Origin: a virus
Taxonomy: Duplodnaviria; Caudoviricetes
Length of the DNA: 56,109 bases
Direction: 5' to 3' (one strand)
Virus record (IMG/VR): IMGVR_UViG_3300037420_000316
Location: 1-56,109 of that record
Part shown: positions 1 through 56,109 of the stretch, piece by piece
Layout of the letters: the number at the start of each line of letters is the position of its first letter
How positions within the stretch are numbered: position 1 is the stretch's first letter
Program-made: the position numbers and the translations under genes
The notes under the pieces: generated by a model
Database searches by the model: none
What the model was told of the DNA's origin: nothing
Seen by the model: only the letters and a program-made list of their open reading frames with translations

Positions 1-284
1 AGCAGCAAAGATCCTGCGCAGGTTTCAAAGTCGCCAGGATCGCTCGGTCGACCCCTGCTCCAGGCCGATGACGTGCATCTCTATGCAGGATGAAGGACCT
101 AGGGCGTCATCCCAAACGCTCATCAGCCTTCCTTCCCTCCCCCTCCTCCTTCATCCCCTCTTCCTCCGCTGCAAGACCTCTCCGGTGAAGAAAGTTCAGA
201 AAGTTTGAGGCTCGACCTTCCGAATCGTCCTCCTCCGACCGATGTTACTTATGTAAGCATGAAGAGATGAAGGATGAACAACCT

Positions 285-353
285 CGAAGGAGCGAAGCGA
301 CTGAGAGGTTGTAGAGGGTAGAAGAACAACTCCGAAGGAGCGAAGCGACTGAG
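285..353 (+). repeat. Two 21-bp direct repeats CGAAGGAGCGAAGCGACTGAG
   Basis: Identical copies at 285-305 and 333-353, each closely preceded by GAACAAC. Confidence 0.9.
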
Positions 354-506
354 GAGTTGTGGAGGAAGAAGACCTTTGACCTTCATCTCTAAGGTGTTCA
401 GGTAGCCCTCAGCAAGCCCCGCGTCCACGGGTCGCCGTAGGCGGTCCCACCGGGCGTAGCCCGACACGTGGGCGGGGCAACAACTTGGGGAGGGAGGCGT
501 TTAGCC

Positions 507-821
507 ATGTCGTGGTCGAATAGCACCAGACGAGATCGCCTCCCTCCCGATTGGCAGTCCATTCGCCGTCGCATTCTCCGACGCGACGGATACATGTGCC
601 AGTGGCGACTTCCTGATGGAACTCTCTGTCTCGATTCCGCCACTGATGTAGACCACATAAACCCCGGTGACGACCACCGGGAATCCAACCTCCAGTCGCT
701 ATGCCCGATGCATCACGCACGGAAGAGTGCCGGCGAGGGCGGTAAAGCCGTTGCAGCAAAGAAGCGAGCGGCGGCAAACAGGTTTCAACGGGTCGAGGAG
801 CACCCCGGCCTAATGCGGTGA
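507..821 (+). CDS. HNH endonuclease (packaging-associated)
   Basis: RDGYMCQ...ATDVDHI...NLQSLCPMHH; GGGAGG RBS before ATG 507; upstream of terminase. Confidence 0.88.
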   Translation: MSWSNSTRRDRLPPDWQSIRRRILRRDGYMCQWRLPDGTLCLDSATDVDHINPGDDHRESNLQSLCPMHHARKSAGEGGKAVAAKKRAAANRFQRVEEHPGLMR

Positions 822-887
822 CCGCTGTGCGCGGAGGCGAGATTCCAACCCTTGCCGTGCGGGGTTCGATTCCTCGTCGCCGTGCCA
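815..887 (+). tRNA. Non-canonical tRNA-Trp(CCA)-like gene
   Basis: Acceptor GCGGTGA/TCGCCGT, G discriminator, encoded CCA; T arm CGGGG-TTCGATT-CCTCG; anticodon stem GGCGAG/CTTGCC with TT-CCA-AC loop; reduced D arm CCGC-TGTGC-GCGG. Confidence 0.65.
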
Positions 888-888
888 T

Positions 889-961
889 TCCCCTGTAGCT
901 CAGTTGGTAGAGCGAGGGCTTGTTAAGCCCCAGGTCCTAGGTTCGAGTCCTAGTGGGGGAG
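889..961 (+). tRNA. tRNA-Asn(GTT)
   Basis: Acceptor TCCCCTG/TGGGGGA, D arm GCTC-AGTTGGTA-GAGC, loop TT-GTT-AA, T arm CTAGG-TTCGAGT-CCTAG, G73; CCA not encoded. Confidence 0.92.
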
Positions 962-965
962 CGCA

Positions 966-1063
966 GAGGGTTATGCGGGTTCGAGTCCCGTCCGCAGGGA
1001 GTAACGACGGCTGGTCGCGACCGGCTCGAGCATCTGCGGTAGCTCAATGGGCAGAGCACCCTC
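966..1063 (+). ncRNA. Circularly permuted tRNA-like RNA (3' half precedes 5' half)
   Basis: GAGGG (966-970), T arm GCGGG-TTCGAGT-CCCGT, CCGCAGG (992-998), 34-nt linker, TCTGCGG (1033-1039), TA, D arm GCTC-AATGGGCA-GAGC, A, CCCTC (1059-1063); acceptor and anticodon stems pair across the halves. Confidence 0.8.
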
Positions 1064-1297
1064 GATTCTTACCCACCCCGTCCCTCGTGGGCGGGGTGTT
1101 CCATCCTCGGACTCCCCCGAGCGGCACGGGTCGCAACCTGCACGTTGGGAATCAGGAGTCCGACCACTTGGGGTTGAGGCGCGGAGCTCCGCTACCGGCT
1201 CCCCTCCCCCACGCCCCCTGCGAGTTGAGCGCGGTCCCCTCTCCCCGCCATCGCTCCTCGCAGGGGGCCTTCGACTTCCACAAGCAAGGAGAGCCCC

Positions 1298-2671
1298 ATG
1301 ACCAAGCCCCTCCGCATCGACGGCGTGGACATCTCGCACTACCAGTCCGGCAAGATCGACTGGGCCGCTGCCAAGAAGGCGGGCGTCAAGTTCGTCTTCC
1401 ACAAGGCCACCCAGGACGACGACTACGCCGATGACAGGTACTCCGCTCGCCGCAAGGAGCTGAAGGCCGCGGGCCTGCCCTTCGGTGCGTACCACTTCGC
1501 GGAGCCGGCCAAGGGTGACGCCGCCGAGGAGGCCAAGCACTTCCTCGAGCTCGCCAAGCCCGCTCCCGGCGACCTTCGCCCGGTGCTGGACCTTGAGGAG
1601 AACGACCACAACCTCAGCCGCGCTGACCTCACCCGCTGGGTCGGGACGTGGGTCGCGACGGTCAAGAAGGCGGTCGGGGTCTCCCCCATCATCTACACGA
1701 GCTACGACCTGGACGACACCTTCGGCTGCCTGCTGTGGCAGCCCCGGTACAACGACACGAACACTCCCCCGGAGACCGCCTCCCCCTGGAAGCGCTGGGA
1801 CATCTGGCAGTTCTCCAACGGCCAGTACGGCGTCCCGAACAGCGTCCCTGGTGTCGGCCACTGCGACATCAACCACATGCGCGACGGCCTGACGGTCAAC
1901 GACCTGCTGATCCCCGAGGTCGAGGTCACCGAGGACGTGAAGTACGTCCACGTGTCGCTCCAGGTCTCCGACACCCCCGAGCAGCAGAAGGCGGACGCCA
2001 AGAAGGTCTTCACGCGCTTCGCTGACGCCGACATCATCTCGGGCACCGAGGCTGGCCCTGCGTCCGATCTGGCTGAGTACCTCGCCGCCGAGGCGAAGGA
2101 GGCCGACTTCCGGTTCCACAAGCACCCTGGCGGGTCCGACGTGTGGATCGCGGTCAACCGCAAGCTCATCAAGGGCGACTGGCAGACCGACTACCAGCCG
2201 GTGGTCGACGGAGTGGCCGGGAAGTTCGCCGGCAAGGGCCTGCTGACCGTCTCGTTCGAGTCCACGCTCGGTCGCCGGATCTCGGTCGGCGCTGCGCACC
2301 ACATGTTCAAGGGCCAGCGCCCCGGAGACCCGTACTACGCCGACAACCTCCGTCTCACCGCCGCCATCGGCCAGTGGGCACGGGAGGCCGGCAGGGGCAG
2401 CGCCATCGTCTTCTACGCGGGCGACACCAACACCGTCGACCGCACCGAGGACGTGTTCCACGGTGCCCCGCTCACGACCGCGTGGGACGAGCTCGGACGC
2501 TACGAGAACACCGGCCACGGCAACATCGACGTGATCGCCTCGTTCGACCCCGACAAGGGCGTCACCGCGGTCTCCTGCGTGGCCCTGGATGACACCGAGC
2601 TTCGGATGTTCACCGACCACTTCCCCGTCATCGCCGTGTTCGCGGTCAAGGTGCCGAAGGAGGCTGCCTGA
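1298..2671 (+). CDS. GH25 muramidase fused to C-terminal endonuclease/exonuclease/phosphatase (EEP)-like domain
   Basis: GVDISHYQ, KATQ, GAYHF, LDLEE, IWQFS (GH25); SGTE, GDTN, IDVI, TDHFPV (EEP-like); AAGGAG RBS. Confidence 0.8.
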   Translation: MTKPLRIDGVDISHYQSGKIDWAAAKKAGVKFVFHKATQDDDYADDRYSARRKELKAAGLPFGAYHFAEPAKGDAAEEAKHFLELAKPAPGDLRPVLDLEENDHNLSRADLTRWVGTWVATVKKAVGVSPIIYTSYDLDDTFGCLLWQPRYNDTNTPPETASPWKRWDIWQFSNGQYGVPNSVPGVGHCDINHMRDGLTVNDLLIPEVEVTEDVKYVHVSLQVSDTPEQQKADAKKVFTRFADADIISGTEAGPASDLAEYLAAEAKEADFRFHKHPGGSDVWIAVNRKLIKGDWQTDYQPVVDGVAGKFAGKGLLTVSFESTLGRRISVGAAHHMFKGQRPGDPYYADNLRLTAAIGQWAREAGRGSAIVFYAGDTNTVDRTEDVFHGAPLTTAWDELGRYENTGHGNIDVIASFDPDKGVTAVSCVALDDTELRMFTDHFPVIAVFAVKVPKEAA

Positions 2672-3150
2672 TGGGCTCCCGTGGACCCGTTCCCAACCGC
2701 TCCGACGACCTCTCGCGTGAGCGGGATGCCAACCGCGGGGGTCGGCCTGAGATCACGACCGGCGAACTTCGCCCCGTCACGATCCCCGAGGCCGACCCCG
2801 ACTGGCACCCCATTGCGCTCATGCTCTGGGAGGGCCTGATCGCGAGCGGTCAGAGCGACTTCTACCAGCAGAGCGACTGGGCCTTCGCCTACTCCCTGAT
2901 GGAGGACCTGACCCGCTACAAGGAGCCGTACAGGGTCGACCTCGACACCGGGGAGATCAACTACGGCAAGCGGTCGGGACAGATGCTCCAGACCATCTAC
3001 TCCGCGATGGAGCGCCTCCTTGTGACCGAGGGGGACCGTCGCCGCGCTCGGCTCGAGCTGACCGCACCCGACACCAGTGACGAGGACGCCGCCGTGCTGA
3101 CTCTCGCTGACTACACCGCCGACCTCGGCCTCGAGGACGCCAACGACTGA
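2671..3150 (+). CDS. Terminase small subunit (putative)
   Basis: MGSRGPVPNRS start, DWHPIA...SGQSDFYQQSDW, LLVTEGDRRRARLEL as in actinophage genes directly upstream of TerL. Confidence 0.75.
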   Translation: MGSRGPVPNRSDDLSRERDANRGGRPEITTGELRPVTIPEADPDWHPIALMLWEGLIASGQSDFYQQSDWAFAYSLMEDLTRYKEPYRVDLDTGEINYGKRSGQMLQTIYSAMERLLVTEGDRRRARLELTAPDTSDEDAAVLTLADYTADLGLEDAND

Positions 3151-3170
3151 CGGTCACGAGGAGGTGACCG

Positions 3171-4871
3171 ATCATCGACGCGCCCAAGCTTCACAAGCCC
3201 CAGCTCACCATCGAGGAGCTCGAGGCCCTTCAGCACATCTTCACCGGCCCCACGTGGCAGAAGAACGAGGACGGCAAGTGGCACCTGCCCGAGCGCACGC
3301 TCGGCTGGGAGATCGCCGTCTGGTGCTCGAAGTGGCTGAACGGCATGGACGGCAAGGCGTGGAAGTTCACGCCCGAGCAGCTCCGCTTCCTCCTCTGGTG
3401 GTACGCCGTCGATGAGGATGGTCGCTTCGTCTACCGAACCGGAGTCCTTCAGAGGATGAAGGGTTGGGGCAAGGACCCGCTCCTCGCTGTCATCTCGCTG
3501 GTCGAGTTCGTCGGCCCGAGCCGGCCCAACATCACGCCGTACGGCGTCGAGTACCACCACCTGCCGGGTGTCGGGTTGATGCCCAAGGGCGTCCCCCACC
3601 CGCAGGCGTGGGTGCAGATCACGGCTGTCTCGCAAGAGCAGACGACCAACACCATGTCGATGTTCCCGATCCTGATGTCCGAGGCGTTCATCGCCAACTT
3701 CGGCATCAAGCCGGGTGCCGAGCTGATCCGCGCCGACAACGGCAAGAAGCGGCTCCAGGCCGTCACCAGCTCGTACCGCGCGATCGAGGGCAAGCGAACC
3801 ACGTTCACGCTGCTCAACGAGACGCACCACTGGGTGCTGGGCAACGACGGTCACAAGATGGCCGAGACCATCGACGGTAACGCGACCAAGATGAAGTCGC
3901 GCTACCTCGCGATCACCAACGCCTACCTCCCCGGCGAAGACTCCGTGGCCGAGCGGATGCGTGAGTCGTGGCAGAAGGTCCAGGACGGACGAGCTGCCGA
4001 CATCAAGATGCTCTATGACAGCATCGAGGCTCACCCGCTCACGCCGCTGACGCCCGAGGCCCTGCGCATCGTGCTCCCCAAGATCCGCGGCGATGCGGTC
4101 TGGCTGGACATCGAGGACATCATCCTCTCGGTCCTGAACACCCAGATCGCCCCCTCGCGGTCTCGCCGGATGTACCTCAACCAGATCGTCGCCGAAGAGG
4201 ACGCGATCTTCGGTCCCGAGAACTGGACTCCGCTGGAAGACCCCACGGCAGTCCTGATGCCCGGTGACGAGATCGTGCTCGGCTTCGACGGTGGTCGCAC
4301 AGACGACTCCACCGCCCTGGTGGCCCTCCGGGTCCGAGATGCCTGCGCGTTCCTGCTGCTGCTCGAGGAGAAGCCCGACAACTGGCCCACCGGGCGCGAT
4401 GCGCCCAAGTGGCAGGTGAACACCGAGAAGGTCGACACTGCCGTCCACGACGCCTTCCGCCTCTACGCGGTGAAGGGGTTCTACGGCGACGTGGCCCTCT
4501 GGGAGTCCTACCTCGACTCGTGGGCCGAGGCGTACCGCGAGGTCGTCACGGTCAAGGCCACCGGCAGCCACGCCTTCGCGTGGGACATGCGGACCTCGCT
4601 TCAGCGAGTGACCCGAGCTCACGAGCGGTTCATGCAGGCCGTCTTCGACGGTGTGATCCGACACGACGGAGATCCCGACCTCAAGCGCCACGTGCTCAAC
4701 GCACGTCGCCGCGTCAACAACTACGGCATCTCGTTCGGCAAGGAGAGCAGGGAGTCGCCCCGCAAGGTCGACGCCTACGCGGCTCTGATGCTCGCGCACG
4801 AGGCCCTGCACGACCTCCGAACCAACAGCAAGCCCGAGAAGAAGCGCACGGGCAACTCCTACTTCCTATAG
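3171..4871 (+). CDS. terL: Terminase large subunit (probable ATC start at 3171 or 3174; first ATG at 3345)
   Basis: RMKGWGKD Walker A, LLNETHHW Walker B, LGFDGGRTDDSTA and KVDAYAA nuclease motifs; frame open from 3168 after a GGAGG RBS. Confidence 0.92.
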   Translation: MIDAPKLHKPQLTIEELEALQHIFTGPTWQKNEDGKWHLPERTLGWEIAVWCSKWLNGMDGKAWKFTPEQLRFLLWWYAVDEDGRFVYRTGVLQRMKGWGKDPLLAVISLVEFVGPSRPNITPYGVEYHHLPGVGLMPKGVPHPQAWVQITAVSQEQTTNTMSMFPILMSEAFIANFGIKPGAELIRADNGKKRLQAVTSSYRAIEGKRTTFTLLNETHHWVLGNDGHKMAETIDGNATKMKSRYLAITNAYLPGEDSVAERMRESWQKVQDGRAADIKMLYDSIEAHPLTPLTPEALRIVLPKIRGDAVWLDIEDIILSVLNTQIAPSRSRRMYLNQIVAEEDAIFGPENWTPLEDPTAVLMPGDEIVLGFDGGRTDDSTALVALRVRDACAFLLLLEEKPDNWPTGRDAPKWQVNTEKVDTAVHDAFRLYAVKGFYGDVALWESYLDSWAEAYREVVTVKATGSHAFAWDMRTSLQRVTRAHERFMQAVFDGVIRHDGDPDLKRHVLNARRRVNNYGISFGKESRESPRKVDAYAALMLAHEALHDLRTNSKPEKKRTGNSYFL

Positions 4872-4875
4872 TAAG

Positions 4876-6375
4876 GTGGGTAACTTAGAGTTGGCTACCC
4901 CAACCCCCAAGGCGCTCGCCTCGGAGCTGCTCGCGATCATCAACGCGGACTTCCCCCGGCTCGAGCGCATCGACAAGTACATCCACGGTCAGCACGACGA
5001 CCCCTACATGCCGAAGACGGCTGACGCCGAGTACAAGATGCTCGCGAAGCGGTCGACCTCGAACTGGATGCCGCTGCTCATCGGCACGCCGGCCCAGGCG
5101 CTCTACGTCGATGGGTTCCGTCCCGGTCGCAAGGTCGACCCCGCCAAGGGCGAGCGCAGCACTCCCGAATGGGAGCACTGGCAGAACTCGCACATGGACG
5201 CGAAGCAGATCGCGATTCACCGCGCTGCTCTCGGCTACGGCCACTCCTTCACGCTCACCGAGAAGGTCGACGGCAAGGTCAAGACGAAGGGCCTCAGCGC
5301 CCTACGTACCGCGGCGCTGTATGAGGACGCCGCGAACGACAACGACCCGTATGCCGCGCTGACCGTTCTCTCCCTCCCGAAGGGTGACACTCCCGGCAAG
5401 GCCCGCCTCTGGGATGCCAAGAACGAGTACGAGATCTCGTTCAAGGCCCTGGCCGGCGAGCAGGAGATCGAGGTCGGCAAGCCGCAGGCTCACGGCCTTC
5501 AGGAGTGCCCCGTCACTCGCTTCGCTGCTGCCGTCGACCTCGAGGGTCGCACGGTCGGCATCGTTGAGCCGCTGATCCCGCTCCAGAACCGGATCAACCA
5601 GACGGTCTTCGACCTCCTGGTCACCCAGACCTACGCGAGCTTCAAGGTCCGCTACGCGACCGGCATGGCTCCCCCGCTGATGATCCAGTGGTACGACGAG
5701 CAGGGCTACCCCAAGGCCGAGCCCGCCGACATCGAGAACCCGCCTGCGGGCTGGACCACCAAGCAGGTCCCGGTCCCGATGGACCACAACGCTCGCCGGT
5801 TCCTCTTCGCCGAGGACCACGAGGCGCGCTTCGGCTCGCTGGACGAGTCCCCGCTGGGTGGCTTCATCGAGTCCATCGAGATGAGCGTCAAGCACCTCTC
5901 GGCCCTCGCCCAGGTCCCGCCCCATCACCTCCTCGGTCAGATCGCGAACCTCTCCGCAGAGGCGCTTCAGGCCGCGGAGACCTCGCTGACCCGCAAGGTC
6001 GAGGAGTTCCGTAAGTCGTTCGGCGAGAGCTGGGAGCGCGTCTTCCGGCTGGCTGGCGCACTTGGCGGCAACGCCGCTTCGGCTCAGGACAACTCGGGCG
6101 AGGTCATCTGGCGTGACATGGAGCAGAAGTCGCTGGCCCAGTCTGCCGACGCGCTCGGCAAGATGGCCGAGTCGCTCGACATCCCCAAGCGTGGCCTCTG
6201 GGAGCGCATCCCTGGCATCACGCAGGGCGAGATCGACTACTGGAACGACCTCCGCGAGACCGACGACTTCGAGCGGCAGATGGCCGAGTCCCTCGAGCGA
6301 GCCTCGAGCCCCGGCCAGACGTTCGGCTCCACGAGCTCGCGGACGACCGGCAACCTCGATGAGAAGCTGACCTAA
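4876..6375 (+). CDS. Portal protein (start may be TTG 4891)
   Basis: 499 aa after TerL; NWMPLLI, GIVEPLIPLQNRINQT, NLSAEAL, ESWERVFRL as in SPP1 gp6-like actinophage portals. Confidence 0.9.
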   Translation: MGNLELATPTPKALASELLAIINADFPRLERIDKYIHGQHDDPYMPKTADAEYKMLAKRSTSNWMPLLIGTPAQALYVDGFRPGRKVDPAKGERSTPEWEHWQNSHMDAKQIAIHRAALGYGHSFTLTEKVDGKVKTKGLSALRTAALYEDAANDNDPYAALTVLSLPKGDTPGKARLWDAKNEYEISFKALAGEQEIEVGKPQAHGLQECPVTRFAAAVDLEGRTVGIVEPLIPLQNRINQTVFDLLVTQTYASFKVRYATGMAPPLMIQWYDEQGYPKAEPADIENPPAGWTTKQVPVPMDHNARRFLFAEDHEARFGSLDESPLGGFIESIEMSVKHLSALAQVPPHHLLGQIANLSAEALQAAETSLTRKVEEFRKSFGESWERVFRLAGALGGNAASAQDNSGEVIWRDMEQKSLAQSADALGKMAESLDIPKRGLWERIPGITQGEIDYWNDLRETDDFERQMAESLERASSPGQTFGSTSSRTTGNLDEKLT

Positions 6376-6379
6376 GCGG

Positions 6380-7498
6380 ATGACGCCCGAGCAGCTTGAG
6401 GAGCTGGAGCGATCTTCGTCGCTCTACCAGACGACCCTGGTTGCCCTCGGAGCGCAGACCGTCAAGGACTCCCTGTCCCTCTGGGCAGATGTCCCTCCCC
6501 TTCCCGAGAACGCGAGCAGCCAGTCCACCGCAAAGTGGCTGGCTGCCGCGGTCGCCTACGTGATGCACCGCAGGCTGCGGGCACGCGATCTGGCACTGGC
6601 GTACTACCGCTACCAGCGGGCCATCGCCACCGGGAAGACCATCGGTCTGCCAGGGCAGGAGAACCCGCCCTACATCTCGCTCCCCGAGCTCAAGCGTGAG
6701 TTCGAGGCAACCCTCCACCCCGACCTCGTGACGGCCCCTGAGGCTGCGCAGGAACCGGGTACCGACAATCCCCCAGCGGACGGCTCCCAGCCCGACACGG
6801 GCGAAGGAGCGGGCGCACAGACCCCTTCTGAGCCGTCCGACCAAGACCAGATCGAGGTAGAGGAGATTCCTGGCCTCCAGGAGATCCTCGACAACATCGA
6901 GGCGCAGGCCGAGCAGGCGGTTCAGCAGAACCTCCAGAACCTCGGCCCGAAGAACCTCGACAACAAGATCAAGCAGCTCCACCCCGACGCCCCTGCCGAG
7001 CAGTCCGACAAGGACCGCCAGCAGGCCCACAGGGACGCCGGTAACCGACAGGCTGCATCAGCGGCCCGCAACGTGATGAACGGGGCTAGAGGCCCCCTCT
7101 ACGCGGTCGGTTCCAGCGACGGCAGCGTGCTCGGCTTCGTCCGCATGTCGAAGACCGGCACCCCCTGTGGGTGGTGCGCAATGCTGATCTCCCGCGGCTT
7201 CATCGCGAAGTCTGTGGTGGGCAGTTCTCTGTTCAAGAGTGCCCAGGGCACGGGCCAGTTCGGCGACGACATCGTGACGTTCGGCGATCTGGACCTCTAC
7301 CACGACAACTGCCAGTGCTATGCGGTCCCCATCTACAGCATGGCGCAGCTCAAGGGCGCGCAGTTCGCACTCAACCGCGAGTACGCCGCCCTCTGGCCTC
7401 GAGTCACTCGAGGTCTAGGTGGGAAGGACGCCCTCACCGTGTGGCGTCGTCACTTCAGGAATGCCCAGTCGCATAAGTCCCAGGGGGCTGCGGCGTAG
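6380..7498 (+). CDS. Capsid maturation protease / MuF-like head protein
   Basis: Follows portal; PCGWCAMLISRG and YHDNCQC motifs. Confidence 0.75.
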   Translation: MTPEQLEELERSSSLYQTTLVALGAQTVKDSLSLWADVPPLPENASSQSTAKWLAAAVAYVMHRRLRARDLALAYYRYQRAIATGKTIGLPGQENPPYISLPELKREFEATLHPDLVTAPEAAQEPGTDNPPADGSQPDTGEGAGAQTPSEPSDQDQIEVEEIPGLQEILDNIEAQAEQAVQQNLQNLGPKNLDNKIKQLHPDAPAEQSDKDRQQAHRDAGNRQAASAARNVMNGARGPLYAVGSSDGSVLGFVRMSKTGTPCGWCAMLISRGFIAKSVVGSSLFKSAQGTGQFGDDIVTFGDLDLYHDNCQCYAVPIYSMAQLKGAQFALNREYAALWPRVTRGLGGKDALTVWRRHFRNAQSHKSQGAAA

Positions 7499-7527
7499 TG
7501 GCGCTAACCGACCCAGGAGGTCACCGA

Positions 7528-8154
7528 GTGCAGACCACTCACCAGGAGTTCATCGAGTCCATCTTCGCCAAGAACAAGGCCCTCTACGGCGGGTACTTCA
7601 TGGAGCTCGAAGAGGGAGCGGAGAACGACGAGCAGAGCCAAGAGGAGTCCATCGAGGAGGAGTCGACCGAAGAGGTCGAGGAGTCCACCGAGGAGGAGTC
7701 TTCCGAGGAGGAGCCCGAAGAGAAGGCAGGCGACCTGCCGGACTGGGCTCGCGAGAAGCTGACCAAGGCGAACACCGAGGCTGCCAACTACCGCACCAAG
7801 CTCCGCGAGGCCGAGAAGAAGCTCGAGAACGTGAAGACCCTCGAAGAGGTCGACGCTCTCATCGCTGACCTCAAGGCCGAGCGCGAGAAGGAGTCGGCAG
7901 AGGAGGCCAAGGAGAAGCACGCACTCCTGGTCGAGAACATCGCACTCAAGTACAAGCTCCCCGAGAAGCTGGCGAAGCGTCTCGTGGGCAACACCCGCGA
8001 GGAGCTCGAGGCCGACGCCAAGGAGCTCGCTGCCGACTACGCGCAGGAGGCGCGGGAGATCCGCCTTGAGGGCGGGCTCAACCCCCGCGGTCGAGGCGAC
8101 GGCGACAACGCCGACCCCCGCACCCTCGCGAAGCAGCACGGCTCGCGCCGCTGA
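7528..8154 (+). CDS. Scaffolding protein
   Basis: Glu-rich N-terminus, EAANYRTKLRE, GNTREELEADAKEL; AGGAGG RBS before GTG 7528. Confidence 0.85.
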   Translation: MQTTHQEFIESIFAKNKALYGGYFMELEEGAENDEQSQEESIEEESTEEVEESTEEESSEEEPEEKAGDLPDWAREKLTKANTEAANYRTKLREAEKKLENVKTLEEVDALIADLKAEREKESAEEAKEKHALLVENIALKYKLPEKLAKRLVGNTREELEADAKELAADYAQEAREIRLEGGLNPRGRGDGDNADPRTLAKQHGSRR

Positions 8155-8220
8155 GCCGAACCCCCACAACCCCGACCCACTGGGCAACTTAGAGGTTGCC
8201 CGAACAAGAAAGAGAGATAA

Positions 8221-9390
8221 GTGGCTACCGTAGAGCACTACGTCGTCAAGCCGCAGAAGATCGTGGACCTCGCCACGGGCATGGTGGAGCAGGAGCTCAC
8301 CATCCCGAACCTCTTCCAGAAGGAGGGCGTGGACGACTTCAAGGGCACCGAGAACGACACCTACAACGTCAAGGTCGAGGGAACGCTTCCGTTCCACGAC
8401 TACGAGTTCCGCTCGGGTTCTGCGACCTCGAGCACCCCTGGCGTCCGACAGGCCGTCCAGTTCGACCTGTACGAGGAGCGGACCTACCCGGTCAAGTTCC
8501 AGGGTCGCGTGTTCAACGGCGTTGCCGTCACCGACGAGCAGGCCGACTTCGACCTCGACCGCTGGGGCAAGTTCCTCAAGCCGCAGGTCAAGGCCATCGC
8601 CCGCGGTCTGCACCGTCGCGCCGTCAACACCCTGACCGGCCAGAGCTACCCCGTCGTCATCGGTGACGCGGCTGCGAACCTCCGCGGCGCGCTGATCGAG
8701 GCGCGTCGGGTCCTCAACAAGTTCAACGTCCCGTCCGAGGGCCGCTACCTGGTCGTCGGCACCGACGTTGAGTCGCTCATCCTCGTGGACGAGAACCTCA
8801 CCCTGACCGCTGCGGTCACCGAGAGCCGCGCCGAGAGCGCGCTCGCCGAGGCCAGCATCGGTCGCCTGATGGGCTTCAACGTCATCGTGGACCAGACGAT
8901 CCCGGCTGACGAGGCGTACGCCTTCGCCAGCAACGGCTTCATCTTCCTCAACGCGGCCCCCTCGCTGCCGGCCTCCAAGGCGGGTGACGGTGCCACGCAG
9001 TCCTTCGAGGGCGTCTCCGTGCGCTGGATGCAGGACTACGACACCGACCACTTCACCGACCGCTCCGTCATGGACACCTACTGCGGCTTCCGCGACGTGG
9101 TGGACGTGCTGGTCGGCTGGGCCGGTGCGAAGGAGCGCGAGGTCGTCTCGGGCTACGAGCACTTCGTCAAGGGCATCAAGCTCAAGCTCGACGGCGCGTC
9201 GACCTACCCGACCCTCCCGGTCGGCTGGGCTGACACCACGGCCAAGTGGGACAGCATCCTCACCGAGAACAAGTCCTTCATCGACAAGACGAAGGTCTCG
9301 CAGAGCGAGGAGCTGGCGCTCATCACGGGCGTCACGGGTCCGGGCGCTCACCTCGCCGGCACCCCGACCGGCACCGTCGTCAACGACTGA
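8221..9390 (+). CDS. Major capsid protein
   Basis: 389 aa after scaffold; VTDEQADFD, ARRVLNKFNVPSEGRYLVVG, GRLMGFNVI. Confidence 0.88.
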   Translation: MATVEHYVVKPQKIVDLATGMVEQELTIPNLFQKEGVDDFKGTENDTYNVKVEGTLPFHDYEFRSGSATSSTPGVRQAVQFDLYEERTYPVKFQGRVFNGVAVTDEQADFDLDRWGKFLKPQVKAIARGLHRRAVNTLTGQSYPVVIGDAAANLRGALIEARRVLNKFNVPSEGRYLVVGTDVESLILVDENLTLTAAVTESRAESALAEASIGRLMGFNVIVDQTIPADEAYAFASNGFIFLNAAPSLPASKAGDGATQSFEGVSVRWMQDYDTDHFTDRSVMDTYCGFRDVVDVLVGWAGAKEREVVSGYEHFVKGIKLKLDGASTYPTLPVGWADTTAKWDSILTENKSFIDKTKVSQSEELALITGVTGPGAHLAGTPTGTVVND

Positions 9391-9404
9391 GCCACTGGCT
9401 AACT

Positions 9405-9439
9405 GAGAGGTGGGGTCGTTTCGTGCGGCCCCACCTCTC
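9405..9439 (+). terminator. GC-rich stem-loop after capsid gene
   Basis: GAGAGGTGGGGTCG/CGGCCCCACCTCTC inverted repeat; no U tract. Confidence 0.55.
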
Positions 9440-9457
9440 CCCCATTAGGAGGTACCA

Positions 9458-9943
9458 ATGGCAGACACCATTGCCACCGTCGATGAGCTTCAGGCTCGAC
9501 TCGACTGGACCCTGGACGATGGGGAGCGCGGTGTTGCTCAGGGAGCGCTCGATGACCTGAGTGAAGACGCTCGGTACTACGGCGCGACGACGTGGGACAG
9601 CGTGACCGCACCACGGCAGATCAAGAGCCTCGTGCTCCGAGCCGCGGCCCGCTACATGCGCAACCCGGATGGCTACGTCCAGAGCCGTGCCGGTGACGAG
9701 ACCCTCATGTGGACCGACAAGGGCGACCAGCTCGGCAACGCCCAGTTCAACGTCCAGGAGCAGAAGATGCTCGCGACCATCGCTGGTCGCACCACGAGCG
9801 GCCTGTACTCCGTGCCGATCACGGCATGGGGCACGCGCCCTCAGCCGCAGGAGATCTCGGTCCCCGCTGACGGCTCCATGTTCGCCGGGACGCCCCAGTC
9901 GATCCCGTTCTACGGGGAGAACGACCCCTTCGGGCCGTACTGA
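9458..9943 (+). CDS. Head-to-tail adaptor
   Basis: Synteny; ATVDELQARL, AARYMRNPDGYVQSRAGDET. Confidence 0.8.
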   Translation: MADTIATVDELQARLDWTLDDGERGVAQGALDDLSEDARYYGATTWDSVTAPRQIKSLVLRAAARYMRNPDGYVQSRAGDETLMWTDKGDQLGNAQFNVQEQKMLATIAGRTTSGLYSVPITAWGTRPQPQEISVPADGSMFAGTPQSIPFYGENDPFGPY

Positions 9944-10281
9944 TGGCGTCGGTACAGCGCAGGCGGGGCATCCCCGTCAAGATCTACCCGACCGTCGTGC
10001 AGACGGACAACCGCGGCAACCGCATCGAGATGCCCGACCTCGACAACCCCATCGAGACCACCGCTGCGTGGATTCCCCAGCGGTCTGCTCGAGCCGAGGT
10101 CGTCGGCGAGGTCGGGATCAACGTCGTTCGGATCATCGTCAGGCACGAGCTCCCGAACGTCGACCTCTGGTCGTACGTCGAGGCGCATGGCCGCATGTGG
10201 GACGTGGTGACACCTCCCTCGTACCACCACGGCACCCGGCACAGCCGGCACTGGTCGATGGACCTGAGAGAGAGGCCCTGA
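9943..10281 (+). CDS. Head-to-tail stopper
   Basis: Synteny; DNRGN, WDVVTPP..HHGTRHSRHW. Confidence 0.75.
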   Translation: MASVQRRRGIPVKIYPTVVQTDNRGNRIEMPDLDNPIETTAAWIPQRSARAEVVGEVGINVVRIIVRHELPNVDLWSYVEAHGRMWDVVTPPSYHHGTRHSRHWSMDLRERP

Positions 10282-10622
10282 TGGCTTCCTTCGAGTGGAA
10301 GATGAAGCTGTCCCCGCAGAACTCGAAGTTCAAGGGGCAGTACACCAACGGCTACGTCGAGTACGAGGTCGCTGCGGCCACGAAGACGCAGGCCGCGCTC
10401 GACCGCGTTGCTCGAGGCATCGAGGGGCGAGCCAAGGCGAACCTCCAGAGGCACCACAAGACGGGTGCCTCCCACATCGAGCTCTACCGCGGCTCCATCG
10501 ACCGCTTCATCGCGCTCGAGGACGACGATCCGAAGAGCCCTGCCGCGGCGATGATCGAGATTGAGACCGGAGCACTGACCGAAGCGGCCAAGCTGCCCCG
10601 GATGAAGAAGAGGGGGACCTGA
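10281..10622 (+). CDS. Neck/tail completion protein
   Basis: TGATG-coupled on both sides; synteny; AAMIEIETG motif. Confidence 0.65.
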   Translation: MASFEWKMKLSPQNSKFKGQYTNGYVEYEVAAATKTQAALDRVARGIEGRAKANLQRHHKTGASHIELYRGSIDRFIALEDDDPKSPAAAMIEIETGALTEAAKLPRMKKRGT

Positions 10623-11110
10623 TGTCCACCCTCCCCGACAGCGTTCTCAATCTGGTCGAGATGAGCCCGGTCGAAGACCTGCTCCTCGGCCTCATCCCCT
10701 CCAAGCTCGGCGGCGTCCCCGTCAAGACGAAGATCGAGCCGAACTCGACCTTCCCCTTCGTGTTCGTTCGCTCGAACGGCTCTTGGGGCACATGGTCCGG
10801 TGACGAACGCTTCCTCGACGCAGCGCACGTGTTTGTCGAGACCTTCTGTGACGGACTGAACTCGGACGAGGACGCTGCGAATCTCGCAGAGGCCGTCCGA
10901 GTGATCCTTCGCGACTCCAAGAACGTCGTGGTTCCCCACCGCGGCCACATCACGGAGTGCGAGATGGTCAGTCGACCACGACGCACTTCTGACTGGGCTA
11001 CCTCTACCGGCCCCGTCCAGTACGCCGACCTCCCTACCAACGTCAGTCGGTGGGAAGCGGAGTACCACGTCATCATCAGGAAGCCAACCGCCAAGCCGTT
11101 TGCTCCCTGA
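10622..11110 (+). CDS. Tail terminator
   Basis: Precedes major tail gene; DWATSTGPVQYADLP. Confidence 0.78.
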   Translation: MSTLPDSVLNLVEMSPVEDLLLGLIPSKLGGVPVKTKIEPNSTFPFVFVRSNGSWGTWSGDERFLDAAHVFVETFCDGLNSDEDAANLAEAVRVILRDSKNVVVPHRGHITECEMVSRPRRTSDWATSTGPVQYADLPTNVSRWEAEYHVIIRKPTAKPFAP

Positions 11111-11158
11111 CACTCCATCTCACACACCGCCCCAGGTGTGTAACTGAAAGGAATAGAG

Positions 11159-11716
11159 TTGGCGCTCAACGACAACGCTGCTCTCGTCGTCGGGACTGGC
11201 AAGTTCTACACGGCGGTCTACAGCTCGAGCTCCCCGGTCGCCCTGCCGGCTGACCTGTCCGCGCCGGGGGTGAGCTGGACCGAGATCGGTCACACCTCCC
11301 TCGAGGACATCTTCTCCATCGCCTCCGAGGGTGGCGACTCCACGACCATCGGGACGCTCCAGAACAAGGCCCTGCGGACGAGCCACGCTGCTCGCACCGA
11401 GACCTTCAACATCACCCTCCAGCAGTTCGACACCGAGAGCCTCAAGCTCTACTACGGCTCGAACGCGACCGTTGGCACCAACGGCGAGGTCCAGATCCCG
11501 ACGAACCCGACCCCCACGGTCGTCACGTTCCTCGCGGTCTTCAAGGACGGCACGAACGAGTTCGGGATCTACGCGCCCAAGGCCGAGATCTTCCGGGCCG
11601 ACGACCTGTCCATCGGCGACACCGAGTCGCTCGCGGGTCTCCCGCTCTCGGTCAAGCCGCTGGTCCACGGCACCAACGGCTGGTCCTACGCGGTCACGCC
11701 CATCGGTGATGTCTGA
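11159..11716 (+). CDS. Major tail protein
   Basis: MALNDNAALVVGTG, WTEIGHTS, GTLQNKALRT, LQQFD..SLKLYYG. Confidence 0.88.
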   Translation: MALNDNAALVVGTGKFYTAVYSSSSPVALPADLSAPGVSWTEIGHTSLEDIFSIASEGGDSTTIGTLQNKALRTSHAARTETFNITLQQFDTESLKLYYGSNATVGTNGEVQIPTNPTPTVVTFLAVFKDGTNEFGIYAPKAEIFRADDLSIGDTESLAGLPLSVKPLVHGTNGWSYAVTPIGDV

Positions 11717-11739
11717 GCCGGTGTGTAACTGAGTGATCT

Positions 11740-11777
11740 ACCCCTCCCCCTGTGATGCGGACTCCAGGGGGAGGGGT
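11740..11777 (+). terminator. 13-bp stem-loop after major tail gene
   Basis: ACCCCTCCCCCTG/CAGGGGGAGGGGT. Confidence 0.6.
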
Positions 11778-11816
11778 TCCCAGTGTTTCAAAGTGAAACA
11801 CCCAAGTCCGCATTCC

Positions 11817-11890
11817 GCTCCCTTAGCTCAGTTGGTTAGAGCACCCGCCTCTTAAGCGGATTGTCACTGGTTCGAGTCCAGTAGGGAGTA
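11817..11890 (+). tRNA. tRNA-Lys(CTT)
   Basis: Acceptor GCTCCCT/AGGGAGT, D arm GCTC-AGTTGGTTA-GAGC, loop CT-CTT-AA, T arm ACTGG-TTCGAGT-CCAGT, A73. Confidence 0.93.
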
Positions 11891-11939
11891 CGGCGATTCC
11901 GCCATTCCATAAACCCTTAGACAAGGAGTCCGCAAACTC

Positions 11940-12281
11940 ATGGCTACTTTCACTCTCGATGACATCCGCGCCGCCGCCGACAAGAAGTACGGCAGCACCG
12001 ACATTCCGCTCGGTGACGGCTCGGTCGTCAAGCTCGTGAACCCCCTTCGCCTGCCGAAGGACAAGCGCGACACGCTCTCCGGTATCGGTGAGCGCATGGA
12101 GGTCGAGGGTGTCGACCAGGCCGACGTTCTGGCCGACGCGCTCCGGGCTGCGGCTGCGTCCGCGACCGAGGTCGAGAAGCTGATCTCCGAGATCGGCGGC
12201 GACCTGGCCGTCCTGGTGACGCTGTTCGAGCACTACACGAACGGTGTCCAGGCGGGGGAAGCCTCGGCCTCGCAGGACTGA
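11940..12281 (+). CDS. Tail assembly chaperone (short form)
   Basis: FTLDDIRAAADKKY, LVNPLRLPK; between major tail and tape measure genes. Confidence 0.88.
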   Translation: MATFTLDDIRAAADKKYGSTDIPLGDGSVVKLVNPLRLPKDKRDTLSGIGERMEVEGVDQADVLADALRAAAASATEVEKLISEIGGDLAVLVTLFEHYTNGVQAGEASASQD

Positions 12282-12646
12282 TCGACAAGTACGGAGAGGG
12301 GCTGTACCCCGACCTTCTGTTCTACTACGGCGTTGACCTAGTGGACGTGATTGAGGGTCGTGGTCCAGCCCCTCTCTTTGTGCTTCAGCTCATCCAGAGG
12401 CTCCCAGACACATCGCTCACCACCGCATTGGCGTCGGGTGGTGCAGAGCACTTCGGATGGGGTCAGGACCGTCACATGGTCGCTGATCTCTTCGACGCCC
12501 TCTCGTGGAACACCCGCGTCACATGGGGGCCGAAGGCTCCCAAGATTCCGGGTTACCCACGCCCCAAGTCCGAAGACCCCGAGGCGAAGAAGAAGCCGAA
12601 GACGGTCAAGGACCTGTTCAAGAAGTTCACCGCAGGCAAGCACTAA
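11940..12646 (+). CDS. Tail assembly chaperone, -1 frameshifted long form
   Basis: Slippery GGGGGAA at 12254-12260; -1 frame reads GSLGLAGLIDKYGEGLYPDL... to TAA 12646. Confidence 0.85.
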
Positions 12647-12661
12647 CGAAGGAGGTGAAAC

Positions 12662-15600
12662 GTGGCAGATGACAACGTTGTTGCATCAGTAAAGATCCAG
12701 GTCCTTCCTGACACCTCGCGGTTTGCGAAGACGCTCTCCAAGAAGGTCAAGGCGGCTATCAAGGAGGTCGAGAAGAAGGCTCCCGGCCTGAAGATCAAGG
12801 CCGAGTTCGACGGCGACAAGCTCGCCGAGGAGACGAAGGCCGCGGTCAAGAAGGCTCAGAAGGAAGCCGGGTCCATCCACATCAGCGTGGACCTCGACCG
12901 CACGCACGAGATCGAGGCCGCTCTCGCTCGACTGAAGAAGGAACTCGACACGATCACTCGTGATCCGGTGGAGTTCGATGTCGAGCTGAACGAGGACTCC
13001 CTCCGCGAGGCCATCGCGGCTCTCGAGGACGAGAAGCTCCGACACATCCGCGCCGAGATCGAGCTCGACAACTCCAAGTTCGGCGAACTCCGCGAGCGTG
13101 CCGAAGCGGCCCTCGCCGGCATCAAGCTGAACCCGAAGCTCGATGAGAGCGCGACGACCAAGGTCCGTGACGATCTGGTCAAGATGTTCGAGCGCATGGA
13201 CGCCATCAAGGTCGAGCTCGAGGGCGAGCTCACTGACCGAGCGAAGTACGAGCTCGAGTCGGAGTTCAACAACCTCGACCTCAAGATCAAGGCCGAGCTC
13301 GACAACATCAGCGCGGCGAAGGTCGAGGCCGAGGCCGAGGCGCTCGCTCGTGATCGACGGATCGAGTTCGAGGCCGTCCTGAAGTCGAACGCGGCATCCG
13401 TGCTGGCGAAGCTGACCGGCTTCCGGCTCGGCTTCTCGATGTTCCAGCACTTCGCAGACTTCCTCAGCAACATCGACAAGAAGGTGCCGATCATCGGCTC
13501 GATGGCTCTCGCCATCGCCGGTCTGGCCGGTGCTTCTATCGCAGCAGCAGGCGACATCTTCTCCCTGTCACGCGCCCTCGCTCAGATCGGGCCAGGGGCA
13601 CTCGCCCTGCCGGGTCTGTTCGGCGGCATCGCAGTTGGCCTAGCGGCCACCGCGGTCGTGATGAAGGACTTCAACAAGGAGTTCTCGAACCTGGCAATCG
13701 GGTACGGGCGCAACCTTAAGGCCGGCGCGGCTTGGGCTCAGCTCCAGGACCGCATGTCCGAGGTCTTCTGGGAGCAGGTCCACGGCCCCATGCAGGACCT
13801 CATCTCGACCATCTTCCCGAAGATCCAGAGCGGCCTCATGGGCACGTCCCGTGCGCTCGCGGACTTCTTCGGTGGACTGTCGAAGTCGCTCACCCAGGAA
13901 CTCAAGGGTGACGCGCTGAACCGCATGTTCGACTCCCTCAACGAGTCGATCCGCAACTTCGCCAAGCACACGGACTCCATCGCCAGCCTCATCCGAATCT
14001 TCGGTGAGCTCGGCACCCGGCAGCTCCCGGCGCTGGCCGACTGGTTCGGCAAGGTCCTCGACAAGTTCAACCGCTTCATGAAGGCCGCGGAGAAGGCCGG
14101 CGACCTCGATCGCTGGGTCGCTACCGCAGTCGACCGCATCCAGGAGCTCGGACGAGTTCTCGCCGCCACCGGCAAGATCTTCTACGGGCTCGCGAAGGCT
14201 GCTGACGCCGCGGACGGCAAGACGGGCAACGCGCTCGACTCGCTGGCCGATGGCCTCGAGCGGGTCTCCGACTTCATCAACTCCTCCGGTGTTCAGAAGC
14301 GTCTGACCGACGTGTTCTCGGCTGCCCACGAGATGATGGACCGGATCTCCGACAAGGCTGGGCCGGCGTTCACGAAGTACTGGGACACCACGTCCAAGAC
14401 GCTGCTGAAGCTCCTGCCTCGTGCGGGCGACGCCATCGGCGACTTCTTCGGTTCGCTGTTCGACTTCCTCGGTGACCCCGCCCTCCAGAAGGGCCAGCTC
14501 AACCTCTTCGACGGCCTCGCCAAGGGCATGGAGAACATCCGCCCGGTCATGGGCGACATCGCTGCGAAGAGCGGCGAGATGCTCACCATCATCGGCGACC
14601 TGGCCGAACTCTTCGGCGAGGTCTTCGCCTCGAAGATCCACCTCCTCATGCCGATCATGACCGCCTTCCTCAAGGTGGTCGATCTGATCGTCAAGGGCCT
14701 GCTCCTTGTCCCCGGCCCCGTCTGGCAGGTCGTCGCCGCCTTCGTCGCACTGAAGAAGGCTCAGTCGATCTGGATGACCTTCGGTCCCCAGCTCACGAGC
14801 ACGTTCGCCGGAATGCGCGGCGGCTTCGCTCAGGTCCGCTCGGACATCGGCCTCGTCGCCTCCTCCATGATGACGGCGGGAGCGACCACGGAGCGCGAGG
14901 CGACTCGCATGAAGGGCGCGATGGAGCGCCTGCGACTGACCTCTGCCAACCTGAAGGGGGCCATCTCGACCCTTGCTGGCGTCGGTGGTCTGCTGCTCCT
15001 GTCGAAGGGCTTCTCGGAGACCAACGACAAGGCCAAGGGCTTCAGCACGACGCTCGAGAAGACCCTCGGAGGTGCCCTCACGGGCCTCGCCGTGGGTGGT
15101 CCTGTCGGCGCTGCCGTTGGTGCCGTTGCTGGCCTTGGAGGCGCGTTCCACGACCTCCAGCTCGGCTTCGCCAAGCTCTTCGGCGTCGAGGACGACTTCA
15201 TCACGAAGACCTACGACTCCAAGAAGGTTGTCGACAAGTACCGCGAGAGCGTTCAGACCCTCAAGGACACGCTGGACAGCCTCACTGGCTCGATCACGGC
15301 GAACACCCGAACCCAGGCCCTCGCTGACTTCAAGAAGGCGTACGGCGATGTCAACACCGTGCTCCACCAGCTCGGAGTCACTGACCGGCAGATCGCCTCT
15401 GCTGTCACGGGCGACAAGGGTGCCTACCGCCAGATCATCGCCATCGCGCAGCGAGCCGGCATCCAGCTCCCCATCCCCCTCCACAACATCGAGGACGCGC
15501 TCGGTGACATCGGTCTCCGCACGGACACCGCGGTCAAGAAGATGCGCAACCAGATCAAGGTGGGCCAGGACCTCTCGGCCCTGTACGGGAAGCTGCCTCG

Positions 15601-17200
15601 CAGGATCGTCAGCAAGATCGAGCAGACCGGCATCCAGCCCACGCTCAGGGGCGTCGCCAAGGTCGCGGCCAAGTACGACACCATCGACAAGCGTCAGGTC
15701 AAGGCGCTCATCAAGGCGTCGGGCACTGACTTCACCGTCAAGCAGGTCCAGCAGGTCATCCGCACCCTCCAGGAGACCACCCGGACGAAGGGTGATGTCA
15801 AGAACTGGCACAAGGGCGTCAAGAACGATCTCGACCAGACCGTCAATGACAGCAAGAAGGGCGCGAAGCTCGTCACGAACGCGCTGACCCAGCCCCTCGA
15901 GCAGGTTCGCCCCGACCTCCACAACTACCTCACCGGCCTGAACCAGGGCACGACTACGGCGAAGGGCATCGCTGGTCGAGGTGGTACCGACACTGGTCGC
16001 TACATGGTGGCCGGCCTTATCCAGGCAACCGCTGCTGGTGGTGGTCCGCTGGCTGCGGTCGCTGCCGGGATCATCAACCGGGCCATCGCCTCCATGCGTC
16101 ACGCGGCGAAGATCCACTCGCCCTCGCGAGAGACCATCGCCATCGGTCAGTACATGGGTGAAGGTCTTGTGATCGGCCTCGGTCGATACAAGAACAAGCT
16201 CTATGGCACTGCCGTGACCCTGGTCAAGATGCTCACGAAGGGGCTGTCCTCCAAGGAGGGTGACGCCTTCAAGCATCGGGTCGACACGATCATGAGCCTG
16301 ATCCCGAAGGACCTCTCTGACGAGAAGCGCAAGAGCCTCCAGAAGGCCCTCGCTCCCGACCAGAAGGACCTCCAGAAGGCGCTCGGTCAGTGGCAGTCCG
16401 TCGTCAACAAGATCAAGGCCAAGATCAAGTCGATCTACCAGGGCGCGGACCAGCTCAAGCAGCAGGTCCTCAACTCGGTGATCGCGCTGAGCGACCCGAC
16501 TCGGCTCGAGGCTGACGAGAACGGCGTGGTCTCCTTCGACGCCATCACGGCGAACATGAAGGCCGCTGTCGACAAGGCCAAGCGGTTCGCCGCGGTGCTG
16601 AAGCAGCTCAGGAAGCTGGGGCTGAACAACGACACCTTCATGCAGCTCGTGAACGCTGGCCCCGAGGCCGCGCTCGCTTCTGCGGAGGCGATTGCTCAGG
16701 CCGGTCAGTCGGGCGTTGACGCGCTCAACGACCAGCAGGCCGAGCTCGATAAGTACGCGAAGAAGGCGGCGAAGATCGCCCGACAGCAGTACATCGACAA
16801 CGGCATGGCGATGGCCGAGGGAATGCTCAAGGGCCTGCGCGACAAGCGCAAGGAGCTCGAGAAGGAGATGAAGTCGCTGGCTGAGGCGATGGTCAAGACC
16901 ATCAAGAAGCAGCTCGGCATCCACTCCCCCTCGCGGGTCTTCCGCAAGCTCGGCAACTACACCGGCGATGGCTTCGTGCGGGGTGTCACGGACATGCACA
17001 AGCAGGCGGAATCCGCCATGACGAAGCTCGTCCGCTTCACGCCCAAGCAGATCGGCAACTTCGCCGGCACCGAGCAGTCCTACGGACCGCAGTCGGTCTC
17101 CAACCGCACCGTCAACTACTACGCCGCACCCGGCCAGACCCTCGACTCCGAGGAGGCCCTGTTCGCGGCCCTGACTCGAGCAAGGAGTAATGGCTTCTAA
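12662..17200 (+). CDS. Tape measure protein
   Basis: 1512 aa, Ala/Gly/Leu-rich, two IHSPSR motifs, follows chaperones. Confidence 0.95.
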   Translation: MADDNVVASVKIQVLPDTSRFAKTLSKKVKAAIKEVEKKAPGLKIKAEFDGDKLAEETKAAVKKAQKEAGSIHISVDLDRTHEIEAALARLKKELDTITRDPVEFDVELNEDSLREAIAALEDEKLRHIRAEIELDNSKFGELRERAEAALAGIKLNPKLDESATTKVRDDLVKMFERMDAIKVELEGELTDRAKYELESEFNNLDLKIKAELDNISAAKVEAEAEALARDRRIEFEAVLKSNAASVLAKLTGFRLGFSMFQHFADFLSNIDKKVPIIGSMALAIAGLAGASIAAAGDIFSLSRALAQIGPGALALPGLFGGIAVGLAATAVVMKDFNKEFSNLAIGYGRNLKAGAAWAQLQDRMSEVFWEQVHGPMQDLISTIFPKIQSGLMGTSRALADFFGGLSKSLTQELKGDALNRMFDSLNESIRNFAKHTDSIASLIRIFGELGTRQLPALADWFGKVLDKFNRFMKAAEKAGDLDRWVATAVDRIQELGRVLAATGKIFYGLAKAADAADGKTGNALDSLADGLERVSDFINSSGVQKRLTDVFSAAHEMMDRISDKAGPAFTKYWDTTSKTLLKLLPRAGDAIGDFFGSLFDFLGDPALQKGQLNLFDGLAKGMENIRPVMGDIAAKSGEMLTIIGDLAELFGEVFASKIHLLMPIMTAFLKVVDLIVKGLLLVPGPVWQVVAAFVALKKAQSIWMTFGPQLTSTFAGMRGGFAQVRSDIGLVASSMMTAGATTEREATRMKGAMERLRLTSANLKGAISTLAGVGGLLLLSKGFSETNDKAKGFSTTLEKTLGGALTGLAVGGPVGAAVGAVAGLGGAFHDLQLGFAKLFGVEDDFITKTYDSKKVVDKYRESVQTLKDTLDSLTGSITANTRTQALADFKKAYGDVNTVLHQLGVTDRQIASAVTGDKGAYRQIIAIAQRAGIQLPIPLHNIEDALGDIGLRTDTAVKKMRNQIKVGQDLSALYGKLPRRIVSKIEQTGIQPTLRGVAKVAAKYDTIDKRQVKALIKASGTDFTVKQVQQVIRTLQETTRTKGDVKNWHKGVKNDLDQTVNDSKKGAKLVTNALTQPLEQVRPDLHNYLTGLNQGTTTAKGIAGRGGTDTGRYMVAGLIQATAAGGGPLAAVAAGIINRAIASMRHAAKIHSPSRETIAIGQYMGEGLVIGLGRYKNKLYGTAVTLVKMLTKGLSSKEGDAFKHRVDTIMSLIPKDLSDEKRKSLQKALAPDQKDLQKALGQWQSVVNKIKAKIKSIYQGADQLKQQVLNSVIALSDPTRLEADENGVVSFDAITANMKAAVDKAKRFAAVLKQLRKLGLNNDTFMQLVNAGPEAALASAEAIAQAGQSGVDALNDQQAELDKYAKKAAKIARQQYIDNGMAMAEGMLKGLRDKRKELEKEMKSLAEAMVKTIKKQLGIHSPSRVFRKLGNYTGDGFVRGVTDMHKQAESAMTKLVRFTPKQIGNFAGTEQSYGPQSVSNRTVNYYAAPGQTLDSEEALFAALTRARSNGF

Positions 17201-18087
17201 TGGCAGATGGTGACCTCTGGCTGATCTCAGCCGCAGGCAACACCATCGACCTGAACGGTCAGGTTTACAACTCTGTCGGAGTGCAGGCCCAGCCCGGTCT
17301 TACCGGGTTCGGCCTGCCTCCGGTGGAGGTGCAGTACCAGACCGGAGCAGGCGATGGTGCAACCTTCCGCGGGCAGCGACTGACTGTTCGCGACATCGAC
17401 CTTCCCCTCAACATCAAGGGCAATTCACGCTCCGACCTCCGCACTCGTGTCAACGAGCTCGCAATCGCCCTCTCTGGCGAGTGCAGGCTCCAGTGGGACG
17501 ACGGCTCCCAGCTCTGGGAGGCGAAGGTTCGCCGCGTTGGTGGTGGCGAGTACATCTACGGCCAGGACATCGACGGACGGCCCGAGCTCAACCTCACGAT
17601 CACTCTCCGCGCCGCCTCGCCCTACTGGATCAGCGCGACCTCGGTCTCCAAGATCCGTTCGGGAGCGGGCACCACGGGTGCGTTCTCGATTAGCAGTGCC
17701 GACCTCGGCAACACCTCGTCTTACCCGGTGGTCAAGATCAGCGGCCCCACGCTGGGCTTCAAGCTCCGTCGCAAGTCCACTGACACCACGGGCATCGTCT
17801 ACACCGGCTTCGTGGGGCAGGGCACGACGATCACCGTCGACATGGCCGCTGGAACCGTCGTAAACCAGAACGGCGAGAACATGTACTGGAACCTGGGTCC
17901 GAATCCGCGGTTCTTCGACATCGACATCCAGGACCCCGCGCTCTACGTCGAGATCGACGTGAGCTCCTCCGCGTACACGACAGCGGTCTCCCAGCACGAG
18001 ACGAACTTCGTCACCAACCCCGCCTTCAACAGCACGAGCGGGTGGACCTTCGCGGGCGACTACAACGACACGACCACGCAGAGCTAA
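17200..18087 (+). CDS. Minor tail protein (distal tail/Dit-like), N-terminal part
   Basis: First gene after tape measure; GFGLPPVEV..GAGDGATFRG..RDIDLP. Confidence 0.78.
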   Translation: MADGDLWLISAAGNTIDLNGQVYNSVGVQAQPGLTGFGLPPVEVQYQTGAGDGATFRGQRLTVRDIDLPLNIKGNSRSDLRTRVNELAIALSGECRLQWDDGSQLWEAKVRRVGGGEYIYGQDIDGRPELNLTITLRAASPYWISATSVSKIRSGAGTTGAFSISSADLGNTSSYPVVKISGPTLGFKLRRKSTDTTGIVYTGFVGQGTTITVDMAAGTVVNQNGENMYWNLGPNPRFFDIDIQDPALYVEIDVSSSAYTTAVSQHETNFVTNPAFNSTSGWTFAGDYNDTTTQS

Positions 18088-18098
18088 GGAGGCTACTG

Positions 18099-18680
18099 AT
18101 GGCATTCTCGATCAACACCTCCACCGGCAAGCTCATCAACACCGCACACGCCGGCAGCGGAGGAGGCTCACAGGTTCCCACCGTCTCGATTCCGGTCTCC
18201 GGGCTGACCAGCGGCAAGCAGTACGACCTCGTAGTGCAGCTCGACTCCATCGCGGCGGACTGGGGCTTCGCCACCGGCTACAAGTGGCGCTTCGGCGCAA
18301 AGGTCGAGTGGATCGCAACGAGCCTGAACTCGGCGATCACCCTCACCGTGGGCAGCGCTCCGGGTGAGTACCGCAAGACGTTCACGGCCAACACGACGAG
18401 CGGCACCATCAAGATCACCCCGCCGTATGCCCTGACCAAGGACGACGGCAACTCCGCGCACAGCGGATGGTGGGCCACCGCTCCGGTCACCATCGACCGC
18501 GTTGCCCTCCTGGGTGTCGGTGTCTCCTACTTCGACGGCGACACCCCTGACTCGGGTGCCTACATCTACTCGTGGTCGGGCACAGCGAACGCCTCGCAGT
18601 CCACCTTCGCGGCTCCCGCGGACACCACGCAGACCAAGGCTCAGGCCGACATCTACAAGCGGAACTGGCTGGTGGTGTAA
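18099..18680 (+). CDS. Minor tail protein (carbohydrate-binding-like; possibly the Dit C-terminal part)
   Basis: AAGGAGG RBS; YFDGDT...WSGTANASQS motif; ends YKRNWLVV. Confidence 0.7.
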   Translation: MAFSINTSTGKLINTAHAGSGGGSQVPTVSIPVSGLTSGKQYDLVVQLDSIAADWGFATGYKWRFGAKVEWIATSLNSAITLTVGSAPGEYRKTFTANTTSGTIKITPPYALTKDDGNSAHSGWWATAPVTIDRVALLGVGVSYFDGDTPDSGAYIYSWSGTANASQSTFAAPADTTQTKAQADIYKRNWLVV

Positions 18681-18682
18681 CT

Positions 18683-20068
18683 GTGAGGCTCGAAGACCTG
18701 ATTGTGGAGGTTCGCGACAAGCAGCTTCACCGGATCGGTCAGATCGTGGCGGAGGACCTCAACCTCGAGGCGACGGTCATCCACAACAACGTGGGTAACT
18801 GGCAGGTCACCCTCCCCAGTGAACACCACCTCGCAGACGCCCTCGGCTCCCCCGGAGCAGGCATCGTGGTGACCGGACCTGACGGCTCTGTGCTGTTCTC
18901 GGGTCCGGTCTCCCAGCCAGTCAGGGAGGTGACCCCTGAGGCAAGCGTCCAGGGCCAGGTCATCTTCACTGGCGAGACCGACGATCACATCGTCGCGGAC
19001 ATGCTCGCGTGGCCTCAGCCCTCGAACGGAGACGTGACCACGCAGACCGTGGGGCACGACGACCGGACGGGGCCGGCTGAGACCCTGATGCACGAGTACG
19101 TCGCGGCCAACGTCGGTCCCAATGCACCGACCGCTCGGCGCAACCCGTACCTCGTGATGGGCTCCAACCTCGCCCGCGGCGAGACCCTGACCAAGCACGC
19201 CCGCTTCCCCGTCCTCGGCTCGCTCCTCAACGAGATCGCCGCTGGGCAGGGTCTCGGCTTCCGCGTGCGACAGGGGCAGGGTCAGGAGCTCGTCTTCGAG
19301 ACCTTCGCCATCACCGACCGCTCCTCCTTCATCAAGCTCAGTGTCGAGAACGACGCACTCGCCAGCCTGAGGGCCGCTACGACCGCCCCGAAGGTCACCA
19401 GGGCCATCATCGGCGGCGCTGGGCAGCTCGAGGACCGCAAGTTCGTAGAGGTCTCCAACGACCAGTCCGTGGCCGCTGAGGGCGACTGGGGACGGCGTAT
19501 CGAGGTCTTCATCGACCAGCGCCAGGAGGACGGCACCGACGAGATGGTGCAGGCCGGAAGCGAGGCTCTCGCCGAAGGCGGCATGACCATCACCAACGTC
19601 GAGCTGGTGCCCGCTGAGGACACCACGATGCGCTTCGGCACCGACTGGAACCTTGGCGACAAGGTGACGGTCGTTCTCCAGGACGGCTACGAGGTCCAGA
19701 CGACCGTCAACGGCTTCGCCCTGAAGGCGAACGCGGACAGCGGCTTCGTCTTCGGCGTCACGCTCTCCGACGCGCTGACCATCGTCCGCGACTCCAGCAG
19801 GGTCGCCGAGGACCGGATCTCCAACCTCGAGCGCTCGGACGCGGTGCCGGCTACGGCTGTCAACGACCGCCCCAGCGTGACCTTCTCCTTCGCCACCGCG
19901 CAGACCGTCTGGAGCTGCCCCCACAACCTCGGCACCTCGCCGGTCAACATCGTCTGCTTCGACACCAATGGCGACGAGGTGGTGGGCGACCCGACCTACA
20001 TCGACAACAACACCGTCGAGATCCATTGGTTCTACGCCTTCTCAGGCTCCTGCCGGATCTCGACCTAA
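18683..20068 (+). CDS. Minor tail protein (baseplate hub, Gp37-like)
   Basis: LIVEVRDKQLHRIGQI, WGRRIEVFIDQR, FGTDWNLGDKVTV; GTG start 18683. Confidence 0.8.
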   Translation: MRLEDLIVEVRDKQLHRIGQIVAEDLNLEATVIHNNVGNWQVTLPSEHHLADALGSPGAGIVVTGPDGSVLFSGPVSQPVREVTPEASVQGQVIFTGETDDHIVADMLAWPQPSNGDVTTQTVGHDDRTGPAETLMHEYVAANVGPNAPTARRNPYLVMGSNLARGETLTKHARFPVLGSLLNEIAAGQGLGFRVRQGQGQELVFETFAITDRSSFIKLSVENDALASLRAATTAPKVTRAIIGGAGQLEDRKFVEVSNDQSVAAEGDWGRRIEVFIDQRQEDGTDEMVQAGSEALAEGGMTITNVELVPAEDTTMRFGTDWNLGDKVTVVLQDGYEVQTTVNGFALKANADSGFVFGVTLSDALTIVRDSSRVAEDRISNLERSDAVPATAVNDRPSVTFSFATAQTVWSCPHNLGTSPVNIVCFDTNGDEVVGDPTYIDNNTVEIHWFYAFSGSCRIST

Positions 20069-20083
20069 GGAGCTCGCACACAC

Positions 20084-21184
20084 ATGCCCAAGTTCGGATC
20101 TCAGATCGACGCCATGAAGGTGCCGATCAAGAACATCGTGGTCGAGACCAGTGCCACCGCCCCGGCGAGCCCGGTCAACGGCCAGTTCTGGTACGACACC
20201 TCAACCAACAAGCTGAAGATCTACGCCAACAGTGCGTGGCTCGCCCTCGACGGCAGCACCACGGCCACCCTTGACGCCATCCCGGCTCCGGTCGCCAGCG
20301 TTTCGCTGAACAGCCAGAAGATCACCAACCTCGCCACCCCCACCGCGGCCACCGACGCTGCGAACAAGCAGTACGTGGACGACAAGGTGCAGGGCCTCTC
20401 GGCCAAGGACTCGGTTCAGGCCGCGACCACCGCCAACATCACTCTGAGCGGCACGCAGACCATCGACGGCGTAACCCTGTCGGTCGGCGACCGTGTGCTG
20501 GTCAAGGACCAGACGACCGCCTCCCAGAACGGCATCTACATCGTCCTGTCCGGCTCCTGGACCCGAGCCTCGGACTTCGACACCTCAGCCGAGGTCGAGA
20601 AGGGTGCCTACGTCTTCGTGGAAGGCGGCACCCAGAACAGCGACTCGGGCTGGGTCCTGAGCACCGATGGCACCATCACCATCGGCTCAACTTCCCTCTC
20701 GTTCACGAAGTTCTCTGGCGCAGGCCAGATCACCGCGGGCAACGGTCTGACCAAGACCGGCAACACCCTCGACGTGGGAGCCGGTACCGGCATCACGGTC
20801 GCCGCGGACACTGTGGGCATCACGCCCGGTGGAGTCAGCGCCACCGAGCTCGCCGACAACGCGGTCAGCCTGTCGGGCACCAAGGTCACCGGCACTCTGG
20901 CTGTCGCCAAGGGCGGCACGGGTGGCACGACCCAGCTCGGCGCTCGCACCGGCATCAATGCGGCGGGCTACCTCCGGGTGACCCTCCCCGCCCTCTCGGC
21001 GGGCACGGCTGCCAACGTCACCGCGGCTGCCAGCAACTTCAGCACCGCGAACCCGACCGTCATCTTCACGCAGGGCACCGACCAGATCTTCCTCGACTAC
21101 ACCTACGACAACACGACGGACACGCTCTCCGTCACCGCTGCCGTGGCTCTGGCGTCGGGGATCATCGCGACGATGGTGGGCTGA
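20084..21184 (+). CDS. Minor tail / tail fibre protein
   Basis: Thr/Ala/Gly-rich; DAANKQYVD, NITLSGTQTIDG..GDRVLVKDQT..QNGIY. Confidence 0.72.
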   Translation: MPKFGSQIDAMKVPIKNIVVETSATAPASPVNGQFWYDTSTNKLKIYANSAWLALDGSTTATLDAIPAPVASVSLNSQKITNLATPTAATDAANKQYVDDKVQGLSAKDSVQAATTANITLSGTQTIDGVTLSVGDRVLVKDQTTASQNGIYIVLSGSWTRASDFDTSAEVEKGAYVFVEGGTQNSDSGWVLSTDGTITIGSTSLSFTKFSGAGQITAGNGLTKTGNTLDVGAGTGITVAADTVGITPGGVSATELADNAVSLSGTKVTGTLAVAKGGTGGTTQLGARTGINAAGYLRVTLPALSAGTAANVTAAASNFSTANPTVIFTQGTDQIFLDYTYDNTTDTLSVTAAVALASGIIATMVG

Positions 21185-21187
21185 CGC

Positions 21188-21772
21188 ATGGCCGCTGGAA
21201 TCTGGGGCATCCCTCTCCGCATCAAGCAGATGGTCACACCGTCCAACCCTGCCAGCGGCAGCAACGCCCTGTACTTCAAGTCAGACAGCCGCCTGTACTC
21301 GCTGGACTCGAGCGGCATCGAGACCAAGTACGCCACGACCAGCGAGGCGGCTGGTCCCATTGCCCTGCCCTACATCGAGCGGAGCCTGTCGTCCGGTCAG
21401 GCGATTGCCAGTGGTACGTCGGACACCACCGTCCTCTGGTCGCAGAGCGTGGTCGCCGGCAGCGGCAACCTGTCCTACTCATCGGGCACCTTCACAACCG
21501 GCACCGCTGGCCTCTACCTCGTGACCGTGAGCGTTGCGTTCAACGCCAACTCCACGGGCAAGCGCGAGGTCACCATCCGGCAGAACGGAACCGGCAAGGG
21601 CGGCATGAACGTCGCTGCCCCGAACAGTGCTGCTGCCGCCCTGAACGCCTCTGCGCTCATCATCTGCGCCGCCAACGACTCCATCACCGTCGATGTGAAC
21701 CAGAACAGCGGCAGCAGCCTCAACGTCCAGACGAACTCTCGCATCGTCATCACCCGGATCGGCACGAACTGA
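21188..21772 (+). CDS. Minor tail protein, C1q/TNF-like receptor-binding candidate
   Basis: GTFT..TAGLYLVTVSV..DSITVDVNQNSG beta-rich pattern. Confidence 0.6.
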   Translation: MAAGIWGIPLRIKQMVTPSNPASGSNALYFKSDSRLYSLDSSGIETKYATTSEAAGPIALPYIERSLSSGQAIASGTSDTTVLWSQSVVAGSGNLSYSSGTFTTGTAGLYLVTVSVAFNANSTGKREVTIRQNGTGKGGMNVAAPNSAAAALNASALIICAANDSITVDVNQNSGSSLNVQTNSRIVITRIGTN

Positions 21773-21830
21773 GCCGGTGTGTAGATGAGAGGCACGTCTC
21801 CACCAACTACCCAAGAAGGGCCACTACATC

Positions 21831-22154
21831 GTGAGTGACCTCGTTCCCCAGGTCCTGTCCGCGGTGGGCGGTGCTGGCGTTGCCGGTACCGCCGTCACGT
21901 GGTGGACCGCCCGCAGGAAGGTCCCTGCTGAGGTGGACAACATCATCGTCACCGGAGCGGAGATGACCGTTCAGTCCGCTCTCGCCATCGCCTCTGCGGA
22001 GGCAGCTCGAGCCGACAGGGCCGAGCAGCGATCCCTCGAGCTGGAGCAGCGCCTCGACGCCGCGCTCGCCCGCGTGGACATGCTCCAGACCGCCCTCGAT
22101 GCGGTCCGCGACGAGCTCTACGACATCAAGAACCACAAGGAGGACCGCCTGTGA
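21831..22154 (+). CDS. Membrane-anchored coiled-coil protein of the lysis cassette
   Basis: Hydrophobic N-terminus then heptad-like helix; overlaps lysin start. Confidence 0.55.
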   Translation: MSDLVPQVLSAVGGAGVAGTAVTWWTARRKVPAEVDNIIVTGAEMTVQSALAIASAEAARADRAEQRSLELEQRLDAALARVDMLQTALDAVRDELYDIKNHKEDRL

Positions 22155-22807
22155 GCGAACCCCAGATCATCTCCATCGCCAAGAAGGAGGTCGGCTACCG
22201 CGAGGGCTACAGCAACGGCCACTGGAACAACGACGAGAAGTACGCCGAGTCCATGCCCGACCTCAAGTGGGTTAGCGACCAGGGGCAGCCCTGGTGTGCG
22301 GTGTTCGTCTCCTGGTGTGCCGAGAAGGCCGGCGTGCGTGAGCTCTACCCGCGGACGGCCAGCACCGACATCGGTGCCTCGTGGTTCAAGCAGCGCGGCG
22401 AGTGGTCGACCTACCCGGCTGTCCCCGCCCAGGTCTTCTACGGCGACAACGGCGACATGAACCACACCGGCATCGTCTACGACTACGACGCCGACTACAT
22501 CTACACCGTCGAGGGCAACACCAACGACAGCGGTTCCCGCGAGGGCAACGGCGTCTACCTGAAGAAGCGCGCCCGTCGCGACTCCTACGTCCAGGGCTAC
22601 GGCTACCCCAAGGGTCTGGTCACCAAGAGCGCCGACCCGAACTTCAAGGGCGAGGTCAAGCCCGAGCCGAAGCCGTCCCGCCTCGAGGAGGCGACGGACG
22701 AGCTGAACGACGCGCTCTCCGATCTCTCGAAGGTCTCCCCCAAGCGCACGAAGGTCCACGACATCCGCGAGGAGATCGAGGACCTCGTGAACCAACTCCC
22801 CAAGTGA
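22151..22807 (+). CDS. Endolysin, CHAP-domain peptidase
   Basis: PWCAVFVSW, NHTGIV, TVEGNT, GYGYP. Confidence 0.85.
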   Translation: MSEPQIISIAKKEVGYREGYSNGHWNNDEKYAESMPDLKWVSDQGQPWCAVFVSWCAEKAGVRELYPRTASTDIGASWFKQRGEWSTYPAVPAQVFYGDNGDMNHTGIVYDYDADYIYTVEGNTNDSGSREGNGVYLKKRARRDSYVQGYGYPKGLVTKSADPNFKGEVKPEPKPSRLEEATDELNDALSDLSKVSPKRTKVHDIREEIEDLVNQLPK

Positions 22808-22814
22808 GGTGAAC

Positions 22815-22991
22815 ATGAAGCTCAACCCCATCGCTCAGGCGATCCTCGGTGGTGTCGCTGCGGCCCTGGTCGTCGCGGCCCCGCTGGTCGATGACGGCGT
22901 AACCGCCTCTGAGATCATCGCCATCGTTCTCGCCGGCCTCGGTGGCTCTGGCCTGACCGCAGTCACCCCGGTCGCCCGCAAGCGCGACTGA
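22815..22991 (+). CDS. Holin candidate
   Basis: Two hydrophobic segments, basic C-terminus, follows lysin; GAGG RBS. Confidence 0.6.
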   Translation: MKLNPIAQAILGGVAAALVVAAPLVDDGVTASEIIAIVLAGLGGSGLTAVTPVARKRD

Positions 22992-23000
22992 GGTACAGCA

Positions 23001-23032
23001 AAGCCCCCCGCCCTGAATGGGTGGGGGGCCTT
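23001..23032. terminator. Stem-loop between convergent lysis and Lsr2-like genes
   Basis: GCCCCCCGCCC-TGAAT-GGGTGGGGGGC; A run on the left gives a U tract on the - strand. Confidence 0.7.
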
Positions 23033-23064
23033 CTGCTGCTTCAGAGTGTTTCAGGTTGAAACAC

Positions 23065-23346
23065 TCACCCAGCCTTCTGCTGCTTCATCGCCTCGATCTC
23101 CTCGATGGTCATGATCTTCGACTTGGCGCGAGGCCGACCCGCCGTGGTCTTCTTGGCAGCCGCCTTCTTCGTCGTCGCCCGAGGAGTTGCCGCCTTGGTC
23201 ACCAGTGCCAGCAGGTCCTCCATCGGCTTCCGGTGAGCCTCGCACAGGTCCAATCGCTGCTTCTTCTGCCCCTGCCGGACCTCATAGGTAGACAGGCCCT
23301 CCTGCGCCCCGCACTTGTCGCACACGGTCACTGTCACTCGAGCCAT
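23065..23346 (-). CDS. Lsr2-like small basic protein
   Basis: MARVTVTVCDKC...RLDLCEAH...LL resembles the Lsr2 N-terminal dimerisation domain; Lys/Ala-rich tail. Confidence 0.6.
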   Translation of the reverse strand: MARVTVTVCDKCGAQEGLSTYEVRQGQKKQRLDLCEAHRKPMEDLLALVTKAATPRATTKKAAAKKTTAGRPRAKSKIMTIEEIEAMKQQKAG

Positions 23347-23527
23347 CGCCACTGTTTCTCCCGCCTCCGAGACGTTGAACTGACAGGCAAACCCTATCGC
23401 CCTGACTAGACCAACCACCAGGTCGCTTGACCTAAGTTACACAGAGTGGCAAAGTATGAGGTATAAACGGGCTTGAGGGAGCCAGGTTCATCAAACAAGC
23501 AGGGGAGCGGACAGAGAGGAGCGTCAC

Positions 23528-23980
23528 ATGCCAGGCAGCAAGATCCAGAACGAGCAAGAGGTCCTGAAGTGGTTCGCAGAGGGGCGGACCTATCAGTGGA
23601 TGGTCGAGAAGTACCGTGAGAAGTACAAGATCGAGACCACGATCTCGATGTGGGGGAACTTCCGTCGCCGCCACGGCCTCGACCGACGCATGGCGTGGGA
23701 CGACCAGCTCATCCCGTGGCCGGTCAAGGTCGAGCACCGCTACAGCTGGCCGATCCTCATGCTGCGCAAGGAGGCCCGCCGTCGAGCTGGCCTGCCCCTG
23801 ACCGCGGACGCCGAGCATGAGGTGGACGCCTGGCTGGCCGGCATGGAGCGCGACGGCACCGTCCTTCACTACGACCCCGACACCGAGCAGGGCTGGTTCT
23901 ACGTCCCTCGGCGCAAGGGGGTCGACACGGACATCATCCGCCACCCTGAGGGGGCCACGGGTCGCCGTAAGGCGGGATGA
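23528..23980 (+). CDS. Immunity repressor (L5 gp71 / BD-phage type)
   Basis: N-terminal HTH-like region GRTYQWMVEKY..TTISMWGNFRRR, IPWPV..H, VLHYDP, GWFYVPR...D.DIIR. Confidence 0.85.
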   Translation: MPGSKIQNEQEVLKWFAEGRTYQWMVEKYREKYKIETTISMWGNFRRRHGLDRRMAWDDQLIPWPVKVEHRYSWPILMLRKEARRRAGLPLTADAEHEVDAWLAGMERDGTVLHYDPDTEQGWFYVPRRKGVDTDIIRHPEGATGRRKAG

Positions 23981-24100
23981 CTACGTGGCCTAGTCCATTG
24001 TGACTAGGGGCTACTCGCGAGTAGTGTGAGTCTTTACTCTCGAGGGGCCTCCCGCCTGGATGAAACCTGAAAGAACTCCTACAGTCCTCTATGTGTGACG

Positions 24101-24146
24101 CAGGGGGCCAGGAACCGGCTTGAGAGCAGCCGTTCCTGGCCCCTGT
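24101..24146 (+). terminator. Stem-loop downstream of repressor
   Basis: GGGGCCAGGAAC(C)GGCT/AGCCGTTCCTGGCCCC followed by TGTT. Confidence 0.55.
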
Positions 24147-24185
24147 TGCATGTCGGTGCTCCCCACCTCCCGTGTCGGGGCTCCG

Positions 24186-24213
24186 TGCTAGGTTTCGGCT
24201 CTCAGTTACCCAC
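24186..24213 (+). promoter_or_regulatory. Extended -10 promoter candidate with adjacent operator
   Basis: TGc-TAGGTT at 24186-24194; reverse-oriented 15-bp motif at 24199-24213; heads the replication genes. Confidence 0.45.
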
Positions 24214-24231
24214 CACGACCAAGGAGGTCTC

Positions 24232-24561
24232 ATGCCACTCCGCATCCACCCGACCAACGTAGGCCCGTCGCTGATCCGCATGAAGGCCAACATCGCGCTG
24301 GACTGCGGTGGCGTCCTGCTCTATGTCAACGGGGCCGAGGAGATCTCCTACATCGAGACCTCCCCCGAGTTCGAGATGGAGGCCCTGAAGGTGTGCGAGA
24401 TCCTCGCTCGGCGCAACGGCTTCGAGCTCATGGGTGAGGACGAGGGTGGGGTCGAGGAGTTCGAGGACGGTCGCGTCCGGCACTGGCTGGCGCAGACGGC
24501 CTTCGTCCAGATGAGCACAGAGATCGACAACGAGAAGAAGGGGGTGGCGTTCGCTTCGTGA
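24232..24561 (+). CDS. Hypothetical protein
   Basis: AAGGAGG RBS; overlaps next start. Confidence 0.65.
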   Translation: MPLRIHPTNVGPSLIRMKANIALDCGGVLLYVNGAEEISYIETSPEFEMEALKVCEILARRNGFELMGEDEGGVEEFEDGRVRHWLAQTAFVQMSTEIDNEKKGVAFAS

Positions 24562-25628
24562 CGACAGCAACGCTCAGTAAGCCATCGGATGTGCAGGCAC
24601 CCGTCCGCGAGGCTGGCGGGGACAACGAGGTGCCGCGTGACAAGCTGGGCAGGCCGCGGATCAAGCTGGTCTGCCAGGCGTGCGACCTCGGCAAGGTCCC
24701 GAGCCCAAAGACGGGTAGGCCGATCCAGTGCCCGAAGTGCAAGGGCAAGGGGCAGCTCGAGCGCTCCTACACCCGCACGACGACGTACATCGACGTGCTG
24801 GACGACAAGTCGAACCTCCAGGCATGGGGCGAGCGCATGGTGCTCATCGGCGTGGACCGGGAGCGCACGCTGCTCGACGGCGTGGCCGACCTGTTCGCGG
24901 ATGCCACCGCGGTCCCCATCGACTGCGGACATACCCGCAAGGAACGGGCCGAGAAGGGCATCGAGCCGGGTGACTGCCGGTCATGTGACGCGAGGTCTGC
25001 CAAGGACGAGCTCAACCGTCGTGCGCAGATCGCCAAGGTCAAGGCCGGCGCGGAGGAGAAGGCCGACAAGGGCACGGAGCTGCACGGTCTCTCCGAGTTG
25101 GTCGACCAGGGCCTCGAGCTGCCCAAGGGCATCGACTTCGGCGATGTCATCGACATGGACGCCTACCGTCGTGCGACGACGGGCTTCCACATCGTCCACA
25201 TGGAGAAGCTCGTGGTCAGCGATCTTCTCGGCGTTGCCGGTACGCCCGACCGTGTAAGTGAGTGGTGGGGCGACAACCCGCTGATCGCACCCAACGGCAA
25301 GATCTTCCTGCCGAAGGCCGGCGACCGGCTCATCACCGACCTGAAGACGGGCACGGTGGAGTACGGCGCGCTGAAGATGGCGATGCAGCTCGCGATCTAC
25401 TCGCGGTCTGACCTGTACGACCCCAAGACTGGCGAGCGCACTCCGATGGAGAACGTGGACCAGGAGTGGGGAATCATCATGAACGTCCCCGCAGGCAGCG
25501 GCGAGGCGACCCTCTACTGGGCCGACCTCACGCTGGGCTGGCGTGCCGTCGAGGTGGCCGGCTTGGTGCGGGATCTGCGTTCTGTCGGTGCTTCGGGCGC
25601 TCTCACGGCGCTCGACAGTGTAACTTAG
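24558..25628 (+). CDS. Cas4-like / PD-(D/E)XK exonuclease
   Basis: GTELH, E..V, AGTPDRV, ITDLKTG, MQLAIYS; extra CxxC motifs. Confidence 0.82.
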   Translation: MTTATLSKPSDVQAPVREAGGDNEVPRDKLGRPRIKLVCQACDLGKVPSPKTGRPIQCPKCKGKGQLERSYTRTTTYIDVLDDKSNLQAWGERMVLIGVDRERTLLDGVADLFADATAVPIDCGHTRKERAEKGIEPGDCRSCDARSAKDELNRRAQIAKVKAGAEEKADKGTELHGLSELVDQGLELPKGIDFGDVIDMDAYRRATTGFHIVHMEKLVVSDLLGVAGTPDRVSEWWGDNPLIAPNGKIFLPKAGDRLITDLKTGTVEYGALKMAMQLAIYSRSDLYDPKTGERTPMENVDQEWGIIMNVPAGSGEATLYWADLTLGWRAVEVAGLVRDLRSVGASGALTALDSVT

Positions 25629-25672
25629 AGGTTGTGAGGGCGCAAGTCCCCGCAACATGGAGAGGAGAAAGA

Positions 25673-26017
25673 GTGAGTGATCTGAACCTGAAGGTCGGCG
25701 ACAAGGTTCGCCTGACCATCGAGGCCGAGATCAGCGGCGTCGACTTCGACGGCGAGATCTCGTTCGAGGGGAACGGCGGCGTCGGCGGTTCCTTCTACCC
25801 GGAGGACCTCGAGGAAGGTGTCCTCGAGAAGATCGTGCCGCCGTTCAAGGCCGGCGATCTCGTGGGCGCTGGCGGAAGCCGCTACCTGCTGCTCGAGTCG
25901 CTCGAGGATGGACGCTTCAAGTACCTGAGCCTCCAGACGCACGGCATCTACCACGCCGAGTTCGAGCGCGAGAACTACAAGCTCGTCGCCTCGAACTGCC
26001 TCGGGGGTGCCGCGTGA
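25673..26017 (+). CDS. Hypothetical protein
   Basis: GAGGAG RBS; LKVGDKVR and FKAGDLV SH3-like starts. Confidence 0.65.
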   Translation: MSDLNLKVGDKVRLTIEAEISGVDFDGEISFEGNGGVGGSFYPEDLEEGVLEKIVPPFKAGDLVGAGGSRYLLLESLEDGRFKYLSLQTHGIYHAEFERENYKLVASNCLGGAA

Positions 26018-26508
26018 CCAACCCCCACGAGCTCGGCAAGATCGGCGTCACCATCAAGGTGCCCGAGTCCAAGAAGTACGCGGGCGACAACCCGTGGTTC
26101 GTCTTCGAGGGCACGAACGCGGATGACATCAAGGCCAAGATCGGCGCGACCTTCGGCATGGACACCGAGGGCCTGACGCTCAGCGATGTCGTCATCAACG
26201 CGCAGCGGCTCGCGACGGGCCTCGGAGCGGTCGCTCACGGCCTCGGAGGGAGCGTGCTGGCCTCGGGTCGGGCGGACTCCTCGCAGGCCGCTGGTGGCGC
26301 TCCTGTGGGCGGTGGCGACGTGTGGAGCCAGGTCAACGGCGCTGCCAACGGCCAGCCGGCACAGGAGGTCGTGGACCCGATCCTCGACGCCATCGAGAAG
26401 GCCACGTCGGTGGACGAGCTGAAGCAGCTCTGGGCCGAGAACCAGGCCGCGTTCAACGACGCCAAGTACATGGACCCGTGGAAGGCGAAGGGCAAGTCCC
26501 TCTCCTGA
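26014..26508 (+). CDS. Hypothetical protein
   Basis: GTGA overlap with previous gene; typical GC-rich codon usage. Confidence 0.7.
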   Translation: MTNPHELGKIGVTIKVPESKKYAGDNPWFVFEGTNADDIKAKIGATFGMDTEGLTLSDVVINAQRLATGLGAVAHGLGGSVLASGRADSSQAAGGAPVGGGDVWSQVNGAANGQPAQEVVDPILDAIEKATSVDELKQLWAENQAAFNDAKYMDPWKAKGKSLS

Positions 26509-26541
26509 CGCTGGGTGTGTAACTGAGAGAAAGGTAGCACA

Positions 26542-26742
26542 TTGGAGAACCGAGGCACAAGCATCGTCGGCCTGCTCGGGGTGGCGTTCGTCGTCCTGAA
26601 GCTGACCGGCGTCATCGACTGGTCGTGGCTCTGGGTCACCGCCCCCTTCTGGGCCGGCATCGCCCTGGCCCTCGTCCTGTTCGTCATCGGCGTCGTCTTC
26701 GCCGTCATCGCCACGGCTGTTGAAGCCGTCGTGGGTAAGTGA
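26542..26742 (+). CDS. Small membrane protein
   Basis: FVVLKLTGVIDWSWLWVTAPFW; two hydrophobic segments. Confidence 0.7.
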   Translation: MENRGTSIVGLLGVAFVVLKLTGVIDWSWLWVTAPFWAGIALALVLFVIGVVFAVIATAVEAVVGK

Positions 26743-26756
26743 GAGGAAGCAACTTC

Positions 26757-27038
26757 ATGCGCAAGAGCAAGACCCCCGTCGAGCCGACCTTCGAGGAGCG
26801 TGCCGCCGCGTCCCACGCCAAGGCCGGTGCCGCCCTGTCGATCTTCGAGCAGATCGCCGCTGACCTCGAGCAGGCCGCTGTCGAGCAGCTCGCCCTGTCG
26901 GCGGACATCGACAGCCGCATCCAGGCCCTCGAGGACGAGATCGAGCGACTGAACGGCCTCGCCTACGACGCCGAGAACGCCGCGGAGGCGTACGACACGC
27001 AGTCGCACAACGTCCGCACGCTCGCCGGCCTCGCCTGA
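26757..27038 (+). CDS. Coiled-coil hypothetical protein
   Basis: Heptad-like Ala/Glu/Leu sequence; GAGG RBS. Confidence 0.65.
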   Translation: MRKSKTPVEPTFEERAAASHAKAGAALSIFEQIAADLEQAAVEQLALSADIDSRIQALEDEIERLNGLAYDAENAAEAYDTQSHNVRTLAGLA

Positions 27039-27076
27039 CCAACCACCTCACGAGAGAAAGAGAGAACCCAACACAC

Positions 27077-27508
27077 ATGTTCGCTAAGCCGTCCGAGGCC
27101 CCCGGTGGGGGCAACTTCTTCAAGCCCGCCGACCTCTCCACGTCGCTGGCCGTCGTCTTCGAGCCGAAGAGCGTCGTTCCCGAGGTGACCCACACCTACC
27201 AGGGCAAGGTCACCGGAGTCCACGACGACGTGGTGGCCGACATCACCGTATTCGACAACCAGGCGATGCTCGACGGGACGACCTCCCCGATCACCATGAA
27301 GCAGGTCACCGTCGACAAGAAGGGCGTCGCCAACGCGCTCAAGCACTTCATCGGCGGCGCGGTCCTGGGTCGCCTGACCAAGGACACGACGAAGAACGGC
27401 AACACCGTCTGGGTGCTGGTCGACGTGGACCCGCAGACCACCGAGAAGGTCGGCGCGTACTTCACCGCTCGTGCCGAGGCTGCGGCGGCTGCGCCGAGCT
27501 TCGACTGA
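27077..27508 (+). CDS. Single-stranded DNA-binding protein candidate
   Basis: Upstream of helicase; beta-rich; ends AAAAPSFD. Confidence 0.5.
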   Translation: MFAKPSEAPGGGNFFKPADLSTSLAVVFEPKSVVPEVTHTYQGKVTGVHDDVVADITVFDNQAMLDGTTSPITMKQVTVDKKGVANALKHFIGGAVLGRLTKDTTKNGNTVWVLVDVDPQTTEKVGAYFTARAEAAAAAPSFD

Positions 27509-27822
27509 TGGCCGGCGAGACGCCCGCCAAGAAGGCGGCTGCCAAGGTCCCGGCTCTGACCAAGGAGGAGATCGCCGAGCTCGATGCCATCGAGCCGTTC
27601 GAGACCTCGGAGGAGAAGCCCGACCCGTTTGGTCGCATCGTCCGCTACGTCACCCCCTCGGAGACCATCCGGCCCGCCATCGTCACGCGGGTCCACGAGG
27701 ACGGCGCTGTCGACCTCACGGTCTTCAACTCCGAGGGTGCCGCGCCGGCCACGCGAGTGCTCGAGGAGCCCCCGGTCGACGGGGACTTCATCCCGCACTC
27801 GTTCCACTGGCCGACGCGCTGA
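27508..27822 (+). CDS. Hypothetical protein
   Basis: TGATG coupling; GRIVRY..RPAIVTRV..VDLTVF..HWP motif. Confidence 0.65.
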   Translation: MAGETPAKKAAAKVPALTKEEIAELDAIEPFETSEEKPDPFGRIVRYVTPSETIRPAIVTRVHEDGAVDLTVFNSEGAAPATRVLEEPPVDGDFIPHSFHWPTR

Positions 27823-27840
27823 CGCCGAAGGGAGGCACTC

Positions 27841-28659
27841 ATGCTGAACCCGGCACGAGCTCTCTCCCTCAACGCTGACTCAGGTCGGAAGCTCCCCCGC
27901 GTAGACGCCTTCGAGCAGCTCTACACGGGGGGCTTCGACCCGAGGCACGGTCAGGTCATCATGGTCGCTGGGCGAAGCGGCAGCCAGAAGAGCGGCTTCG
28001 CCCTGTTCTGGGTGGACGAGATGAACCTCGACACCCTGTACTTCAGCGCCGACATGTCGGCCTTCACCGCATCATCCCGGCTCGCATCCAAGCGCACCGG
28101 GCTGAACATGGAGGAGGTCGAGCGGGCGCTCGCGATGGATGGTCCCGGCAAGGACCACATCTTCGATGCCCTGGCCGACAGCCGGATCACGTTCTCGTTC
28201 GGAAGCCCGATCACCTGGCGACAGGTGGACGAGGAGATGGACGCATACGTGGAGCTCCACAACAAGTTCCCAGAGATCGTCGTCTTCGACAACCTCATGG
28301 ACTTCGAGGGAGCAGAGAGCGACTACACGGCACAGATGGCCGTGATGCAGAGCGTGACAGAACTGGCCCGTGACACCGGGGCAACGGTCATCGTGATGCA
28401 CCACGCCAGCGACAAGTCGTGGGACGCGAGGACCGATCCGTGGTCCCCGCCCTCACGCGATCAGGTCAAGGGTGGCCTCTCGGAGAAGCCTGAGCTCTCC
28501 ATCTCGGTCGCCCTCGACCCCAACACGTTGAACTTCAACGTGGCCGTCATCAAGCAGCGCATGGGTCCGCAGGACCCGACCGCGAAGCGGTGGACAACGC
28601 TGCGCTGCGAACCGGAACTCACGAGGTTCCACCGTGCGGGCCTGCCCCGTGCGGCTTAG
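27841..28659 (+). CDS. DnaB-like helicase (RecA-fold domain)
   Basis: AGRSGSQKS Walker A, LYFSADM, IVVFDNL Walker B, KQRMG. Confidence 0.85.
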   Translation: MLNPARALSLNADSGRKLPRVDAFEQLYTGGFDPRHGQVIMVAGRSGSQKSGFALFWVDEMNLDTLYFSADMSAFTASSRLASKRTGLNMEEVERALAMDGPGKDHIFDALADSRITFSFGSPITWRQVDEEMDAYVELHNKFPEIVVFDNLMDFEGAESDYTAQMAVMQSVTELARDTGATVIVMHHASDKSWDARTDPWSPPSRDQVKGGLSEKPELSISVALDPNTLNFNVAVIKQRMGPQDPTAKRWTTLRCEPELTRFHRAGLPRAA

Positions 28660-28679
28660 GAGAGGATGGGTAACTGAGA

Positions 28680-28868
28680 GTGAAGAAGATCAAGTCGACC
28701 TTCGAGCAGGACTACGCCACGGTCCAGGTGGGTTCTTTCGGGCTGGTGTACGTCGAGGTCATCGACGGCGTGTACAACCGGGAGGCCGAGCTTCAGATGA
28801 CCCCGAAGCAGGCCCGCAAGTTCGCCAAGGCCCTGAAGCGGGCAGCCCGCGCCGCTAAGCCGTCGTGA
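28680..28868 (+). CDS. Hypothetical protein
   Basis: MTPKQARKFAKAL motif; coupled to next gene. Confidence 0.6.
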   Translation: MKKIKSTFEQDYATVQVGSFGLVYVEVIDGVYNREAELQMTPKQARKFAKALKRAARAAKPS

Positions 28869-29356
28869 CCATCGTGACGGTCGGCCTCGACCTGTCGCTC
28901 GCCAGCACTGGTCTGGCAGTGGCGGTCGATGGCCGGCTGGAGGTCACCGGGAACATCAAGAGCAAGGGCAAGAAGACCGACACTCATCGGGAGTACATGC
29001 CGCGGATCGCGGACATGGCCGAGCGGATCAACGACTGGCTGGCCGATCAGGCTGCCCAGCATCCGTTCGACCTCGCGGTGATCGAGGCCCCGTCCTTCAA
29101 TAGCAAGTTCGGCAACCCGCACGAGCGGGCTGGTCTCTGGTGGAAGGTCTACGAGCACCTCTGGTGCGCGGAGGTCCCCATTGAGACGGTGGCCCCGATG
29201 TCCCGTGCCAAGTTCATCGCCAGCAACGGACGAGCGAACAAGGAAGAGGTCCTCGCAGCAGCCCGCGAGAGGTGGGGTGACGAGGAGCTGATCCCGAACG
29301 ACGACGTAGCCGATGCCACTGGCATGGCGATGTGGGGACAGGAGAGGTTGGCATGA
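28865..29356 (+). CDS. RuvC-like Holliday junction resolvase
   Basis: GLDLSLASTG, VIEAP, GRANKEEV, DDVADA. Confidence 0.85.
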   Translation: MTIVTVGLDLSLASTGLAVAVDGRLEVTGNIKSKGKKTDTHREYMPRIADMAERINDWLADQAAQHPFDLAVIEAPSFNSKFGNPHERAGLWWKVYEHLWCAEVPIETVAPMSRAKFIASNGRANKEEVLAAARERWGDEELIPNDDVADATGMAMWGQERLA

Positions 29357-29667
29357 CAGAACAGTTCGACCTCGGACAGAAGGTCACCTTCTCGCACCCA
29401 CTCCATCGCGAGAGCGTCTACGAGAAGAGTGAGTTCGGTCGTGACGAGTGGTGGAAGAAGTGGCTCGAACCTGAGTCGTCGGCACCGATGACCGGAGTCG
29501 TCGTTGGGGTGCGACACCTGAGCAACGGCGTCAACCACGGTGGCTACTGGGACAGCCCCATTGAGTACCACAACCGGGAGACGTTCAAGGCGTACCTCAT
29601 CGCGTACGACATGCGCGAGAAGCCCGTCTACGTCCTCCCCGAGAGGGTGCAGGGGGTCGATGGCTAG
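29353..29667 (+). CDS. Hypothetical protein
   Basis: ATGA overlap; GVVVGVRHLSNG. Confidence 0.62.
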   Translation: MTEQFDLGQKVTFSHPLHRESVYEKSEFGRDEWWKKWLEPESSAPMTGVVVGVRHLSNGVNHGGYWDSPIEYHNRETFKAYLIAYDMREKPVYVLPERVQGVDG

Positions 29668-30082
29668 GCGGTCCTTCTCGAAGCCAAGCGAAGTTCAGGA
29701 GCACGACGGGAAGCCCTCCCTTGAGGCGGTCCTCGACTACTACGCCGTCGACTACAAGCACCGGACATCCCAGATGGTCCGCTGCCCCGTCCACGGCGAC
29801 TACAGCACGCCGTCCTGCTCGGTGAACATCGACAAGCAGCTCTGGAACTGCCACTCCTGCGGCGCAGGGGGCGATTCGTGGGAGCTCATCAAGATCAAGG
29901 AAGGAGTGGACTTTGACGGAGCACGAGCCTTTGCAGCCGCTAACGGACTCTCAGATGGAGACGCTGGAAGCGGCAGTGAAGAGCTACGAGGCCGCTATGA
30001 CCGTGGAGGCAGCGCAGTACCTCGTCGGTCGGGGCCTCACGCAGGAGACCGTGCTTACGCACCGTCTTGGCGTCGTCGCTGA
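29660..30082 (+). CDS. DNA primase zinc-finger (CHC2) part
   Basis: CPVHGD..PSCSV..WNCHSCGAGGD. Confidence 0.85.
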   Translation: MARRSFSKPSEVQEHDGKPSLEAVLDYYAVDYKHRTSQMVRCPVHGDYSTPSCSVNIDKQLWNCHSCGAGGDSWELIKIKEGVDFDGARAFAAANGLSDGDAGSGSEELRGRYDRGGSAVPRRSGPHAGDRAYAPSWRRR

Positions 30083-30572
30083 CCCGATCCCCGCTCACGA
30101 GCGGTACCGCGGCTGGCTCGCGATCCCCTACCTCGTGGGAGAGCAGCCGGTCCGAGTGCGGTTCCGCTGCATCCAGAGCCACGACTGCAAGGAGTTCTCG
30201 CACGGCAAGTACGGCCAGCCCACCGGGGAGACCCTGCTGACGTACGGCGTCAACGACATCCACGAGGCTGGCGGAGAGATCCACGTGACCGAGGGCGAGT
30301 TCGACCGGCTCATCCTCAAGCAGTGCGGCCTCTATGCCATCGCCTTCCCTGGCGCTAGCACCTTCCGGGGCTACCACGGGCGGATGCTGGCCGGCTTCAA
30401 CCGAGTCTACGTCTGGGGCGACCCGGACCAGGCCGGGGCTGAGTTCACCACGAAGGTCGTCAACCGCCTCCCGCGGTCAGGTCGTGGTGTGCAACTGAGA
30501 GTCGGGGACGTGACCGACACGTACCTCGCGGGAGGAGTGGAGGCCATCTACGACCTCGTGAAGGCCGCATGA
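29913..30572 (+). CDS. DNA primase TOPRIM part
   Basis: YLVGRGL, LAIPY, VTEGEFD, GDPDQAG. Confidence 0.85.
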   Translation: MTEHEPLQPLTDSQMETLEAAVKSYEAAMTVEAAQYLVGRGLTQETVLTHRLGVVADPIPAHERYRGWLAIPYLVGEQPVRVRFRCIQSHDCKEFSHGKYGQPTGETLLTYGVNDIHEAGGEIHVTEGEFDRLILKQCGLYAIAFPGASTFRGYHGRMLAGFNRVYVWGDPDQAGAEFTTKVVNRLPRSGRGVQLRVGDVTDTYLAGGVEAIYDLVKAA

Positions 30573-30766
30573 CCTACATGACCTTCGGGATCGGGGACCG
30601 GGTGGAGGTCCGCATGAAGATCCACCACCCGGACGGGACGAGCACGAAGGTCCACATCCCTCGAGCCCAGTTCGGCGCACTGACCAGCGACGGCTACGAG
30701 AGCTCATTCGAGATCGGCGGCATCACCGAGATGACCGTCACTAAGAAGACCAAGGAGACTGCATGA
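30569..30766 (+). CDS. Hypothetical protein
   Basis: ATGA overlaps at both ends. Confidence 0.6.
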   Translation: MTYMTFGIGDRVEVRMKIHHPDGTSTKVHIPRAQFGALTSDGYESSFEIGGITEMTVTKKTKETA

Positions 30767-31152
30767 CCGACAAGAAGACCGAGACCCCCAACCCGCTGGC
30801 CGCGGTGGACGAGCTGCTGGCTCGCGTCCGTGACGAGCGCAAGGCTCACATCGACAACTGGGGCGTCCAGTCGCACCCGTCGTACTACGGGGAGAGCGAG
30901 CGCCGGAAGTACGAGGAGCGCGCCAACTACTACAAGCAGGTCTGGGAGGCTCAGAAGGACCTCGACTCCATCACGTGGGCCACGGTCCTGCTCGAGGAGG
31001 TCTTCGAGGCCCTCTCCGAGACCGACCCCGAGAAGCGCAAGTACGAGCTCGTCCAGGTCGCCGCGGTCGCCATCGCGGAGGCCGAGTCCATCGACCTGCG
31101 GGCCGGCATCCTCACCGACGCCGAGGCCGAGGGCACCGGGGAGTTCGCGTGA
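30763..31152 (+). CDS. MazG-like all-alpha nucleotide pyrophosphohydrolase
   Basis: WATVLLEEVFEA...ELVQVAAVA. Confidence 0.62.
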   Translation: MTDKKTETPNPLAAVDELLARVRDERKAHIDNWGVQSHPSYYGESERRKYEERANYYKQVWEAQKDLDSITWATVLLEEVFEALSETDPEKRKYELVQVAAVAIAEAESIDLRAGILTDAEAEGTGEFA

Positions 31153-31349
31153 TCGAGCTCGTCCTCAGTAACCACAACAACTCCCTGACCGTCCAGGAGT
31201 CCAACCTGCCCGGTGGTGCCGCCCGCCTCGAGGTCACGCACAACGGCGTCAGCGCCTCGTGCCACCTCAAGCCCGAGACCGTCGAGCGGCTGATGATCGA
31301 GCTGCACCTGCTCAAGCAGAAGTACGAGACCGGGGGCTACGGCCTGTGA
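31149..31349 (+). CDS. Hypothetical protein
   Basis: GTGA overlaps at both ends. Confidence 0.55.
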   Translation: MIELVLSNHNNSLTVQESNLPGGAARLEVTHNGVSASCHLKPETVERLMIELHLLKQKYETGGYGL

Positions 31350-32089
31350 CCGACCCCCGGAAGATCCTCTACATCGACATCGAGACCAGCCCTTCGCTGG
31401 TCTACACCTTCCAGTTCTGGAACGTGAACATCTCCCCGGACAAGATCGTGAAGCCCGGTGGGATGATGTGCTTCGCCTACTCGTGGGACGACGGGGAGAC
31501 CCAGTTCGTTCGCGGCTCGTCCCGAGCGATGGCGAAGAAGGTCTACCAGCTCCTGGACCAGGCCGATGTCGTCGTGACCTACAACGGCAACAAGTTCGAC
31601 ATCCCTCACCTCCAGCGCCACCTCACGCTGAACGGCTACACCTCGCCCTCACCCTTCGTGTCCGTCGACCTGTTCGCGGTCGTGAAGCGGGAGCAGCGTG
31701 GCGTGTGGCCGAGCCTGCGGCTGGGTTACCTCGCACAGGAGCTCGACCTTCGGGGCAAGCTCCAGAACGACGGCTTCCAGCTCTGGATCGACTGCATGGC
31801 CGGCGACAAGGCCGCGTGGGAGCAGATGCGGGACTACAACCTCCGCGACGTGGACCTCCTCAAGGAGATGTTCCCGCTGCTGCGCCACAAGGTGAGGAAC
31901 CTGCCCTCGGCGTCGCTCTACATGGACACCGACGAGCGGGTCTGCCCGAACTGCGGCAGCACCTCGTTCCAGAGCCGTGGCATCCAGCGCAACAAGACGC
32001 GGGCCTACCGCCGATTCCTATGCAACGAGTGCCGCTCCTGGTTCCGCGGCAACACCTCGATCTCCTCCGCGGAGGTGGTGAGTGTCTAG
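31346..32089 (+). CDS. Stand-alone DnaQ/RNase H-like 3'-5' exonuclease with C-terminal Zn ribbon
   Basis: YIDIETS (ExoI), YNGNKFD (ExoII), YNLRDV (ExoIII); CPNCGS...CNEC. Confidence 0.82.
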   Translation: MTDPRKILYIDIETSPSLVYTFQFWNVNISPDKIVKPGGMMCFAYSWDDGETQFVRGSSRAMAKKVYQLLDQADVVVTYNGNKFDIPHLQRHLTLNGYTSPSPFVSVDLFAVVKREQRGVWPSLRLGYLAQELDLRGKLQNDGFQLWIDCMAGDKAAWEQMRDYNLRDVDLLKEMFPLLRHKVRNLPSASLYMDTDERVCPNCGSTSFQSRGIQRNKTRAYRRFLCNECRSWFRGNTSISSAEVVSV

Positions 32090-32825
32090 CCTGGTGGGTA
32101 ACTGTGAGGTTCGCTGGGACGTGCTCAGCCTGCCGGGTGTTCAGAAGGCCGTCACGCAGGCGGCTCGGAAGATCCACAAGCGGTACGAGAACGTCATCGA
32201 GCTGGAGGACCTCGAGCAGGAGGCGACGATCATCATGGTCACTCGCCTTCCCGAACGGGCGCAGGCGTGCGCGGAGGGTGCTGGGGACGACAACCTCGGC
32301 ACCCTCCAGCACGAGCTGGAGATGGATCTCGTGGACTACCTGCGGCCCAAGGCCGCGGAGCGTCAGAAGACCATCTCCTACGACGCGCTCGTGGAGAAGT
32401 CCGACGAGGACGGCCTGATCGCCCCGTACGTGGTCATCGAGACGGCTAGCAACGACTACACCCGCGAGAGCGTGGAGACGCTGCTGCCGGCCGTCTGGGA
32501 CGAGTCCTACCTCTACGGACTCCCCCAGCGAGACGACGCCCCGGACCCGGACATGCCGAAGGGGAGCACGAACAAGGCTCGAGGCAACAACCTGTCGGCG
32601 TACATCGCTGACATCAAGACCGGCTGGGAGAAGACGCCGCTCACTACGAAGGAGCGGCGTGCCCTGATCCTCGCCTACGGGCTGGGGTGGCCGATCAAGG
32701 AGATCGCCTACAACCAGGGCGTGAGCGACCGGGCCATCCGGTACCGGATCGAGGGTGCGGTCGGCAAGATCGTCGCCCGCCTCAACAGCGGCTACTGGTA
32801 CGAGCTCGAAGGCATCGAGGCGTGA
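32082..32825 (+). CDS. Sigma factor-like HTH protein
   Basis: ELEDLEQEA region-2-like; LTTKERRALIL..IKEIAY..GVSDRAIRYRI region-4-like. Confidence 0.72.
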   Translation: MSSLVGNCEVRWDVLSLPGVQKAVTQAARKIHKRYENVIELEDLEQEATIIMVTRLPERAQACAEGAGDDNLGTLQHELEMDLVDYLRPKAAERQKTISYDALVEKSDEDGLIAPYVVIETASNDYTRESVETLLPAVWDESYLYGLPQRDDAPDPDMPKGSTNKARGNNLSAYIADIKTGWEKTPLTTKERRALILAYGLGWPIKEIAYNQGVSDRAIRYRIEGAVGKIVARLNSGYWYELEGIEA

Positions 32826-33133
32826 CCGCGCCCGACTTCCCGCACGTGTGCCTGACTGGCATCGACGGAGCATGGGGCTGCGTCTCCACGTGTCCGAAGG
32901 ACGCCAGTCCCACCGTGTTCGTCGCGGAGATCGAGAGCATGACGAGCCGGATGGTGCGTCAGCTCGTGGAGGCCGAGGAGAACCAGACCAAGGCCCTGCT
33001 GCGCGAGGTGTTTGAGGCTGGCCGTGAACGCGGCGAGGCCGATGCGTCGGACGCCTACTGGGGACCGCCCTACAGCGACGTGCCCGAGTTCGAGGAGTTC
33101 ATCGCCAACCTGATCCAGGGGGCGGGGACATGA
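32822..33133 (+). CDS. Hypothetical protein
   Basis: 4-nt overlaps with neighbours. Confidence 0.55.
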   Translation: MTAPDFPHVCLTGIDGAWGCVSTCPKDASPTVFVAEIESMTSRMVRQLVEAEENQTKALLREVFEAGRERGEADASDAYWGPPYSDVPEFEEFIANLIQGAGT

Positions 33134-33393
33134 CCGAGGTCTACGAGAAGAACCTCGTGATCCTCGGCCTCGACTTCCCAGACGCCCACGCCGAGTACGT
33201 GCGGCTGGCGTCCGAGGAGCCGTTCCGGGTGGTCCACACGAACGTCCTCGTCCGCTACCCGTGGAGCCTCCGCTCGATCGAGGGACTGCGAGTCCATGAC
33301 TTCGTGACGACGGAGCGATCTACCCAACATCACAACTACGAGGAGGCCGTGGCCCTGCTGCGCGACTCCCACATGAAGACAGGAGACAAGTGA
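33130..33393 (+). CDS. Hypothetical protein
   Basis: 4-nt overlaps with neighbours. Confidence 0.6.
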   Translation: MTEVYEKNLVILGLDFPDAHAEYVRLASEEPFRVVHTNVLVRYPWSLRSIEGLRVHDFVTTERSTQHHNYEEAVALLRDSHMKTGDK

Positions 33394-35060
33394 CTGACAC
33401 TGACATGAGCACGTTCGCCCAGACCGTGCTCGGCAATAAGTACCTACGAGGCGACGAGAAGTCGTGGAGCGATGTCGCCCAGCGGGTAGCGGAGTCGGTC
33501 GTCGGCCCGTTCTTCCCCGAGAAGGTCTCGGCTGTCGCTGAGGCCATCGCCAACCGGGAGTTCCTGCCCGGTGGTCGCCAGCTCGCCAATGCCGGCTACT
33601 CCAACATGCTCAACAACTGCTTCCTCTACCGGGTCGGTGACTCGAAGGAGGAGATCGCGGACTTCTACCGCAAGGGCATGACCACCGGCATGACGGGAGG
33701 CGGCGTAGGGGCCGTCTGGACGGACCTGCGGCCCCGGAAGGCCCCGGTGCGCAACCAGGGCTTCTCGACCGGCCCCTGTGCCTTCATGCAGGGCTTCAAC
33801 GAGGTCGGGCGTGCCGTGGTGAACGGTGGTGGTCGTCGCATGGCGATCTGGGCCGGCCTGCACTGGTACCACCCGGATGTCCACGAGTTCATGTCCCTGA
33901 AGGACTGGGACGAGCGGACGGTGGAGGCCAAGGCTGAGGACTTCTCGGCGTTCGCCCCGATGGACATGACCAACATCTCCATCATCCTCGATGACGAGTT
34001 CTTCGAGGCGATGGCCGACGAGAGCTTCCACAAGGTCTACGTCTGGCGCAACGACAAGGGCGAGGTGGTCTCGGCTCACGAGGTCACGCACAAGTGGGCC
34101 AAGCGGGTCTATGAGACCGCGGTGGAGAAGATGCTGAAGACCGGCGAACCCGGCTTCTCCGTCGACCTCGGCGAGAACAAGTACGAGAACCTGCGGAACC
34201 CCTGCTGCGAGATCACCTCCGAGGACGACAGCGACGTGTGCTGCCTCGGCTCGGTGAACATCGCTCGGATCGACACCGAGGAGCGGATGGCCGAGGTCAC
34301 CGAGCTGGGAACCATCTTCCTGCTCTGCTCGACCCTCGTCTCCGACGTGCCGCACGAGGAGGTCAAGATCACCCGGCAGCGGAACCGTCGTCTCGGCCTC
34401 GGCGTGATGGGCGTCTACGAGTGGCTGGTCGCTCGAGGGTACGGCTACGAGCCGAACCATGAGCTCGGTGAGTGGCTGGAGACGTGGGCGACCACGAGCC
34501 GGTCCTGTGCGACGACGTACGCCAACGAGCTCGGCGTCTCGGTCCCGAAGAAGGTCAGGGCTGTCGCTCCGACCGGCACCATCGGGATCATCGCGGAGAC
34601 GACCACCGGCATCGAGCCGCTGTTCGCTGCGGCCTACAAGCGCCGGTACATCGACAACTCGACGTGGAAGTTCCAGTACGTCATCGACGCGACGGCGCAG
34701 CGGATGATCGAGAAGTACGACCTCGACCCGTCCGAGCTGGAGACGGCGTACGACCTGGCGTTCGACCCGGCTCGCCGTCTGGCGATGCAGGCGTTCGTCC
34801 AGAGCTACACCGACCACGCGATCTCGAGCACGATCAACCTGCCGGCCTTCGAGGAGCAGCCGTTCACCCCGGAGGAGTTCGGGGAGATCCTGCTGCACTG
34901 GCTCCCGATGCTCCGCGGCATCACCGCCTACCCGGACGGTGCCCGCGGTGGTCAGCCGCTCAACGTCGTGTCCTACGACGAGGCCAAGGAGTTCGAGGGC
35001 CTCGAGTTCGAGGAGTTCGGCTCGGAGTCGGCCTGCGTGAACGGCGTCTGCGGCATCTGA
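33390..35060 (+). CDS. nrdJ: Ribonucleotide reductase, class II
   Basis: FLPGGR, NNCF, GEPG, NPCCEI, CCLGSVN, RRLGLG, APTGTI, C-terminal CVNGVCGI; no beta-subunit gene present. Confidence 0.9.
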   Translation: MTDTDMSTFAQTVLGNKYLRGDEKSWSDVAQRVAESVVGPFFPEKVSAVAEAIANREFLPGGRQLANAGYSNMLNNCFLYRVGDSKEEIADFYRKGMTTGMTGGGVGAVWTDLRPRKAPVRNQGFSTGPCAFMQGFNEVGRAVVNGGGRRMAIWAGLHWYHPDVHEFMSLKDWDERTVEAKAEDFSAFAPMDMTNISIILDDEFFEAMADESFHKVYVWRNDKGEVVSAHEVTHKWAKRVYETAVEKMLKTGEPGFSVDLGENKYENLRNPCCEITSEDDSDVCCLGSVNIARIDTEERMAEVTELGTIFLLCSTLVSDVPHEEVKITRQRNRRLGLGVMGVYEWLVARGYGYEPNHELGEWLETWATTSRSCATTYANELGVSVPKKVRAVAPTGTIGIIAETTTGIEPLFAAAYKRRYIDNSTWKFQYVIDATAQRMIEKYDLDPSELETAYDLAFDPARRLAMQAFVQSYTDHAISSTINLPAFEEQPFTPEEFGEILLHWLPMLRGITAYPDGARGGQPLNVVSYDEAKEFEGLEFEEFGSESACVNGVCGI

Positions 35061-35127
35061 GCCGCATGTGCAACTGAGAGGGGGCAGGACTACTCCCCTG
35101 CCCCCTCTCCCCTATGGAGAGGAACCC

Positions 35128-35970
35128 ATGAGAGTCACACCCATTGCCTGGACCGCCCTGACGCAGGTCCCCATGAGCATCATCGAGACCGAGTTCGCTG
35201 ACGACATGCTCGAGGCTCGCTACCGGGGCAGCGGCGACATCGACGCGCTGCACGAGTTCGCCGGTCGTGCCTGCTACAAGAGCTGGAGCAAGCCGAACTC
35301 CAAGACGGCCACCAACCGCGGCTACCTCGAGCACATCGAGGAGGTCGGGCACTTCTCCGTCCTCGAGCACGGCCAGGTCACCTTCTATGTCGAGGGCGTG
35401 AGCCGTGCCCTGCTGCTCGAACTGGAGCGCCACGGACGCAACTCCCACCTGTCGTTCTCGGTGGAGTCCCAGCGGTACGTCAGCACGAGCAAGCACCACC
35501 CCGATCCGGTCATCCCCCCGCTCTTCGATGAGCTCGAGGATGTCCAGGAGTGGGGCTTCCACGTCGGCGCGCTCAAGGAGCACTACGAGGAGAGCCTCCG
35601 CAGGTACGACGAGTGCTTCGAGCGACTGCGCGAGGCCGGCGTCCTCCTGAAGCAGGCCCGTGAGGCAGCTCGAGCCTTCCTGCCCAACGCGACCCCCGTC
35701 GACCTCGTGGTCACCGCGGACATCCGTGGTTGGCGCGAGGTGATCGAGAAGCGCAACGACCCGGCAGCCGACAAGGAGATCCAGCGGCTCGCCAAGGAGG
35801 TCCTGAACCACCTCCGGTACATCTGCCCCAACTCGGTGCAGGACCTTCCCGACGAGCCGCCCGCCAAGGGTGGGGACACCGTGGAGATCCGCACGCTCAG
35901 CGGCGAGGTCGTCCGCACCATCTCCACCCGTCCGCTCGAGGACGCCGACGATGAGGGCTGGGGTCAGTGA
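35128..35970 (+). CDS. thyX: Flavin-dependent thymidylate synthase
   Basis: EFAGRACY, GHFSVLEH, RHGRNSHLSFSVESQRY, AREAAR.FLP, ADKEI. Confidence 0.92.
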   Translation: MRVTPIAWTALTQVPMSIIETEFADDMLEARYRGSGDIDALHEFAGRACYKSWSKPNSKTATNRGYLEHIEEVGHFSVLEHGQVTFYVEGVSRALLLELERHGRNSHLSFSVESQRYVSTSKHHPDPVIPPLFDELEDVQEWGFHVGALKEHYEESLRRYDECFERLREAGVLLKQAREAARAFLPNATPVDLVVTADIRGWREVIEKRNDPAADKEIQRLAKEVLNHLRYICPNSVQDLPDEPPAKGGDTVEIRTLSGEVVRTISTRPLEDADDEGWGQ

Positions 35971-36077
35971 GCGCTGACACCCTCTGCCTGCTCGTCCTCG
36001 CCATCGTGTGCGTCCTGCCGGCCTTCCTCATCAAGCCCGACGATGACGACCCGAGTCGACAGATCCACGAGGAGTAA
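35967..36077 (+). CDS. Small membrane peptide (36 aa)
   Basis: GTGA overlap with thyX stop; single hydrophobic helix LCLLVLAIVCVLPAFLI. Confidence 0.5.
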   Translation: MSADTLCLLVLAIVCVLPAFLIKPDDDDPSRQIHEE

Positions 36078-36116
36078 AGTAAAGTAAAGACTGCCTTCAT
36101 TTGCTGGAGGGCACCC

Positions 36117-36159
36117 GCCCCCCGTCAGGCTAAACCCAAAGCCTGGCGGGGGGCTCTTT
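36117..36159 (+). terminator. Intrinsic terminator ending the replication operon
   Basis: GCCCCCCGTCAGGC/GCCTGGCGGGGGGC followed by TCTTT. Confidence 0.8.
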
Positions 36160-36170
36160 GCGTTTCTGGG

Positions 36171-36356
36171 CTAGACCCACTCGATCTCGCAGGAGACGAT
36201 CTGGGGCCGTCGAGACGGAGCGGCGGGCCTCGGGTCCACTGGAACCCTCCTGGCCTCCCTGCGGGGCACGGACAGGCTCCTGAGCATGGATTCCAGCCCC
36301 TCTTCGCCCAGCTCTGCGAGCAGCCGCTCGAAGAGTTTCGCCTGGTCAGGCGTCAT
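36171..36356 (-). CDS. Small protein divergent from integrase
   Basis: 61-aa ORF MTPDQAKLFERLL... between terminator and candidate attP. Confidence 0.45.
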   Translation of the reverse strand: MTPDQAKLFERLLAELGEEGLESMLRSLSVPRREARRVPVDPRPAAPSRRPQIVSCEIEWV

Positions 36357-36399
36357 GTTGCACCACCGAGAGGGGCAGCGTCCTGCGGTGGACAGCCAG

Positions 36400-36445
36400 A
36401 TCTGTGAAACTTCCCATCTCCGGGCAGATGGGACATTAAGCAGAT
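36400..36445. other. Candidate attP
   Basis: Imperfect dyad centred on GG 36422-36423: TCCCATCT/AGATGGGA inner and ATCTG/CAGAT outer; directly upstream of serine integrase. Confidence 0.6.
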
Positions 36446-36464
36446 TCAGGCGTACCCTGCTCGC

Positions 36465-38072
36465 ATGGAGCAGACCTACGAGTGGAGCGAGATCGACCTC
36501 GCCCACCTTCGCGAACTGGAAGCCGCCAACGAGAGCCTTCCCGCCGACTCCCCCAGAGCACTTCTCTCAGTGCGTCTGTCGGTCTTCACAGACGACACTA
36601 CGTCGCCGGTCAGGCAGGAGCTGGACCTTCGCCGACTGGCCCTCGAGCGCGGTCACCGCGTGGTCGGAGTGGCGAGCGATCTCGGCGTCTCGGCGACCAA
36701 GGTGCCGCCGTGGAAGCGCAAGAGCCTCGGCGACTGGCTGAACAATCGGGTGCCCGAGTTCGACACGATCCTGTTCTGGAAGCTCGACCGCTTCATCCGC
36801 AATCTGACCGACCTGAACGTGATGATCCGGTGGGCCGAGACCTACCACAAGAACCTCGTCTCCAAGAACGACCCCATCGACCTGACGACCACGATGGGCA
36901 AGATCATGGTCACCTTCATCGGAGGCGTGGCCGAGATCGAGGCAGCCAACACGAAGCTCCGGGTCGAGTCCCTGTGGGCCTACGCCAAAGGGCAGGAGGA
37001 GTGGGTCGTCGGGAAGCCGCCGTACGGCTACACCACCACCACTGATGAGACCGGACGACGGACCCTGACCTTCAAGGAGGATGATGTCCGTGCTCTCAAC
37101 TTCGCCCGCGAGCGGCTGCTGGCCGGCGACTCCCTCACGGCCATCACGAAGGAGCTCAAGGAGCGCGGTCTCATGTCCGAGGGGCTTCAGGTCTCCACAC
37201 TGAAGCGTCGACTCTCCAACCCCGGACTGCTCGGCTACCGGGTCGAGGAGAACAAGAGCGACGGAGTGAACGACTTCCGTCGATCCAAGTTGGTCCTGAA
37301 CGATCAGGGCGACCCGATCCGAGTGGGGCCTGCGATCTTCGAGCGGGACGAGTGGGACGAGATCCAGAGGCAGCTCGCCAAGCGAGCCAAGGCCCAGCCG
37401 GGTCGCCCGGTGAACCAGCGAGCCACCAAGTTCCTCGGCGTGCTGAAGTGTGCCGACTGCGGCTCGAACATGACGGTGAAGCGGACGACGTACCCACCCA
37501 ACGAGAAGCGACGGAACACCCAGACGCTGGTCTACGAGCACCTGCGCTGCCAGACCTGCAAGAGCGGTGGCCTCGGTGCTCCCAACCCGCAGGCGGTCTA
37601 CGACGCGCTCGTGGCGATGGTGCTCGAGGTGATCGGGGACTTCCCCATCGAGTCCAGGGAGTACGCCCGTGGCGAGGAGATGCGCCAGCGCGTGACCGAG
37701 TTGCAGAACCGGATCGCGTACTACATGAAGGGCCTCGAGCCGGGAGGCCGGCTGACCAAGACGAAGTTCTCGGAGCAGCAGGCCGAGGCCGCGCTCGACG
37801 CGGCTATCGCGGAGCTCGAGGGCATTGACCCGGAGACGACGGAGGATCGCTGGATCTACGTCGACCAGGGCAAGACGTTCCGTGAGCATTGGGAGGAAGG
37901 CGGCATGGAGCAGATGCAAGAGGATCTCCTCCGGGCCGGCATCGAGTGCGTGGTGACGAGGACCAAGGTGCCCCGGCAGCGGTCGCCCAAGGTCGACCTG
38001 AAGCTGCGCATCCCGAAGGACGTGAGGCAGCGGCTCATCCGCAAGGCCGACGACTTCGAGAACCCCCTGTAA
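36465..38072 (+). CDS. Large serine integrase
   Basis: SVRLS..S.VRQ catalytic motif, DLGVSA, WKLDRFIR, GKPPYGY, LKCADCGS zinc ribbon. Confidence 0.95.
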   Translation: MEQTYEWSEIDLAHLRELEAANESLPADSPRALLSVRLSVFTDDTTSPVRQELDLRRLALERGHRVVGVASDLGVSATKVPPWKRKSLGDWLNNRVPEFDTILFWKLDRFIRNLTDLNVMIRWAETYHKNLVSKNDPIDLTTTMGKIMVTFIGGVAEIEAANTKLRVESLWAYAKGQEEWVVGKPPYGYTTTTDETGRRTLTFKEDDVRALNFARERLLAGDSLTAITKELKERGLMSEGLQVSTLKRRLSNPGLLGYRVEENKSDGVNDFRRSKLVLNDQGDPIRVGPAIFERDEWDEIQRQLAKRAKAQPGRPVNQRATKFLGVLKCADCGSNMTVKRTTYPPNEKRRNTQTLVYEHLRCQTCKSGGLGAPNPQAVYDALVAMVLEVIGDFPIESREYARGEEMRQRVTELQNRIAYYMKGLEPGGRLTKTKFSEQQAEAALDAAIAELEGIDPETTEDRWIYVDQGKTFREHWEEGGMEQMQEDLLRAGIECVVTRTKVPRQRSPKVDLKLRIPKDVRQRLIRKADDFENPL

Positions 38073-38073
38073 C

Positions 38074-38114
38074 GCGAGAAGGCCCCCGCTCCGAAGAGTG
38101 GGGGCCTTTCTCGT
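38074..38114. terminator. Bidirectional terminator between integrase and right arm
   Basis: GAGAAGGCCCCCGCTC-CGAA-GAGTGGGGGCCTTTCTC at the point of convergence. Confidence 0.8.
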
Positions 38115-38127
38115 GCTGCTAGTTGCG

Positions 38128-38331
38128 CTATCCGGGCGGTGTGACGCGGGTGTGTTGCGGACAGAACTGCTCGTCCTGACCAGTGCCGGGGGCGTCTCCG
38201 GTCCAACCATCAGGGAGTTGCGTCGCGCTGCCGACCAGCCGAGCGAGGCCGTGCAGTGTGTGGTCGAGCGCCCACTCCTCGCAGCCGGATTCGTCGTCGC
38301 ACATGACGACCGGGTAGGCGGCCGCGCTCAT
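38128..38331 (-). CDS. Hypothetical protein (Cys motifs)
   Basis: MSAAAYPVVMCD...FCPQH; TGATG coupling. Confidence 0.55.
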   Translation of the reverse strand: MSAAAYPVVMCDDESGCEEWALDHTLHGLARLVGSATQLPDGWTGDAPGTGQDEQFCPQHTRVTPPG

Positions 38332-38471
38332 CAGAGCGGCCTTCCCGCGTCGAGGGATCGGGGCCAGTCGTACATCGGGCAGTCCGTCCCGTGCTTGTAG
38401 TCGTGACACCCGACGCGCTCCATGCACACCTGATCGGCGGCAGCGTCTATCTCGGCGGTGTGCTCGGTCAT
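38331..38471 (-). CDS. Hypothetical protein
   Basis: MTEHTAEID...; coupled stop/start. Confidence 0.5.
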   Translation of the reverse strand: MTEHTAEIDAAADQVCMERVGCHDYKHGTDCPMYDWPRSLDAGRPL

Positions 38472-38550
38472 GCCGCCAGCAGGTCCGGCTCGTAAGGGGT
38501 CTCCGTGCCATCCTCCTCCACGATGACGATGGTGCATGTGATGTCGACGG

Positions 38551-38808
38551 TCACTGGATGCTCACCTCCACCGCACGCTTCACGATGGCACGGCGGGTGA
38601 CGGCGAGCTCCACGACCTCGAGTTCCCCCGTGCCGCTCCTGCCGTTGCGGACCAGTTCCTCGGCCTGTGCCACCGCCTGCTCGAAGTCGAGGACCATCTC
38701 TCCGTTGCCGTCGAAGACGCTCTGGATGACCTCCGTGTCCGGGTGGCGCGAAGACCAGTCTCCGACCGTCACGAAGGCGACGTATCCGCCCTTGCCCTGG
38801 TCGGTCAC
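38551..38808 (-). CDS. Hypothetical protein
   Basis: GGAGG RBS, GTGA overlaps. Confidence 0.6.
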   Translation of the reverse strand: MTDQGKGGYVAFVTVGDWSSRHPDTEVIQSVFDGNGEMVLDFEQAVAQAEELVRNGRSGTGELEVVELAVTRRAIVKRAVEVSIQ

Positions 38809-39239
38809 CAGCCCTCCTCCTCCATCCCTGCTTCCGTGCCGTCGAGGTAGCCGCTGCTGTAGCCGGCCTGGTAGCCGTTCTCCCAGCCGCGCTCGTACTC
38901 CTGCTCGGTGCGGCGCTCGCCCTCCTCGAGGCCGTACTGGTAGCCAGCGTCGTGGCCGGACTGGTAGCCCGACTCGCGGCCCTCATCGAGGCCCATGTCG
39001 TAGTCGGCCTTCAGGGCCTCCCCCAGCGTGCAGCCGTAGACGAACTCGTGCAGGGCCTCGAGCAGGGCGTCGGCCTGCTGGGTCGTGAGGCGTGTGCCGG
39101 CGTTGATCTTGCCGTCGTGGATCATCACGACCGAGATCGCGTCAGGGAAGCTGCTCTCGTAGACCCGCAGCGAGTGCAGCGGGGCCAGCGAGTCGGTCAG
39201 TGTCGGGTCCGGGGGGAACTCGTAGGTCTGTGTGGTCAT
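38805..39239 (-). CDS. Hypothetical protein with GYxxG repeats
   Basis: GGAGG RBS; GYQSGHDAGYQYG...GYQAGYSSGYLDG. Confidence 0.65.
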   Translation of the reverse strand: MTTQTYEFPPDPTLTDSLAPLHSLRVYESSFPDAISVVMIHDGKINAGTRLTTQQADALLEALHEFVYGCTLGEALKADYDMGLDEGRESGYQSGHDAGYQYGLEEGERRTEQEYERGWENGYQAGYSSGYLDGTEAGMEEEGW

Positions 39240-39256
39240 GCTAGGGGTCCTCCCTC

Positions 39257-39412
39257 TCAGTTGCCCACGCGGGCGAAGTTGATGATGGCTCGCAGCGGAG
39301 CCGAGACGGTCTCTGTGACTACCACCAGTCGCTCGAGGCTGGCGGCGATGCGGTTGAGGTTGACTGCGACAGAGTCCAGGTCGTACGCGACGGTCTCGAG
39401 CGAGTCCTTCAT
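39257..39412 (-). CDS. Hypothetical protein
   Basis: LNRIAASLERL helix; stop lies inside a 15-bp motif. Confidence 0.5.
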   Translation of the reverse strand: MKDSLETVAYDLDSVAVNLNRIAASLERLVVVTETVSAPLRAIINFARVGN

Positions 39413-39417
39413 TCGGG

Positions 39418-39684
39418 TCACGAGTTCATCACCGCCTCCCAGATGTCGGCGACGCCCGAGTTGTAGAACGTCATGGAGTCGCGCAGCTCCGGGTCGGTCG
39501 TGAGGAAGTCGGGGCAGTACGCACGCTGCACGCTGACCCAGAGCTCCATGCCGGGATCGCCGTAGCCGCACGTGTCGCAGCCGCCACCGCCCTCCCATGA
39601 CATGCCGTGGCTCACGATGTCGCCCTCCTGGATCTCCCAGCGGGGAAGCGCCGCGGTGACGAGCGCCTTCTCGAACTCGGTCAT
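39418..39684 (-). CDS. Hypothetical protein
   Basis: GGAGG RBS; GGGCDTCGYG motif. Confidence 0.65.
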   Translation of the reverse strand: MTEFEKALVTAALPRWEIQEGDIVSHGMSWEGGGGCDTCGYGDPGMELWVSVQRAYCPDFLTTDPELRDSMTFYNSGVADIWEAVMNS

Positions 39685-39935
39685 GCGCCCTCCTCGCTAC
39701 TCATCTCGCACATGCCGCCCCACTCGCCTTCGCAGTGGGCACGGTCCTCTGGATCACGGATGCCCGCGGCATCCCTCTTGCTGATGAACTCGACCTCGCC
39801 ACGTGTGTTCCTCGTGACGAACCAGTCGCGACCCTCGGCCTCGATCACGCGGCAGGCATAGGAGTCGCGTCCGAAGTAGCCGTTGGCGAAGCCGTGGATC
39901 GCAGACCCAACGTGCAGCGGCTTGGCGATGCTCAT
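39681..39935 (-). CDS. Hypothetical protein
   Basis: GFANGYFGRDSY..RVIEAEG.DWFV.R; ATGA overlaps. Confidence 0.65.
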   Translation of the reverse strand: MSIAKPLHVGSAIHGFANGYFGRDSYACRVIEAEGRDWFVTRNTRGEVEFISKRDAAGIRDPEDRAHCEGEWGGMCEMSSEEGA

Positions 39936-40186
39936 GCCGCCCCCTCCCCCGCCATGACCTCTCGGAGCCGCTCGCCGAAGCTGCGAGCGAGTGCCTGCTC
40001 AGCCCCCTGGAGGCTGGCACGGAGGTACTCTTCGCCTCCCTCGAGCAGCGTGTGAATGTCGATCACCGTGATGACGTGCGCGACCTCCACTCCCCCGACG
40101 ATCAGGGACGAGCGGTGCCTCTCGGTCCAGTCCTCGATCTTCGGAGACCAGCCCTCTCGTCGCGTCACGATCTGGATGAGGTTCAT
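39932..40186 (-). CDS. Hypothetical protein
   Basis: GGAGG RBS, ATGA overlaps. Confidence 0.55.
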   Translation of the reverse strand: MNLIQIVTRREGWSPKIEDWTERHRSSLIVGGVEVAHVITVIDIHTLLEGGEEYLRASLQGAEQALARSFGERLREVMAGEGAA

Positions 40187-41391
40187 GCCGCCTCCTCGAG
40201 CTGTCCGCCCTCGACCATGAACATGACCGAGGCCCAGCCAGCCGCAGGGTCGTCCAGGTGCTGCTTGAACGCCTCGTTGATCTCTGCCGGTGCGATCTTC
40301 GCCTTCACCGTGTCCTCCGGGGCCGGGTGCGGCGGGTCGATCTCGTAGAACCACTTGAACAGCCGGTCCAGCTCGGGTGCCTCGATGTGGCCGAGGTGGA
40401 AGTTCCGGTCCAGCCGGCCCGACCGAATCAGCGCCGGGTCGAGGTGCTCGATGTGGTTGGTCGTGCAGATCGTGACCAGACCCTCCGGGGTCTCGAACCC
40501 GTCCAGCGCGTTGAGCAGGCCGGACAAGCTGAGCTCACCGTCCTTCGCGGTGTTGTGGTCGCGGTCGTGGCTGATGCTGTAGGCGTCGATGTCCTCGATC
40601 ACCAACACCGTCCGCTTGCGGAGCTGGCTGACGGCCTGCCGCAACTCGCCGTCGCTCTTGATGTCGGTGAGCGACAGGCTGGCGAGCTGGAAGTTCAGCG
40701 TGCCGGCGATGGCGAGCGAGAGGGAGGTCTTGCCCGTGCCCGGAGGGCCGGACAGCAGGTACCCACGACGCCACGGCAGCTCGAGTCGCTTCAGGCGCTC
40801 CCGGCTCTCGGTGAACGCACGGAGGTCAGCCTCGATCTCGTCCTGGAGCTCCCGCGGCAGGAAGACCGTGCCGAACGAGCGAGCGTTGCGCTCCTGCCGG
40901 AAGTCCCACGAGCCGTCGTGCCACGAGAGGATGTTGGTCGTCGGCGTGAAGCTGAACGGGTCGAACTCGGGGGTGTCCTTCTCCTGCTCCGCGACCTTCT
41001 CATCGAGGTACTCGCGCATCGCGTCGAGCTCACGCTGCAACGGCGACCGGAACTCGATCTCGTCGCTGCGCTGCGCCCGAGCCTGGATCAGCCTCACCTT
41101 GCCGGGGATGCGAACCGGCACCCAGTCCGGCGAGTGGAAGTAGTCCGAGCGCGTCAGGTGCGCCTCGTCCTTCCGCCGCATCGTCGGCAACCACACCCGG
41201 AACTCGTTGATGGCCTCTGCCGCCGCGCAATGCAGGCTGTAGTTGTAGTCCTGGTCGATCTTAAGCTCGTGGCAGAACTTGTCGGCCAGCTTCGTGGCGG
41301 TCGTCTTGCTCGCCTCGTAGGCGGCATAGGCCGCAGCGACCTTCTTCGCGTTGGCCTTGTACTTCTTGTACATGTCCGAGACGTGCATCAT
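40183..41391 (-). CDS. AAA+ ATPase, BCS1-like
   Basis: PWRRGYLLSGPPGTGKTS, LVIEDID, LSLSGLLNALDG, TTNHIEHLDPALIRSGRLD. Confidence 0.88.
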   Translation of the reverse strand: MMHVSDMYKKYKANAKKVAAAYAAYEASKTTATKLADKFCHELKIDQDYNYSLHCAAAEAINEFRVWLPTMRRKDEAHLTRSDYFHSPDWVPVRIPGKVRLIQARAQRSDEIEFRSPLQRELDAMREYLDEKVAEQEKDTPEFDPFSFTPTTNILSWHDGSWDFRQERNARSFGTVFLPRELQDEIEADLRAFTESRERLKRLELPWRRGYLLSGPPGTGKTSLSLAIAGTLNFQLASLSLTDIKSDGELRQAVSQLRKRTVLVIEDIDAYSISHDRDHNTAKDGELSLSGLLNALDGFETPEGLVTICTTNHIEHLDPALIRSGRLDRNFHLGHIEAPELDRLFKWFYEIDPPHPAPEDTVKAKIAPAEINEAFKQHLDDPAAGWASVMFMVEGGQLEEAA

Positions 41392-41597
41392 GCTCCGTTC
41401 TGGTTGAAGTGGTGGACGGGCACCGCATGGCGCTTCCCGTAGCGGTTCTTGATGACCACGCCGTTGTCGATGACGATGTGCGCGACCTCGAGGCGTCGAC
41501 TGGCGTTGCCCTGCCGCGCTTCGTTCATGAGCCACCCCGGCACGAGGTAGAGCGTGTTGCCGTCCTCGAGCAGGACGAGCGTCTTCTCGTAGTCCAT
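41388..41597 (-). CDS. Hypothetical protein
   Basis: Translationally coupled between rtcB and the ATPase; VIKNRYG. Confidence 0.6.
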   Translation of the reverse strand: MDYEKTLVLLEDGNTLYLVPGWLMNEARQGNASRRLEVAHIVIDNGVVIKNRYGKRHAVPVHHFNQNGA

Positions 41598-42799
41598 CAG
41601 TCGCCCTTCACGTTCACGATCTGCGACAGCTCGTACTGGACCTCCACGAGCTCGGCGGCGTCGTCCATCACCACGTCGATGTCCTTGTAGGCGGCGGGGA
41701 TCTCGTCCACGAACGCATCGGTGTCGCGGTACTCGATGTCCCCCATCGCGGCACGCAGGTCCTCGACCGTGAACGCCTTGCGGGCAGCCGAGCGGCTGTA
41801 CTCCCGGCCAGCGCCGTGCGGAGCCGAGTTCAGCGCCAGGGCGTTGCCCTTGCCGGTGACGACGTACGAGCGGGTGCCCATCGAGCCGGGGATCAGGCCC
41901 CACTCGCCGGCCTTGGCCGAGATCGCACCCTTGCGGGACAGCCACACGTCCTGACCGAAGTGGTGCTCCTGCTCGGTGTAGTTGTGGTGGCAGTTGACCT
42001 CGTGGCTGATGCCGAGGTCGTCGCTGCCGATCCACTCCTTAAAGCAGTCCTCGACTCGCTCCATCATCTCTTCGCGGTTCAGGAGGGCGAACTCCTGTGC
42101 CCAGCGCAGCTCGCGGATGTAAGCCCAGAACTCGTCGGTGCCCTCGGGCAGGTAGGCGAGGTCGCGGTCGGGCAGGTCGATGAAGAACTTGTCCATGAGG
42201 CCCTGCGCCACCTTGATGTGGTGCTGCGCGATCTTGTTGCCCACGCCTCGGCTTCCCGAGTGCAGGAACAGCCAGAGGAAGCCCTCTTGGTCAGTTGAAA
42301 CTTCAACAAAGTGATTCCCCGAGCCCAGGGAGCCGAGCTGCAGCTCCCAGTTGCCGGCGTACTGGTCGGGGAAGAATCCGGCCTTCGCAGCCAGGCCGAA
42401 GAGGCGGTTCACCCGGTCCTCGGTGTTGAAGTTGTAGAAGGTGGTGTTGTACTTGCCGGCGCTCAGCGGGATGACCTTCTCGATGGCCTCGCGGAGCTCC
42501 TTGCGGTCGAGGCGGTCGACCTCCTCGAGCACGTAGCCGGTGCGCTTGGCGATCATGCCGCAGCCGATGTCCACGCCGACCGCAGCCGGGATGATCGCGC
42601 CCTTGGTCGGGATGACCGAGCCGACCGTCGCACCCTTGCCGAGGTGGGCGTCGGGCATGAGGGCGAGGTGCGGGTAGATGAACGGCATCGTGCTGGTCAT
42701 CTCGGCCTGCGTTCGGGTGTTCTCCTCGAGGATCGAGGCCCAGTTGATGACCTTGCCAGCGGGCTGACCGTGCTGGTTGTGAGCGATGATCTGCTCCAT
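41597..42799 (-). CDS. rtcB: RtcB RNA ligase
   Basis: MPDAHLGKG, VGVDIGCGM, LGSLGSGNHF, HSGSRG, HHNY, RKGA, IPGSMG, SAPHGAGR, DEIPAAYKDI, VKG. Confidence 0.95.
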   Translation of the reverse strand: MEQIIAHNQHGQPAGKVINWASILEENTRTQAEMTSTMPFIYPHLALMPDAHLGKGATVGSVIPTKGAIIPAAVGVDIGCGMIAKRTGYVLEEVDRLDRKELREAIEKVIPLSAGKYNTTFYNFNTEDRVNRLFGLAAKAGFFPDQYAGNWELQLGSLGSGNHFVEVSTDQEGFLWLFLHSGSRGVGNKIAQHHIKVAQGLMDKFFIDLPDRDLAYLPEGTDEFWAYIRELRWAQEFALLNREEMMERVEDCFKEWIGSDDLGISHEVNCHHNYTEQEHHFGQDVWLSRKGAISAKAGEWGLIPGSMGTRSYVVTGKGNALALNSAPHGAGREYSRSAARKAFTVEDLRAAMGDIEYRDTDAFVDEIPAAYKDIDVVMDDAAELVEVQYELSQIVNVKGD

Positions 42800-42817
42800 G
42801 TTGTGGTGGCCTTCCTC

Positions 42818-43006
42818 TCAGTTGTTCATGTACTCGTAGGCGGCGATGGCGAGCCTGAGCTGCGCCTCGTTGCCGGTGATGGTGAAGCGGCTCGACAGGA
42901 AGCCCTTCTCCTCCGTGAAGCGGACCCCGGCGTACCGCAGGGCAGTCCTCAGTCGGTGGCGCACCAGCGCCCCTGCGGTCCAGATGTGCGTCTGCTTGTC
43001 GCTCAC
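42818..43006 (-). CDS. Hypothetical protein
   Basis: GGAGG RBS; EEKGFLSSRFTITG. Confidence 0.6.
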   Translation of the reverse strand: MSDKQTHIWTAGALVRHRLRTALRYAGVRFTEEKGFLSSRFTITGNEAQLRLAIAAYEYMNN

Positions 43007-43485
43007 GCCGCCTCCTCTTCTCTCATCTGCCTAGCCCGTTCTTCGGCCTCGGCTCGTCGCTGCTCGATCTGCTTCTGGATGCGTTCGCTCATCGCGGCCT
43101 TGGTCTTGGCGGCGGCAGCGACGTACTTCTCTTTCTGCGTCTTGTGGAACTCGGCCGGCGACCCGTGGAAGAGCGGGAGCCACCACGTTCGGAACGTGTC
43201 CCCGCTTGCCGTGCTGTTCCAGAGACTCTCTGCCGCGCTCCTGGCGTCCCCCTCCGTGGAGTAGAAGCCGAGCGCGACCTTGATTGCCTCCGGGTCGGAG
43301 GGGGGCACTGACAGCCGCTCCTTGGTCGAGGCGAGCTGTCCCACCACCACGAAGGACGCCCTCTCTGCGACCAGTTCGCTCACAAGGCCGAGCACCGCAT
43401 CAACGGCGTGCTCGAGGCTCTCGTGGTCCGCATCCAGCACCGCGGCTACTCGCTCACGCTGCTTCTTGCCGAACTTCAGTGCCAC
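43003..43485 (-). CDS. Hypothetical protein
   Basis: GGAGG RBS and GTG 43485 just downstream of the 19-bp palindrome at 43509. Confidence 0.6.
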   Translation of the reverse strand: MALKFGKKQRERVAAVLDADHESLEHAVDAVLGLVSELVAERASFVVVGQLASTKERLSVPPSDPEAIKVALGFYSTEGDARSAAESLWNSTASGDTFRTWWLPLFHGSPAEFHKTQKEKYVAAAAKTKAAMSERIQKQIEQRRAEAEERARQMREEEAA

Positions 43486-43588
43486 CCCTCCGACTCTCCT
43501 TTCAGTCAGTGTTTCAAGCTGAAACACTTGGGATCGGTGGGGCAGGGGCCACCACTCCCCCACCCCACCGGGTCTCTCAGTTACCCAC

Positions 43589-44404
43589 TCAGACCGACGC
43601 GATGACCGTCAGGCCCTCGGCGGTCACCTCGAGCACGGTGCCGACCGGCAGAACCAGTGCGGGCTCATCGAGGTCGCCCTCGAGCAGCTCGCGCTCCCAG
43701 TCGGCCAGCGGCTCCTCGTCGGGGAACTCCACGACCTTCTCGAGGTTCTCGGGGAACGCGCCACAGGTGCCGATGCCGTTGTCCTCCCAGCGAACGAGGT
43801 GCTCGCGCTCGGTCGCGAAGAGTCGCACGATCACGCCCTCGGAGCCGGGGATGTTCTTGTGGGTCACCCGGTCGTTGACCTTGAGGCCGAACGGGCAGGG
43901 CGGCACCACCCTCACACCCTCGACCGGCCAGTAGAAGCCCCACAGGCCGAAGCCGTCCGGGCGGGAGGTCAGCGGCTTGAGCCAGACCTTGCCCTCGCGT
44001 CCGGTGTACGGGTCCTCCTCGACCACGGCCCGCAGGCCGGTGAAGTTCTGCCCGATCCCGGTGGGCGAGTGCGTGATCTCCACCGTCTCGCTGGCAGCCG
44101 GCATGGTGTGGAACTCGCCGAGGATCTCCGGGTTGACCAGTACTGCCGGGAGGTGGATGTTGCTGAAGCCGCGGTAGTCCTCGTCCTCGATCTGGTCGGC
44201 CTCGTAGGTGAAGGTCCCGCCGCGGACCTTGTAGATCGTGCAGTCGTCGGCCACGTAGTCGTTCTCGTACGCGTCGTGCTCGATGAGCGCCGCTCCGGTC
44301 GGGAGCGCCTGGAGCTCCTTCTCGTCGTGGATCGTGATGAAGGTGTTGATGTCCTGCTCGTTGATGGTGATGGTCACGGTGGTACCGCCTCTCTCTTGGG
44401 TCAT
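43589..44404 (-). CDS. Hypothetical multi-module protein
   Basis: 271-aa ORF, AAGGA RBS; ELQALPTGA and LKVNDRVTH modules. Confidence 0.7.
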   Translation of the reverse strand: MTQERGGTTVTITINEQDINTFITIHDEKELQALPTGAALIEHDAYENDYVADDCTIYKVRGGTFTYEADQIEDEDYRGFSNIHLPAVLVNPEILGEFHTMPAASETVEITHSPTGIGQNFTGLRAVVEEDPYTGREGKVWLKPLTSRPDGFGLWGFYWPVEGVRVVPPCPFGLKVNDRVTHKNIPGSEGVIVRLFATEREHLVRWEDNGIGTCGAFPENLEKVVEFPDEEPLADWERELLEGDLDEPALVLPVGTVLEVTAEGLTVIASV

Positions 44405-44447
44405 CCCGGTCGTTCCTTGCGATGTCTCTAAGTTACACCATAGGCTC

Positions 44448-44960
44448 TCAGTTTGCCACCTGAGCCGCCGACACCTTCTTCCGCCGCTTGATCTCGCGGT
44501 CGAGGTAGAACGCGGCCTTCTCGAGATCCTCGAGCGGCTTGCCCTTGTAGTCGCAGCGAGCCACGTACTTCACGACGTTGCCGAGGAAGTAGGGCAGGTT
44601 CCAGTCCTCGATGGCGTCGATCACCTCGATGGTGCCGAAGTTGTAGTGCGGCGGGTGGTTCACCATGTCCAGATCGTCGTCGCCGGACAGGATCTCGCGG
44701 AGCTTGGCGAGCGCCTCCTCAGAGAGGCGGGTGTCCTCCGCAGACAGGTCCTCCTCGATCACGTAGAGGTGCGTGTCGTCGTAGGACACGGCGTAGACGT
44801 TGAAGCCCATCCGCTCGGTGAAGTAGGTGTCGATCTCGCCGACCTCCACCTTCGCTCCGGTCGGGATGCAGTGGCTTGCGATCTCCACGTATTCGGCGGT
44901 CTTGTCGCCGATGACGAACGCCATCTGGCCGTCCTCGAACTTGCGGTCGGTCATGCTCAC
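44448..44960 (-). CDS. DUF3310 (T7 gp1.7 / SaV-like) domain protein
   Basis: DMVNHPPHY..IEVIDAI..GNVVKYVAR..KG..LEDLEKA.FYL. Confidence 0.82.
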   Translation of the reverse strand: MSMTDRKFEDGQMAFVIGDKTAEYVEIASHCIPTGAKVEVGEIDTYFTERMGFNVYAVSYDDTHLYVIEEDLSAEDTRLSEEALAKLREILSGDDDLDMVNHPPHYNFGTIEVIDAIEDWNLPYFLGNVVKYVARCDYKGKPLEDLEKAAFYLDREIKRRKKVSAAQVAN

Positions 44961-45421
44961 GCTGCCTCCTGCTGCTTGATGATGGAACCGCCGACCATCT
45001 CGAGGTGGGCCGGCTTAACGCAGAGCCGGTTGTCACACGTCTGTCGGATGCGTGCCCCCTTCGGGATCGCGCCGAAGGCGATCTCCCACGCGAAGCGGTG
45101 GGCGGTCGTGTTCACGCCGCGGTTCTTGCACTGGCCGTAGCCGGTGTTCAGGACCGTTCCCGTCCAGATCCAGCACCGTGCCGTCTTGTGGACGCGGTTG
45201 AGGAATCGCTCGTAGGAGGTGGCTCCGGGGGTGAGGGGGTGGCCGGCTCGGACGAGCTCGGACTTCGTGTACTGGCGGATGGGGCGGTCGGCGTCGAATG
45301 TGCCGTGAGTGACCATGCGGTCACGGTGTCCCGCGCAGAGCTCCTCTGCGATCCAGAACGTCACGGCACGACCACACCTCTCCCCCTTGCTGTTCTCGAC
45401 CCTGCACGTGGCAGTGGACAT
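44957..45421 (-). CDS. HNH-family protein, possibly catalytically degenerate
   Basis: CWIWTG..GYG..AHRFAWE..IRQTCDNRLCVKPAHL. Confidence 0.75.
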   Translation of the reverse strand: MSTATCRVENSKGERCGRAVTFWIAEELCAGHRDRMVTHGTFDADRPIRQYTKSELVRAGHPLTPGATSYERFLNRVHKTARCWIWTGTVLNTGYGQCKNRGVNTTAHRFAWEIAFGAIPKGARIRQTCDNRLCVKPAHLEMVGGSIIKQQEAA

Positions 45422-45801
45422 CAGGCGACTCCCTTCCAGGTCCTGCGGTGGACGATGTCCCCCACGGTGTTGTGGCGAACTCCGAACTCTCGAGCGAGCT
45501 GACTGGGGCGCTCGCCCTGGGCGTGCCGGGAACGGATCTCCCGCACGTTGTCCTCGGTCAGGATTGCGGGCCGGATCTTCGGCAGGCTCCGGTAGGCGGC
45601 TCTCGCCTCCTCGAACATGCCGGCGAGCACCTGCTCGTGGGTGTAGTCGGCGTAGGGCCTGTCAGCGGCCACGAACAGCGTCTCCAGCCACACCCGGACC
45701 CCGGCCCGGTCGGCGAACTCGCCGTTGCTCAGCATCTCCTCGAGCAGGTCCCAGTCGAGGATCTCCTCGATCCCGCTGGTGAACTCCTCTTCCTGCATCA
45801 C
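45421..45801 (-). CDS. HTH DNA-binding protein
   Basis: LTEDNVREIR..PSQLAREFGV..NTVGDIV.RRTWK. Confidence 0.72.
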   Translation of the reverse strand: MMQEEEFTSGIEEILDWDLLEEMLSNGEFADRAGVRVWLETLFVAADRPYADYTHEQVLAGMFEEARAAYRSLPKIRPAILTEDNVREIRSRHAQGERPSQLAREFGVRHNTVGDIVHRRTWKGVA

Positions 45802-45876
45802 GTTGTCTGCGCCCGGACGAGCAAGCGTCCCGAGAAGCCGCAGGGTTCCTTCGATGTTGATGGTCGTTCTCCCCTC

Positions 45877-47367
45877 TCAGTTACCCAGCAGGTGCTGGGT
45901 GAGTGCCTTCTGGAGCAGCGGAGGGACGGCGTTGCCGACCTGCTCGTGCTGCTTGGTCTTCGTGCCCTGCCACGGGTAGTCCGGGGCGAAGGACTGAAGG
46001 ACTCCTGCCTCCTCGACGGAGACGCGGATGCCGTCGTTGCGGCTCTTGGTGCTGCCGTTGAAGCGGTTGGCGTTGGCACCGGGCATGGTCACCAGACCAC
46101 GACCAGCGATCACGGGAGCCGGCCTGTCCATCGGCCAGCCGAGGTCGAACTCCGTGCCGCTCTGGTTGTTCACCCGCGGCTCGACCTCCTTGATGAGCTC
46201 CTCCCGGTTGACCCACCGGAAGTTCCCGTTGTCCATCGAGGCGGTGAGCGTCGGCGAGGGGGCGTCGACCGGACGGACGCAGCCGTTCTTGTTCCGCACG
46301 TCGCCCATGTGGGTGACCTCGTTGCCCTCGCGGTCGTGGATCTTCCACGCCTTCGTGTTGCCGGTGACGGTCGGAGCGGGCAGGTCGCAGTCGCGCTGCT
46401 GCTTGACGACGTTGCCCTCGGCGTCCTCCCACTGTTGGCCCGTCTCGACGTAGAGGTTCCCGAACATCTGGCTGTCGCGCAGCGGGTGGTCCTCGGGCTG
46501 GTCGATCCACCGACCCTCGGCACGCTCCTTCGCGATGGTCTTTCGGGAGCCAGAGCCGCCGATGACCTGCGGGTCCGTTCCGCCAGCCCCGCAGCCGGGG
46601 GCAACGGTCGGGTACGGACGGTGCGTCATGCCCCACTGAAGGGCCTCGGCCATGCTGACCCACGGAGCCACGTCCGGGTCCAGCTTCTCGGGAGAGCGGG
46701 TGTGGTACTTGGAGTGCGTCGGGACCGGAGCGGTGACCTCGCCCTCGATCGAGGCCAGGAGGATCGCTCGCTTGCGGGTCTGCGGCACGCCGAACTGCTC
46801 GGCCTGCACGTTGCCGGTCCACACGGAGTAGCCCCACGACTCGAGGACCTCCGCGATGGCCTCCCAGATCGGGAGCGCCGCGGGGACCTGCTCGAGCATC
46901 ACGTACTCGGGGGTCAGGTCGAAGATCCAGCGCATGACCTCGAAGGTCAGCGGCGACCGCTCGTCGGAGGCGTCGGCCTCGAGCGTGTCCATGAGCGACG
47001 GGATGAGGTCTCGGGCCTCGCCCCACGTCGTCGCCAGGCCGGAAGCCTGCGAGAGGGCCTGCACGGCGTTGAGCAGCGACTCGAGGTCCTCGCGGCCCTT
47101 GCCCTTGCCGGCGTTGGAGAGACCCTGGCACGGCGGGCTGCCCTGAACCAGCGTCTTCAGGTAGGCGAGAAGGAACTCCTCCCTGACCAACAGGGGGTCG
47201 AGCAGGCGAACGTCCTGATGGATGACGGTGTGTCCTGCGGCTCGAGCGGTGGCGACAGCAGCATCGTCCCACTCGACAGACACGACGCGGCTGACGCCTG
47301 CCTGCTTGATGCCCGTAGCGCTTCCTCCGGGGCCACCGAAGAGCGTGAGGGCTTGGATCTCGGTCAT
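45877..47367 (-). CDS. DNA cytosine-C5 methyltransferase
   Basis: LFGGPGG (I), GSPPCQ (IV), LEQV (VI variant), PQTRKRAIL (VIII), LQSF (IX), QVGNAVPP (X). Confidence 0.9.
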   Translation of the reverse strand: MTEIQALTLFGGPGGSATGIKQAGVSRVVSVEWDDAAVATARAAGHTVIHQDVRLLDPLLVREEFLLAYLKTLVQGSPPCQGLSNAGKGKGREDLESLLNAVQALSQASGLATTWGEARDLIPSLMDTLEADASDERSPLTFEVMRWIFDLTPEYVMLEQVPAALPIWEAIAEVLESWGYSVWTGNVQAEQFGVPQTRKRAILLASIEGEVTAPVPTHSKYHTRSPEKLDPDVAPWVSMAEALQWGMTHRPYPTVAPGCGAGGTDPQVIGGSGSRKTIAKERAEGRWIDQPEDHPLRDSQMFGNLYVETGQQWEDAEGNVVKQQRDCDLPAPTVTGNTKAWKIHDREGNEVTHMGDVRNKNGCVRPVDAPSPTLTASMDNGNFRWVNREELIKEVEPRVNNQSGTEFDLGWPMDRPAPVIAGRGLVTMPGANANRFNGSTKSRNDGIRVSVEEAGVLQSFAPDYPWQGTKTKQHEQVGNAVPPLLQKALTQHLLGN

Positions 47368-47439
47368 GTACTTCCTCTCAGTTGCCCATCCGGGCGAAGA
47401 AGGAGGCGGGTGTTTCAGCTTGAAACACCCGCCTCGTCT

Positions 47440-47658
47440 CTACTTGGTCAGGGTGGTCTGCATCGTGTGATTGAACGGTGAGGCCATGAACGCCTCGCGG
47501 ACCGTCTCTACGTCTCGCTCGACCTGCGGCTCCGGGTGGCCGGCAAGGTAGTCCTGCTCCATCTCCCACGGCAGGTTCACGAGGTCGACCTCGACCTCCA
47601 CCCTGCCGTCATCGGAGACGGAGACCGTCGCCTTGGGACGCACTTCGTACTTGCGCAT
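47440..47658 (-). CDS. Hypothetical protein
   Basis: AAGGA RBS; downstream of promoter at 47694-47722. Confidence 0.6.
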   Translation of the reverse strand: MRKYEVRPKATVSVSDDGRVEVEVDLVNLPWEMEQDYLAGHPEPQVERDVETVREAFMASPFNHTMQTTLTK

Positions 47659-47693
47659 CGGTGATCCTTCCTTCGTGGTGGCTGGCGTCGCCA

Positions 47694-47722
47694 AGCCTAT
47701 CAGTTACACACCGAGGTCGCAA
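47694..47722 (-). promoter_or_regulatory. Sigma70-type promoter with operator in the spacer
   Basis: TTGCGA-17 nt-TAGGCT; 15-bp motif at 47697-47711. Confidence 0.6.
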
Positions 47723-47723
47723 C

Positions 47724-48584
47724 CTACTCCACCGGCTGGACGGCGACCTGGGTGACCTCGTACCGGAGGATGTCGTTGGCCTCGAGGTGGTCGCTGAAAC
47801 CGAAGCCGATGTTGGGCGAGCTGATCTCGGCGTGGTCGGAGATCGCCTTCTGCACATCGGTCAGCGTCCGGCCAGCACTCCCGCCCACCACGCGCACGGT
47901 GGCCTCGACCTCAACCATGAAGATCGCCCGCACCTCCTCGAACACCGGCTCCAGCTCGAGGCGGCGCAGCAGGTCGTTGATGTCCTCACTGTCGACCAGG
48001 TACTCCTCAGCCCATCCGATGATCTCTTCGCGCAGCGCGGCCTCGTTGCGGGTCAGGTCGGTGATCTGGCCGTTCAAGAGGACCGTCTCCCGCTGGAGCG
48101 ACTCGGTGTCAGCCCGAAGCGCGGCGCAGCGACGGACCTCCTCCGACTCGCTGGCATGCGCCCGCTCGACCTCGTTGGTCAGCGCCACGATCCGGTCGTC
48201 CTTGCGGGCCACGATGGCGACGTGCTGGGCGACGGACATGAGCTCGCCGTTCGTGCCGAGCGGGACCGGCTCGTCGGGCCACTCGTTCAGCGAGGCGGGG
48301 AGGTAGGGGGCGGGGTCGGCGGTCTCGGTCATGGTGCTCTCCTCTTCGGTGGTGGTGGTGATGGCGTTGACGAGGCTCTCCTTCTCGAAGAGCCACATGG
48401 GGCCGTGGTCTCGCGACTCGCTGATGACGACCTGGCCGTTCACCATGCGCCAGAGGGCGATGCCGCCTCCGCACTCGGGGCACGTGCCGTCCTGGTCGTT
48501 CCAGATCTCGAGCGTCGTCGTGTCGTCGGCCTTGTGGCCGCAGGCGATGCAGACGGCGAAGTGGATGCCGTGGTACGTGGTCAT
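47724..48584 (-). CDS. Hypothetical protein (Zn-ribbon N-terminus, coiled coil)
   Basis: CIAC...CPEC; GAGGAG RBS; possible internal start MTETAD. Confidence 0.65.
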   Translation of the reverse strand: MTTYHGIHFAVCIACGHKADDTTTLEIWNDQDGTCPECGGGIALWRMVNGQVVISESRDHGPMWLFEKESLVNAITTTTEEESTMTETADPAPYLPASLNEWPDEPVPLGTNGELMSVAQHVAIVARKDDRIVALTNEVERAHASESEEVRRCAALRADTESLQRETVLLNGQITDLTRNEAALREEIIGWAEEYLVDSEDINDLLRRLELEPVFEEVRAIFMVEVEATVRVVGGSAGRTLTDVQKAISDHAEISSPNIGFGFSDHLEANDILRYEVTQVAVQPVE

Positions 48585-48613
48585 GTCAGTCTCCTCTCAG
48601 TTGCCTACCCGGC

Positions 48614-49435
48614 TCAGGCGATCTGCTCGAGCGGGTCGGGCTGGTTCGGCACGCGGCGGATCTCGACCTCGTAGGCGCTGGCGTAGACGCCGGCCACCTC
48701 GTCCCAGCCGTAGCCGAACGCGCCCTTGTCAGTGGTGAGCTCGTCGCGCTTCAGCCGCAGGACCCCCTCGAGCTGGTGCTCGCAGTAGCCGTCGCCCATG
48801 TAGGGGTTCCCGATGTAGAGGAACGGGTTGACGATCTCCACGAAGTCGTCGTTCATCGTGTCGTAGAGGTCGGACGGGCTGACGGCGTAGACGACCTGGA
48901 CGTTGGCACAGAAGCCGGGGTGGACGACCTCGGCGAGCGTGTCCTGCACGGCCTTAATGTTCGCCTCGGTGTTCTCGAGGCCGAGGATGTCGAGCACCTC
49001 TCCGAGGCCGGCGTCGTGGTCGATGTCTCCGAACAGGTGGCGCATGAGCACCATGCCGGTGGAGCCGGCGAGGTCGCGGATCGGGTTGGAGGTGTCGCGG
49101 TCCTCGATGGCGAAGCGCAGCTCGTCGTAGAAGTCCGTGCTCTCGAACGCCTCGCGGACAGCCTCGGCGATCTCGTAGCCATGAACCTCGGTCCACTCGC
49201 GCTCGGTCTGCTCCATGACCTCCTTGCGGTGGTAGTCCGCGCCCTCGTAGCGGGTCTCGTCCAGCCACTCCTCGAGCGACTCGTCCAGCGCCTCCCAGTC
49301 CTTGCCGGCGAGGGCGTCGACCTGCTCGTCGGTGAGGCCGTCGCGGTAGTCGACGTGGACCAGCTCGTACGAGCGGTCGAGGTTGGCCTTGCAGTCGTTG
49401 TAGAAGGTGGCGCGAAGGTCGGTGGTGTCGGTCAT
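48614..49435 (-). CDS. Acidic hypothetical protein
   Basis: 273 aa, Asp/Glu-rich; AAGGAG RBS after palindrome at 49460. Confidence 0.75.
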   Translation of the reverse strand: MTDTTDLRATFYNDCKANLDRSYELVHVDYRDGLTDEQVDALAGKDWEALDESLEEWLDETRYEGADYHRKEVMEQTEREWTEVHGYEIAEAVREAFESTDFYDELRFAIEDRDTSNPIRDLAGSTGMVLMRHLFGDIDHDAGLGEVLDILGLENTEANIKAVQDTLAEVVHPGFCANVQVVYAVSPSDLYDTMNDDFVEIVNPFLYIGNPYMGDGYCEHQLEGVLRLKRDELTTDKGAFGYGWDEVAGVYASAYEVEIRRVPNQPDPLEQIA

Positions 49436-49508
49436 GGCGTGCTCCTTGGAGGGTGGTGAGTGTTTCGTGTTGAAACACTGGGTGGTGGTGGTGGTGGTGG
49501 TCGAACCA

Positions 49509-49538
49509 ATCGTATCTCAGTTACACACCGAGTGGCAA
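49509..49538 (-). promoter_or_regulatory. Sigma70-type promoter with operator in the spacer
   Basis: TTGCCA-18 nt-TACGAT; 15-bp motif at 49514-49528. Confidence 0.65.
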
Positions 49539-49581
49539 ACTGAGTGGTGCCCCGAATCTTCCCCAAGCTTCAGGGCACCAC

Positions 49582-49647
49582 TGGTGCCTGCTGACGGACT
49601 CGAACCGTCACGGATGCACCCCACATGCATCCGGCTCCAGCACAGGC
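49582..49647 (-). ncRNA. D-arm-less tRNA-like RNA ending in ACCA
   Basis: GCCTGT-GCTGGAGC-CGGATGCA-TGTGGGG-TGCATCCG-TGACGG-TTCGAGT-CCGTCA-GCAGGC-A-CCA. Confidence 0.72.
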
Positions 49648-49652
49648 TCCGC

Positions 49653-50204
49653 TCAGTAGCGGAGGATCTTGCCGTAGAGGCTCACGAAGGAGGTACCGAA
49701 GCCGTTACCCCTTCTCCTGGCGTCCCAGAAGCAATGCTTCGAGTCCTCCTGGCGGCAGGGAGCGAGCAGGAACGCCGCCCCGTTGTTGAACTCGGCGTAG
49801 AGCCGGTCCCCGCCCCTGCCCAGCGTGCGAGTCAGTGCCGGCGTCGACACCGGGTGGTCGGCGCAGCGGATGCGCACGGACCCGTTGCCGTATCTCCTGC
49901 CGGCGCAGGTCTGGGCCGGCTGGTTGAGGTCACCCTCGTCGCCGTGCTCAGGGATCGACGGCTGGTTGCAGGGGGCCTGCGGGAGCTGGCCGCACTGGGG
50001 GTGGTGCTCGAGGCTCGGCAGTCCCGGCTGGGTCGGCAGCGTGGGCACGTCGGCGCACTGGCTCGGGTCGACCTGCGAGTGCCGCTCACAGTCGCTTCCC
50101 CCGTCGCCGGGGTCGTCGGCGTACGCCGCAGGCGTCTGGCCGAGAGCCAGGGTGGTGAACAGTGCTCCGAGGAGCACGGTGAGCAACTTGGTGGTGATCT
50201 TCAC
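49653..50204 (-). CDS. Secreted/surface protein (signal peptide, Pro/Cys-rich)
   Basis: MKITTKLLTVLLGALFTTLALG..AYA; PCRQEDSKHCFWDA..GNG.G.SFV. Confidence 0.7.
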   Translation of the reverse strand: MKITTKLLTVLLGALFTTLALGQTPAAYADDPGDGGSDCERHSQVDPSQCADVPTLPTQPGLPSLEHHPQCGQLPQAPCNQPSIPEHGDEGDLNQPAQTCAGRRYGNGSVRIRCADHPVSTPALTRTLGRGGDRLYAEFNNGAAFLLAPCRQEDSKHCFWDARRRGNGFGTSFVSLYGKILRY

Positions 50205-50242
50205 GTTGACACTTCCTCTCAGTTAGCTTTGCTGTGGTAGTT

Positions 50243-50359
50243 CTACTTGGTGGGCGGCTCGGCGTCCAGGTTTCGCTCAGACTCGAGCAGGAGCGCCGAG
50301 ACCAGGACGAGCAGGACGGTGGCGAGCGTCAGTACGCCGATGATGAAGCCCGAGCTCAT
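50243..50359 (-). CDS. Small membrane peptide (38 aa)
   Basis: MSSGFIIGVLTLATVLLVLVSALLL; ATGA overlap. Confidence 0.5.
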   Translation of the reverse strand: MSSGFIIGVLTLATVLLVLVSALLLESERNLDAEPPTK

Positions 50360-50607
50360 GCGGGACGCTCCCGGTCGAGGCAGGTGGCCTCATGCCATGC
50401 GACCAGCTCGCGCCACTGGGCCGGCGAGCAGGGCCTCTCGATCACCTGGCCCACGGCGTCGTGCCAGTACCAGAGCACCTCGTCGGCCTCGTCGTACTCG
50501 TACTCCATCCCGCAACCGAACTCGGCACCGTCCTCGGCGTCCTCGTAGCAGTGGGCGTAGGTGAGGGTCTCGATCTCCTCGTCCGGGTGGGTAAACACGG
50601 CTACCAC
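50356..50607 (-). CDS. Acidic hypothetical protein
   Basis: 83-aa ORF overlapping the upstream stop. Confidence 0.6.
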   Translation of the reverse strand: MVAVFTHPDEEIETLTYAHCYEDAEDGAEFGCGMEYEYDEADEVLWYWHDAVGQVIERPCSPAQWRELVAWHEATCLDRERPA

Positions 50608-51026
50608 CTCTCCACGAGGTCGGCCACGTCGGAGCTGACTGCGCGCAGGCCCCAGAGCGCCTTCTTGAGGTTGCCCTCGTGCTCGTCGGCCACGGCCACG
50701 GTGGCGTCGTTGAGGTACTGCCGTGCCCGCTCGAGGGCCTCAGGGAGATCCAGGCTGCCCTCGAGGTCGTCCTCGTCCTCGGCGTCCGGGTCGATCAGGT
50801 CGTGCTCGGTGAGCTGGATGCCGCAGTTGCGGCACCAGATGTCTCCGACATAGACGGTGCCCTCGTCCTGCACCTCGTAGCTCTCCCCCGTGTACTCCAC
50901 GTCTGCCGTGGTGTCGCCGGCCTCACGGGTGAGGCGGACGGGGTACATGATCGAGGCAGCCTCGTCGGACCAGAGGTTGTCGCCGCTCCCGCAGCGGGGG
51001 CAAGCGAGCCGCGTGGTGGTGCTCAT
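50601..51026 (-). CDS. Zn-ribbon hypothetical protein
   Basis: CPRCGS...WCRNCG; AGGAG RBS after palindrome at 51043. Confidence 0.7.
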   Translation of the reverse strand: MSTTTRLACPRCGSGDNLWSDEAASIMYPVRLTREAGDTTADVEYTGESYEVQDEGTVYVGDIWCRNCGIQLTEHDLIDPDAEDEDDLEGSLDLPEALERARQYLNDATVAVADEHEGNLKKALWGLRAVSSDVADLVERW

Positions 51027-51112
51027 GTCGTGCTCCTGTCTGGTGTTTCAGGTTGAAACACTCGGTCTGGGGTGCGGGCCTCTCAGTTGCCCAAGAGGCC
51101 CGCACGAAGTTG

Positions 51113-51994
51113 TCAGTCGAACAGCGGGTCCATGCCGGCTCGGTTGGCGTCCTCGATCTCCGCGGCCCACTCCTCGAGCTCGGCCAGCGTGTAGTCGGAG
51201 TCCATGTAGAGCTGGCGCTCGCGGATGTGGTCCACGTCAACCTCGATGGTGACGTTATTGGTGTAGACCTCCCACTCGGCCTCGAAGAGGTCCATCATCC
51301 AGGGGCGCTCGCCGTAGGGGTCGAGCATCTTGGCGAAGAGGTACTCGATGCGGAACTCCCCGTCGTACTGGGCGTGCCACTCCGGGTCGTTGATCCGGCT
51401 CTCCACAAACGAGAGGAAGCCGTCGCACGAGCGGTAGTGCTGCTGCACCCACTCGTAGGCGTCGAACTCCGGGGTGAGGCGTCGGAGCGTCTCCGGGTGG
51501 ACAGTGAGCTCCATCTCGAAGCCGTCCGAGACGAAGTTGTAGTAGGCCGGCGACCACGAGTCCACGACCGTGCCCTCGAGGGCACCGAAGTCCTCGGACC
51601 AGTAGTGCTCGCCCTTCTCCTCGTCCCAGATCAACTCACGCTGCGGACTCGAGCCGATCTCGTTCCAGAGCTCCCCCACGATCCAGTCACAGAGCACCTC
51701 GGCGAAGTCGCGGACGATCTGCTTGTGGTCGTACGACCAGTTGAAGTCGTCGTACTCGAGGGTGACGCCGGCCTTGCTCGTCCCGAACTGGTCCTGGAAG
51801 TCCTCGTCGCTCATCTCGTTCTGGAAGTACTCCTGCTGCGAGTTGCACCAAGAGTCGCCGTTCACGAGCTGGTAGGTGTCGGGGCTGATGTTGTAGGCCC
51901 GCCAGTTGCTCGGAATGATCTTGAGCGTGACGGTGCCGTCCTCGTTGAGGCGGTCGGCGGCGTCGAACGGGGGAAGGTCAGTGATGGTGGTCAT
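51113..51994 (-). CDS. Acidic hypothetical protein
   Basis: 293 aa; WSPAYYNFVSD, SCDGFLSF; GAGG RBS after palindrome at 52014. Confidence 0.75.
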   Translation of the reverse strand: MTTITDLPPFDAADRLNEDGTVTLKIIPSNWRAYNISPDTYQLVNGDSWCNSQQEYFQNEMSDEDFQDQFGTSKAGVTLEYDDFNWSYDHKQIVRDFAEVLCDWIVGELWNEIGSSPQRELIWDEEKGEHYWSEDFGALEGTVVDSWSPAYYNFVSDGFEMELTVHPETLRRLTPEFDAYEWVQQHYRSCDGFLSFVESRINDPEWHAQYDGEFRIEYLFAKMLDPYGERPWMMDLFEAEWEVYTNNVTIEVDVDHIRERQLYMDSDYTLAELEEWAAEIEDANRAGMDPLFD

Positions 51995-52096
51995 CGTGCT
52001 ACCTCTCGGTTCGGTGTTTCAGGTTGAAACACTCGGTGGTGGTGGTCGGTGAAGCTGATGGATGAATCCTCTCACTTTGCCACGCGAGTGGCAACC

Positions 52097-52450
52097 TTAG
52101 AGGTTCGGCGGATTCAGCCAGACTCGCTCAGCCGGCCAGACCTCCTCGAGCTCGTAGAGGTGGGCCTCGAGCCAGCACGTCTCCGGGCTGTCGGAAGGGC
52201 ACGGGTAGGGCTTGAGTCCCTCGGGTGTGTGGACCTGGTGGTTCCCGAAGCACTCGAGGGCCTCGGCAGGCAGCTCGACACGCAGCAGTCGAACTCGAGC
52301 AGGGTCATTGCCAGCCCAGGCCGACTTCTCGGCCTCGAAGAGCTCGAGGGCGTCGTCGCGGCTAGGGAGCCACTGGAACCCCCCGCCGCCCTGCTCGTCG
52401 CCGTTCCAGTACACCCACGAGACGACGTAGATGGTCTCCACCTCGGTCAC
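52097..52450 (-). CDS. Hypothetical protein
   Basis: GTG start 52450 overlapping the upstream stop; GGGGFQW. Confidence 0.58.
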   Translation of the reverse strand: MTEVETIYVVSWVYWNGDEQGGGGFQWLPSRDDALELFEAEKSAWAGNDPARVRLLRVELPAEALECFGNHQVHTPEGLKPYPCPSDSPETCWLEAHLYELEEVWPAERVWLNPPNL

Positions 52451-52539
52451 TTCCCGTACTTCTGCCGGCGGACCTCGCGGCGGCGCAGCGTCTCGGCCTT
52501 GCCGTTGCGGCTGGACTTGTAGGTGGTGTGCTTCGCCAT
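52447..52539 (-). CDS. Small basic peptide (30 aa)
   Basis: MAKHTTYKSSRNGKAETLRRREVRRQKYGK; AGGAG RBS after palindrome at 52573. Confidence 0.55.
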   Translation of the reverse strand: MAKHTTYKSSRNGKAETLRRREVRRQKYGK

Positions 52540-52651
52540 GATCGGCTCCTGTTTCAGTGGTGGTGGGTAGTGGTGTTTCAGGTTGAAACACTCGGTCGGA
52601 CTGGCGACCGAACGCGATCCTCACAGTTACCCATGAGGGTCACGCAAAGCG

Positions 52652-52993
52652 TCAGTCCTCGTCCTCGTCGTGATCCAGCTCGTCCGGGTCACGGAGGATC
52701 GCGAGGATCAGGAGGTTGGCGTCCCTCGAGCCGAAGCCGCACCAGTCGGCCTCGCCCCAGTTGGCGTAGTGCGCCACGCCGCCGACCGGCTCGTTCTCGA
52801 ACCAGTACTCCCCGCTCTCGGCGTCCCCCATGTCCACCTGGACCTCGAAGTGGGGACCTCCCGTGCAGAACAGGATGTCGACGTACTTGCCGTTGATCTC
52901 GACACTCAGCGGGTCGTCCGACGTGAGGCCCTCTGGCCCCGTGTCCTCTGCCCGTTCGATGTAGCGGTCTAGGAACTCTCGTGCTTTGCTCAT
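52652..52993 (-). CDS. Acidic hypothetical protein (probably leaderless)
   Basis: LFCTGGPHFEV; ATG 6 nt after -10 TAGGCT. Confidence 0.7.
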   Translation of the reverse strand: MSKAREFLDRYIERAEDTGPEGLTSDDPLSVEINGKYVDILFCTGGPHFEVQVDMGDAESGEYWFENEPVGGVAHYANWGEADWCGFGSRDANLLILAILRDPDELDHDEDED

Positions 52994-52999
52994 GGCATA

Positions 53000-53029
53000 A
53001 GCCTACCTCTCAGTTGTTCACAGTGGCAA
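53000..53029 (-). promoter_or_regulatory. Sigma70-type promoter with operator in the spacer
   Basis: TTGCCA-18 nt-TAGGCT; 15-bp motif at 53007-53021. Confidence 0.65.
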
Positions 53030-53038
53030 GGTTAGAGG

Positions 53039-53335
53039 TCAGTCAACGTGTGCGAGGAACGTCCGCACGGCCTCAGCGCCCGACTCGTACTCGAGCACGA
53101 TCTGGTGGTCAGGGTCCTCGGCGTCATAGATGTGGACGACGACCACGCCGGCCTCGCTCCACGAGTCGTGACACTTCACGTACAGCTCGGTGCCGATGAA
53201 CGTGCCTGCCAGCACGATCATGCCGCCAGCGTGGTGCTCGGCGTACGGCGCAGCCCGGACAGCCGTGAGCGTGTCCTTGAGCGTGGCGGCAGTGTCGGGA
53301 TTCTGGGCGAGGAACCGCTCCATCATGGTGTCCAT
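53039..53335 (-). CDS. Hypothetical protein
   Basis: GGAGAGG RBS; EHHAGGM motif. Confidence 0.6.
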   Translation of the reverse strand: MDTMMERFLAQNPDTAATLKDTLTAVRAAPYAEHHAGGMIVLAGTFIGTELYVKCHDSWSEAGVVVVHIYDAEDPDHQIVLEYESGAEAVRTFLAHVD

Positions 53336-53943
53336 CACTCGCCCGCCTCTCCGAAGAGGATCACCGGGATCTCGAGAAACGTGTCTAGGGACTCGTCCTC
53401 GGAGTCGAAGAACCGGATCAGGGGCCGGCGCATGTCGTCCTGGTCGTAGCCGATGAACTCGTGGGCCGCGCCTTCCGGGGCGTCCGGGCCGACGACCGGC
53501 ATGAGCACCGCGGCGTAGCCACCAGCAGCATCCCAGACCTGCCCACCGAGATACCGGGCGAGGGCAAGCGTCTGGCCGTAGTAGTTCGGCTCCCATGACG
53601 GCTCGTCGTAGTCGTACTTGACCTGCTCCCAGAGCGGCTCCTGGCGGAACTGGTCGCAGTTGAAGCGCCCAGTGGCCGCGCCCATCGGCTCGAGGGCCTC
53701 GGGCCTGCCGTACCGCAGCCAGAGGTGGATCGCGTCCTGGAAGAGGACGACCTCCTCGAGGGCGAGGTCCATCGCGTCGTCGTCGCACATGCCGCCGTAG
53801 CAGTTGGCGTCCACGTAGTCGTGGAGCTTCGCGAAGTCGTCCACATCGGCAGGCACGATGCCGGCCTCGATGTCGTGCAGGATCTCGCTCTTGCCGCGCT
53901 GGATGCGGTCAGCGAGTTCGTTCAGGGTCATGCGGCGGTCCAT
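53335..53943 (-). CDS. Hypothetical protein
   Basis: GIVP..V.DF..LHDYVDAN.YGG; AAGGAG RBS after palindrome at 53969. Confidence 0.72.
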   Translation of the reverse strand: MDRRMTLNELADRIQRGKSEILHDIEAGIVPADVDDFAKLHDYVDANCYGGMCDDDAMDLALEEVVLFQDAIHLWLRYGRPEALEPMGAATGRFNCDQFRQEPLWEQVKYDYDEPSWEPNYYGQTLALARYLGGQVWDAAGGYAAVLMPVVGPDAPEGAAHEFIGYDQDDMRRPLIRFFDSEDESLDTFLEIPVILFGEAGE

Positions 53944-53995
53944 GTCGATCTCCTTGTGGTGATGGTCAGTGTTTCAGGTTGAAACACTCGGTTGG

Positions 53996-54325
53996 TCAGT
54001 AGTCGAGCGCGGCAACTTCGGTGCATGACACGCCGGGGTGAACGTCCTGCGGGCCGTGGTGGTCGAGCGGGCCGGTGCCGAACTCCACGTCCTTGCACAT
54101 CGGGCACGACTCGAAGAACCGTTCGATCCATCGGGGCGAGAGCACTCCCCCGCAGCGGATCGTTACCTCGCGGTCCACGAACACCTGCTGGCCGGTCGAG
54201 TGGAAGATCATGACGACCGTGGCCGCGGTGTCCTCATCGGTGTAGACGCTCTGGGCGAACGTCACACCCTTCTCATTCACGCGGTACCGCGTCATCGGCC
54301 AAGAGCCGACCTTGAAGATGTCCAT
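53996..54325 (-). CDS. Hypothetical protein
   Basis: GGGAG RBS after palindrome at 54344; CPMC. Confidence 0.6.
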   Translation of the reverse strand: MDIFKVGSWPMTRYRVNEKGVTFAQSVYTDEDTAATVVMIFHSTGQQVFVDREVTIRCGGVLSPRWIERFFESCPMCKDVEFGTGPLDHHGPQDVHPGVSCTEVAALDY

Positions 54326-54402
54326 GCTGTCTCCCGTGTCTCGGTGTTTCAGGGTGAAACACTCGGTGGTGGTGGTCGGGTGGTGTTCAACTTGCTGACG
54401 CA

Positions 54403-54432
54403 AGTCTATCAGTTACACACCCCAGGTGGCAA
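54403..54432 (-). promoter_or_regulatory. Sigma70-type promoter with operator in the spacer
   Basis: TTGCCA-18 nt-TAGACT; 15-bp motif at 54406-54420. Confidence 0.68.
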
Positions 54433-54450
54433 CCTTAGAGGTCGTCCCAC

Positions 54451-54519
54451 GAGTCATGCGACTCACCCGAGTCATGGGAGTCATGCGAGTCATGGGAGTC
54501 ATGCGAGTCACCCGCGTCA
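54451..54519. repeat. Tandem 9-bp repeat, 7 units plus a partial
   Basis: GAGTCATGC GACTCACCC GAGTCATGG GAGTCATGC GAGTCATGG GAGTCATGC GAGTCACCC GCGTCA. Confidence 0.9.
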
Positions 54520-54537
54520 GGGGTGAGATGGTGCCGG

Positions 54538-54825
54538 CTAGTAGCGCGGCAGGATGGCCGTAGCCATGCCGCCATGCACGCACATAGCAATGCAGGCAGC
54601 GGCCTCCGCGGCGGCACCGTAGCTCGGGAACGCTTCCCTCGAGACGTTCACGCGACTCCACACCCGCACGATCCGACCCTCCTTCACGTCGTCGTGCAGG
54701 CTCGTGGACACGTCGAACGAGTACACGGGCGGGTCCAGGTCGCCGGCCTCGAGCCCACGTCCGAGCTCACTCGTGGGACGCGCCGGCCTAACCGACCCCT
54801 CCCCCGGTCTCCTATCCACACTCAC
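54538..54825 (-). CDS. Hypothetical protein
   Basis: AGGAG RBS and GTG after palindrome at 54867. Confidence 0.55.
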   Translation of the reverse strand: MSVDRRPGEGSVRPARPTSELGRGLEAGDLDPPVYSFDVSTSLHDDVKEGRIVRVWSRVNVSREAFPSYGAAAEAAACIAMCVHGGMATAILPRY

Positions 54826-54996
54826 GTCTGTCTCCTGTTCTCTACCGACTAGGTAGGTCTGTTTCAGTGTTTCAACGTGAAACACTCTGAGCTCCACCCC
54901 GCGTCCAGGCGCGTGGCCGTGCCGGCTCGAGCTGGTCCAGGCCGGACATGCCAGTAGGCCCGACCCCCGAAGGGATCGGGCCTTCCGGCCTGCGGG

Positions 54997-55668
54997 TCAG
55001 TCCTGCCGCATCTCGAGCGAGCCGAGCATGTCCGCGACCTCGGCCTGCTGGTCGAGCGAGAGGTTCGGCCACGCCGCGATCAGGACCCCCATTGCATCCT
55101 GCGCCTGCGCCCATGCGGTGCGCTTCGGCTGCGCCACGGGCTTGGAAGCCTTCGGCGTCTCAGCCTTCGGCGCGTCACCCTTCGGCGCGGCAGGCTTGCC
55201 CTTCCCGCGCTTGGAGTCACGCGACTGGGACACACCGCGCTTGTCCGTGGTGGTGGTGGCAGGCGTGGCGTCCGCTGCGTCTCCGGTCGCTTCGGCGACC
55301 TCAGCGGCGACCTCGGCACCCTTCGCCTTCACGCGACGGTTCACGGTGGCAACGGACGTGTCCGTGGCCTTGGCCGCATCCCTCTGGGACACGCCGAAGT
55401 GGACGAACACAACGGCGACCCACTCGCGCTCACTCTTGGTCGCACCCTTCGGCAGGGTCGCTTCCAGCGTGGCCGTGGCGTACTCCGTCCACGACGAGAA
55501 TCCGCGTGCGGCGTGCAAGTCGGCCGCCTTCGCCGCCTTGATCGCCTTCACGAGCGACCGACGCGCCGTGAGCATGTCACGCACACCCTTCACGAGCGCG
55601 CTGTGCATGTCCTCAGCCGCCTCAGTCGTGAGGGTGGTGGTGGTCGCGGGGGTGGTGGTGGTGGTCAT
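54997..55668 (-). CDS. HTH-containing basic DNA-binding protein
   Basis: GFSSWTEY, GVSQRDAAKATDTSVATVNRRVK; Lys/Ala/Pro-rich tail; first gene of the right arm. Confidence 0.72.
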   Translation of the reverse strand: MTTTTTPATTTTLTTEAAEDMHSALVKGVRDMLTARRSLVKAIKAAKAADLHAARGFSSWTEYATATLEATLPKGATKSEREWVAVVFVHFGVSQRDAAKATDTSVATVNRRVKAKGAEVAAEVAEATGDAADATPATTTTDKRGVSQSRDSKRGKGKPAAPKGDAPKAETPKASKPVAQPKRTAWAQAQDAMGVLIAAWPNLSLDQQAEVADMLGSLEMRQD

Positions 55669-56109
55669 GGTGACTTCCCTTCGGTGGGGGTGGTGGCCCG
55701 CTGTCTGCGGTGCCGATGAGAGAAAGGTAGTCCTCTCAGTTACACACCGCAAGTCCTTTCGGCAGATTGATCCAAGAATCTTTCGATTGAGCGTGGATCA
55801 CGAGTGTTTCAGGTTGAAACACACGGCATAGGTCACCCCCACGGCATCCCTTCCCTTGTGTGCGTTGTGTGCGTTGCGCGCGGTGTGTGGTGACGGTTCG
55901 GACTGAAACGCTCGAGTGTTTCAACCTGAAACACTCACCCCTTTCAGCCTCCCCTCCCCTTGTGTTCCAGGCCGAACGCACCGCGTGAAAGTCGACCGAT
56001 CAGCTCAGCTTTCAGCCGCCGGCAGTGAGGATGCATGTCTATGCATGGCGGTGCATGAGTATGCGTTCGACGGCGTGGGGTATGACCCCCGCCACGAGGC
56101 CACCCGCAC

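Follow-up and report, generated by a model that had tools for sequence, protein, structure and literature searches.

A 19-base palindrome recurs in this phage genome with almost no change in its arms, which raises the question of what reads it: a protein bound to DNA, a factor acting on the transcript, or ParB of the host. The window, i.e. the whole stretch of 56,109 nt analysed here, is a complete 56.1-kb R4-like (Arquatrovirinae) temperate Streptomyces phage. An earlier note had reported 13 palindromes with near-invariant arms and a variable centre, 11 of them in the right arm and mostly ~15–45 nt upstream of a start codon, and had offered three explanations, namely an operator for a dimeric phage helix-turn-helix (HTH) protein, sites engaging host ParB, and an RNA hairpin. 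Its description of the array is reproduced. A pattern search of the whole window with GTGTTTCA-N3-TGAAACAC at up to 2 mismatches recovers the same coordinates, giving 13 matches (12 perfect, and 49460 with a single mismatch) and none in 100 dinucleotide-preserving shuffles. Every copy consists of two 8-bp arms and a 3-base centre, with plus-strand centres as previously given, and no decayed copies are present in the window, the same 13 being the only matches at up to 3 mismatches.

Substitutions affect 1 of 208 arm positions vs 7 of 39 centre positions (Fisher p = 1e-5), centre changes being scored against the nearer of GGT or ACC. The common centres are inverted relative to transcription in three copies (43509, 54867, and 55916), and neither a G-U pair nor a compensatory change occurs in the arms of any of the 13. 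Four DNA sequencing runs hold long contig pieces almost identical to the window, with no usable variation at the palindromes. As for known regulator boxes, those of BldD, GlnR, Crp, Rex, LexA, and Zur were dismissed by eye against their consensus sequences, as was an Lsr2-type silencer in the role of specific reader, since a perfect 16-base requirement is unlike a general reader of AT-rich DNA.

The right arm (43.5–55.9 kb), which is coding on the minus strand, does hold 11 of the 13 copies. The reported distance to start codons also holds on that strand: 9 of these 11 are found 16–42 nt upstream of starts with a ribosome-binding site, and the remaining two precede the start of the first right-arm gene, at 55668, by 135 and 247 nt. 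The copies are as follows, with centres read on the plus strand:

11783..11801, palindrome, centre AAG; follows the major tail gene (11159–11716) by 66 nt and also comes after a G+C-rich hairpin, with tRNA-Lys (11817–11891) 15 nt further on
23046..23064, palindrome, centre GGT, which reads ACC on the opposite strand; directly adjoins the stop codon of 23065–23418, a minus-strand gene, and has a strong terminator-like hairpin beside it
43509..43527, palindrome, centre AGC; 23 nt ahead of a minus-strand GTG start (43485)
47410..47428, palindrome, centre GCT; caps a 15-bp hairpin, 11 nt past the 47440–47658 stop and 42 nt ahead of a methyltransferase start (47367)
49460..49478, palindrome, centre TGT; the only arm mismatch, ~30 nt past the promoter-like site 49538–49509 and 24 nt ahead of the 49435 start
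51043..51061, palindrome, centre GGT; 16 nt ahead of the 51026 start
52014..52032, palindrome, centre GGT; 19 nt ahead of the 51994 start
52573..52591, palindrome, centre GGT; 33 nt ahead of the 52539 ATG, which opens a 30-codon ORF that an overlapping gene follows
53969..53987, palindrome, centre GGT; 8 nt past the 53996–54325 stop and 25 nt ahead of the 53943 start, with no promoter-like site seen between that stop and that start
54344..54362, palindrome, centre GGG; ~40 nt past the promoter-like site 54432–54403 and 18 nt ahead of the 54325 start
54867..54885, palindrome, centre ACG; 111 nt after the stop of 54997–55668 and 41 nt before the GTG at 54825, abutted by an extra half-site TGAAACA at 54860
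55804..55822, palindrome, centre GGT; 135 nt ahead of the 55668 start
55916..55934, palindrome, centre ACC, an inversion of the common one; 247 nt ahead of the 55668 start, with 112 bp from its centre to that of the 55804 copy

According to a rough gene map, in which 14.5% of the genome is non-coding, 11 of the 13 copies lie outside every longest-start ORF. The copies at 43509 and 54344 fall inside such ORFs, yet upstream of ribosome-site-supported starts, and all 13 are non-coding if these starts are used. The copy at 47410 is the sole one of the right arm within a long hairpin, the tail of which is T-poor; terminator scans of 38000–56109 flagged an intrinsic terminator (a G+C-rich stem followed by a T run) at 0 of the 11 right-arm copies.

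The reading we prefer, with confidence that falls a little short of even, is that the palindromes form an operator or roadblock set for a dimeric phage-encoded DNA-binding protein, and among the three earlier explanations the dimeric HTH operator is the best supported. The invariant arms, the free centre, and the absence of G-U or compensatory changes count in its favour. Because the arms are under strong in-place selection and the centre is not, a reader appears to act on each copy, and the 8-3-8 geometry is that of classical operators of HTH dimers. Two copies fall outside mRNA leaders: 11783 precedes a tRNA gene, and 23046 comes after a gene. In addition, a single promoter-like element, flagged by no scan, is visible by eye before 55668, and both 55804 and 55916 are upstream of it. 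We infer that the palindromes act as DNA, and likewise the identity of their reader and whether, and when, it lowers or raises expression.

Under this operator reading, a two-fold symmetric, sequence-specific phage protein would recognise the palindromes as double-stranded DNA, with one subunit per 8-bp arm and the 3-bp centre left unread; the arm centres are 11 bp apart, about one helical turn. Produced after infection, the reader would occupy palindromes located between early promoters and ribosome-binding sites, and the occupied sites would block RNA polymerase, so that expression of early genes is damped or timed. The most likely reader is an HTH protein, which would also damp or time its own gene via the two copies upstream:

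54997..55668, minus strand, candidate palindrome reader; 223-aa HTH protein, the gene that opens the leftward arm

This gene has two copies on its upstream side and one on its downstream side, and a search of 50,697 phage records gives 0 matches to the protein. Its predicted homodimer scores 0.70 vs 0.02 for the best control, with at least 60% of contacts in agreement between runs and a partner pLDDT of at least 69. Of 30 proteins solved as same-chain pairs 20 reach the mark of 0.70, as does 1 of 23 with a single-chain structure, counts that are only roughly valid, the alignment being our own. Weak HTH matches (~residues 88–118) fall outside the listed dimer interface. Four close homologues have 41–58% identity to it. 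Among 49 remote homologues, HTH_23 is found in 39 and HTH_38 in 36, and 5 match a ParB-like PHROG. As for the protein itself, no Pfam family is matched above the cut-off, a PDB search with the single sequence gives 0 matches, the best hit of a PDB profile search (E = 0.0059) is to a designed protein, and Foldseek against PDB returns nothing at E ≤0.001. Its likeness to ParB HTH regions is insignificant by both routes (PDB profile E = 0.046; Foldseek E = 2.2), and the protein Atlas places it with generic actinobacterial HTH clusters only. A viral scan with the single sequence finds 0 related loci; with the alignment it finds three distant loci of 30–34% identity, without the palindrome family. 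Two metagenome scans yield no related loci, and a profile search, run without a positive control, does not find the protein in five higher-G+C IMG/VR records that hold one motif copy.

The earlier note had named two further candidates besides this protein, and neither of them fits. The 32082–32825 protein belongs to the core gene set of 172 Streptomyces phage records, and the four relatives examined have no palindrome. The 45421–45801 protein has partial matches only, the best-identity ones among the matches listed lying under annotated HNH endonuclease genes. The lack of phage matches and the predicted homodimer suit the 54997–55668 protein. The reader could be another protein without known relatives, or a host protein, which counts against the operator reading, as does the lack of a Pfam family or a solved structure matching the candidate.

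A separate control system is probably carried by the same genome. Parts of PMC10276819 describe a repressor–stoperator system for phage R4. In the window, an asymmetric motif, GGTGTGTAACTGAG, occurs in 23 copies at up to 3 mismatches, 21 of them co-oriented with the arm that holds them, and it is likely to be the stoperator of this phage family. The features concerned are:

23528..23980, plus strand, immunity repressor homologue (context gene)
54403..54432, minus strand, promoter-like site TTGCCA-18-TAGACT with GGTGTGTAACTGAG in the spacer; upstream of the 54344 copy
49509..49538, minus strand, promoter-like site TTGCCA-18-TACGAT with GGTGTGTAACTGAG in the spacer; upstream of the 49460 copy

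Presumably the repressor homologue reads GGTGTGTAACTGAG and not the palindrome. The stoperators of cluster A mycobacteriophages and R4-like phages resemble the palindromes in being many genome-wide sites in short intergenic gaps; they are able to stop RNA polymerase after initiation, and the window encodes the repressor homologue. However, they are asymmetric and point with transcription, which fits GGTGTGTAACTGAG and not a symmetric palindrome. With GGTGTGTAACTGAG as the likely stoperator, the palindromes would thus constitute a second layer of control beside the repressor–stoperator system of lysogeny. Only two of the four promoter-like sites on the right arm are followed by a palindrome copy, which weighs against the operator reading.

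The main rival, possible but less probable, is that the palindrome works in the transcript, as an 8–9-bp hairpin in the leaders of early cistrons. Such a hairpin might be read by a sequence-specific RNA-binding protein or endoribonuclease of phage or host, or might serve as a protective end after processing, and it would then serve, like the RNA elements of related phages, to cut or stabilise early messages gene by gene, a role that is proposed for both. Phage T7 RNase III sites are the textbook case of early-transcript processing. This explanation, also present in the earlier note, gains support from four relatives (TrvxScott, Amela, Joe, and Caliburn), which carry RNA elements between promoter or stoperator and ribosome-binding site. 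The right arm of TrvxScott contains 10 type II hammerhead matches above the Rfam gathering score on the transcribed strand, and those that could be placed lie between a stoperator or promoter and a ribosome-binding site. For hammerhead arrays in prophages, a role in cutting long transcripts into gene-length mRNAs is proposed in a portion of PMC3088659; a literature search returned nothing relevant on hammerheads or tRNA-like elements in Streptomyces phages. In the other three relatives, a T-arm-like element, read from the gap sequences, occupies right-arm gaps of at least 40 nt (8 of 14 in Amela, 9 of 14 in Joe, and 10 of 14 in Caliburn), and this tRNA-like element shows compensatory changes at 7 of 11 pairs across 28 copies. 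The right arm of the window has a single element that resembles it:

49582..49647, minus strand, tRNA-like element; outer stem, extra arm, T-arm GGTTCGAGTCC, then ACCA

Elsewhere on the arm the palindrome stands where the RNA elements of relatives would be, so that an RNA role for the replacement element is natural, a point that weighs against the operator reading. The hairpin is predicted in all 11 folded contexts with the ribosome-binding site left free, C/A-rich (ACC)n tracts stand beside many copies, and pairing reaches beyond the core at 47410 and 23046. This folding and the extension at 47410 (15 bp), which is relevant to a single strand only, likewise argue against an operator, although phiC31 has such a feature too.

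However, the RNA elements of relatives covary freely, in contrast to the palindromes of the window, whose 13 copies show no covariation or wobble and have variable loops, and most hairpin-binding proteins read the loop. Arms without variation permit no covariation, and an invariant pair by itself says nothing for or against RNA structure. At the gathering score Rfam gives only two tRNA matches in the window and none at the palindromes, and at E ≤5 the stretch 43000–56109 has two unrelated weak matches, TrvxScott with its 10 matches serving as the positive case. The hammerhead arrays of TrvxScott occupy the same slot of the gene map, but the palindrome differs from them in being a plain 8-bp hairpin without catalytic core, Rfam match, or covariation. 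No RNase is recognisable among the scanned window ORFs. At the two predicted promoters the hairpin lies ~25–35 nt from the predicted transcript start, and it would thus not be a 5'-terminal protector without prior processing. The inverted common centres at 43509, 54867, and 55916 also speak against a transcript signal, and the copy before tRNA-Lys and the two copies far upstream of 55668 fit an RNA reading poorly.

Another explanation put forward earlier, the engagement of host ParB, is very improbable. Here, each arm would be a parS half-site, and the palindromes would be parS mimics expanded by one base, 26 half-sites in total with 22 in 12.4 kb, at which host ParB nucleates but the sliding clamp is not properly closed. 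Recruiting or soaking up ParB in this manner would position the phage DNA or disturb host segregation; if true, the phage genome might be tethered in a hyphal compartment, or ParB drained from the host origin during infection. The likeness of the arms is real. According to passages of PMC7383237, consensus parS is the 16-bp TGTTTCAC-GTGAAACA with specificity set by G1 and A6, and a co-crystal figure has one ParB DNA-binding domain on one half-site. The TGTTTCA of the palindrome arms matches 7 of the 8 bases of that half-site; GTTTCA occurs in 25 of 26 arms, and each arm has both specificity bases. Near-perfect conservation of copies, as in the palindromes, is also typical of parS sets. In Pseudomonas aeruginosa, hundreds of single half-sites (GTTCCAC and GTTTCAC) are occupied by ParB in vivo, as stated in a part of PMC5961200.

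Nothing beyond the arms favours ParB, however. The half-sites of parS abut, whereas the TGTTTCA and TGAAACA arms are one base further apart here, and this extra central base breaks the 16-bp register, so the likeness noted earlier extends to the half-site and not to the spacing that defines parS. The occupied half-sites of P. aeruginosa prompt no long-distance spreading (the same part of PMC5961200), and their seventh base is C or T, as opposed to the usual A or G of the palindromes. The four relatives, from Streptomyces hosts, have 0 copies and 0 half-sites, and the palindromes follow gene starts, unlike a centromere-like cluster. Six-frame scans of the whole 56.1 kb give 0 matches to ParB_N (PF02195) and AAA_31 (PF13614), the controls being matched in 11 and 14 of 14 genomes, respectively, in agreement with the earlier statement that no parA or parB gene is visible; the candidate reader is an ordinary HTH protein. 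KorB of plasmid RK2 is an example of a ParB-family protein that uses scattered palindromes near promoters as operators.

It is also improbable that the palindrome has little regulatory role and marks the boundaries of early-gene cassettes that are shuffled, or that it is a small selfish repeat whose own mobilising enzyme maintains its sequence. In T4-type phages, early genes are shuffled by repeated promoter–stem-loop cassettes. Here the genes flanked by copies are without known relatives, the copies at 52014 and 54344 have longer flanks in common (CTCTAAGGTTGCCAC and (ACC)n-CCGA) that suggest duplicated cassettes, three copies have inverted common centres, and one occupies the loop position of a longer hairpin. 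On the other hand, no transposase and no recombinase besides the serine integrase were found among the window ORFs, there are 0 copies inside genes and 0 decayed copies, and the strong in-place selection on the arms but not on the centre points to a reader acting at each copy.

For the operator set that we favour, the closest analogue is the CIR palindromes of phiC31, which we take to be the sites bound by its immunity repressor. phiC31 has 15 copies of a perfectly conserved intergenic palindrome with the core TACTCACGTGAGTA in early and late regions; two are at the repressor gene, one is inside a terminator hairpin, and one is beside a terminator. Both phages are temperate and infect Streptomyces, and in both there are many near-identical intergenic palindromes (15 vs 13), spread over early and late regions and often found tens of bases before a start codon. 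The terminator-associated copies of phiC31 correspond to the same oddities in the window at 47410, 23046, and 11783, within or beside hairpins. Copies at the gene of the regulator itself would have their equivalent here at the candidate reader gene. In contrast, the site sequences are unrelated (TACTCACGTGAGTA having no spacer), and the phiC31 reader is the immunity repressor, whereas the repressor of the window apparently uses GGTGTGTAACTGAG and leaves the palindrome to a second regulator.

If the operator reading is true, this R4-like phage would carry two separate site systems on one early arm, asymmetric stoperators for lysogeny and palindromes, and would offer a compact natural example of layered roadblock control. 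The 19-bp site and the 223-aa protein would then be a candidate orthogonal switch in Streptomyces. More generally, the stretch from early promoter to ribosome-binding site seems to be a slot whose repeated device varies from one member of the subfamily to another, being the hammerhead ribozyme, a tRNA-like element without an Rfam match, or the palindrome. Whether or not these three do the same job would show how early transcripts are handled in these phages.

As for distribution elsewhere, which supports the operator reading, full palindrome sites number 0 in TrvxScott, Amela, Joe, Caliburn, and phiC31, and the right arm has no match in the phage collection by blastn in near and distant modes. 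An exact-pattern scan of IMG/VR gives 23 stretches with at most 2 sites each, and a scan of genome contigs gives at least 122 stretches, with no actinobacterial array among the matches listed. In a low-G+C pair of IMG/VR contigs (L015 and L018), a 67-aa protein is encoded between two copies of the motif; it belongs to no Pfam family, and a comparison with 1087 ORF pieces of the window shows nothing related to it (best E = 1.5).

The palindrome of the earlier note, GTGTTTCA-N3-TGAAACAC, is confirmed at all 13 of the coordinates reported there, with 12 perfect copies and 1 carrying a single mismatch, versus 0 matches in 100 shuffles. Relaxing the search to 3 mismatches over the whole window yields no further copies, and the family thus has no decayed members. 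Relative to the nearer common centre (GGT or ACC), changes affect 1 of 208 arm positions and 7 of 39 centre positions (Fisher p = 1e-5). When the 13 copies are aligned with 30-nt flanks, 15 columns are invariant and 1 nearly so, the flanks sharing little except a 5' CCGA present in five copies. Outside the full sites only 2 lone heptamer half-sites occur (52550 and 54860), each directly downstream of a full palindrome on the minus strand. On the same strand, (ACC)n tracts directly precede several palindromes (49490-49505, 52035-52050, 54365-54385, and others). The most frequent 12-mer of the genome is ACCACCACCACC, with 10 copies.

The window is an entire virus record of 56,109 bp (completeness rating 100%), whose capsid protein shows up to 65% identity to those of Streptomyces phages Amela, Verse, and phiCAM; the four relatives fetched (TrvxScott, Amela, Joe, and Caliburn) all belong to the subfamily Arquatrovirinae. 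Structural, lysis, repressor, replication, and serine integrase genes run rightward at 1.3-38.1 kb, and leftward genes occupy 38.5-55.7 kb, most of those at 47.4-55.7 kb having no family matches. In this right arm, 9 of 11 palindromes precede a start codon with a ribosome-binding site by 16-42 nt (minus strand), and the remaining 2 are 135 and 247 nt upstream of start 55668, that of the first leftward gene. The left-arm palindromes are placed differently: one is found between tRNA-Lys and a hairpin that follows the major tail gene, and the other directly adjoins the stop codon of the gene listed next, beside a strong terminator-like hairpin.

Window 23065-23418, minus strand: small leftward gene flanked by the lysis genes and the repressor, encoding a Lys/Ala-rich tail that contains GRPR

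The product has no Pfam family and by eye resembles Lsr2-type DNA binders; the genes in the corresponding position of TrvxScott and Amela carry the annotation "DNA binding protein".

Apart from the palindrome, the most repeated word of the genome is GGTGTGTAACTGAG, which at up to 3 mismatches occurs at 23 places from 4875 to 55735 (a raw count, including 11720, 26514, 49516, 54408, and 55735). All 11 plus-strand copies fall within 4.9-35.1 kb, and 10 of the 12 minus-strand copies within 39.3-55.7 kb, the exceptions being 23432 and 24201. Promoter-like sites were flagged twice versus 0.8 expected, and our looser scan of the right arm gives 4 of the form TTGCCA/TTGCGA-17/18-TAnnnT, 2 of them followed by a palindrome 25-40 nt on and 2 not. 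The spacers of all 4 sites of the TTGCCA type contain GGTGTGTAACTGAG. One promoter-like site suggests a leaderless early mRNA.

Window 52993-53029, minus strand: promoter-like site TTGCCA-18-TAGGCT, ending 7 nt before ATG 52993

A related word recurs in TrvxScott (CGACACTTGCACACC/GCGACACTTACACAG), and a repressor-stoperator system is described for R4 and its relatives (PMC10276819). ORF 23528-23980 is a full-length match to the PHROG "transcriptional repressor" (E = 1e-62) and retrieves annotated immunity repressors in 172 Streptomyces phage records, with identity up to 60.5%. Given its co-orientation, its presence in promoter spacers, the TrvxScott word, and the R4-type system, the asymmetric GGTGTGTAACTGAG is probably the stoperator of this repressor. 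The palindrome, of which TrvxScott, Amela, Joe, Caliburn, and phiC31 contain no copies, we read as a separate system.

Among the alternatives of the earlier note, an operator for a phage dimer is the best supported, although we put it slightly below an even chance. The palindromes would form a second set of operator or roadblock sites beside the family's stoperators, read as DNA by a putative phage-encoded dimer, probably the 54997-55668 protein. The closest analogue is phiC31 (L157, NC_001978), likewise a temperate Streptomyces phage, with 15 perfect copies of ACTCACGTGAGT (core TACTCACGTGAGTA) from 1226 to 41034, 16 bp long in 13 of the 15. All are intergenic, in early as well as late regions; several precede the next annotated start by 22-85 nt, two are located at the repressor gene, one forms part of a terminator hairpin, and another adjoins a terminator. 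Reportedly, the phiC31 repressor binds these copies, which are known as "conserved inverted repeats". Their centre, TCACGTGA, is identical to that of parS.

As for the reader, three proteins had been proposed earlier, and the one at 54997-55668 emerges as the probable candidate. The phage collection contains no match to it, the 90%-identity clusters contain a single homologue, and a full HMMER scan gives 109 remote ones; among 49 aligned homologues, HTH_23 is found in 39, HTH_38 in 36, and phrog_29861 (function unknown) in 47. In the fold model, mean pLDDT is 74, and a structural search with it gave no significant neighbour. The predicted homodimer scores 0.70 versus 0.02 for the best control, a value attained by 20 of 30 one-chain pairs and 1 of 23 single chains among solved proteins, counts that are only approximate here because a self-made alignment was used. 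With contact agreement of at least 60% between runs and partner pLDDT of at least 69, the prediction supports dimer formation. The predicted interface consists of the long N-terminal helix and C-terminal helices, leaving free the region of the weak HTH matches (about residues 88-118).

The 32082-32825 protein (sigma region 4 domain) is common to 172 Streptomyces phage records and therefore not specific to this phage. The 45421-45801 protein gives partial matches only, the best-identity ones among the matches listed falling under annotated HNH endonuclease genes, and its gene adjoins an HNH gene.

Binding of the palindromes by host ParB, suggested earlier from their likeness to parS, appears very improbable. 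Counting toward this reading, both specificity bases, G1 and A6, of the parS consensus TGTTTCAC-GTGAAACA (PMC7383237) are present in each arm, and ParB can occupy single half-sites in vivo without spreading over long distances (PMC5961200). However, the register is wrong for parS, the seventh base of the half-site is mostly other than the C or T given in PMC5961200, and the copies track gene starts rather than cluster like a centromere. Moreover, the four relatives, phages of Streptomyces hosts, contain no such sites, and, in agreement with the earlier note, ParB_N and ParA-type domains are absent from all frames of the genome.

The main rival, which we consider possible but rather unlikely, is that the palindrome acts at the RNA level, in the slot between early promoter and ribosome-binding site. 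Its odds changed because this slot carries RNA elements in relatives.

TrvxScott (L028, MH669016.1) 39913-48502, minus strand: hammerhead matches of the leftward early arm, by Rfam gathering score
Amela (L151) 43780-48720, minus strand: T-arm elements
Joe (L155) 7047-12152, minus strand: T-arm elements
Caliburn (L156) 4034-11605, minus strand: T-arm elements
Window 49582-49647, minus strand: tRNA-like element ending ACCA, behind gene 49653-50204

In TrvxScott, 10 type II hammerhead ribozymes exceed the gathering score on the transcribed right-arm strand, most (those placeable) between stoperator or promoter and ribosome-binding site. Some overlap annotated gene 5' ends; two tandem matches and two others reach into annotated coding sequences, for which the start may have been called too far upstream. 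Our literature search found no mention of hammerheads in the R4-like group. In Amela, Joe, and Caliburn, the repeated element ahead of early genes consists of an outer stem of 5 bp, the internal loop A-NNGGCA-NNCA, and a tRNA T-arm containing GGTTCGAGTCC, followed by ACT. It occupies 8, 9, and 10, respectively, of 14 right-arm gaps of at least 40 nt, as read from the printed gaps. The 28 aligned copies have 11 pairs, 7 with compensatory changes, and no Rfam match at gathering score; a tRNA-processing enzyme may act on the element. A single tRNA-like element remains in the window, where the palindrome otherwise occupies the slot.

A hairpin is predicted in all 11 contexts folded (of 13 sites), with the ribosome-binding site free; together with the relatives' slot contents, this makes the swap of one RNA device for another a serious rival. 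Against it, the stem is wholly without variation beside a freely varying loop, three copies have inverted centres, about 25-35 nt separate the hairpin from predicted transcript starts, and some copies lie outside mRNA leaders. The phiC31 analogue also removes two would-be RNA arguments, perfect copy conservation and placement inside hairpins.

An RtcB-type ligase, an enzyme that joins RNA ends of the type left by ribozymes and some nucleases, may be relevant to how this phage processes RNA or repairs tRNA.

Window 41597-42799, minus strand: RtcB-type RNA ligase (Pfam E = 3e-117)
Window 40183-41388, minus strand: adjoining AAA ATPase

T-loop-like words flank tRNA-Asn (863-873 and 978-988, plus strand), and a D-arm-like stretch at about 1030-1060 (plus strand) appears to begin another tRNA, uncalled by ARAGORN.

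Pattern scans of IMG/VR and of the listed genome-contig matches, as well as viral and metagenome protein scans, revealed no relatives with the same palindrome system. Two low-G+C IMG/VR records (L015/L158 and L018/L159) have the palindrome twice, 262 bp apart and centred on AAT and AAG, on either side of a 67-aa gene without a known family; one of the two is directly upstream of the TATACT box preceding this gene. Such a position, in an unrelated phage, resembles that of an operator. In records L005 and L012, a second tandem or degenerate copy adjoins the full palindrome. One Bdellovibrionales chromosome (L072, L080, and L082) has three copies, and three Lentzea species (L036, L043, and L078) have one each, possibly a conserved host operator. 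A cassette boundary or selfish repeat trails, as host ParB does, with a low probability.

Contigs of 6.5 and 7.1 kb from two soil or rhizosphere runs (X4 and X6) match window gene 48668-49370 at about 80% identity (47 differences in 227 bases and 52 in 307) and represent a related phage. The window sequence itself is found nearly unchanged in six runs from six studies.

What the first reader, a model, noticed from the sequence alone, without database searches (positions are those of the whole stretch)
49544..49647. 66-nt D-arm-less tRNA mimic with encoded CCA in the early arm
Seen on the - strand, 5 nt after the 49653 stop: a 6-bp acceptor plus a 6-bp T stem (12 bp stacked, as in tRNA), loop TTCGAGT, discriminator A and CCA. 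The D arm is replaced by GCTGGAGC, which keeps a GG. An 8-bp perfect stem carries the 7-nt loop TGTGGGG, which lacks U33. A second hairpin TGGTGCCC...GGGCACCA follows at once. Established: a stemless D loop with an intact acceptor/T domain is the layout of the tmRNA tRNA-like domain, but there is no G3.U70 or tag ORF here. Inference: an RNase P-processed mini-tRNA acting as a decoy for tRNases, EF-Tu, RelA or SmpB, or as an mRNA 3'-processing signal.
Basis: partly seen in the sequence, partly recalled or inferred. Interest (0 to 1): 0.8.

Follow-up and report, generated by a model that had tools for sequence, protein, structure and literature searches.

The report
Conserved mini tRNA-like phage RNA element
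A small tRNA-shaped RNA fold just after a phage gene is kept intact by compensating mutations, and related folds are repeated between the right-arm genes of Streptomyces phages, where they probably mark cutting sites for host tRNA-processing enzymes.

Summary
On the - strand, 5 nt after the TGA at 49655-49653, lies a 66-nt fold: 6-bp acceptor, GG-bearing mini D hairpin, 8-bp hairpin, 6-bp T stem with loop UUCGAGU, A73, CCA, then a second hairpin.

It is not a tRNA gene (ARAGORN and Rfam negative). It is not chance or decay either. The one complete close relative in IMG/VR (G001) keeps the same fold at the same place, with compensatory changes in the acceptor stem, T stem and second hairpin, while its flanks no longer align. 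The middle loop (UUCG in G001) and the CCA (ACU in G001) are not kept, so it does not decode.

A shorter fold of the same design is repeated 8-10 times in Camvirus Streptomyces phages such as Joe and Sitrop. It has a 5-bp acceptor, a GG loop, a 6-bp T arm and ACU. Copies lie in annotated intergenic gaps, mostly 6-15 nt after a stop codon (16 of 16). Covariation is strong: 98.7% of cells paired, 0 of 500 shuffles as good.

Most likely function (inferred, about 0.5): a tRNA-like processing signal for host RNase P and 3' tRNA-end enzymes. A decoy role is untested.

The parts
49653..50204 (-). Upstream ORF (183 aa, N-terminal signal-peptide-like segment). Its TGA stop lies 5 nt before the element.
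   Evidence: ORF list and GC3 0.90. Its C-terminal motif matches phrog_19904 (E 3.4e-9). It shares a 35-aa motif with the ORF upstream of the G001 element and with an ORF in the right arm of relative G016.
49582..49647 (-). 66-nt reduced tRNA-like fold, the finding itself: acceptor stem, mini D hairpin, extra hairpin, T arm, A73, CCA.
   Evidence: Sequence. MFE and centroid fold. Homologue in G001 with compensatory changes.
49642..49647 (-). Acceptor 5' strand, pairing with 49586-49591.
   Evidence: 6 pairs. 2 of 6 pairs change on both sides between the window and G001. The same GCCUG/CAGGC-A-C acceptor occurs in Camvirus copies.
49634..49641 (-). Mini D hairpin (2 bp, loop UGGA) presenting GG.
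   Evidence: MFE. G001 has a 3-bp stem with loop AGG. The G007 variant has a 6-bp stem with loop UGGA. Camvirus copies have invariant GG flanked by a covarying G-C/C-G pair (21:17, 100% paired).
49611..49633 (-). 8-bp hairpin with 7-nt loop at the anticodon-arm position; not an anticodon arm.
   Evidence: G001 has a 5-bp stem with a UUCG loop here. Camvirus copies have 2-3 unpaired nt here.
49592..49610 (-). T arm: 6-bp stem and loop UUCGAGU.
   Evidence: Exact GGTTCGAGTCC. 2 stem pairs change on both sides versus G001. The loop is invariant in 38 of 38 Camvirus copies and the stem covaries.
49582..49591 (-). Acceptor 3' strand, discriminator A (49585) and CCA (49582-49584).
   Evidence: The A is conserved (G001, and 37 of 38 Camvirus copies). 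The CCA is not: those have CU.
49544..49581 (-). Hairpin 2: 13-bp stem, G/A internal loop, 3-bp tip with GGGG loop; no U tract.
   Evidence: Its 14-nt apical sequence is identical in G001 and 4 stem pairs change on both sides. No terminator-like site was called.
49509..49538 (-). Promoter-like site TTGCCA-18 nt-TACGAT for the downstream gene.
   Evidence: 1 found, 0.0 expected. G001 carries TTGACA-18 nt-TACCGT in the same alignment block, below the scan's threshold.
49459..49500 (-). (CCA)6 tract followed by a GTGTTTCA-N4-GAAACAC palindrome. This is one copy of a repeated operator-like module that sits in front of right-arm genes; it is not part of the tRNA-like fold.
   Evidence: There are 12-13 copies of the palindrome in the window, most just upstream of right-arm start codons and often preceded by CCACCACC.
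48614..49435 (-). Downstream ORF (273 aa), unrelated to the ORF downstream of the G001 element.

Best explanation
The 66-nt sequence is a real, selectively maintained tRNA-like RNA structure, not a tRNA gene. It keeps the parts of tRNA that processing enzymes read: a coaxial acceptor/T-stem stack of 12 bp, a canonical T loop, a small hairpin presenting GG as the D-loop partner of the T loop (the 'elbow'), and an unpaired A after the acceptor. It lacks a conserved anticodon arm. It is a single-copy, expanded member of a family of reduced tRNA-like elements. In Camvirus Streptomyces phages these elements sit in the gaps between right-arm genes, mostly starting 6-15 nt after a stop codon. The most likely mechanism is inferred, not shown. 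Host RNase P would cut the read-through transcript immediately 5' of G1, leaving the upstream mRNA with a very short 3' UTR. Host 3' tRNA-end enzymes (RNase Z or exonucleases, then CCA-adding enzyme) would act after the discriminator A. The result would be separated transcription or translation units and a released small stable mini-tRNA-like RNA. In this phage the element, with hairpin 2, closes the upstream unit just before a promoter- and operator-like region for the next gene.
For: What is shown:
- The fold is there and unusually stable.
- G001, the only complete close relative found (terminase 88% identical), has the same four-way fold plus hairpin 2 at the syntenic place, 8 nt after a stop codon.
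- 10 pairs change on both sides between the two phages and 97% of cells are paired. Meanwhile flanking DNA between window 47379 and 52443 gives no BLASTN match, the upstream proteins share only a 35-aa motif and the downstream proteins are unrelated.
- The model built from the window and G001 (R2) weakly finds reduced tRNA-like elements in relatives (16.6-28.9 bits).
- Of 53 GTTCGANTCC sites on the - strand of 8 right arms, 51 share one architecture.
- On an ungapped MAFFT alignment of 38 distinct copies, 98.7% of cells pair, 7 of 12 pairs and 99 cells change on both sides, 0 of 500 shuffles reach this, and slid controls pair at 32-50%.
- Model R3 finds 8-10 copies per genome in 8 genomes, all on one strand.
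- In the annotated records of phages Joe and Sitrop, 16 of 16 copies lie in intergenic gaps on the coding strand.
- In Joe, G1 lies 6-15 nt after the upstream stop in 7 of 8 copies, and the discriminator lies 32-50 nt before the next start.
- The base before G1 is A in the window, in G001 and in 33 of 38 distinct copies.

From the literature (passages read in PMC11143913):
- Bacterial RNase P RNA cleaves model hairpins made only of acceptor stem, T stem and T loop.
- It also cleaves phage M3 RNA, the P1/P7 C4 RNA precursor, plant-virus tRNA-like ends and mRNAs.

Best Rfam resemblance of a Camvirus copy: mascRNA-menRNA, 26.2 bits, E 0.036, below the gathering score of 42.5. As recalled, that RNA is an RNase P/Z-released tRNA-like RNA.
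Against: No RNA data exist for any member: no RNA run holds the window. Cleavage, a discrete small RNA and even transcription of the element are therefore unproven.

Comparison with the window's closest form rests on one relative, and that alignment (A4) was fitted to the model.

Homology between the window's form and the short Camvirus form rests on shared design, position and weak model scores. R3 matches only the T arm of the window element (14.3 bits, E 0.11).

In a 191-nt context the MFE breaks the acceptor stem.

The Camvirus stack is 11 bp, not 12.

The rightmost Camvirus copy overlaps a promoter-like TTGACT-17 nt-TAGGGT. A transcript started there would lack the 5' acceptor strand.

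The window phage has one copy, not one per gene, so general 'punctuation' cannot be its role here.

The conserved C-U after the discriminator is unexplained.
Confidence: 0.5

Rival explanations
1. Decoy or sponge. The released mini-tRNA-like RNA (up to 8-10 kinds per Camvirus infection, one here) would titrate a host factor that reads the acceptor/T/elbow part of tRNA. Candidates are a defence toxin acting on tRNA 3' ends or elbows, a tRNA-modifying or CCA-adding enzyme, EF-Tu, or RelA. Processing by RNase P would be only the maturation step, so this is compatible with the best explanation.
For: The features kept are exactly the protein-facing acceptor/T/elbow domain, and the anticodon arm is dispensable. 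The window phage invests in tRNA-related functions: RtcB RNA ligase (E 3.3e-117), two tRNA genes, and a YrlA-like hit and another tRNA-like piece at the left end.
Against: No target is identified and no expression data exist. A pure decoy would not need to sit 5-15 nt after stop codons in nearly every right-arm gap. The 3' CCA, which end-targeting enzymes would need, is not encoded in most copies, although it could be added after trimming.
Confidence: 0.2
2. A cis-acting RNA element that works without being cut. It could be a 3'- or 5'-end stabiliser against exonucleases, a pause, termination or antitermination signal for RNA polymerase, or a signal acting on ribosomes that terminate a few nucleotides upstream (recycling or re-initiation on the next gene).
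For: The element is tightly and consistently close to the upstream stop codon: 5 nt in the window, 8 nt in G001, 6-15 nt in 7 of 8 Joe copies. A variable hairpin, then a Shine-Dalgarno sequence and a start codon, follow within 32-50 nt. In the window, strong hairpin 2 follows at once.
Against: Nothing in such roles requires an invariant T loop plus a GG loop, the tRNA elbow, which is what is most conserved. No U tract follows either hairpin.
Confidence: 0.15
3. A DNA-level site: a repressor 'stoperator', another protein-binding site, or a conserved linker for recombination between mosaic modules. The apparent RNA fold would be incidental.
For: R4-like phages have repressor-stoperator systems with eight or more intergenic sites (passage read in PMC10276819). 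The 11-nt GGTTCGAGTCC core is invariant, as a protein site would be. The flanks of the window element are mosaic.
Against: The stems around the core vary freely but stay complementary (7 of 12 pairs with double changes), which a DNA site does not need. A separate repeat, TGTGACAGTG(TGAG), with 8-10 copies on the same strand, is the better stoperator candidate in Joe and Sitrop. The window has its own palindromic repeat. R4 itself has stoperators but no R3 match.
Confidence: 0.05
4. A decaying tRNA pseudogene, or a tRNA 3' fragment left by integration (attP-like), with no function.
For: tRNA-derived pieces occur elsewhere in this genome. BLASTN of the 3' half gives only weak matches to T arms of phage tRNA-Leu and tRNA-Cys genes (E 4).
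Against: Neutral decay predicts broken stems. Instead stems are intact, with compensatory changes, while neighbouring sequence has diverged beyond alignment. The integrase is a serine recombinase 11.5 kb away, a type whose attP normally lies beside int (passage read in PMC5311408). The family is repeated and position-specific.
Confidence: 0.04
5. A true, unusual decoding tRNA that lacks a D arm, reading its loop as anticodon UGG (Pro).
For: The 7-nt loop could present UGG followed by G37, and the discriminator is A with an encoded CCA.
Against: There is no U33. The stem is 8 bp instead of 5. ARAGORN and the Rfam tRNA model are negative. The loop is a UUCG tetraloop in G001 and the arm is absent in the Camvirus copies.
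Confidence: 0.01

Closest known systems
mascRNA / MEN-beta tRNA-like RNAs at the 3' ends of MALAT1 and NEAT1 (Rfam RF01684)
   Same: A reduced cloverleaf embedded in a longer transcript, with a shortened D region containing GG and a normal T arm and acceptor. As recalled, RNase P cuts at its 5' side to make the upstream RNA's 3' end, and RNase Z plus CCA addition release a small RNA. It is the best Rfam resemblance for a Camvirus copy (26.2 bits).
   Different: That family is vertebrate and nuclear. The score is below the gathering score of 42.5, and the window element itself gets no hit. mascRNA keeps an anticodon-like arm; the phage copies mostly do not.
Model acceptor/T-stem-loop hairpin substrates of bacterial RNase P, and natural non-tRNA substrates (phage phi80 M3 RNA, P1/P7 C4 RNA precursor, TYMV tRNA-like end, polycistronic mRNAs)
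   Same: These show that the acceptor stem, T stem and T loop are enough for correct RNase P cleavage, and that phage RNAs and mRNAs can be substrates (passages read in PMC11143913).
   Different: None of them is a repeated intergenic family, and none has been reported in actinophages. Cleavage of the present elements is untested.
t-elements of plant mitochondria and the tRNA-punctuation of animal mitochondrial transcripts (recalled, not read here)
   Same: tRNAs or tRNA-like folds between coding regions serve as RNase P / RNase Z cutting marks that define mRNA ends. The Camvirus arrangement (one element per gap) looks the same.
   Different: Those are organellar systems. The mitochondrial punctuation marks are real tRNAs. 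In the window phage there is only one element.
tmRNA tRNA-like domain
   Same: An acceptor/T domain with a D loop that lacks a normal stem.
   Different: In tmRNA the domain is formed by the two ends of a long RNA, with G3-U70 and a tag reading frame. Here position 3-70 is C-G, there is no tag ORF, and ARAGORN calls no tmRNA.
YrlA / bacterial Y RNAs (tRNA-mimicking module)
   Same: Non-coding RNAs, found in bacteria and in phages, whose module mimics the T and D arms of tRNA and is handled by tRNA enzymes (abstract and passages read in PMC4201824).
   Different: YrlA has permuted T-then-D arms plus a Ro-binding stem and is encoded next to Ro60. The element gets no YrlA hit and the phage has no TROVE protein. 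A separate YrlA-like hit lies at 954-1081.
D-arm-lacking mitochondrial tRNA-Ser (recalled)
   Same: The D arm is replaced by a short loop and the stem at the anticodon-arm position is extended.
   Different: Those are decoding tRNAs with conserved anticodon loops. This element has no conserved loop.

Membership tests
Canonical tRNA (Rfam RF00005) | Detected by tRNA finders or the covariance model at the gathering score (29 bits) | tested here: not met
   ARAGORN lists only 889-962 and 11817-11891. Rfam at gathering scores finds the same two. At E up to 10 the only hit on the element is tRNA-Sec, 13.9 bits.
Canonical tRNA (Rfam RF00005) | D arm with a 3-4 bp stem and an 8-11 nt loop | tested here: not met
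   There are only 8 nt between the acceptor and the next stem, forming at most 2 bp around UGGA.
Canonical tRNA (Rfam RF00005) | Anticodon arm of 5 bp with a 7-nt loop carrying U33, conserved among homologues | tested here: not met
   The stem is 8 bp and position 33 is G. G001 has a UUCG tetraloop. The arm is absent in Camvirus copies.
Canonical tRNA (Rfam RF00005) | T arm with the UUCRANY loop, stacked on the acceptor stem for 12 bp in all | tested here: met
   6 + 6 bp in the window and 7 + 5 bp in G001, with loop UUCGAGU in both.
tmRNA tRNA-like domain | G3-U70 pair, tag reading frame, and a domain formed by the 5' and 3' ends of a long RNA | tested here: not met
   C3-G70. ARAGORN calls no tmRNA and Rfam finds none.
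YrlA / Y RNA | Match to Rfam RF02553, and a neighbouring or co-encoded Ro60 (TROVE) protein | tested here: not met
   No YrlA hit in 49400-49800. No TROVE match in the whole record, while the control genomes do match.
mascRNA-menRNA (RF01684) | Score at or above the gathering score of 42.5 bits | tested here: not met
   No hit on the window element. One Camvirus copy scores 26.2 bits, E 0.036. This is a resemblance in design only.
Reduced tRNA-like intergenic elements of Arquatrovirinae-type Streptomyces phages (family defined here) | 5-7 bp acceptor stem and 5-6 bp T stem flanking an invariant UUCGAGU loop, both stems covarying | tested here: met
   Window and G001. Camvirus copies.
Reduced tRNA-like intergenic elements of Arquatrovirinae-type Streptomyces phages (family defined here) | GG presented in a small loop or hairpin directly after the 5' acceptor strand | tested here: met
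   UGGA in the window and AGG in G001. yGGCA with a covarying closing pair in Camvirus copies. UGGA and AGGU in the G007 and G037 variants.
Reduced tRNA-like intergenic elements of Arquatrovirinae-type Streptomyces phages (family defined here) | Lies on the coding strand of the right arm, starts a few nt after a stop codon, and is followed by a hairpin | tested here: met
   Window 5 nt. G001 8 nt. Joe 6-15 nt in 7 of 8 copies. 16 of 16 Joe and Sitrop copies are intergenic.
Reduced tRNA-like intergenic elements of Arquatrovirinae-type Streptomyces phages (family defined here) | Full-length match to the covariance model of the short form (R3) | tested here: not met
   R3 aligns only the T arm of the window element (14.3 bits, E 0.11) and of G001 (15.0 bits), because of the 23-nt hairpin inserted in the linker. 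In the other direction, R2 (window + G001) hits relatives weakly: 16.6-28.9 bits in the whole-record search and 16.6-28.9 bits again when re-scored on the fetched loci. The window form is therefore filed as an expanded variant, and homology is probable, not proven.
attP / tRNA 3'-end fragment | Adjacent to the integrase gene, and identical to the 3' end of a host tRNA gene | tested here: inconclusive
   The integrase is a serine recombinase at 36465-38072, 11.5 kb away, so adjacency is not met.

The most novel reading that the evidence does not exclude
Streptomyces phages of the R4/Camvirus lineage punctuate their right-arm (presumed early) operons with a dedicated family of about 42-66-nt mini-tRNA mimics (acceptor/T minihelix plus a GG 'elbow' loop, no anticodon arm). 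Host RNase P and tRNA 3'-end enzymes would cut at each one. That would be a bacterial-virus counterpart of mitochondrial tRNA punctuation. It would also flood the infected cell with up to ten kinds of CCA-tailed mini-tRNAs able to soak up tRNA-directed host factors or defence toxins. The window's element would be an expanded single-copy relative guarding one gene boundary.
Probability: 0.35. Interest if true: 0.85.

Novelty: new variant of a known kind. Interest (0 to 1): 0.72.

Why it matters
tRNA-like folds used as processing marks are known from organelles, vertebrate long non-coding RNAs and plant viruses. I found no description of a repeated, covarying family of anticodon-less mini-tRNA mimics between phage genes. 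Rfam 15 has no family at gathering score for the window, and the best sub-threshold match for a Camvirus copy is mascRNA. The key R4-like genome paper, Smith et al. 2013, could not be read.

If the elements are RNase P/Z sites, they would explain how long polycistronic right-arm transcripts of a very common group of Streptomyces phages are cut into units. They would also give a compact, portable processing signal for Streptomyces engineering. And they would correct database annotation: one copy is deposited as 'tRNA-Arg' in phage Sitrop, where it overlaps a CDS end. If the released RNAs also act as decoys, they would be a new kind of RNA-based counter-defence. The question is directly testable, because phages Joe, phiCAM and their hosts are laboratory strains.

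Tried and rejected
- Direct DNA similarity found nothing useful. BLASTN of the region against 50,697 phage records gave no match at E 1e-5 and only E=4 matches to T arms of unrelated phage tRNAs at E up to 10. The G001 region gave none at E up to 1. An exact 30-mer was not found in IMG/VR.
- Flanking proteins as handles failed. The 273-aa and 183-aa ORFs have no relatives in IMG/VR by the search for related loci. In the phage collection there is only a 26% match in Gordonia phage Daredevil, or none. The methylase handle returned only G001.
- Pattern scans (T loop plus the tip of hairpin 2) were nearly empty. IMG/VR gave 6 stretches, of which only G001 is a homologue; the other 5 follow ordinary tRNAs. 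Metagenome contigs gave 11 stretches, none a homologue. Genome contigs gave 3 stretches in non-actinobacterial MAGs, judged from record titles only and not inspected. The window/G001 form is therefore rare in these collections.
- The single-sequence model R1 found nothing in R4, Jevington, Salutena, VieEnRose or Marav. R3 also found nothing there, so the family is not general to Arquatrovirinae.
- MAFFT alone misaligned the 5' half of window versus G001. I used a model-guided alignment instead, which biases pair counts towards the structure.
- Expression: no RNA holder is listed for the window. Contigs of 4 DNA runs are identical to the window over the element, so they give no microdiversity information.
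- The genome search 'relatives' is not available for a virus record, so prophages in Streptomyces genomes could not be scanned systematically.
- The (CCA)6 tract downstream, at first suspected to relate to a UGG 'anticodon', turned out to be part of a repeated CCACCACC + palindrome module in front of many right-arm genes. It was rejected as part of the element.
- Hairpin 2 as a classical intrinsic terminator: no U tract and no call by the scan.
Full report
**What the window is.** The window is a complete IMG/VR virus record of 56,109 bp with about 65% G+C. Genes run on the + strand to about 38.4 kb and on the - strand from there to the right end. Its large terminase is 68-69% identical to those of Streptomyces phage R4 and relatives in the Arquatrovirinae. 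Pfam finds a serine integrase (36465-38072), ribonucleotide reductase, ThyX, a C5 DNA methylase, an AAA ATPase and an RtcB RNA ligase (41597-42799, E 3.3e-117). ARAGORN and Rfam find two tRNA genes: Asn at 889-962 and Lys at 11817-11891.

**The observation.**
- The 183-aa ORF 49653-50204 (-) ends in TGA, and five bases later the 66-nt element begins at 49647.
- RNAfold returns the described fold: a 6-bp acceptor, a 2-bp mini hairpin with loop UGGA, an 8-9-bp hairpin, a 6-bp T stem with loop UUCGAGU, then ACCA. The energy is -31.9 kcal/mol (z -2.5; 3 of 200 shuffles as good).
- With the following hairpin (104 nt) the z-score is -5.05 (0 of 200).
- The fold persists in a 148-nt context.
- In a 191-nt context the MFE pairs the 3' acceptor strand elsewhere.
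- It is not called a tRNA by ARAGORN or by Rfam; the best match is tRNA-Sec at 13.9 bits, E 6.5.

**A homologue with compensatory changes.** Direct DNA and flanking-protein searches failed. The terminase did find five related IMG/VR contigs, one of them complete (G001, 53,958 bp, 88% identical terminase).
- A DNA search of four of these records found one significant match to the intergenic region, in G001, at 77% identity. It lies at the syntenic end of the genome, 8 nt after the stop codon of a small secreted-looking protein.
- G001 folds into the same four-way junction: a 7-bp acceptor, a 3-bp mini hairpin with loop AGG, a 5-bp hairpin with a UUCG loop, and a 4-5-bp T stem with the identical T loop and discriminator A. 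A hairpin follows whose 14-nt tip is identical to that of the window.
- On the model-guided alignment, 97% of cells pair. Ten pairs differ on both sides: 2 in the acceptor, 2 in the T stem, 2 in the middle hairpin and 4 in hairpin 2. The caveats are that there are only two sequences and the alignment was fitted to the structure.
- By contrast, BLASTN finds nothing between window 47379 and 52443 apart from this block. The upstream proteins share only a 35-residue motif, and the downstream proteins are unrelated.
- Selection therefore acts on the RNA fold itself. What is not kept is informative: the 'anticodon' loop, and the CCA (A-C-U in G001). This rules out decoding and makes the encoded CCA incidental. 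The phage's own tRNA genes also lack CCA.

**A larger family.** Pattern scans for the window/G001 form found no further member in IMG/VR, metagenome contigs or genome contigs (the three genome-contig hits were judged by title only).
- An alignment-based terminase scan gave 80 relatives. The window+G001 model (R2), run on 50 of those records, gave weak hits in several (16.6-28.9 bits). ARAGORN called none of them.
- I fetched the right arms of ten genomes. Eight have 6-8 GTTCGANTCC sites each, all on the - strand, 53 in all. Of these, 51 share one architecture: a 5-bp acceptor, an 11-nt linker A-s-y-GGCA-s-AC-a, a 6-bp T stem, loop UUCGAGU, and A-C-U.
- I built an ungapped MAFFT alignment of the 38 distinct copies, which was not fitted to any structure. 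The two non-conforming sites and the duplicates were dropped.
- On that alignment 98.7% of cells pair. Seven of 12 pairs and 99 cells change on both sides. No shuffle out of 500 reaches the observed pairing or covariation score. Sliding the partners drops pairing to 32-50%.
- One isolated pair inside the linker switches G-C/C-G (21:17) around the invariant GG. It is a one-pair D stem.
- A model of this short form (R3) finds 8-10 copies in each of eight genomes, 4 in one provirus and 2 weak ones in another. It finds none in 40 other relatives (77 matches in 10 of 50 records), and none in R4, Jevington, Salutena, VieEnRose or Marav.
- One of the eight genomes is 100% identical, over the 4.9 kb tested, to Streptomyces phage Joe. 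The homologous regions belong to named Camvirus phages: Sitrop, Endor1/2, Amela, Verse, phiCAM, Saftant and the phiScoe phages.

**Position in annotated genomes.** In the annotated records of Joe and Sitrop, R3 finds 8 + 8 copies, all on the coding strand and all 16 inside annotated intergenic gaps.
- In Joe, G1 lies 6-15 nt after the upstream stop codon in 7 of 8 copies (134 nt in the eighth). The discriminator lies 32-50 nt before the next start codon, with a short variable hairpin and a Shine-Dalgarno sequence in between.
- One Sitrop copy is deposited as 'tRNA-Arg' overlapping the end of a CDS. That is almost certainly a tRNA-finder artefact built on this element.
- Further ARAGORN-negative variants with longer D-like hairpins (loops UGGA, AGGU) occur in proviruses G007, G037 and G015, again a few nucleotides after stop codons.
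- The window element is thus an expanded, single-copy variant of the same design. It has the same GCCUG/CAGGC-A-C acceptor as some Camvirus copies, the same T loop, a GG mini hairpin, the same strand and position, plus a 23-nt hairpin where the short form has 2-3 nt.
- R3 alone does not span the window element, so common descent is probable rather than proven.
- A weak hint of orthology: the C-terminal motif of the window's upstream protein matches an ORF in the right arm of relative G016, upstream of one of its copies.

**What surrounds the element in the window.**
- After hairpin 2 comes a promoter-like TTGCCA-18-TACGAT. It aligns with TTGACA-18-TACCGT in G001.
- Next come a (CCA)6 tract and a GTGTTTCA-N4-GAAACAC palindrome. 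Together these are one copy of a module repeated in front of many right-arm genes.
- Then come the Shine-Dalgarno sequence and the start of the 273-aa ORF.
- The element therefore closes the upstream unit just before a regulated promoter.
- In Joe and Sitrop a different repeat, TGTGACAGTG(TGAG), is the likely stoperator. R4-like phages are reported to have stoperators (PMC10276819, passages), and R4 has no R3 match. The tRNA-like element is therefore not the stoperator.

**Mechanism.** The following is shown: a covarying acceptor/T minihelix, an invariant T loop and GG loop (the tRNA elbow), a conserved unpaired purine after the acceptor, a conserved A at -1, and a fixed position just after stop codons.

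From established knowledge, bacterial RNase P cleaves substrates consisting only of acceptor stem, T stem and T loop. It also cleaves several phage RNAs, viral tRNA-like ends and mRNAs (PMC11143913, passages).

I infer that RNase P cuts at G1 and that tRNA 3'-end enzymes act after the discriminator. This would separate the upstream message from what follows and release a small stable RNA. I put this at about 0.5.

A decoy role for the released RNA (0.2) is compatible with this. It fits the phage's other tRNA-related cargo: RtcB, two tRNAs, and a YrlA-like hit without a Ro protein. It has no direct support.

Uncleaved cis-acting roles (0.15), a DNA site (0.05), a pseudogene (0.04) and a decoding tRNA (0.01) are less likely, for the reasons listed under rival explanations.

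No RNA data were available. Contigs from four runs were identical over the element.

**Comparison with known systems and novelty.** In function the nearest analogues are mascRNA at the MALAT1 3' end, plant mitochondrial t-elements and mitochondrial tRNA punctuation (the last two recalled), and known non-tRNA RNase P substrates. The element fails the membership tests for tRNA, the tmRNA tRNA-like domain, YrlA and mascRNA.

I found no paper describing these elements in six full-text searches. Passages read in two Camvirus genome papers do not mention them either; one of those states that no tRNA genes were found in phage Kamino (PMC7650747 and PMC11536984). Smith et al. 2013 could not be read, and supplements were closed, so a prior mention there cannot be excluded.

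I rate the finding as a new variant of a known kind, with interest 0.72.

Noticed in passing
window 954-1081 (+): There is a Y RNA-like (YrlA, RF02553) match at 35.7 bits, E 1.6e-5, below the gathering score of 69, directly after tRNA-Asn. It shows the T-arm-then-D-arm order typical of YrlA. The phage encodes RtcB but has no TROVE/Ro60 protein. G001 has no such hit at its equivalent end.
   Followed up: partly
window 814-887 (+): Another tRNA-like piece starts 2 nt after the stop of the HNH-like ORF and ends in GCCA. It has a GGTTCGATTCC T arm and a weak tRNA-Sec match (17.4 bits, E 5). ARAGORN does not call it, and RNAfold does not return a cloverleaf for it.
   Followed up: partly
window, 12-13 sites, e.g. 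51041-51061, 52012-52032, 53967-53987, 54342-54362, 55802-55822, 55914-55934, also 11783-11801 and 23046-23064: A 20-bp palindrome, GTGTTTCA-N4-TGAAACAC, is repeated throughout the genome. Most copies lie just upstream of right-arm start codons and are often preceded by CCACCACC. It is probably this phage's operator or stoperator-like site. The copy at 49459-49479 lies in the same intergenic region as the finding.
   Followed up: partly
window - strand, 9 sites (55741, 53015, 51088, 50224, 48602, 47383, 45882, 42823, 39262): The 10-mer AACTGAGAGG recurs at gene junctions. It combines a TGA stop with a GAGAGG Shine-Dalgarno sequence, so several right-arm genes end in ...Asn-stop. It is a conserved stop/restart junction or linker. 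A near copy, AACTGAGAT, lies at about 49520 inside the promoter-like block.
   Followed up: no
L134 (Streptomyces phage Sitrop NC_054676.1) record 41493-41575; also Endor2: GenBank annotates a 'tRNA-Arg' that overlaps the 3' end of a CDS. It coincides with one of the mini tRNA-like elements (R3 match at locus 1811-1858) and is probably a mis-call.
   Followed up: partly
L126 / L124 (right arms of phage Joe and a relative), - strand: TGTGACAGTG(TGAG) is repeated 8-10 times on the coding strand. It sometimes sits inside the loop of the hairpin that follows a tRNA-like element, and once sits between a TTGACT -35 and a TAGGGT -10 that overlap the first element. It is the likely stoperator.
   Followed up: partly
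window 11817-11891 (+): A tRNA-Lys(CUU) gene sits in the middle of the virion structural gene block, directly preceded by a copy of the GTGTTTCA palindrome (11783-11801).
   Followed up: no
window 49537 / 49637-49638: In two of the four DNA runs laid, Logan contigs end at the borders of the element (X3 at 49637; X5 at 49537 and 49638). This may only reflect low depth (about 5-9).
   Followed up: no
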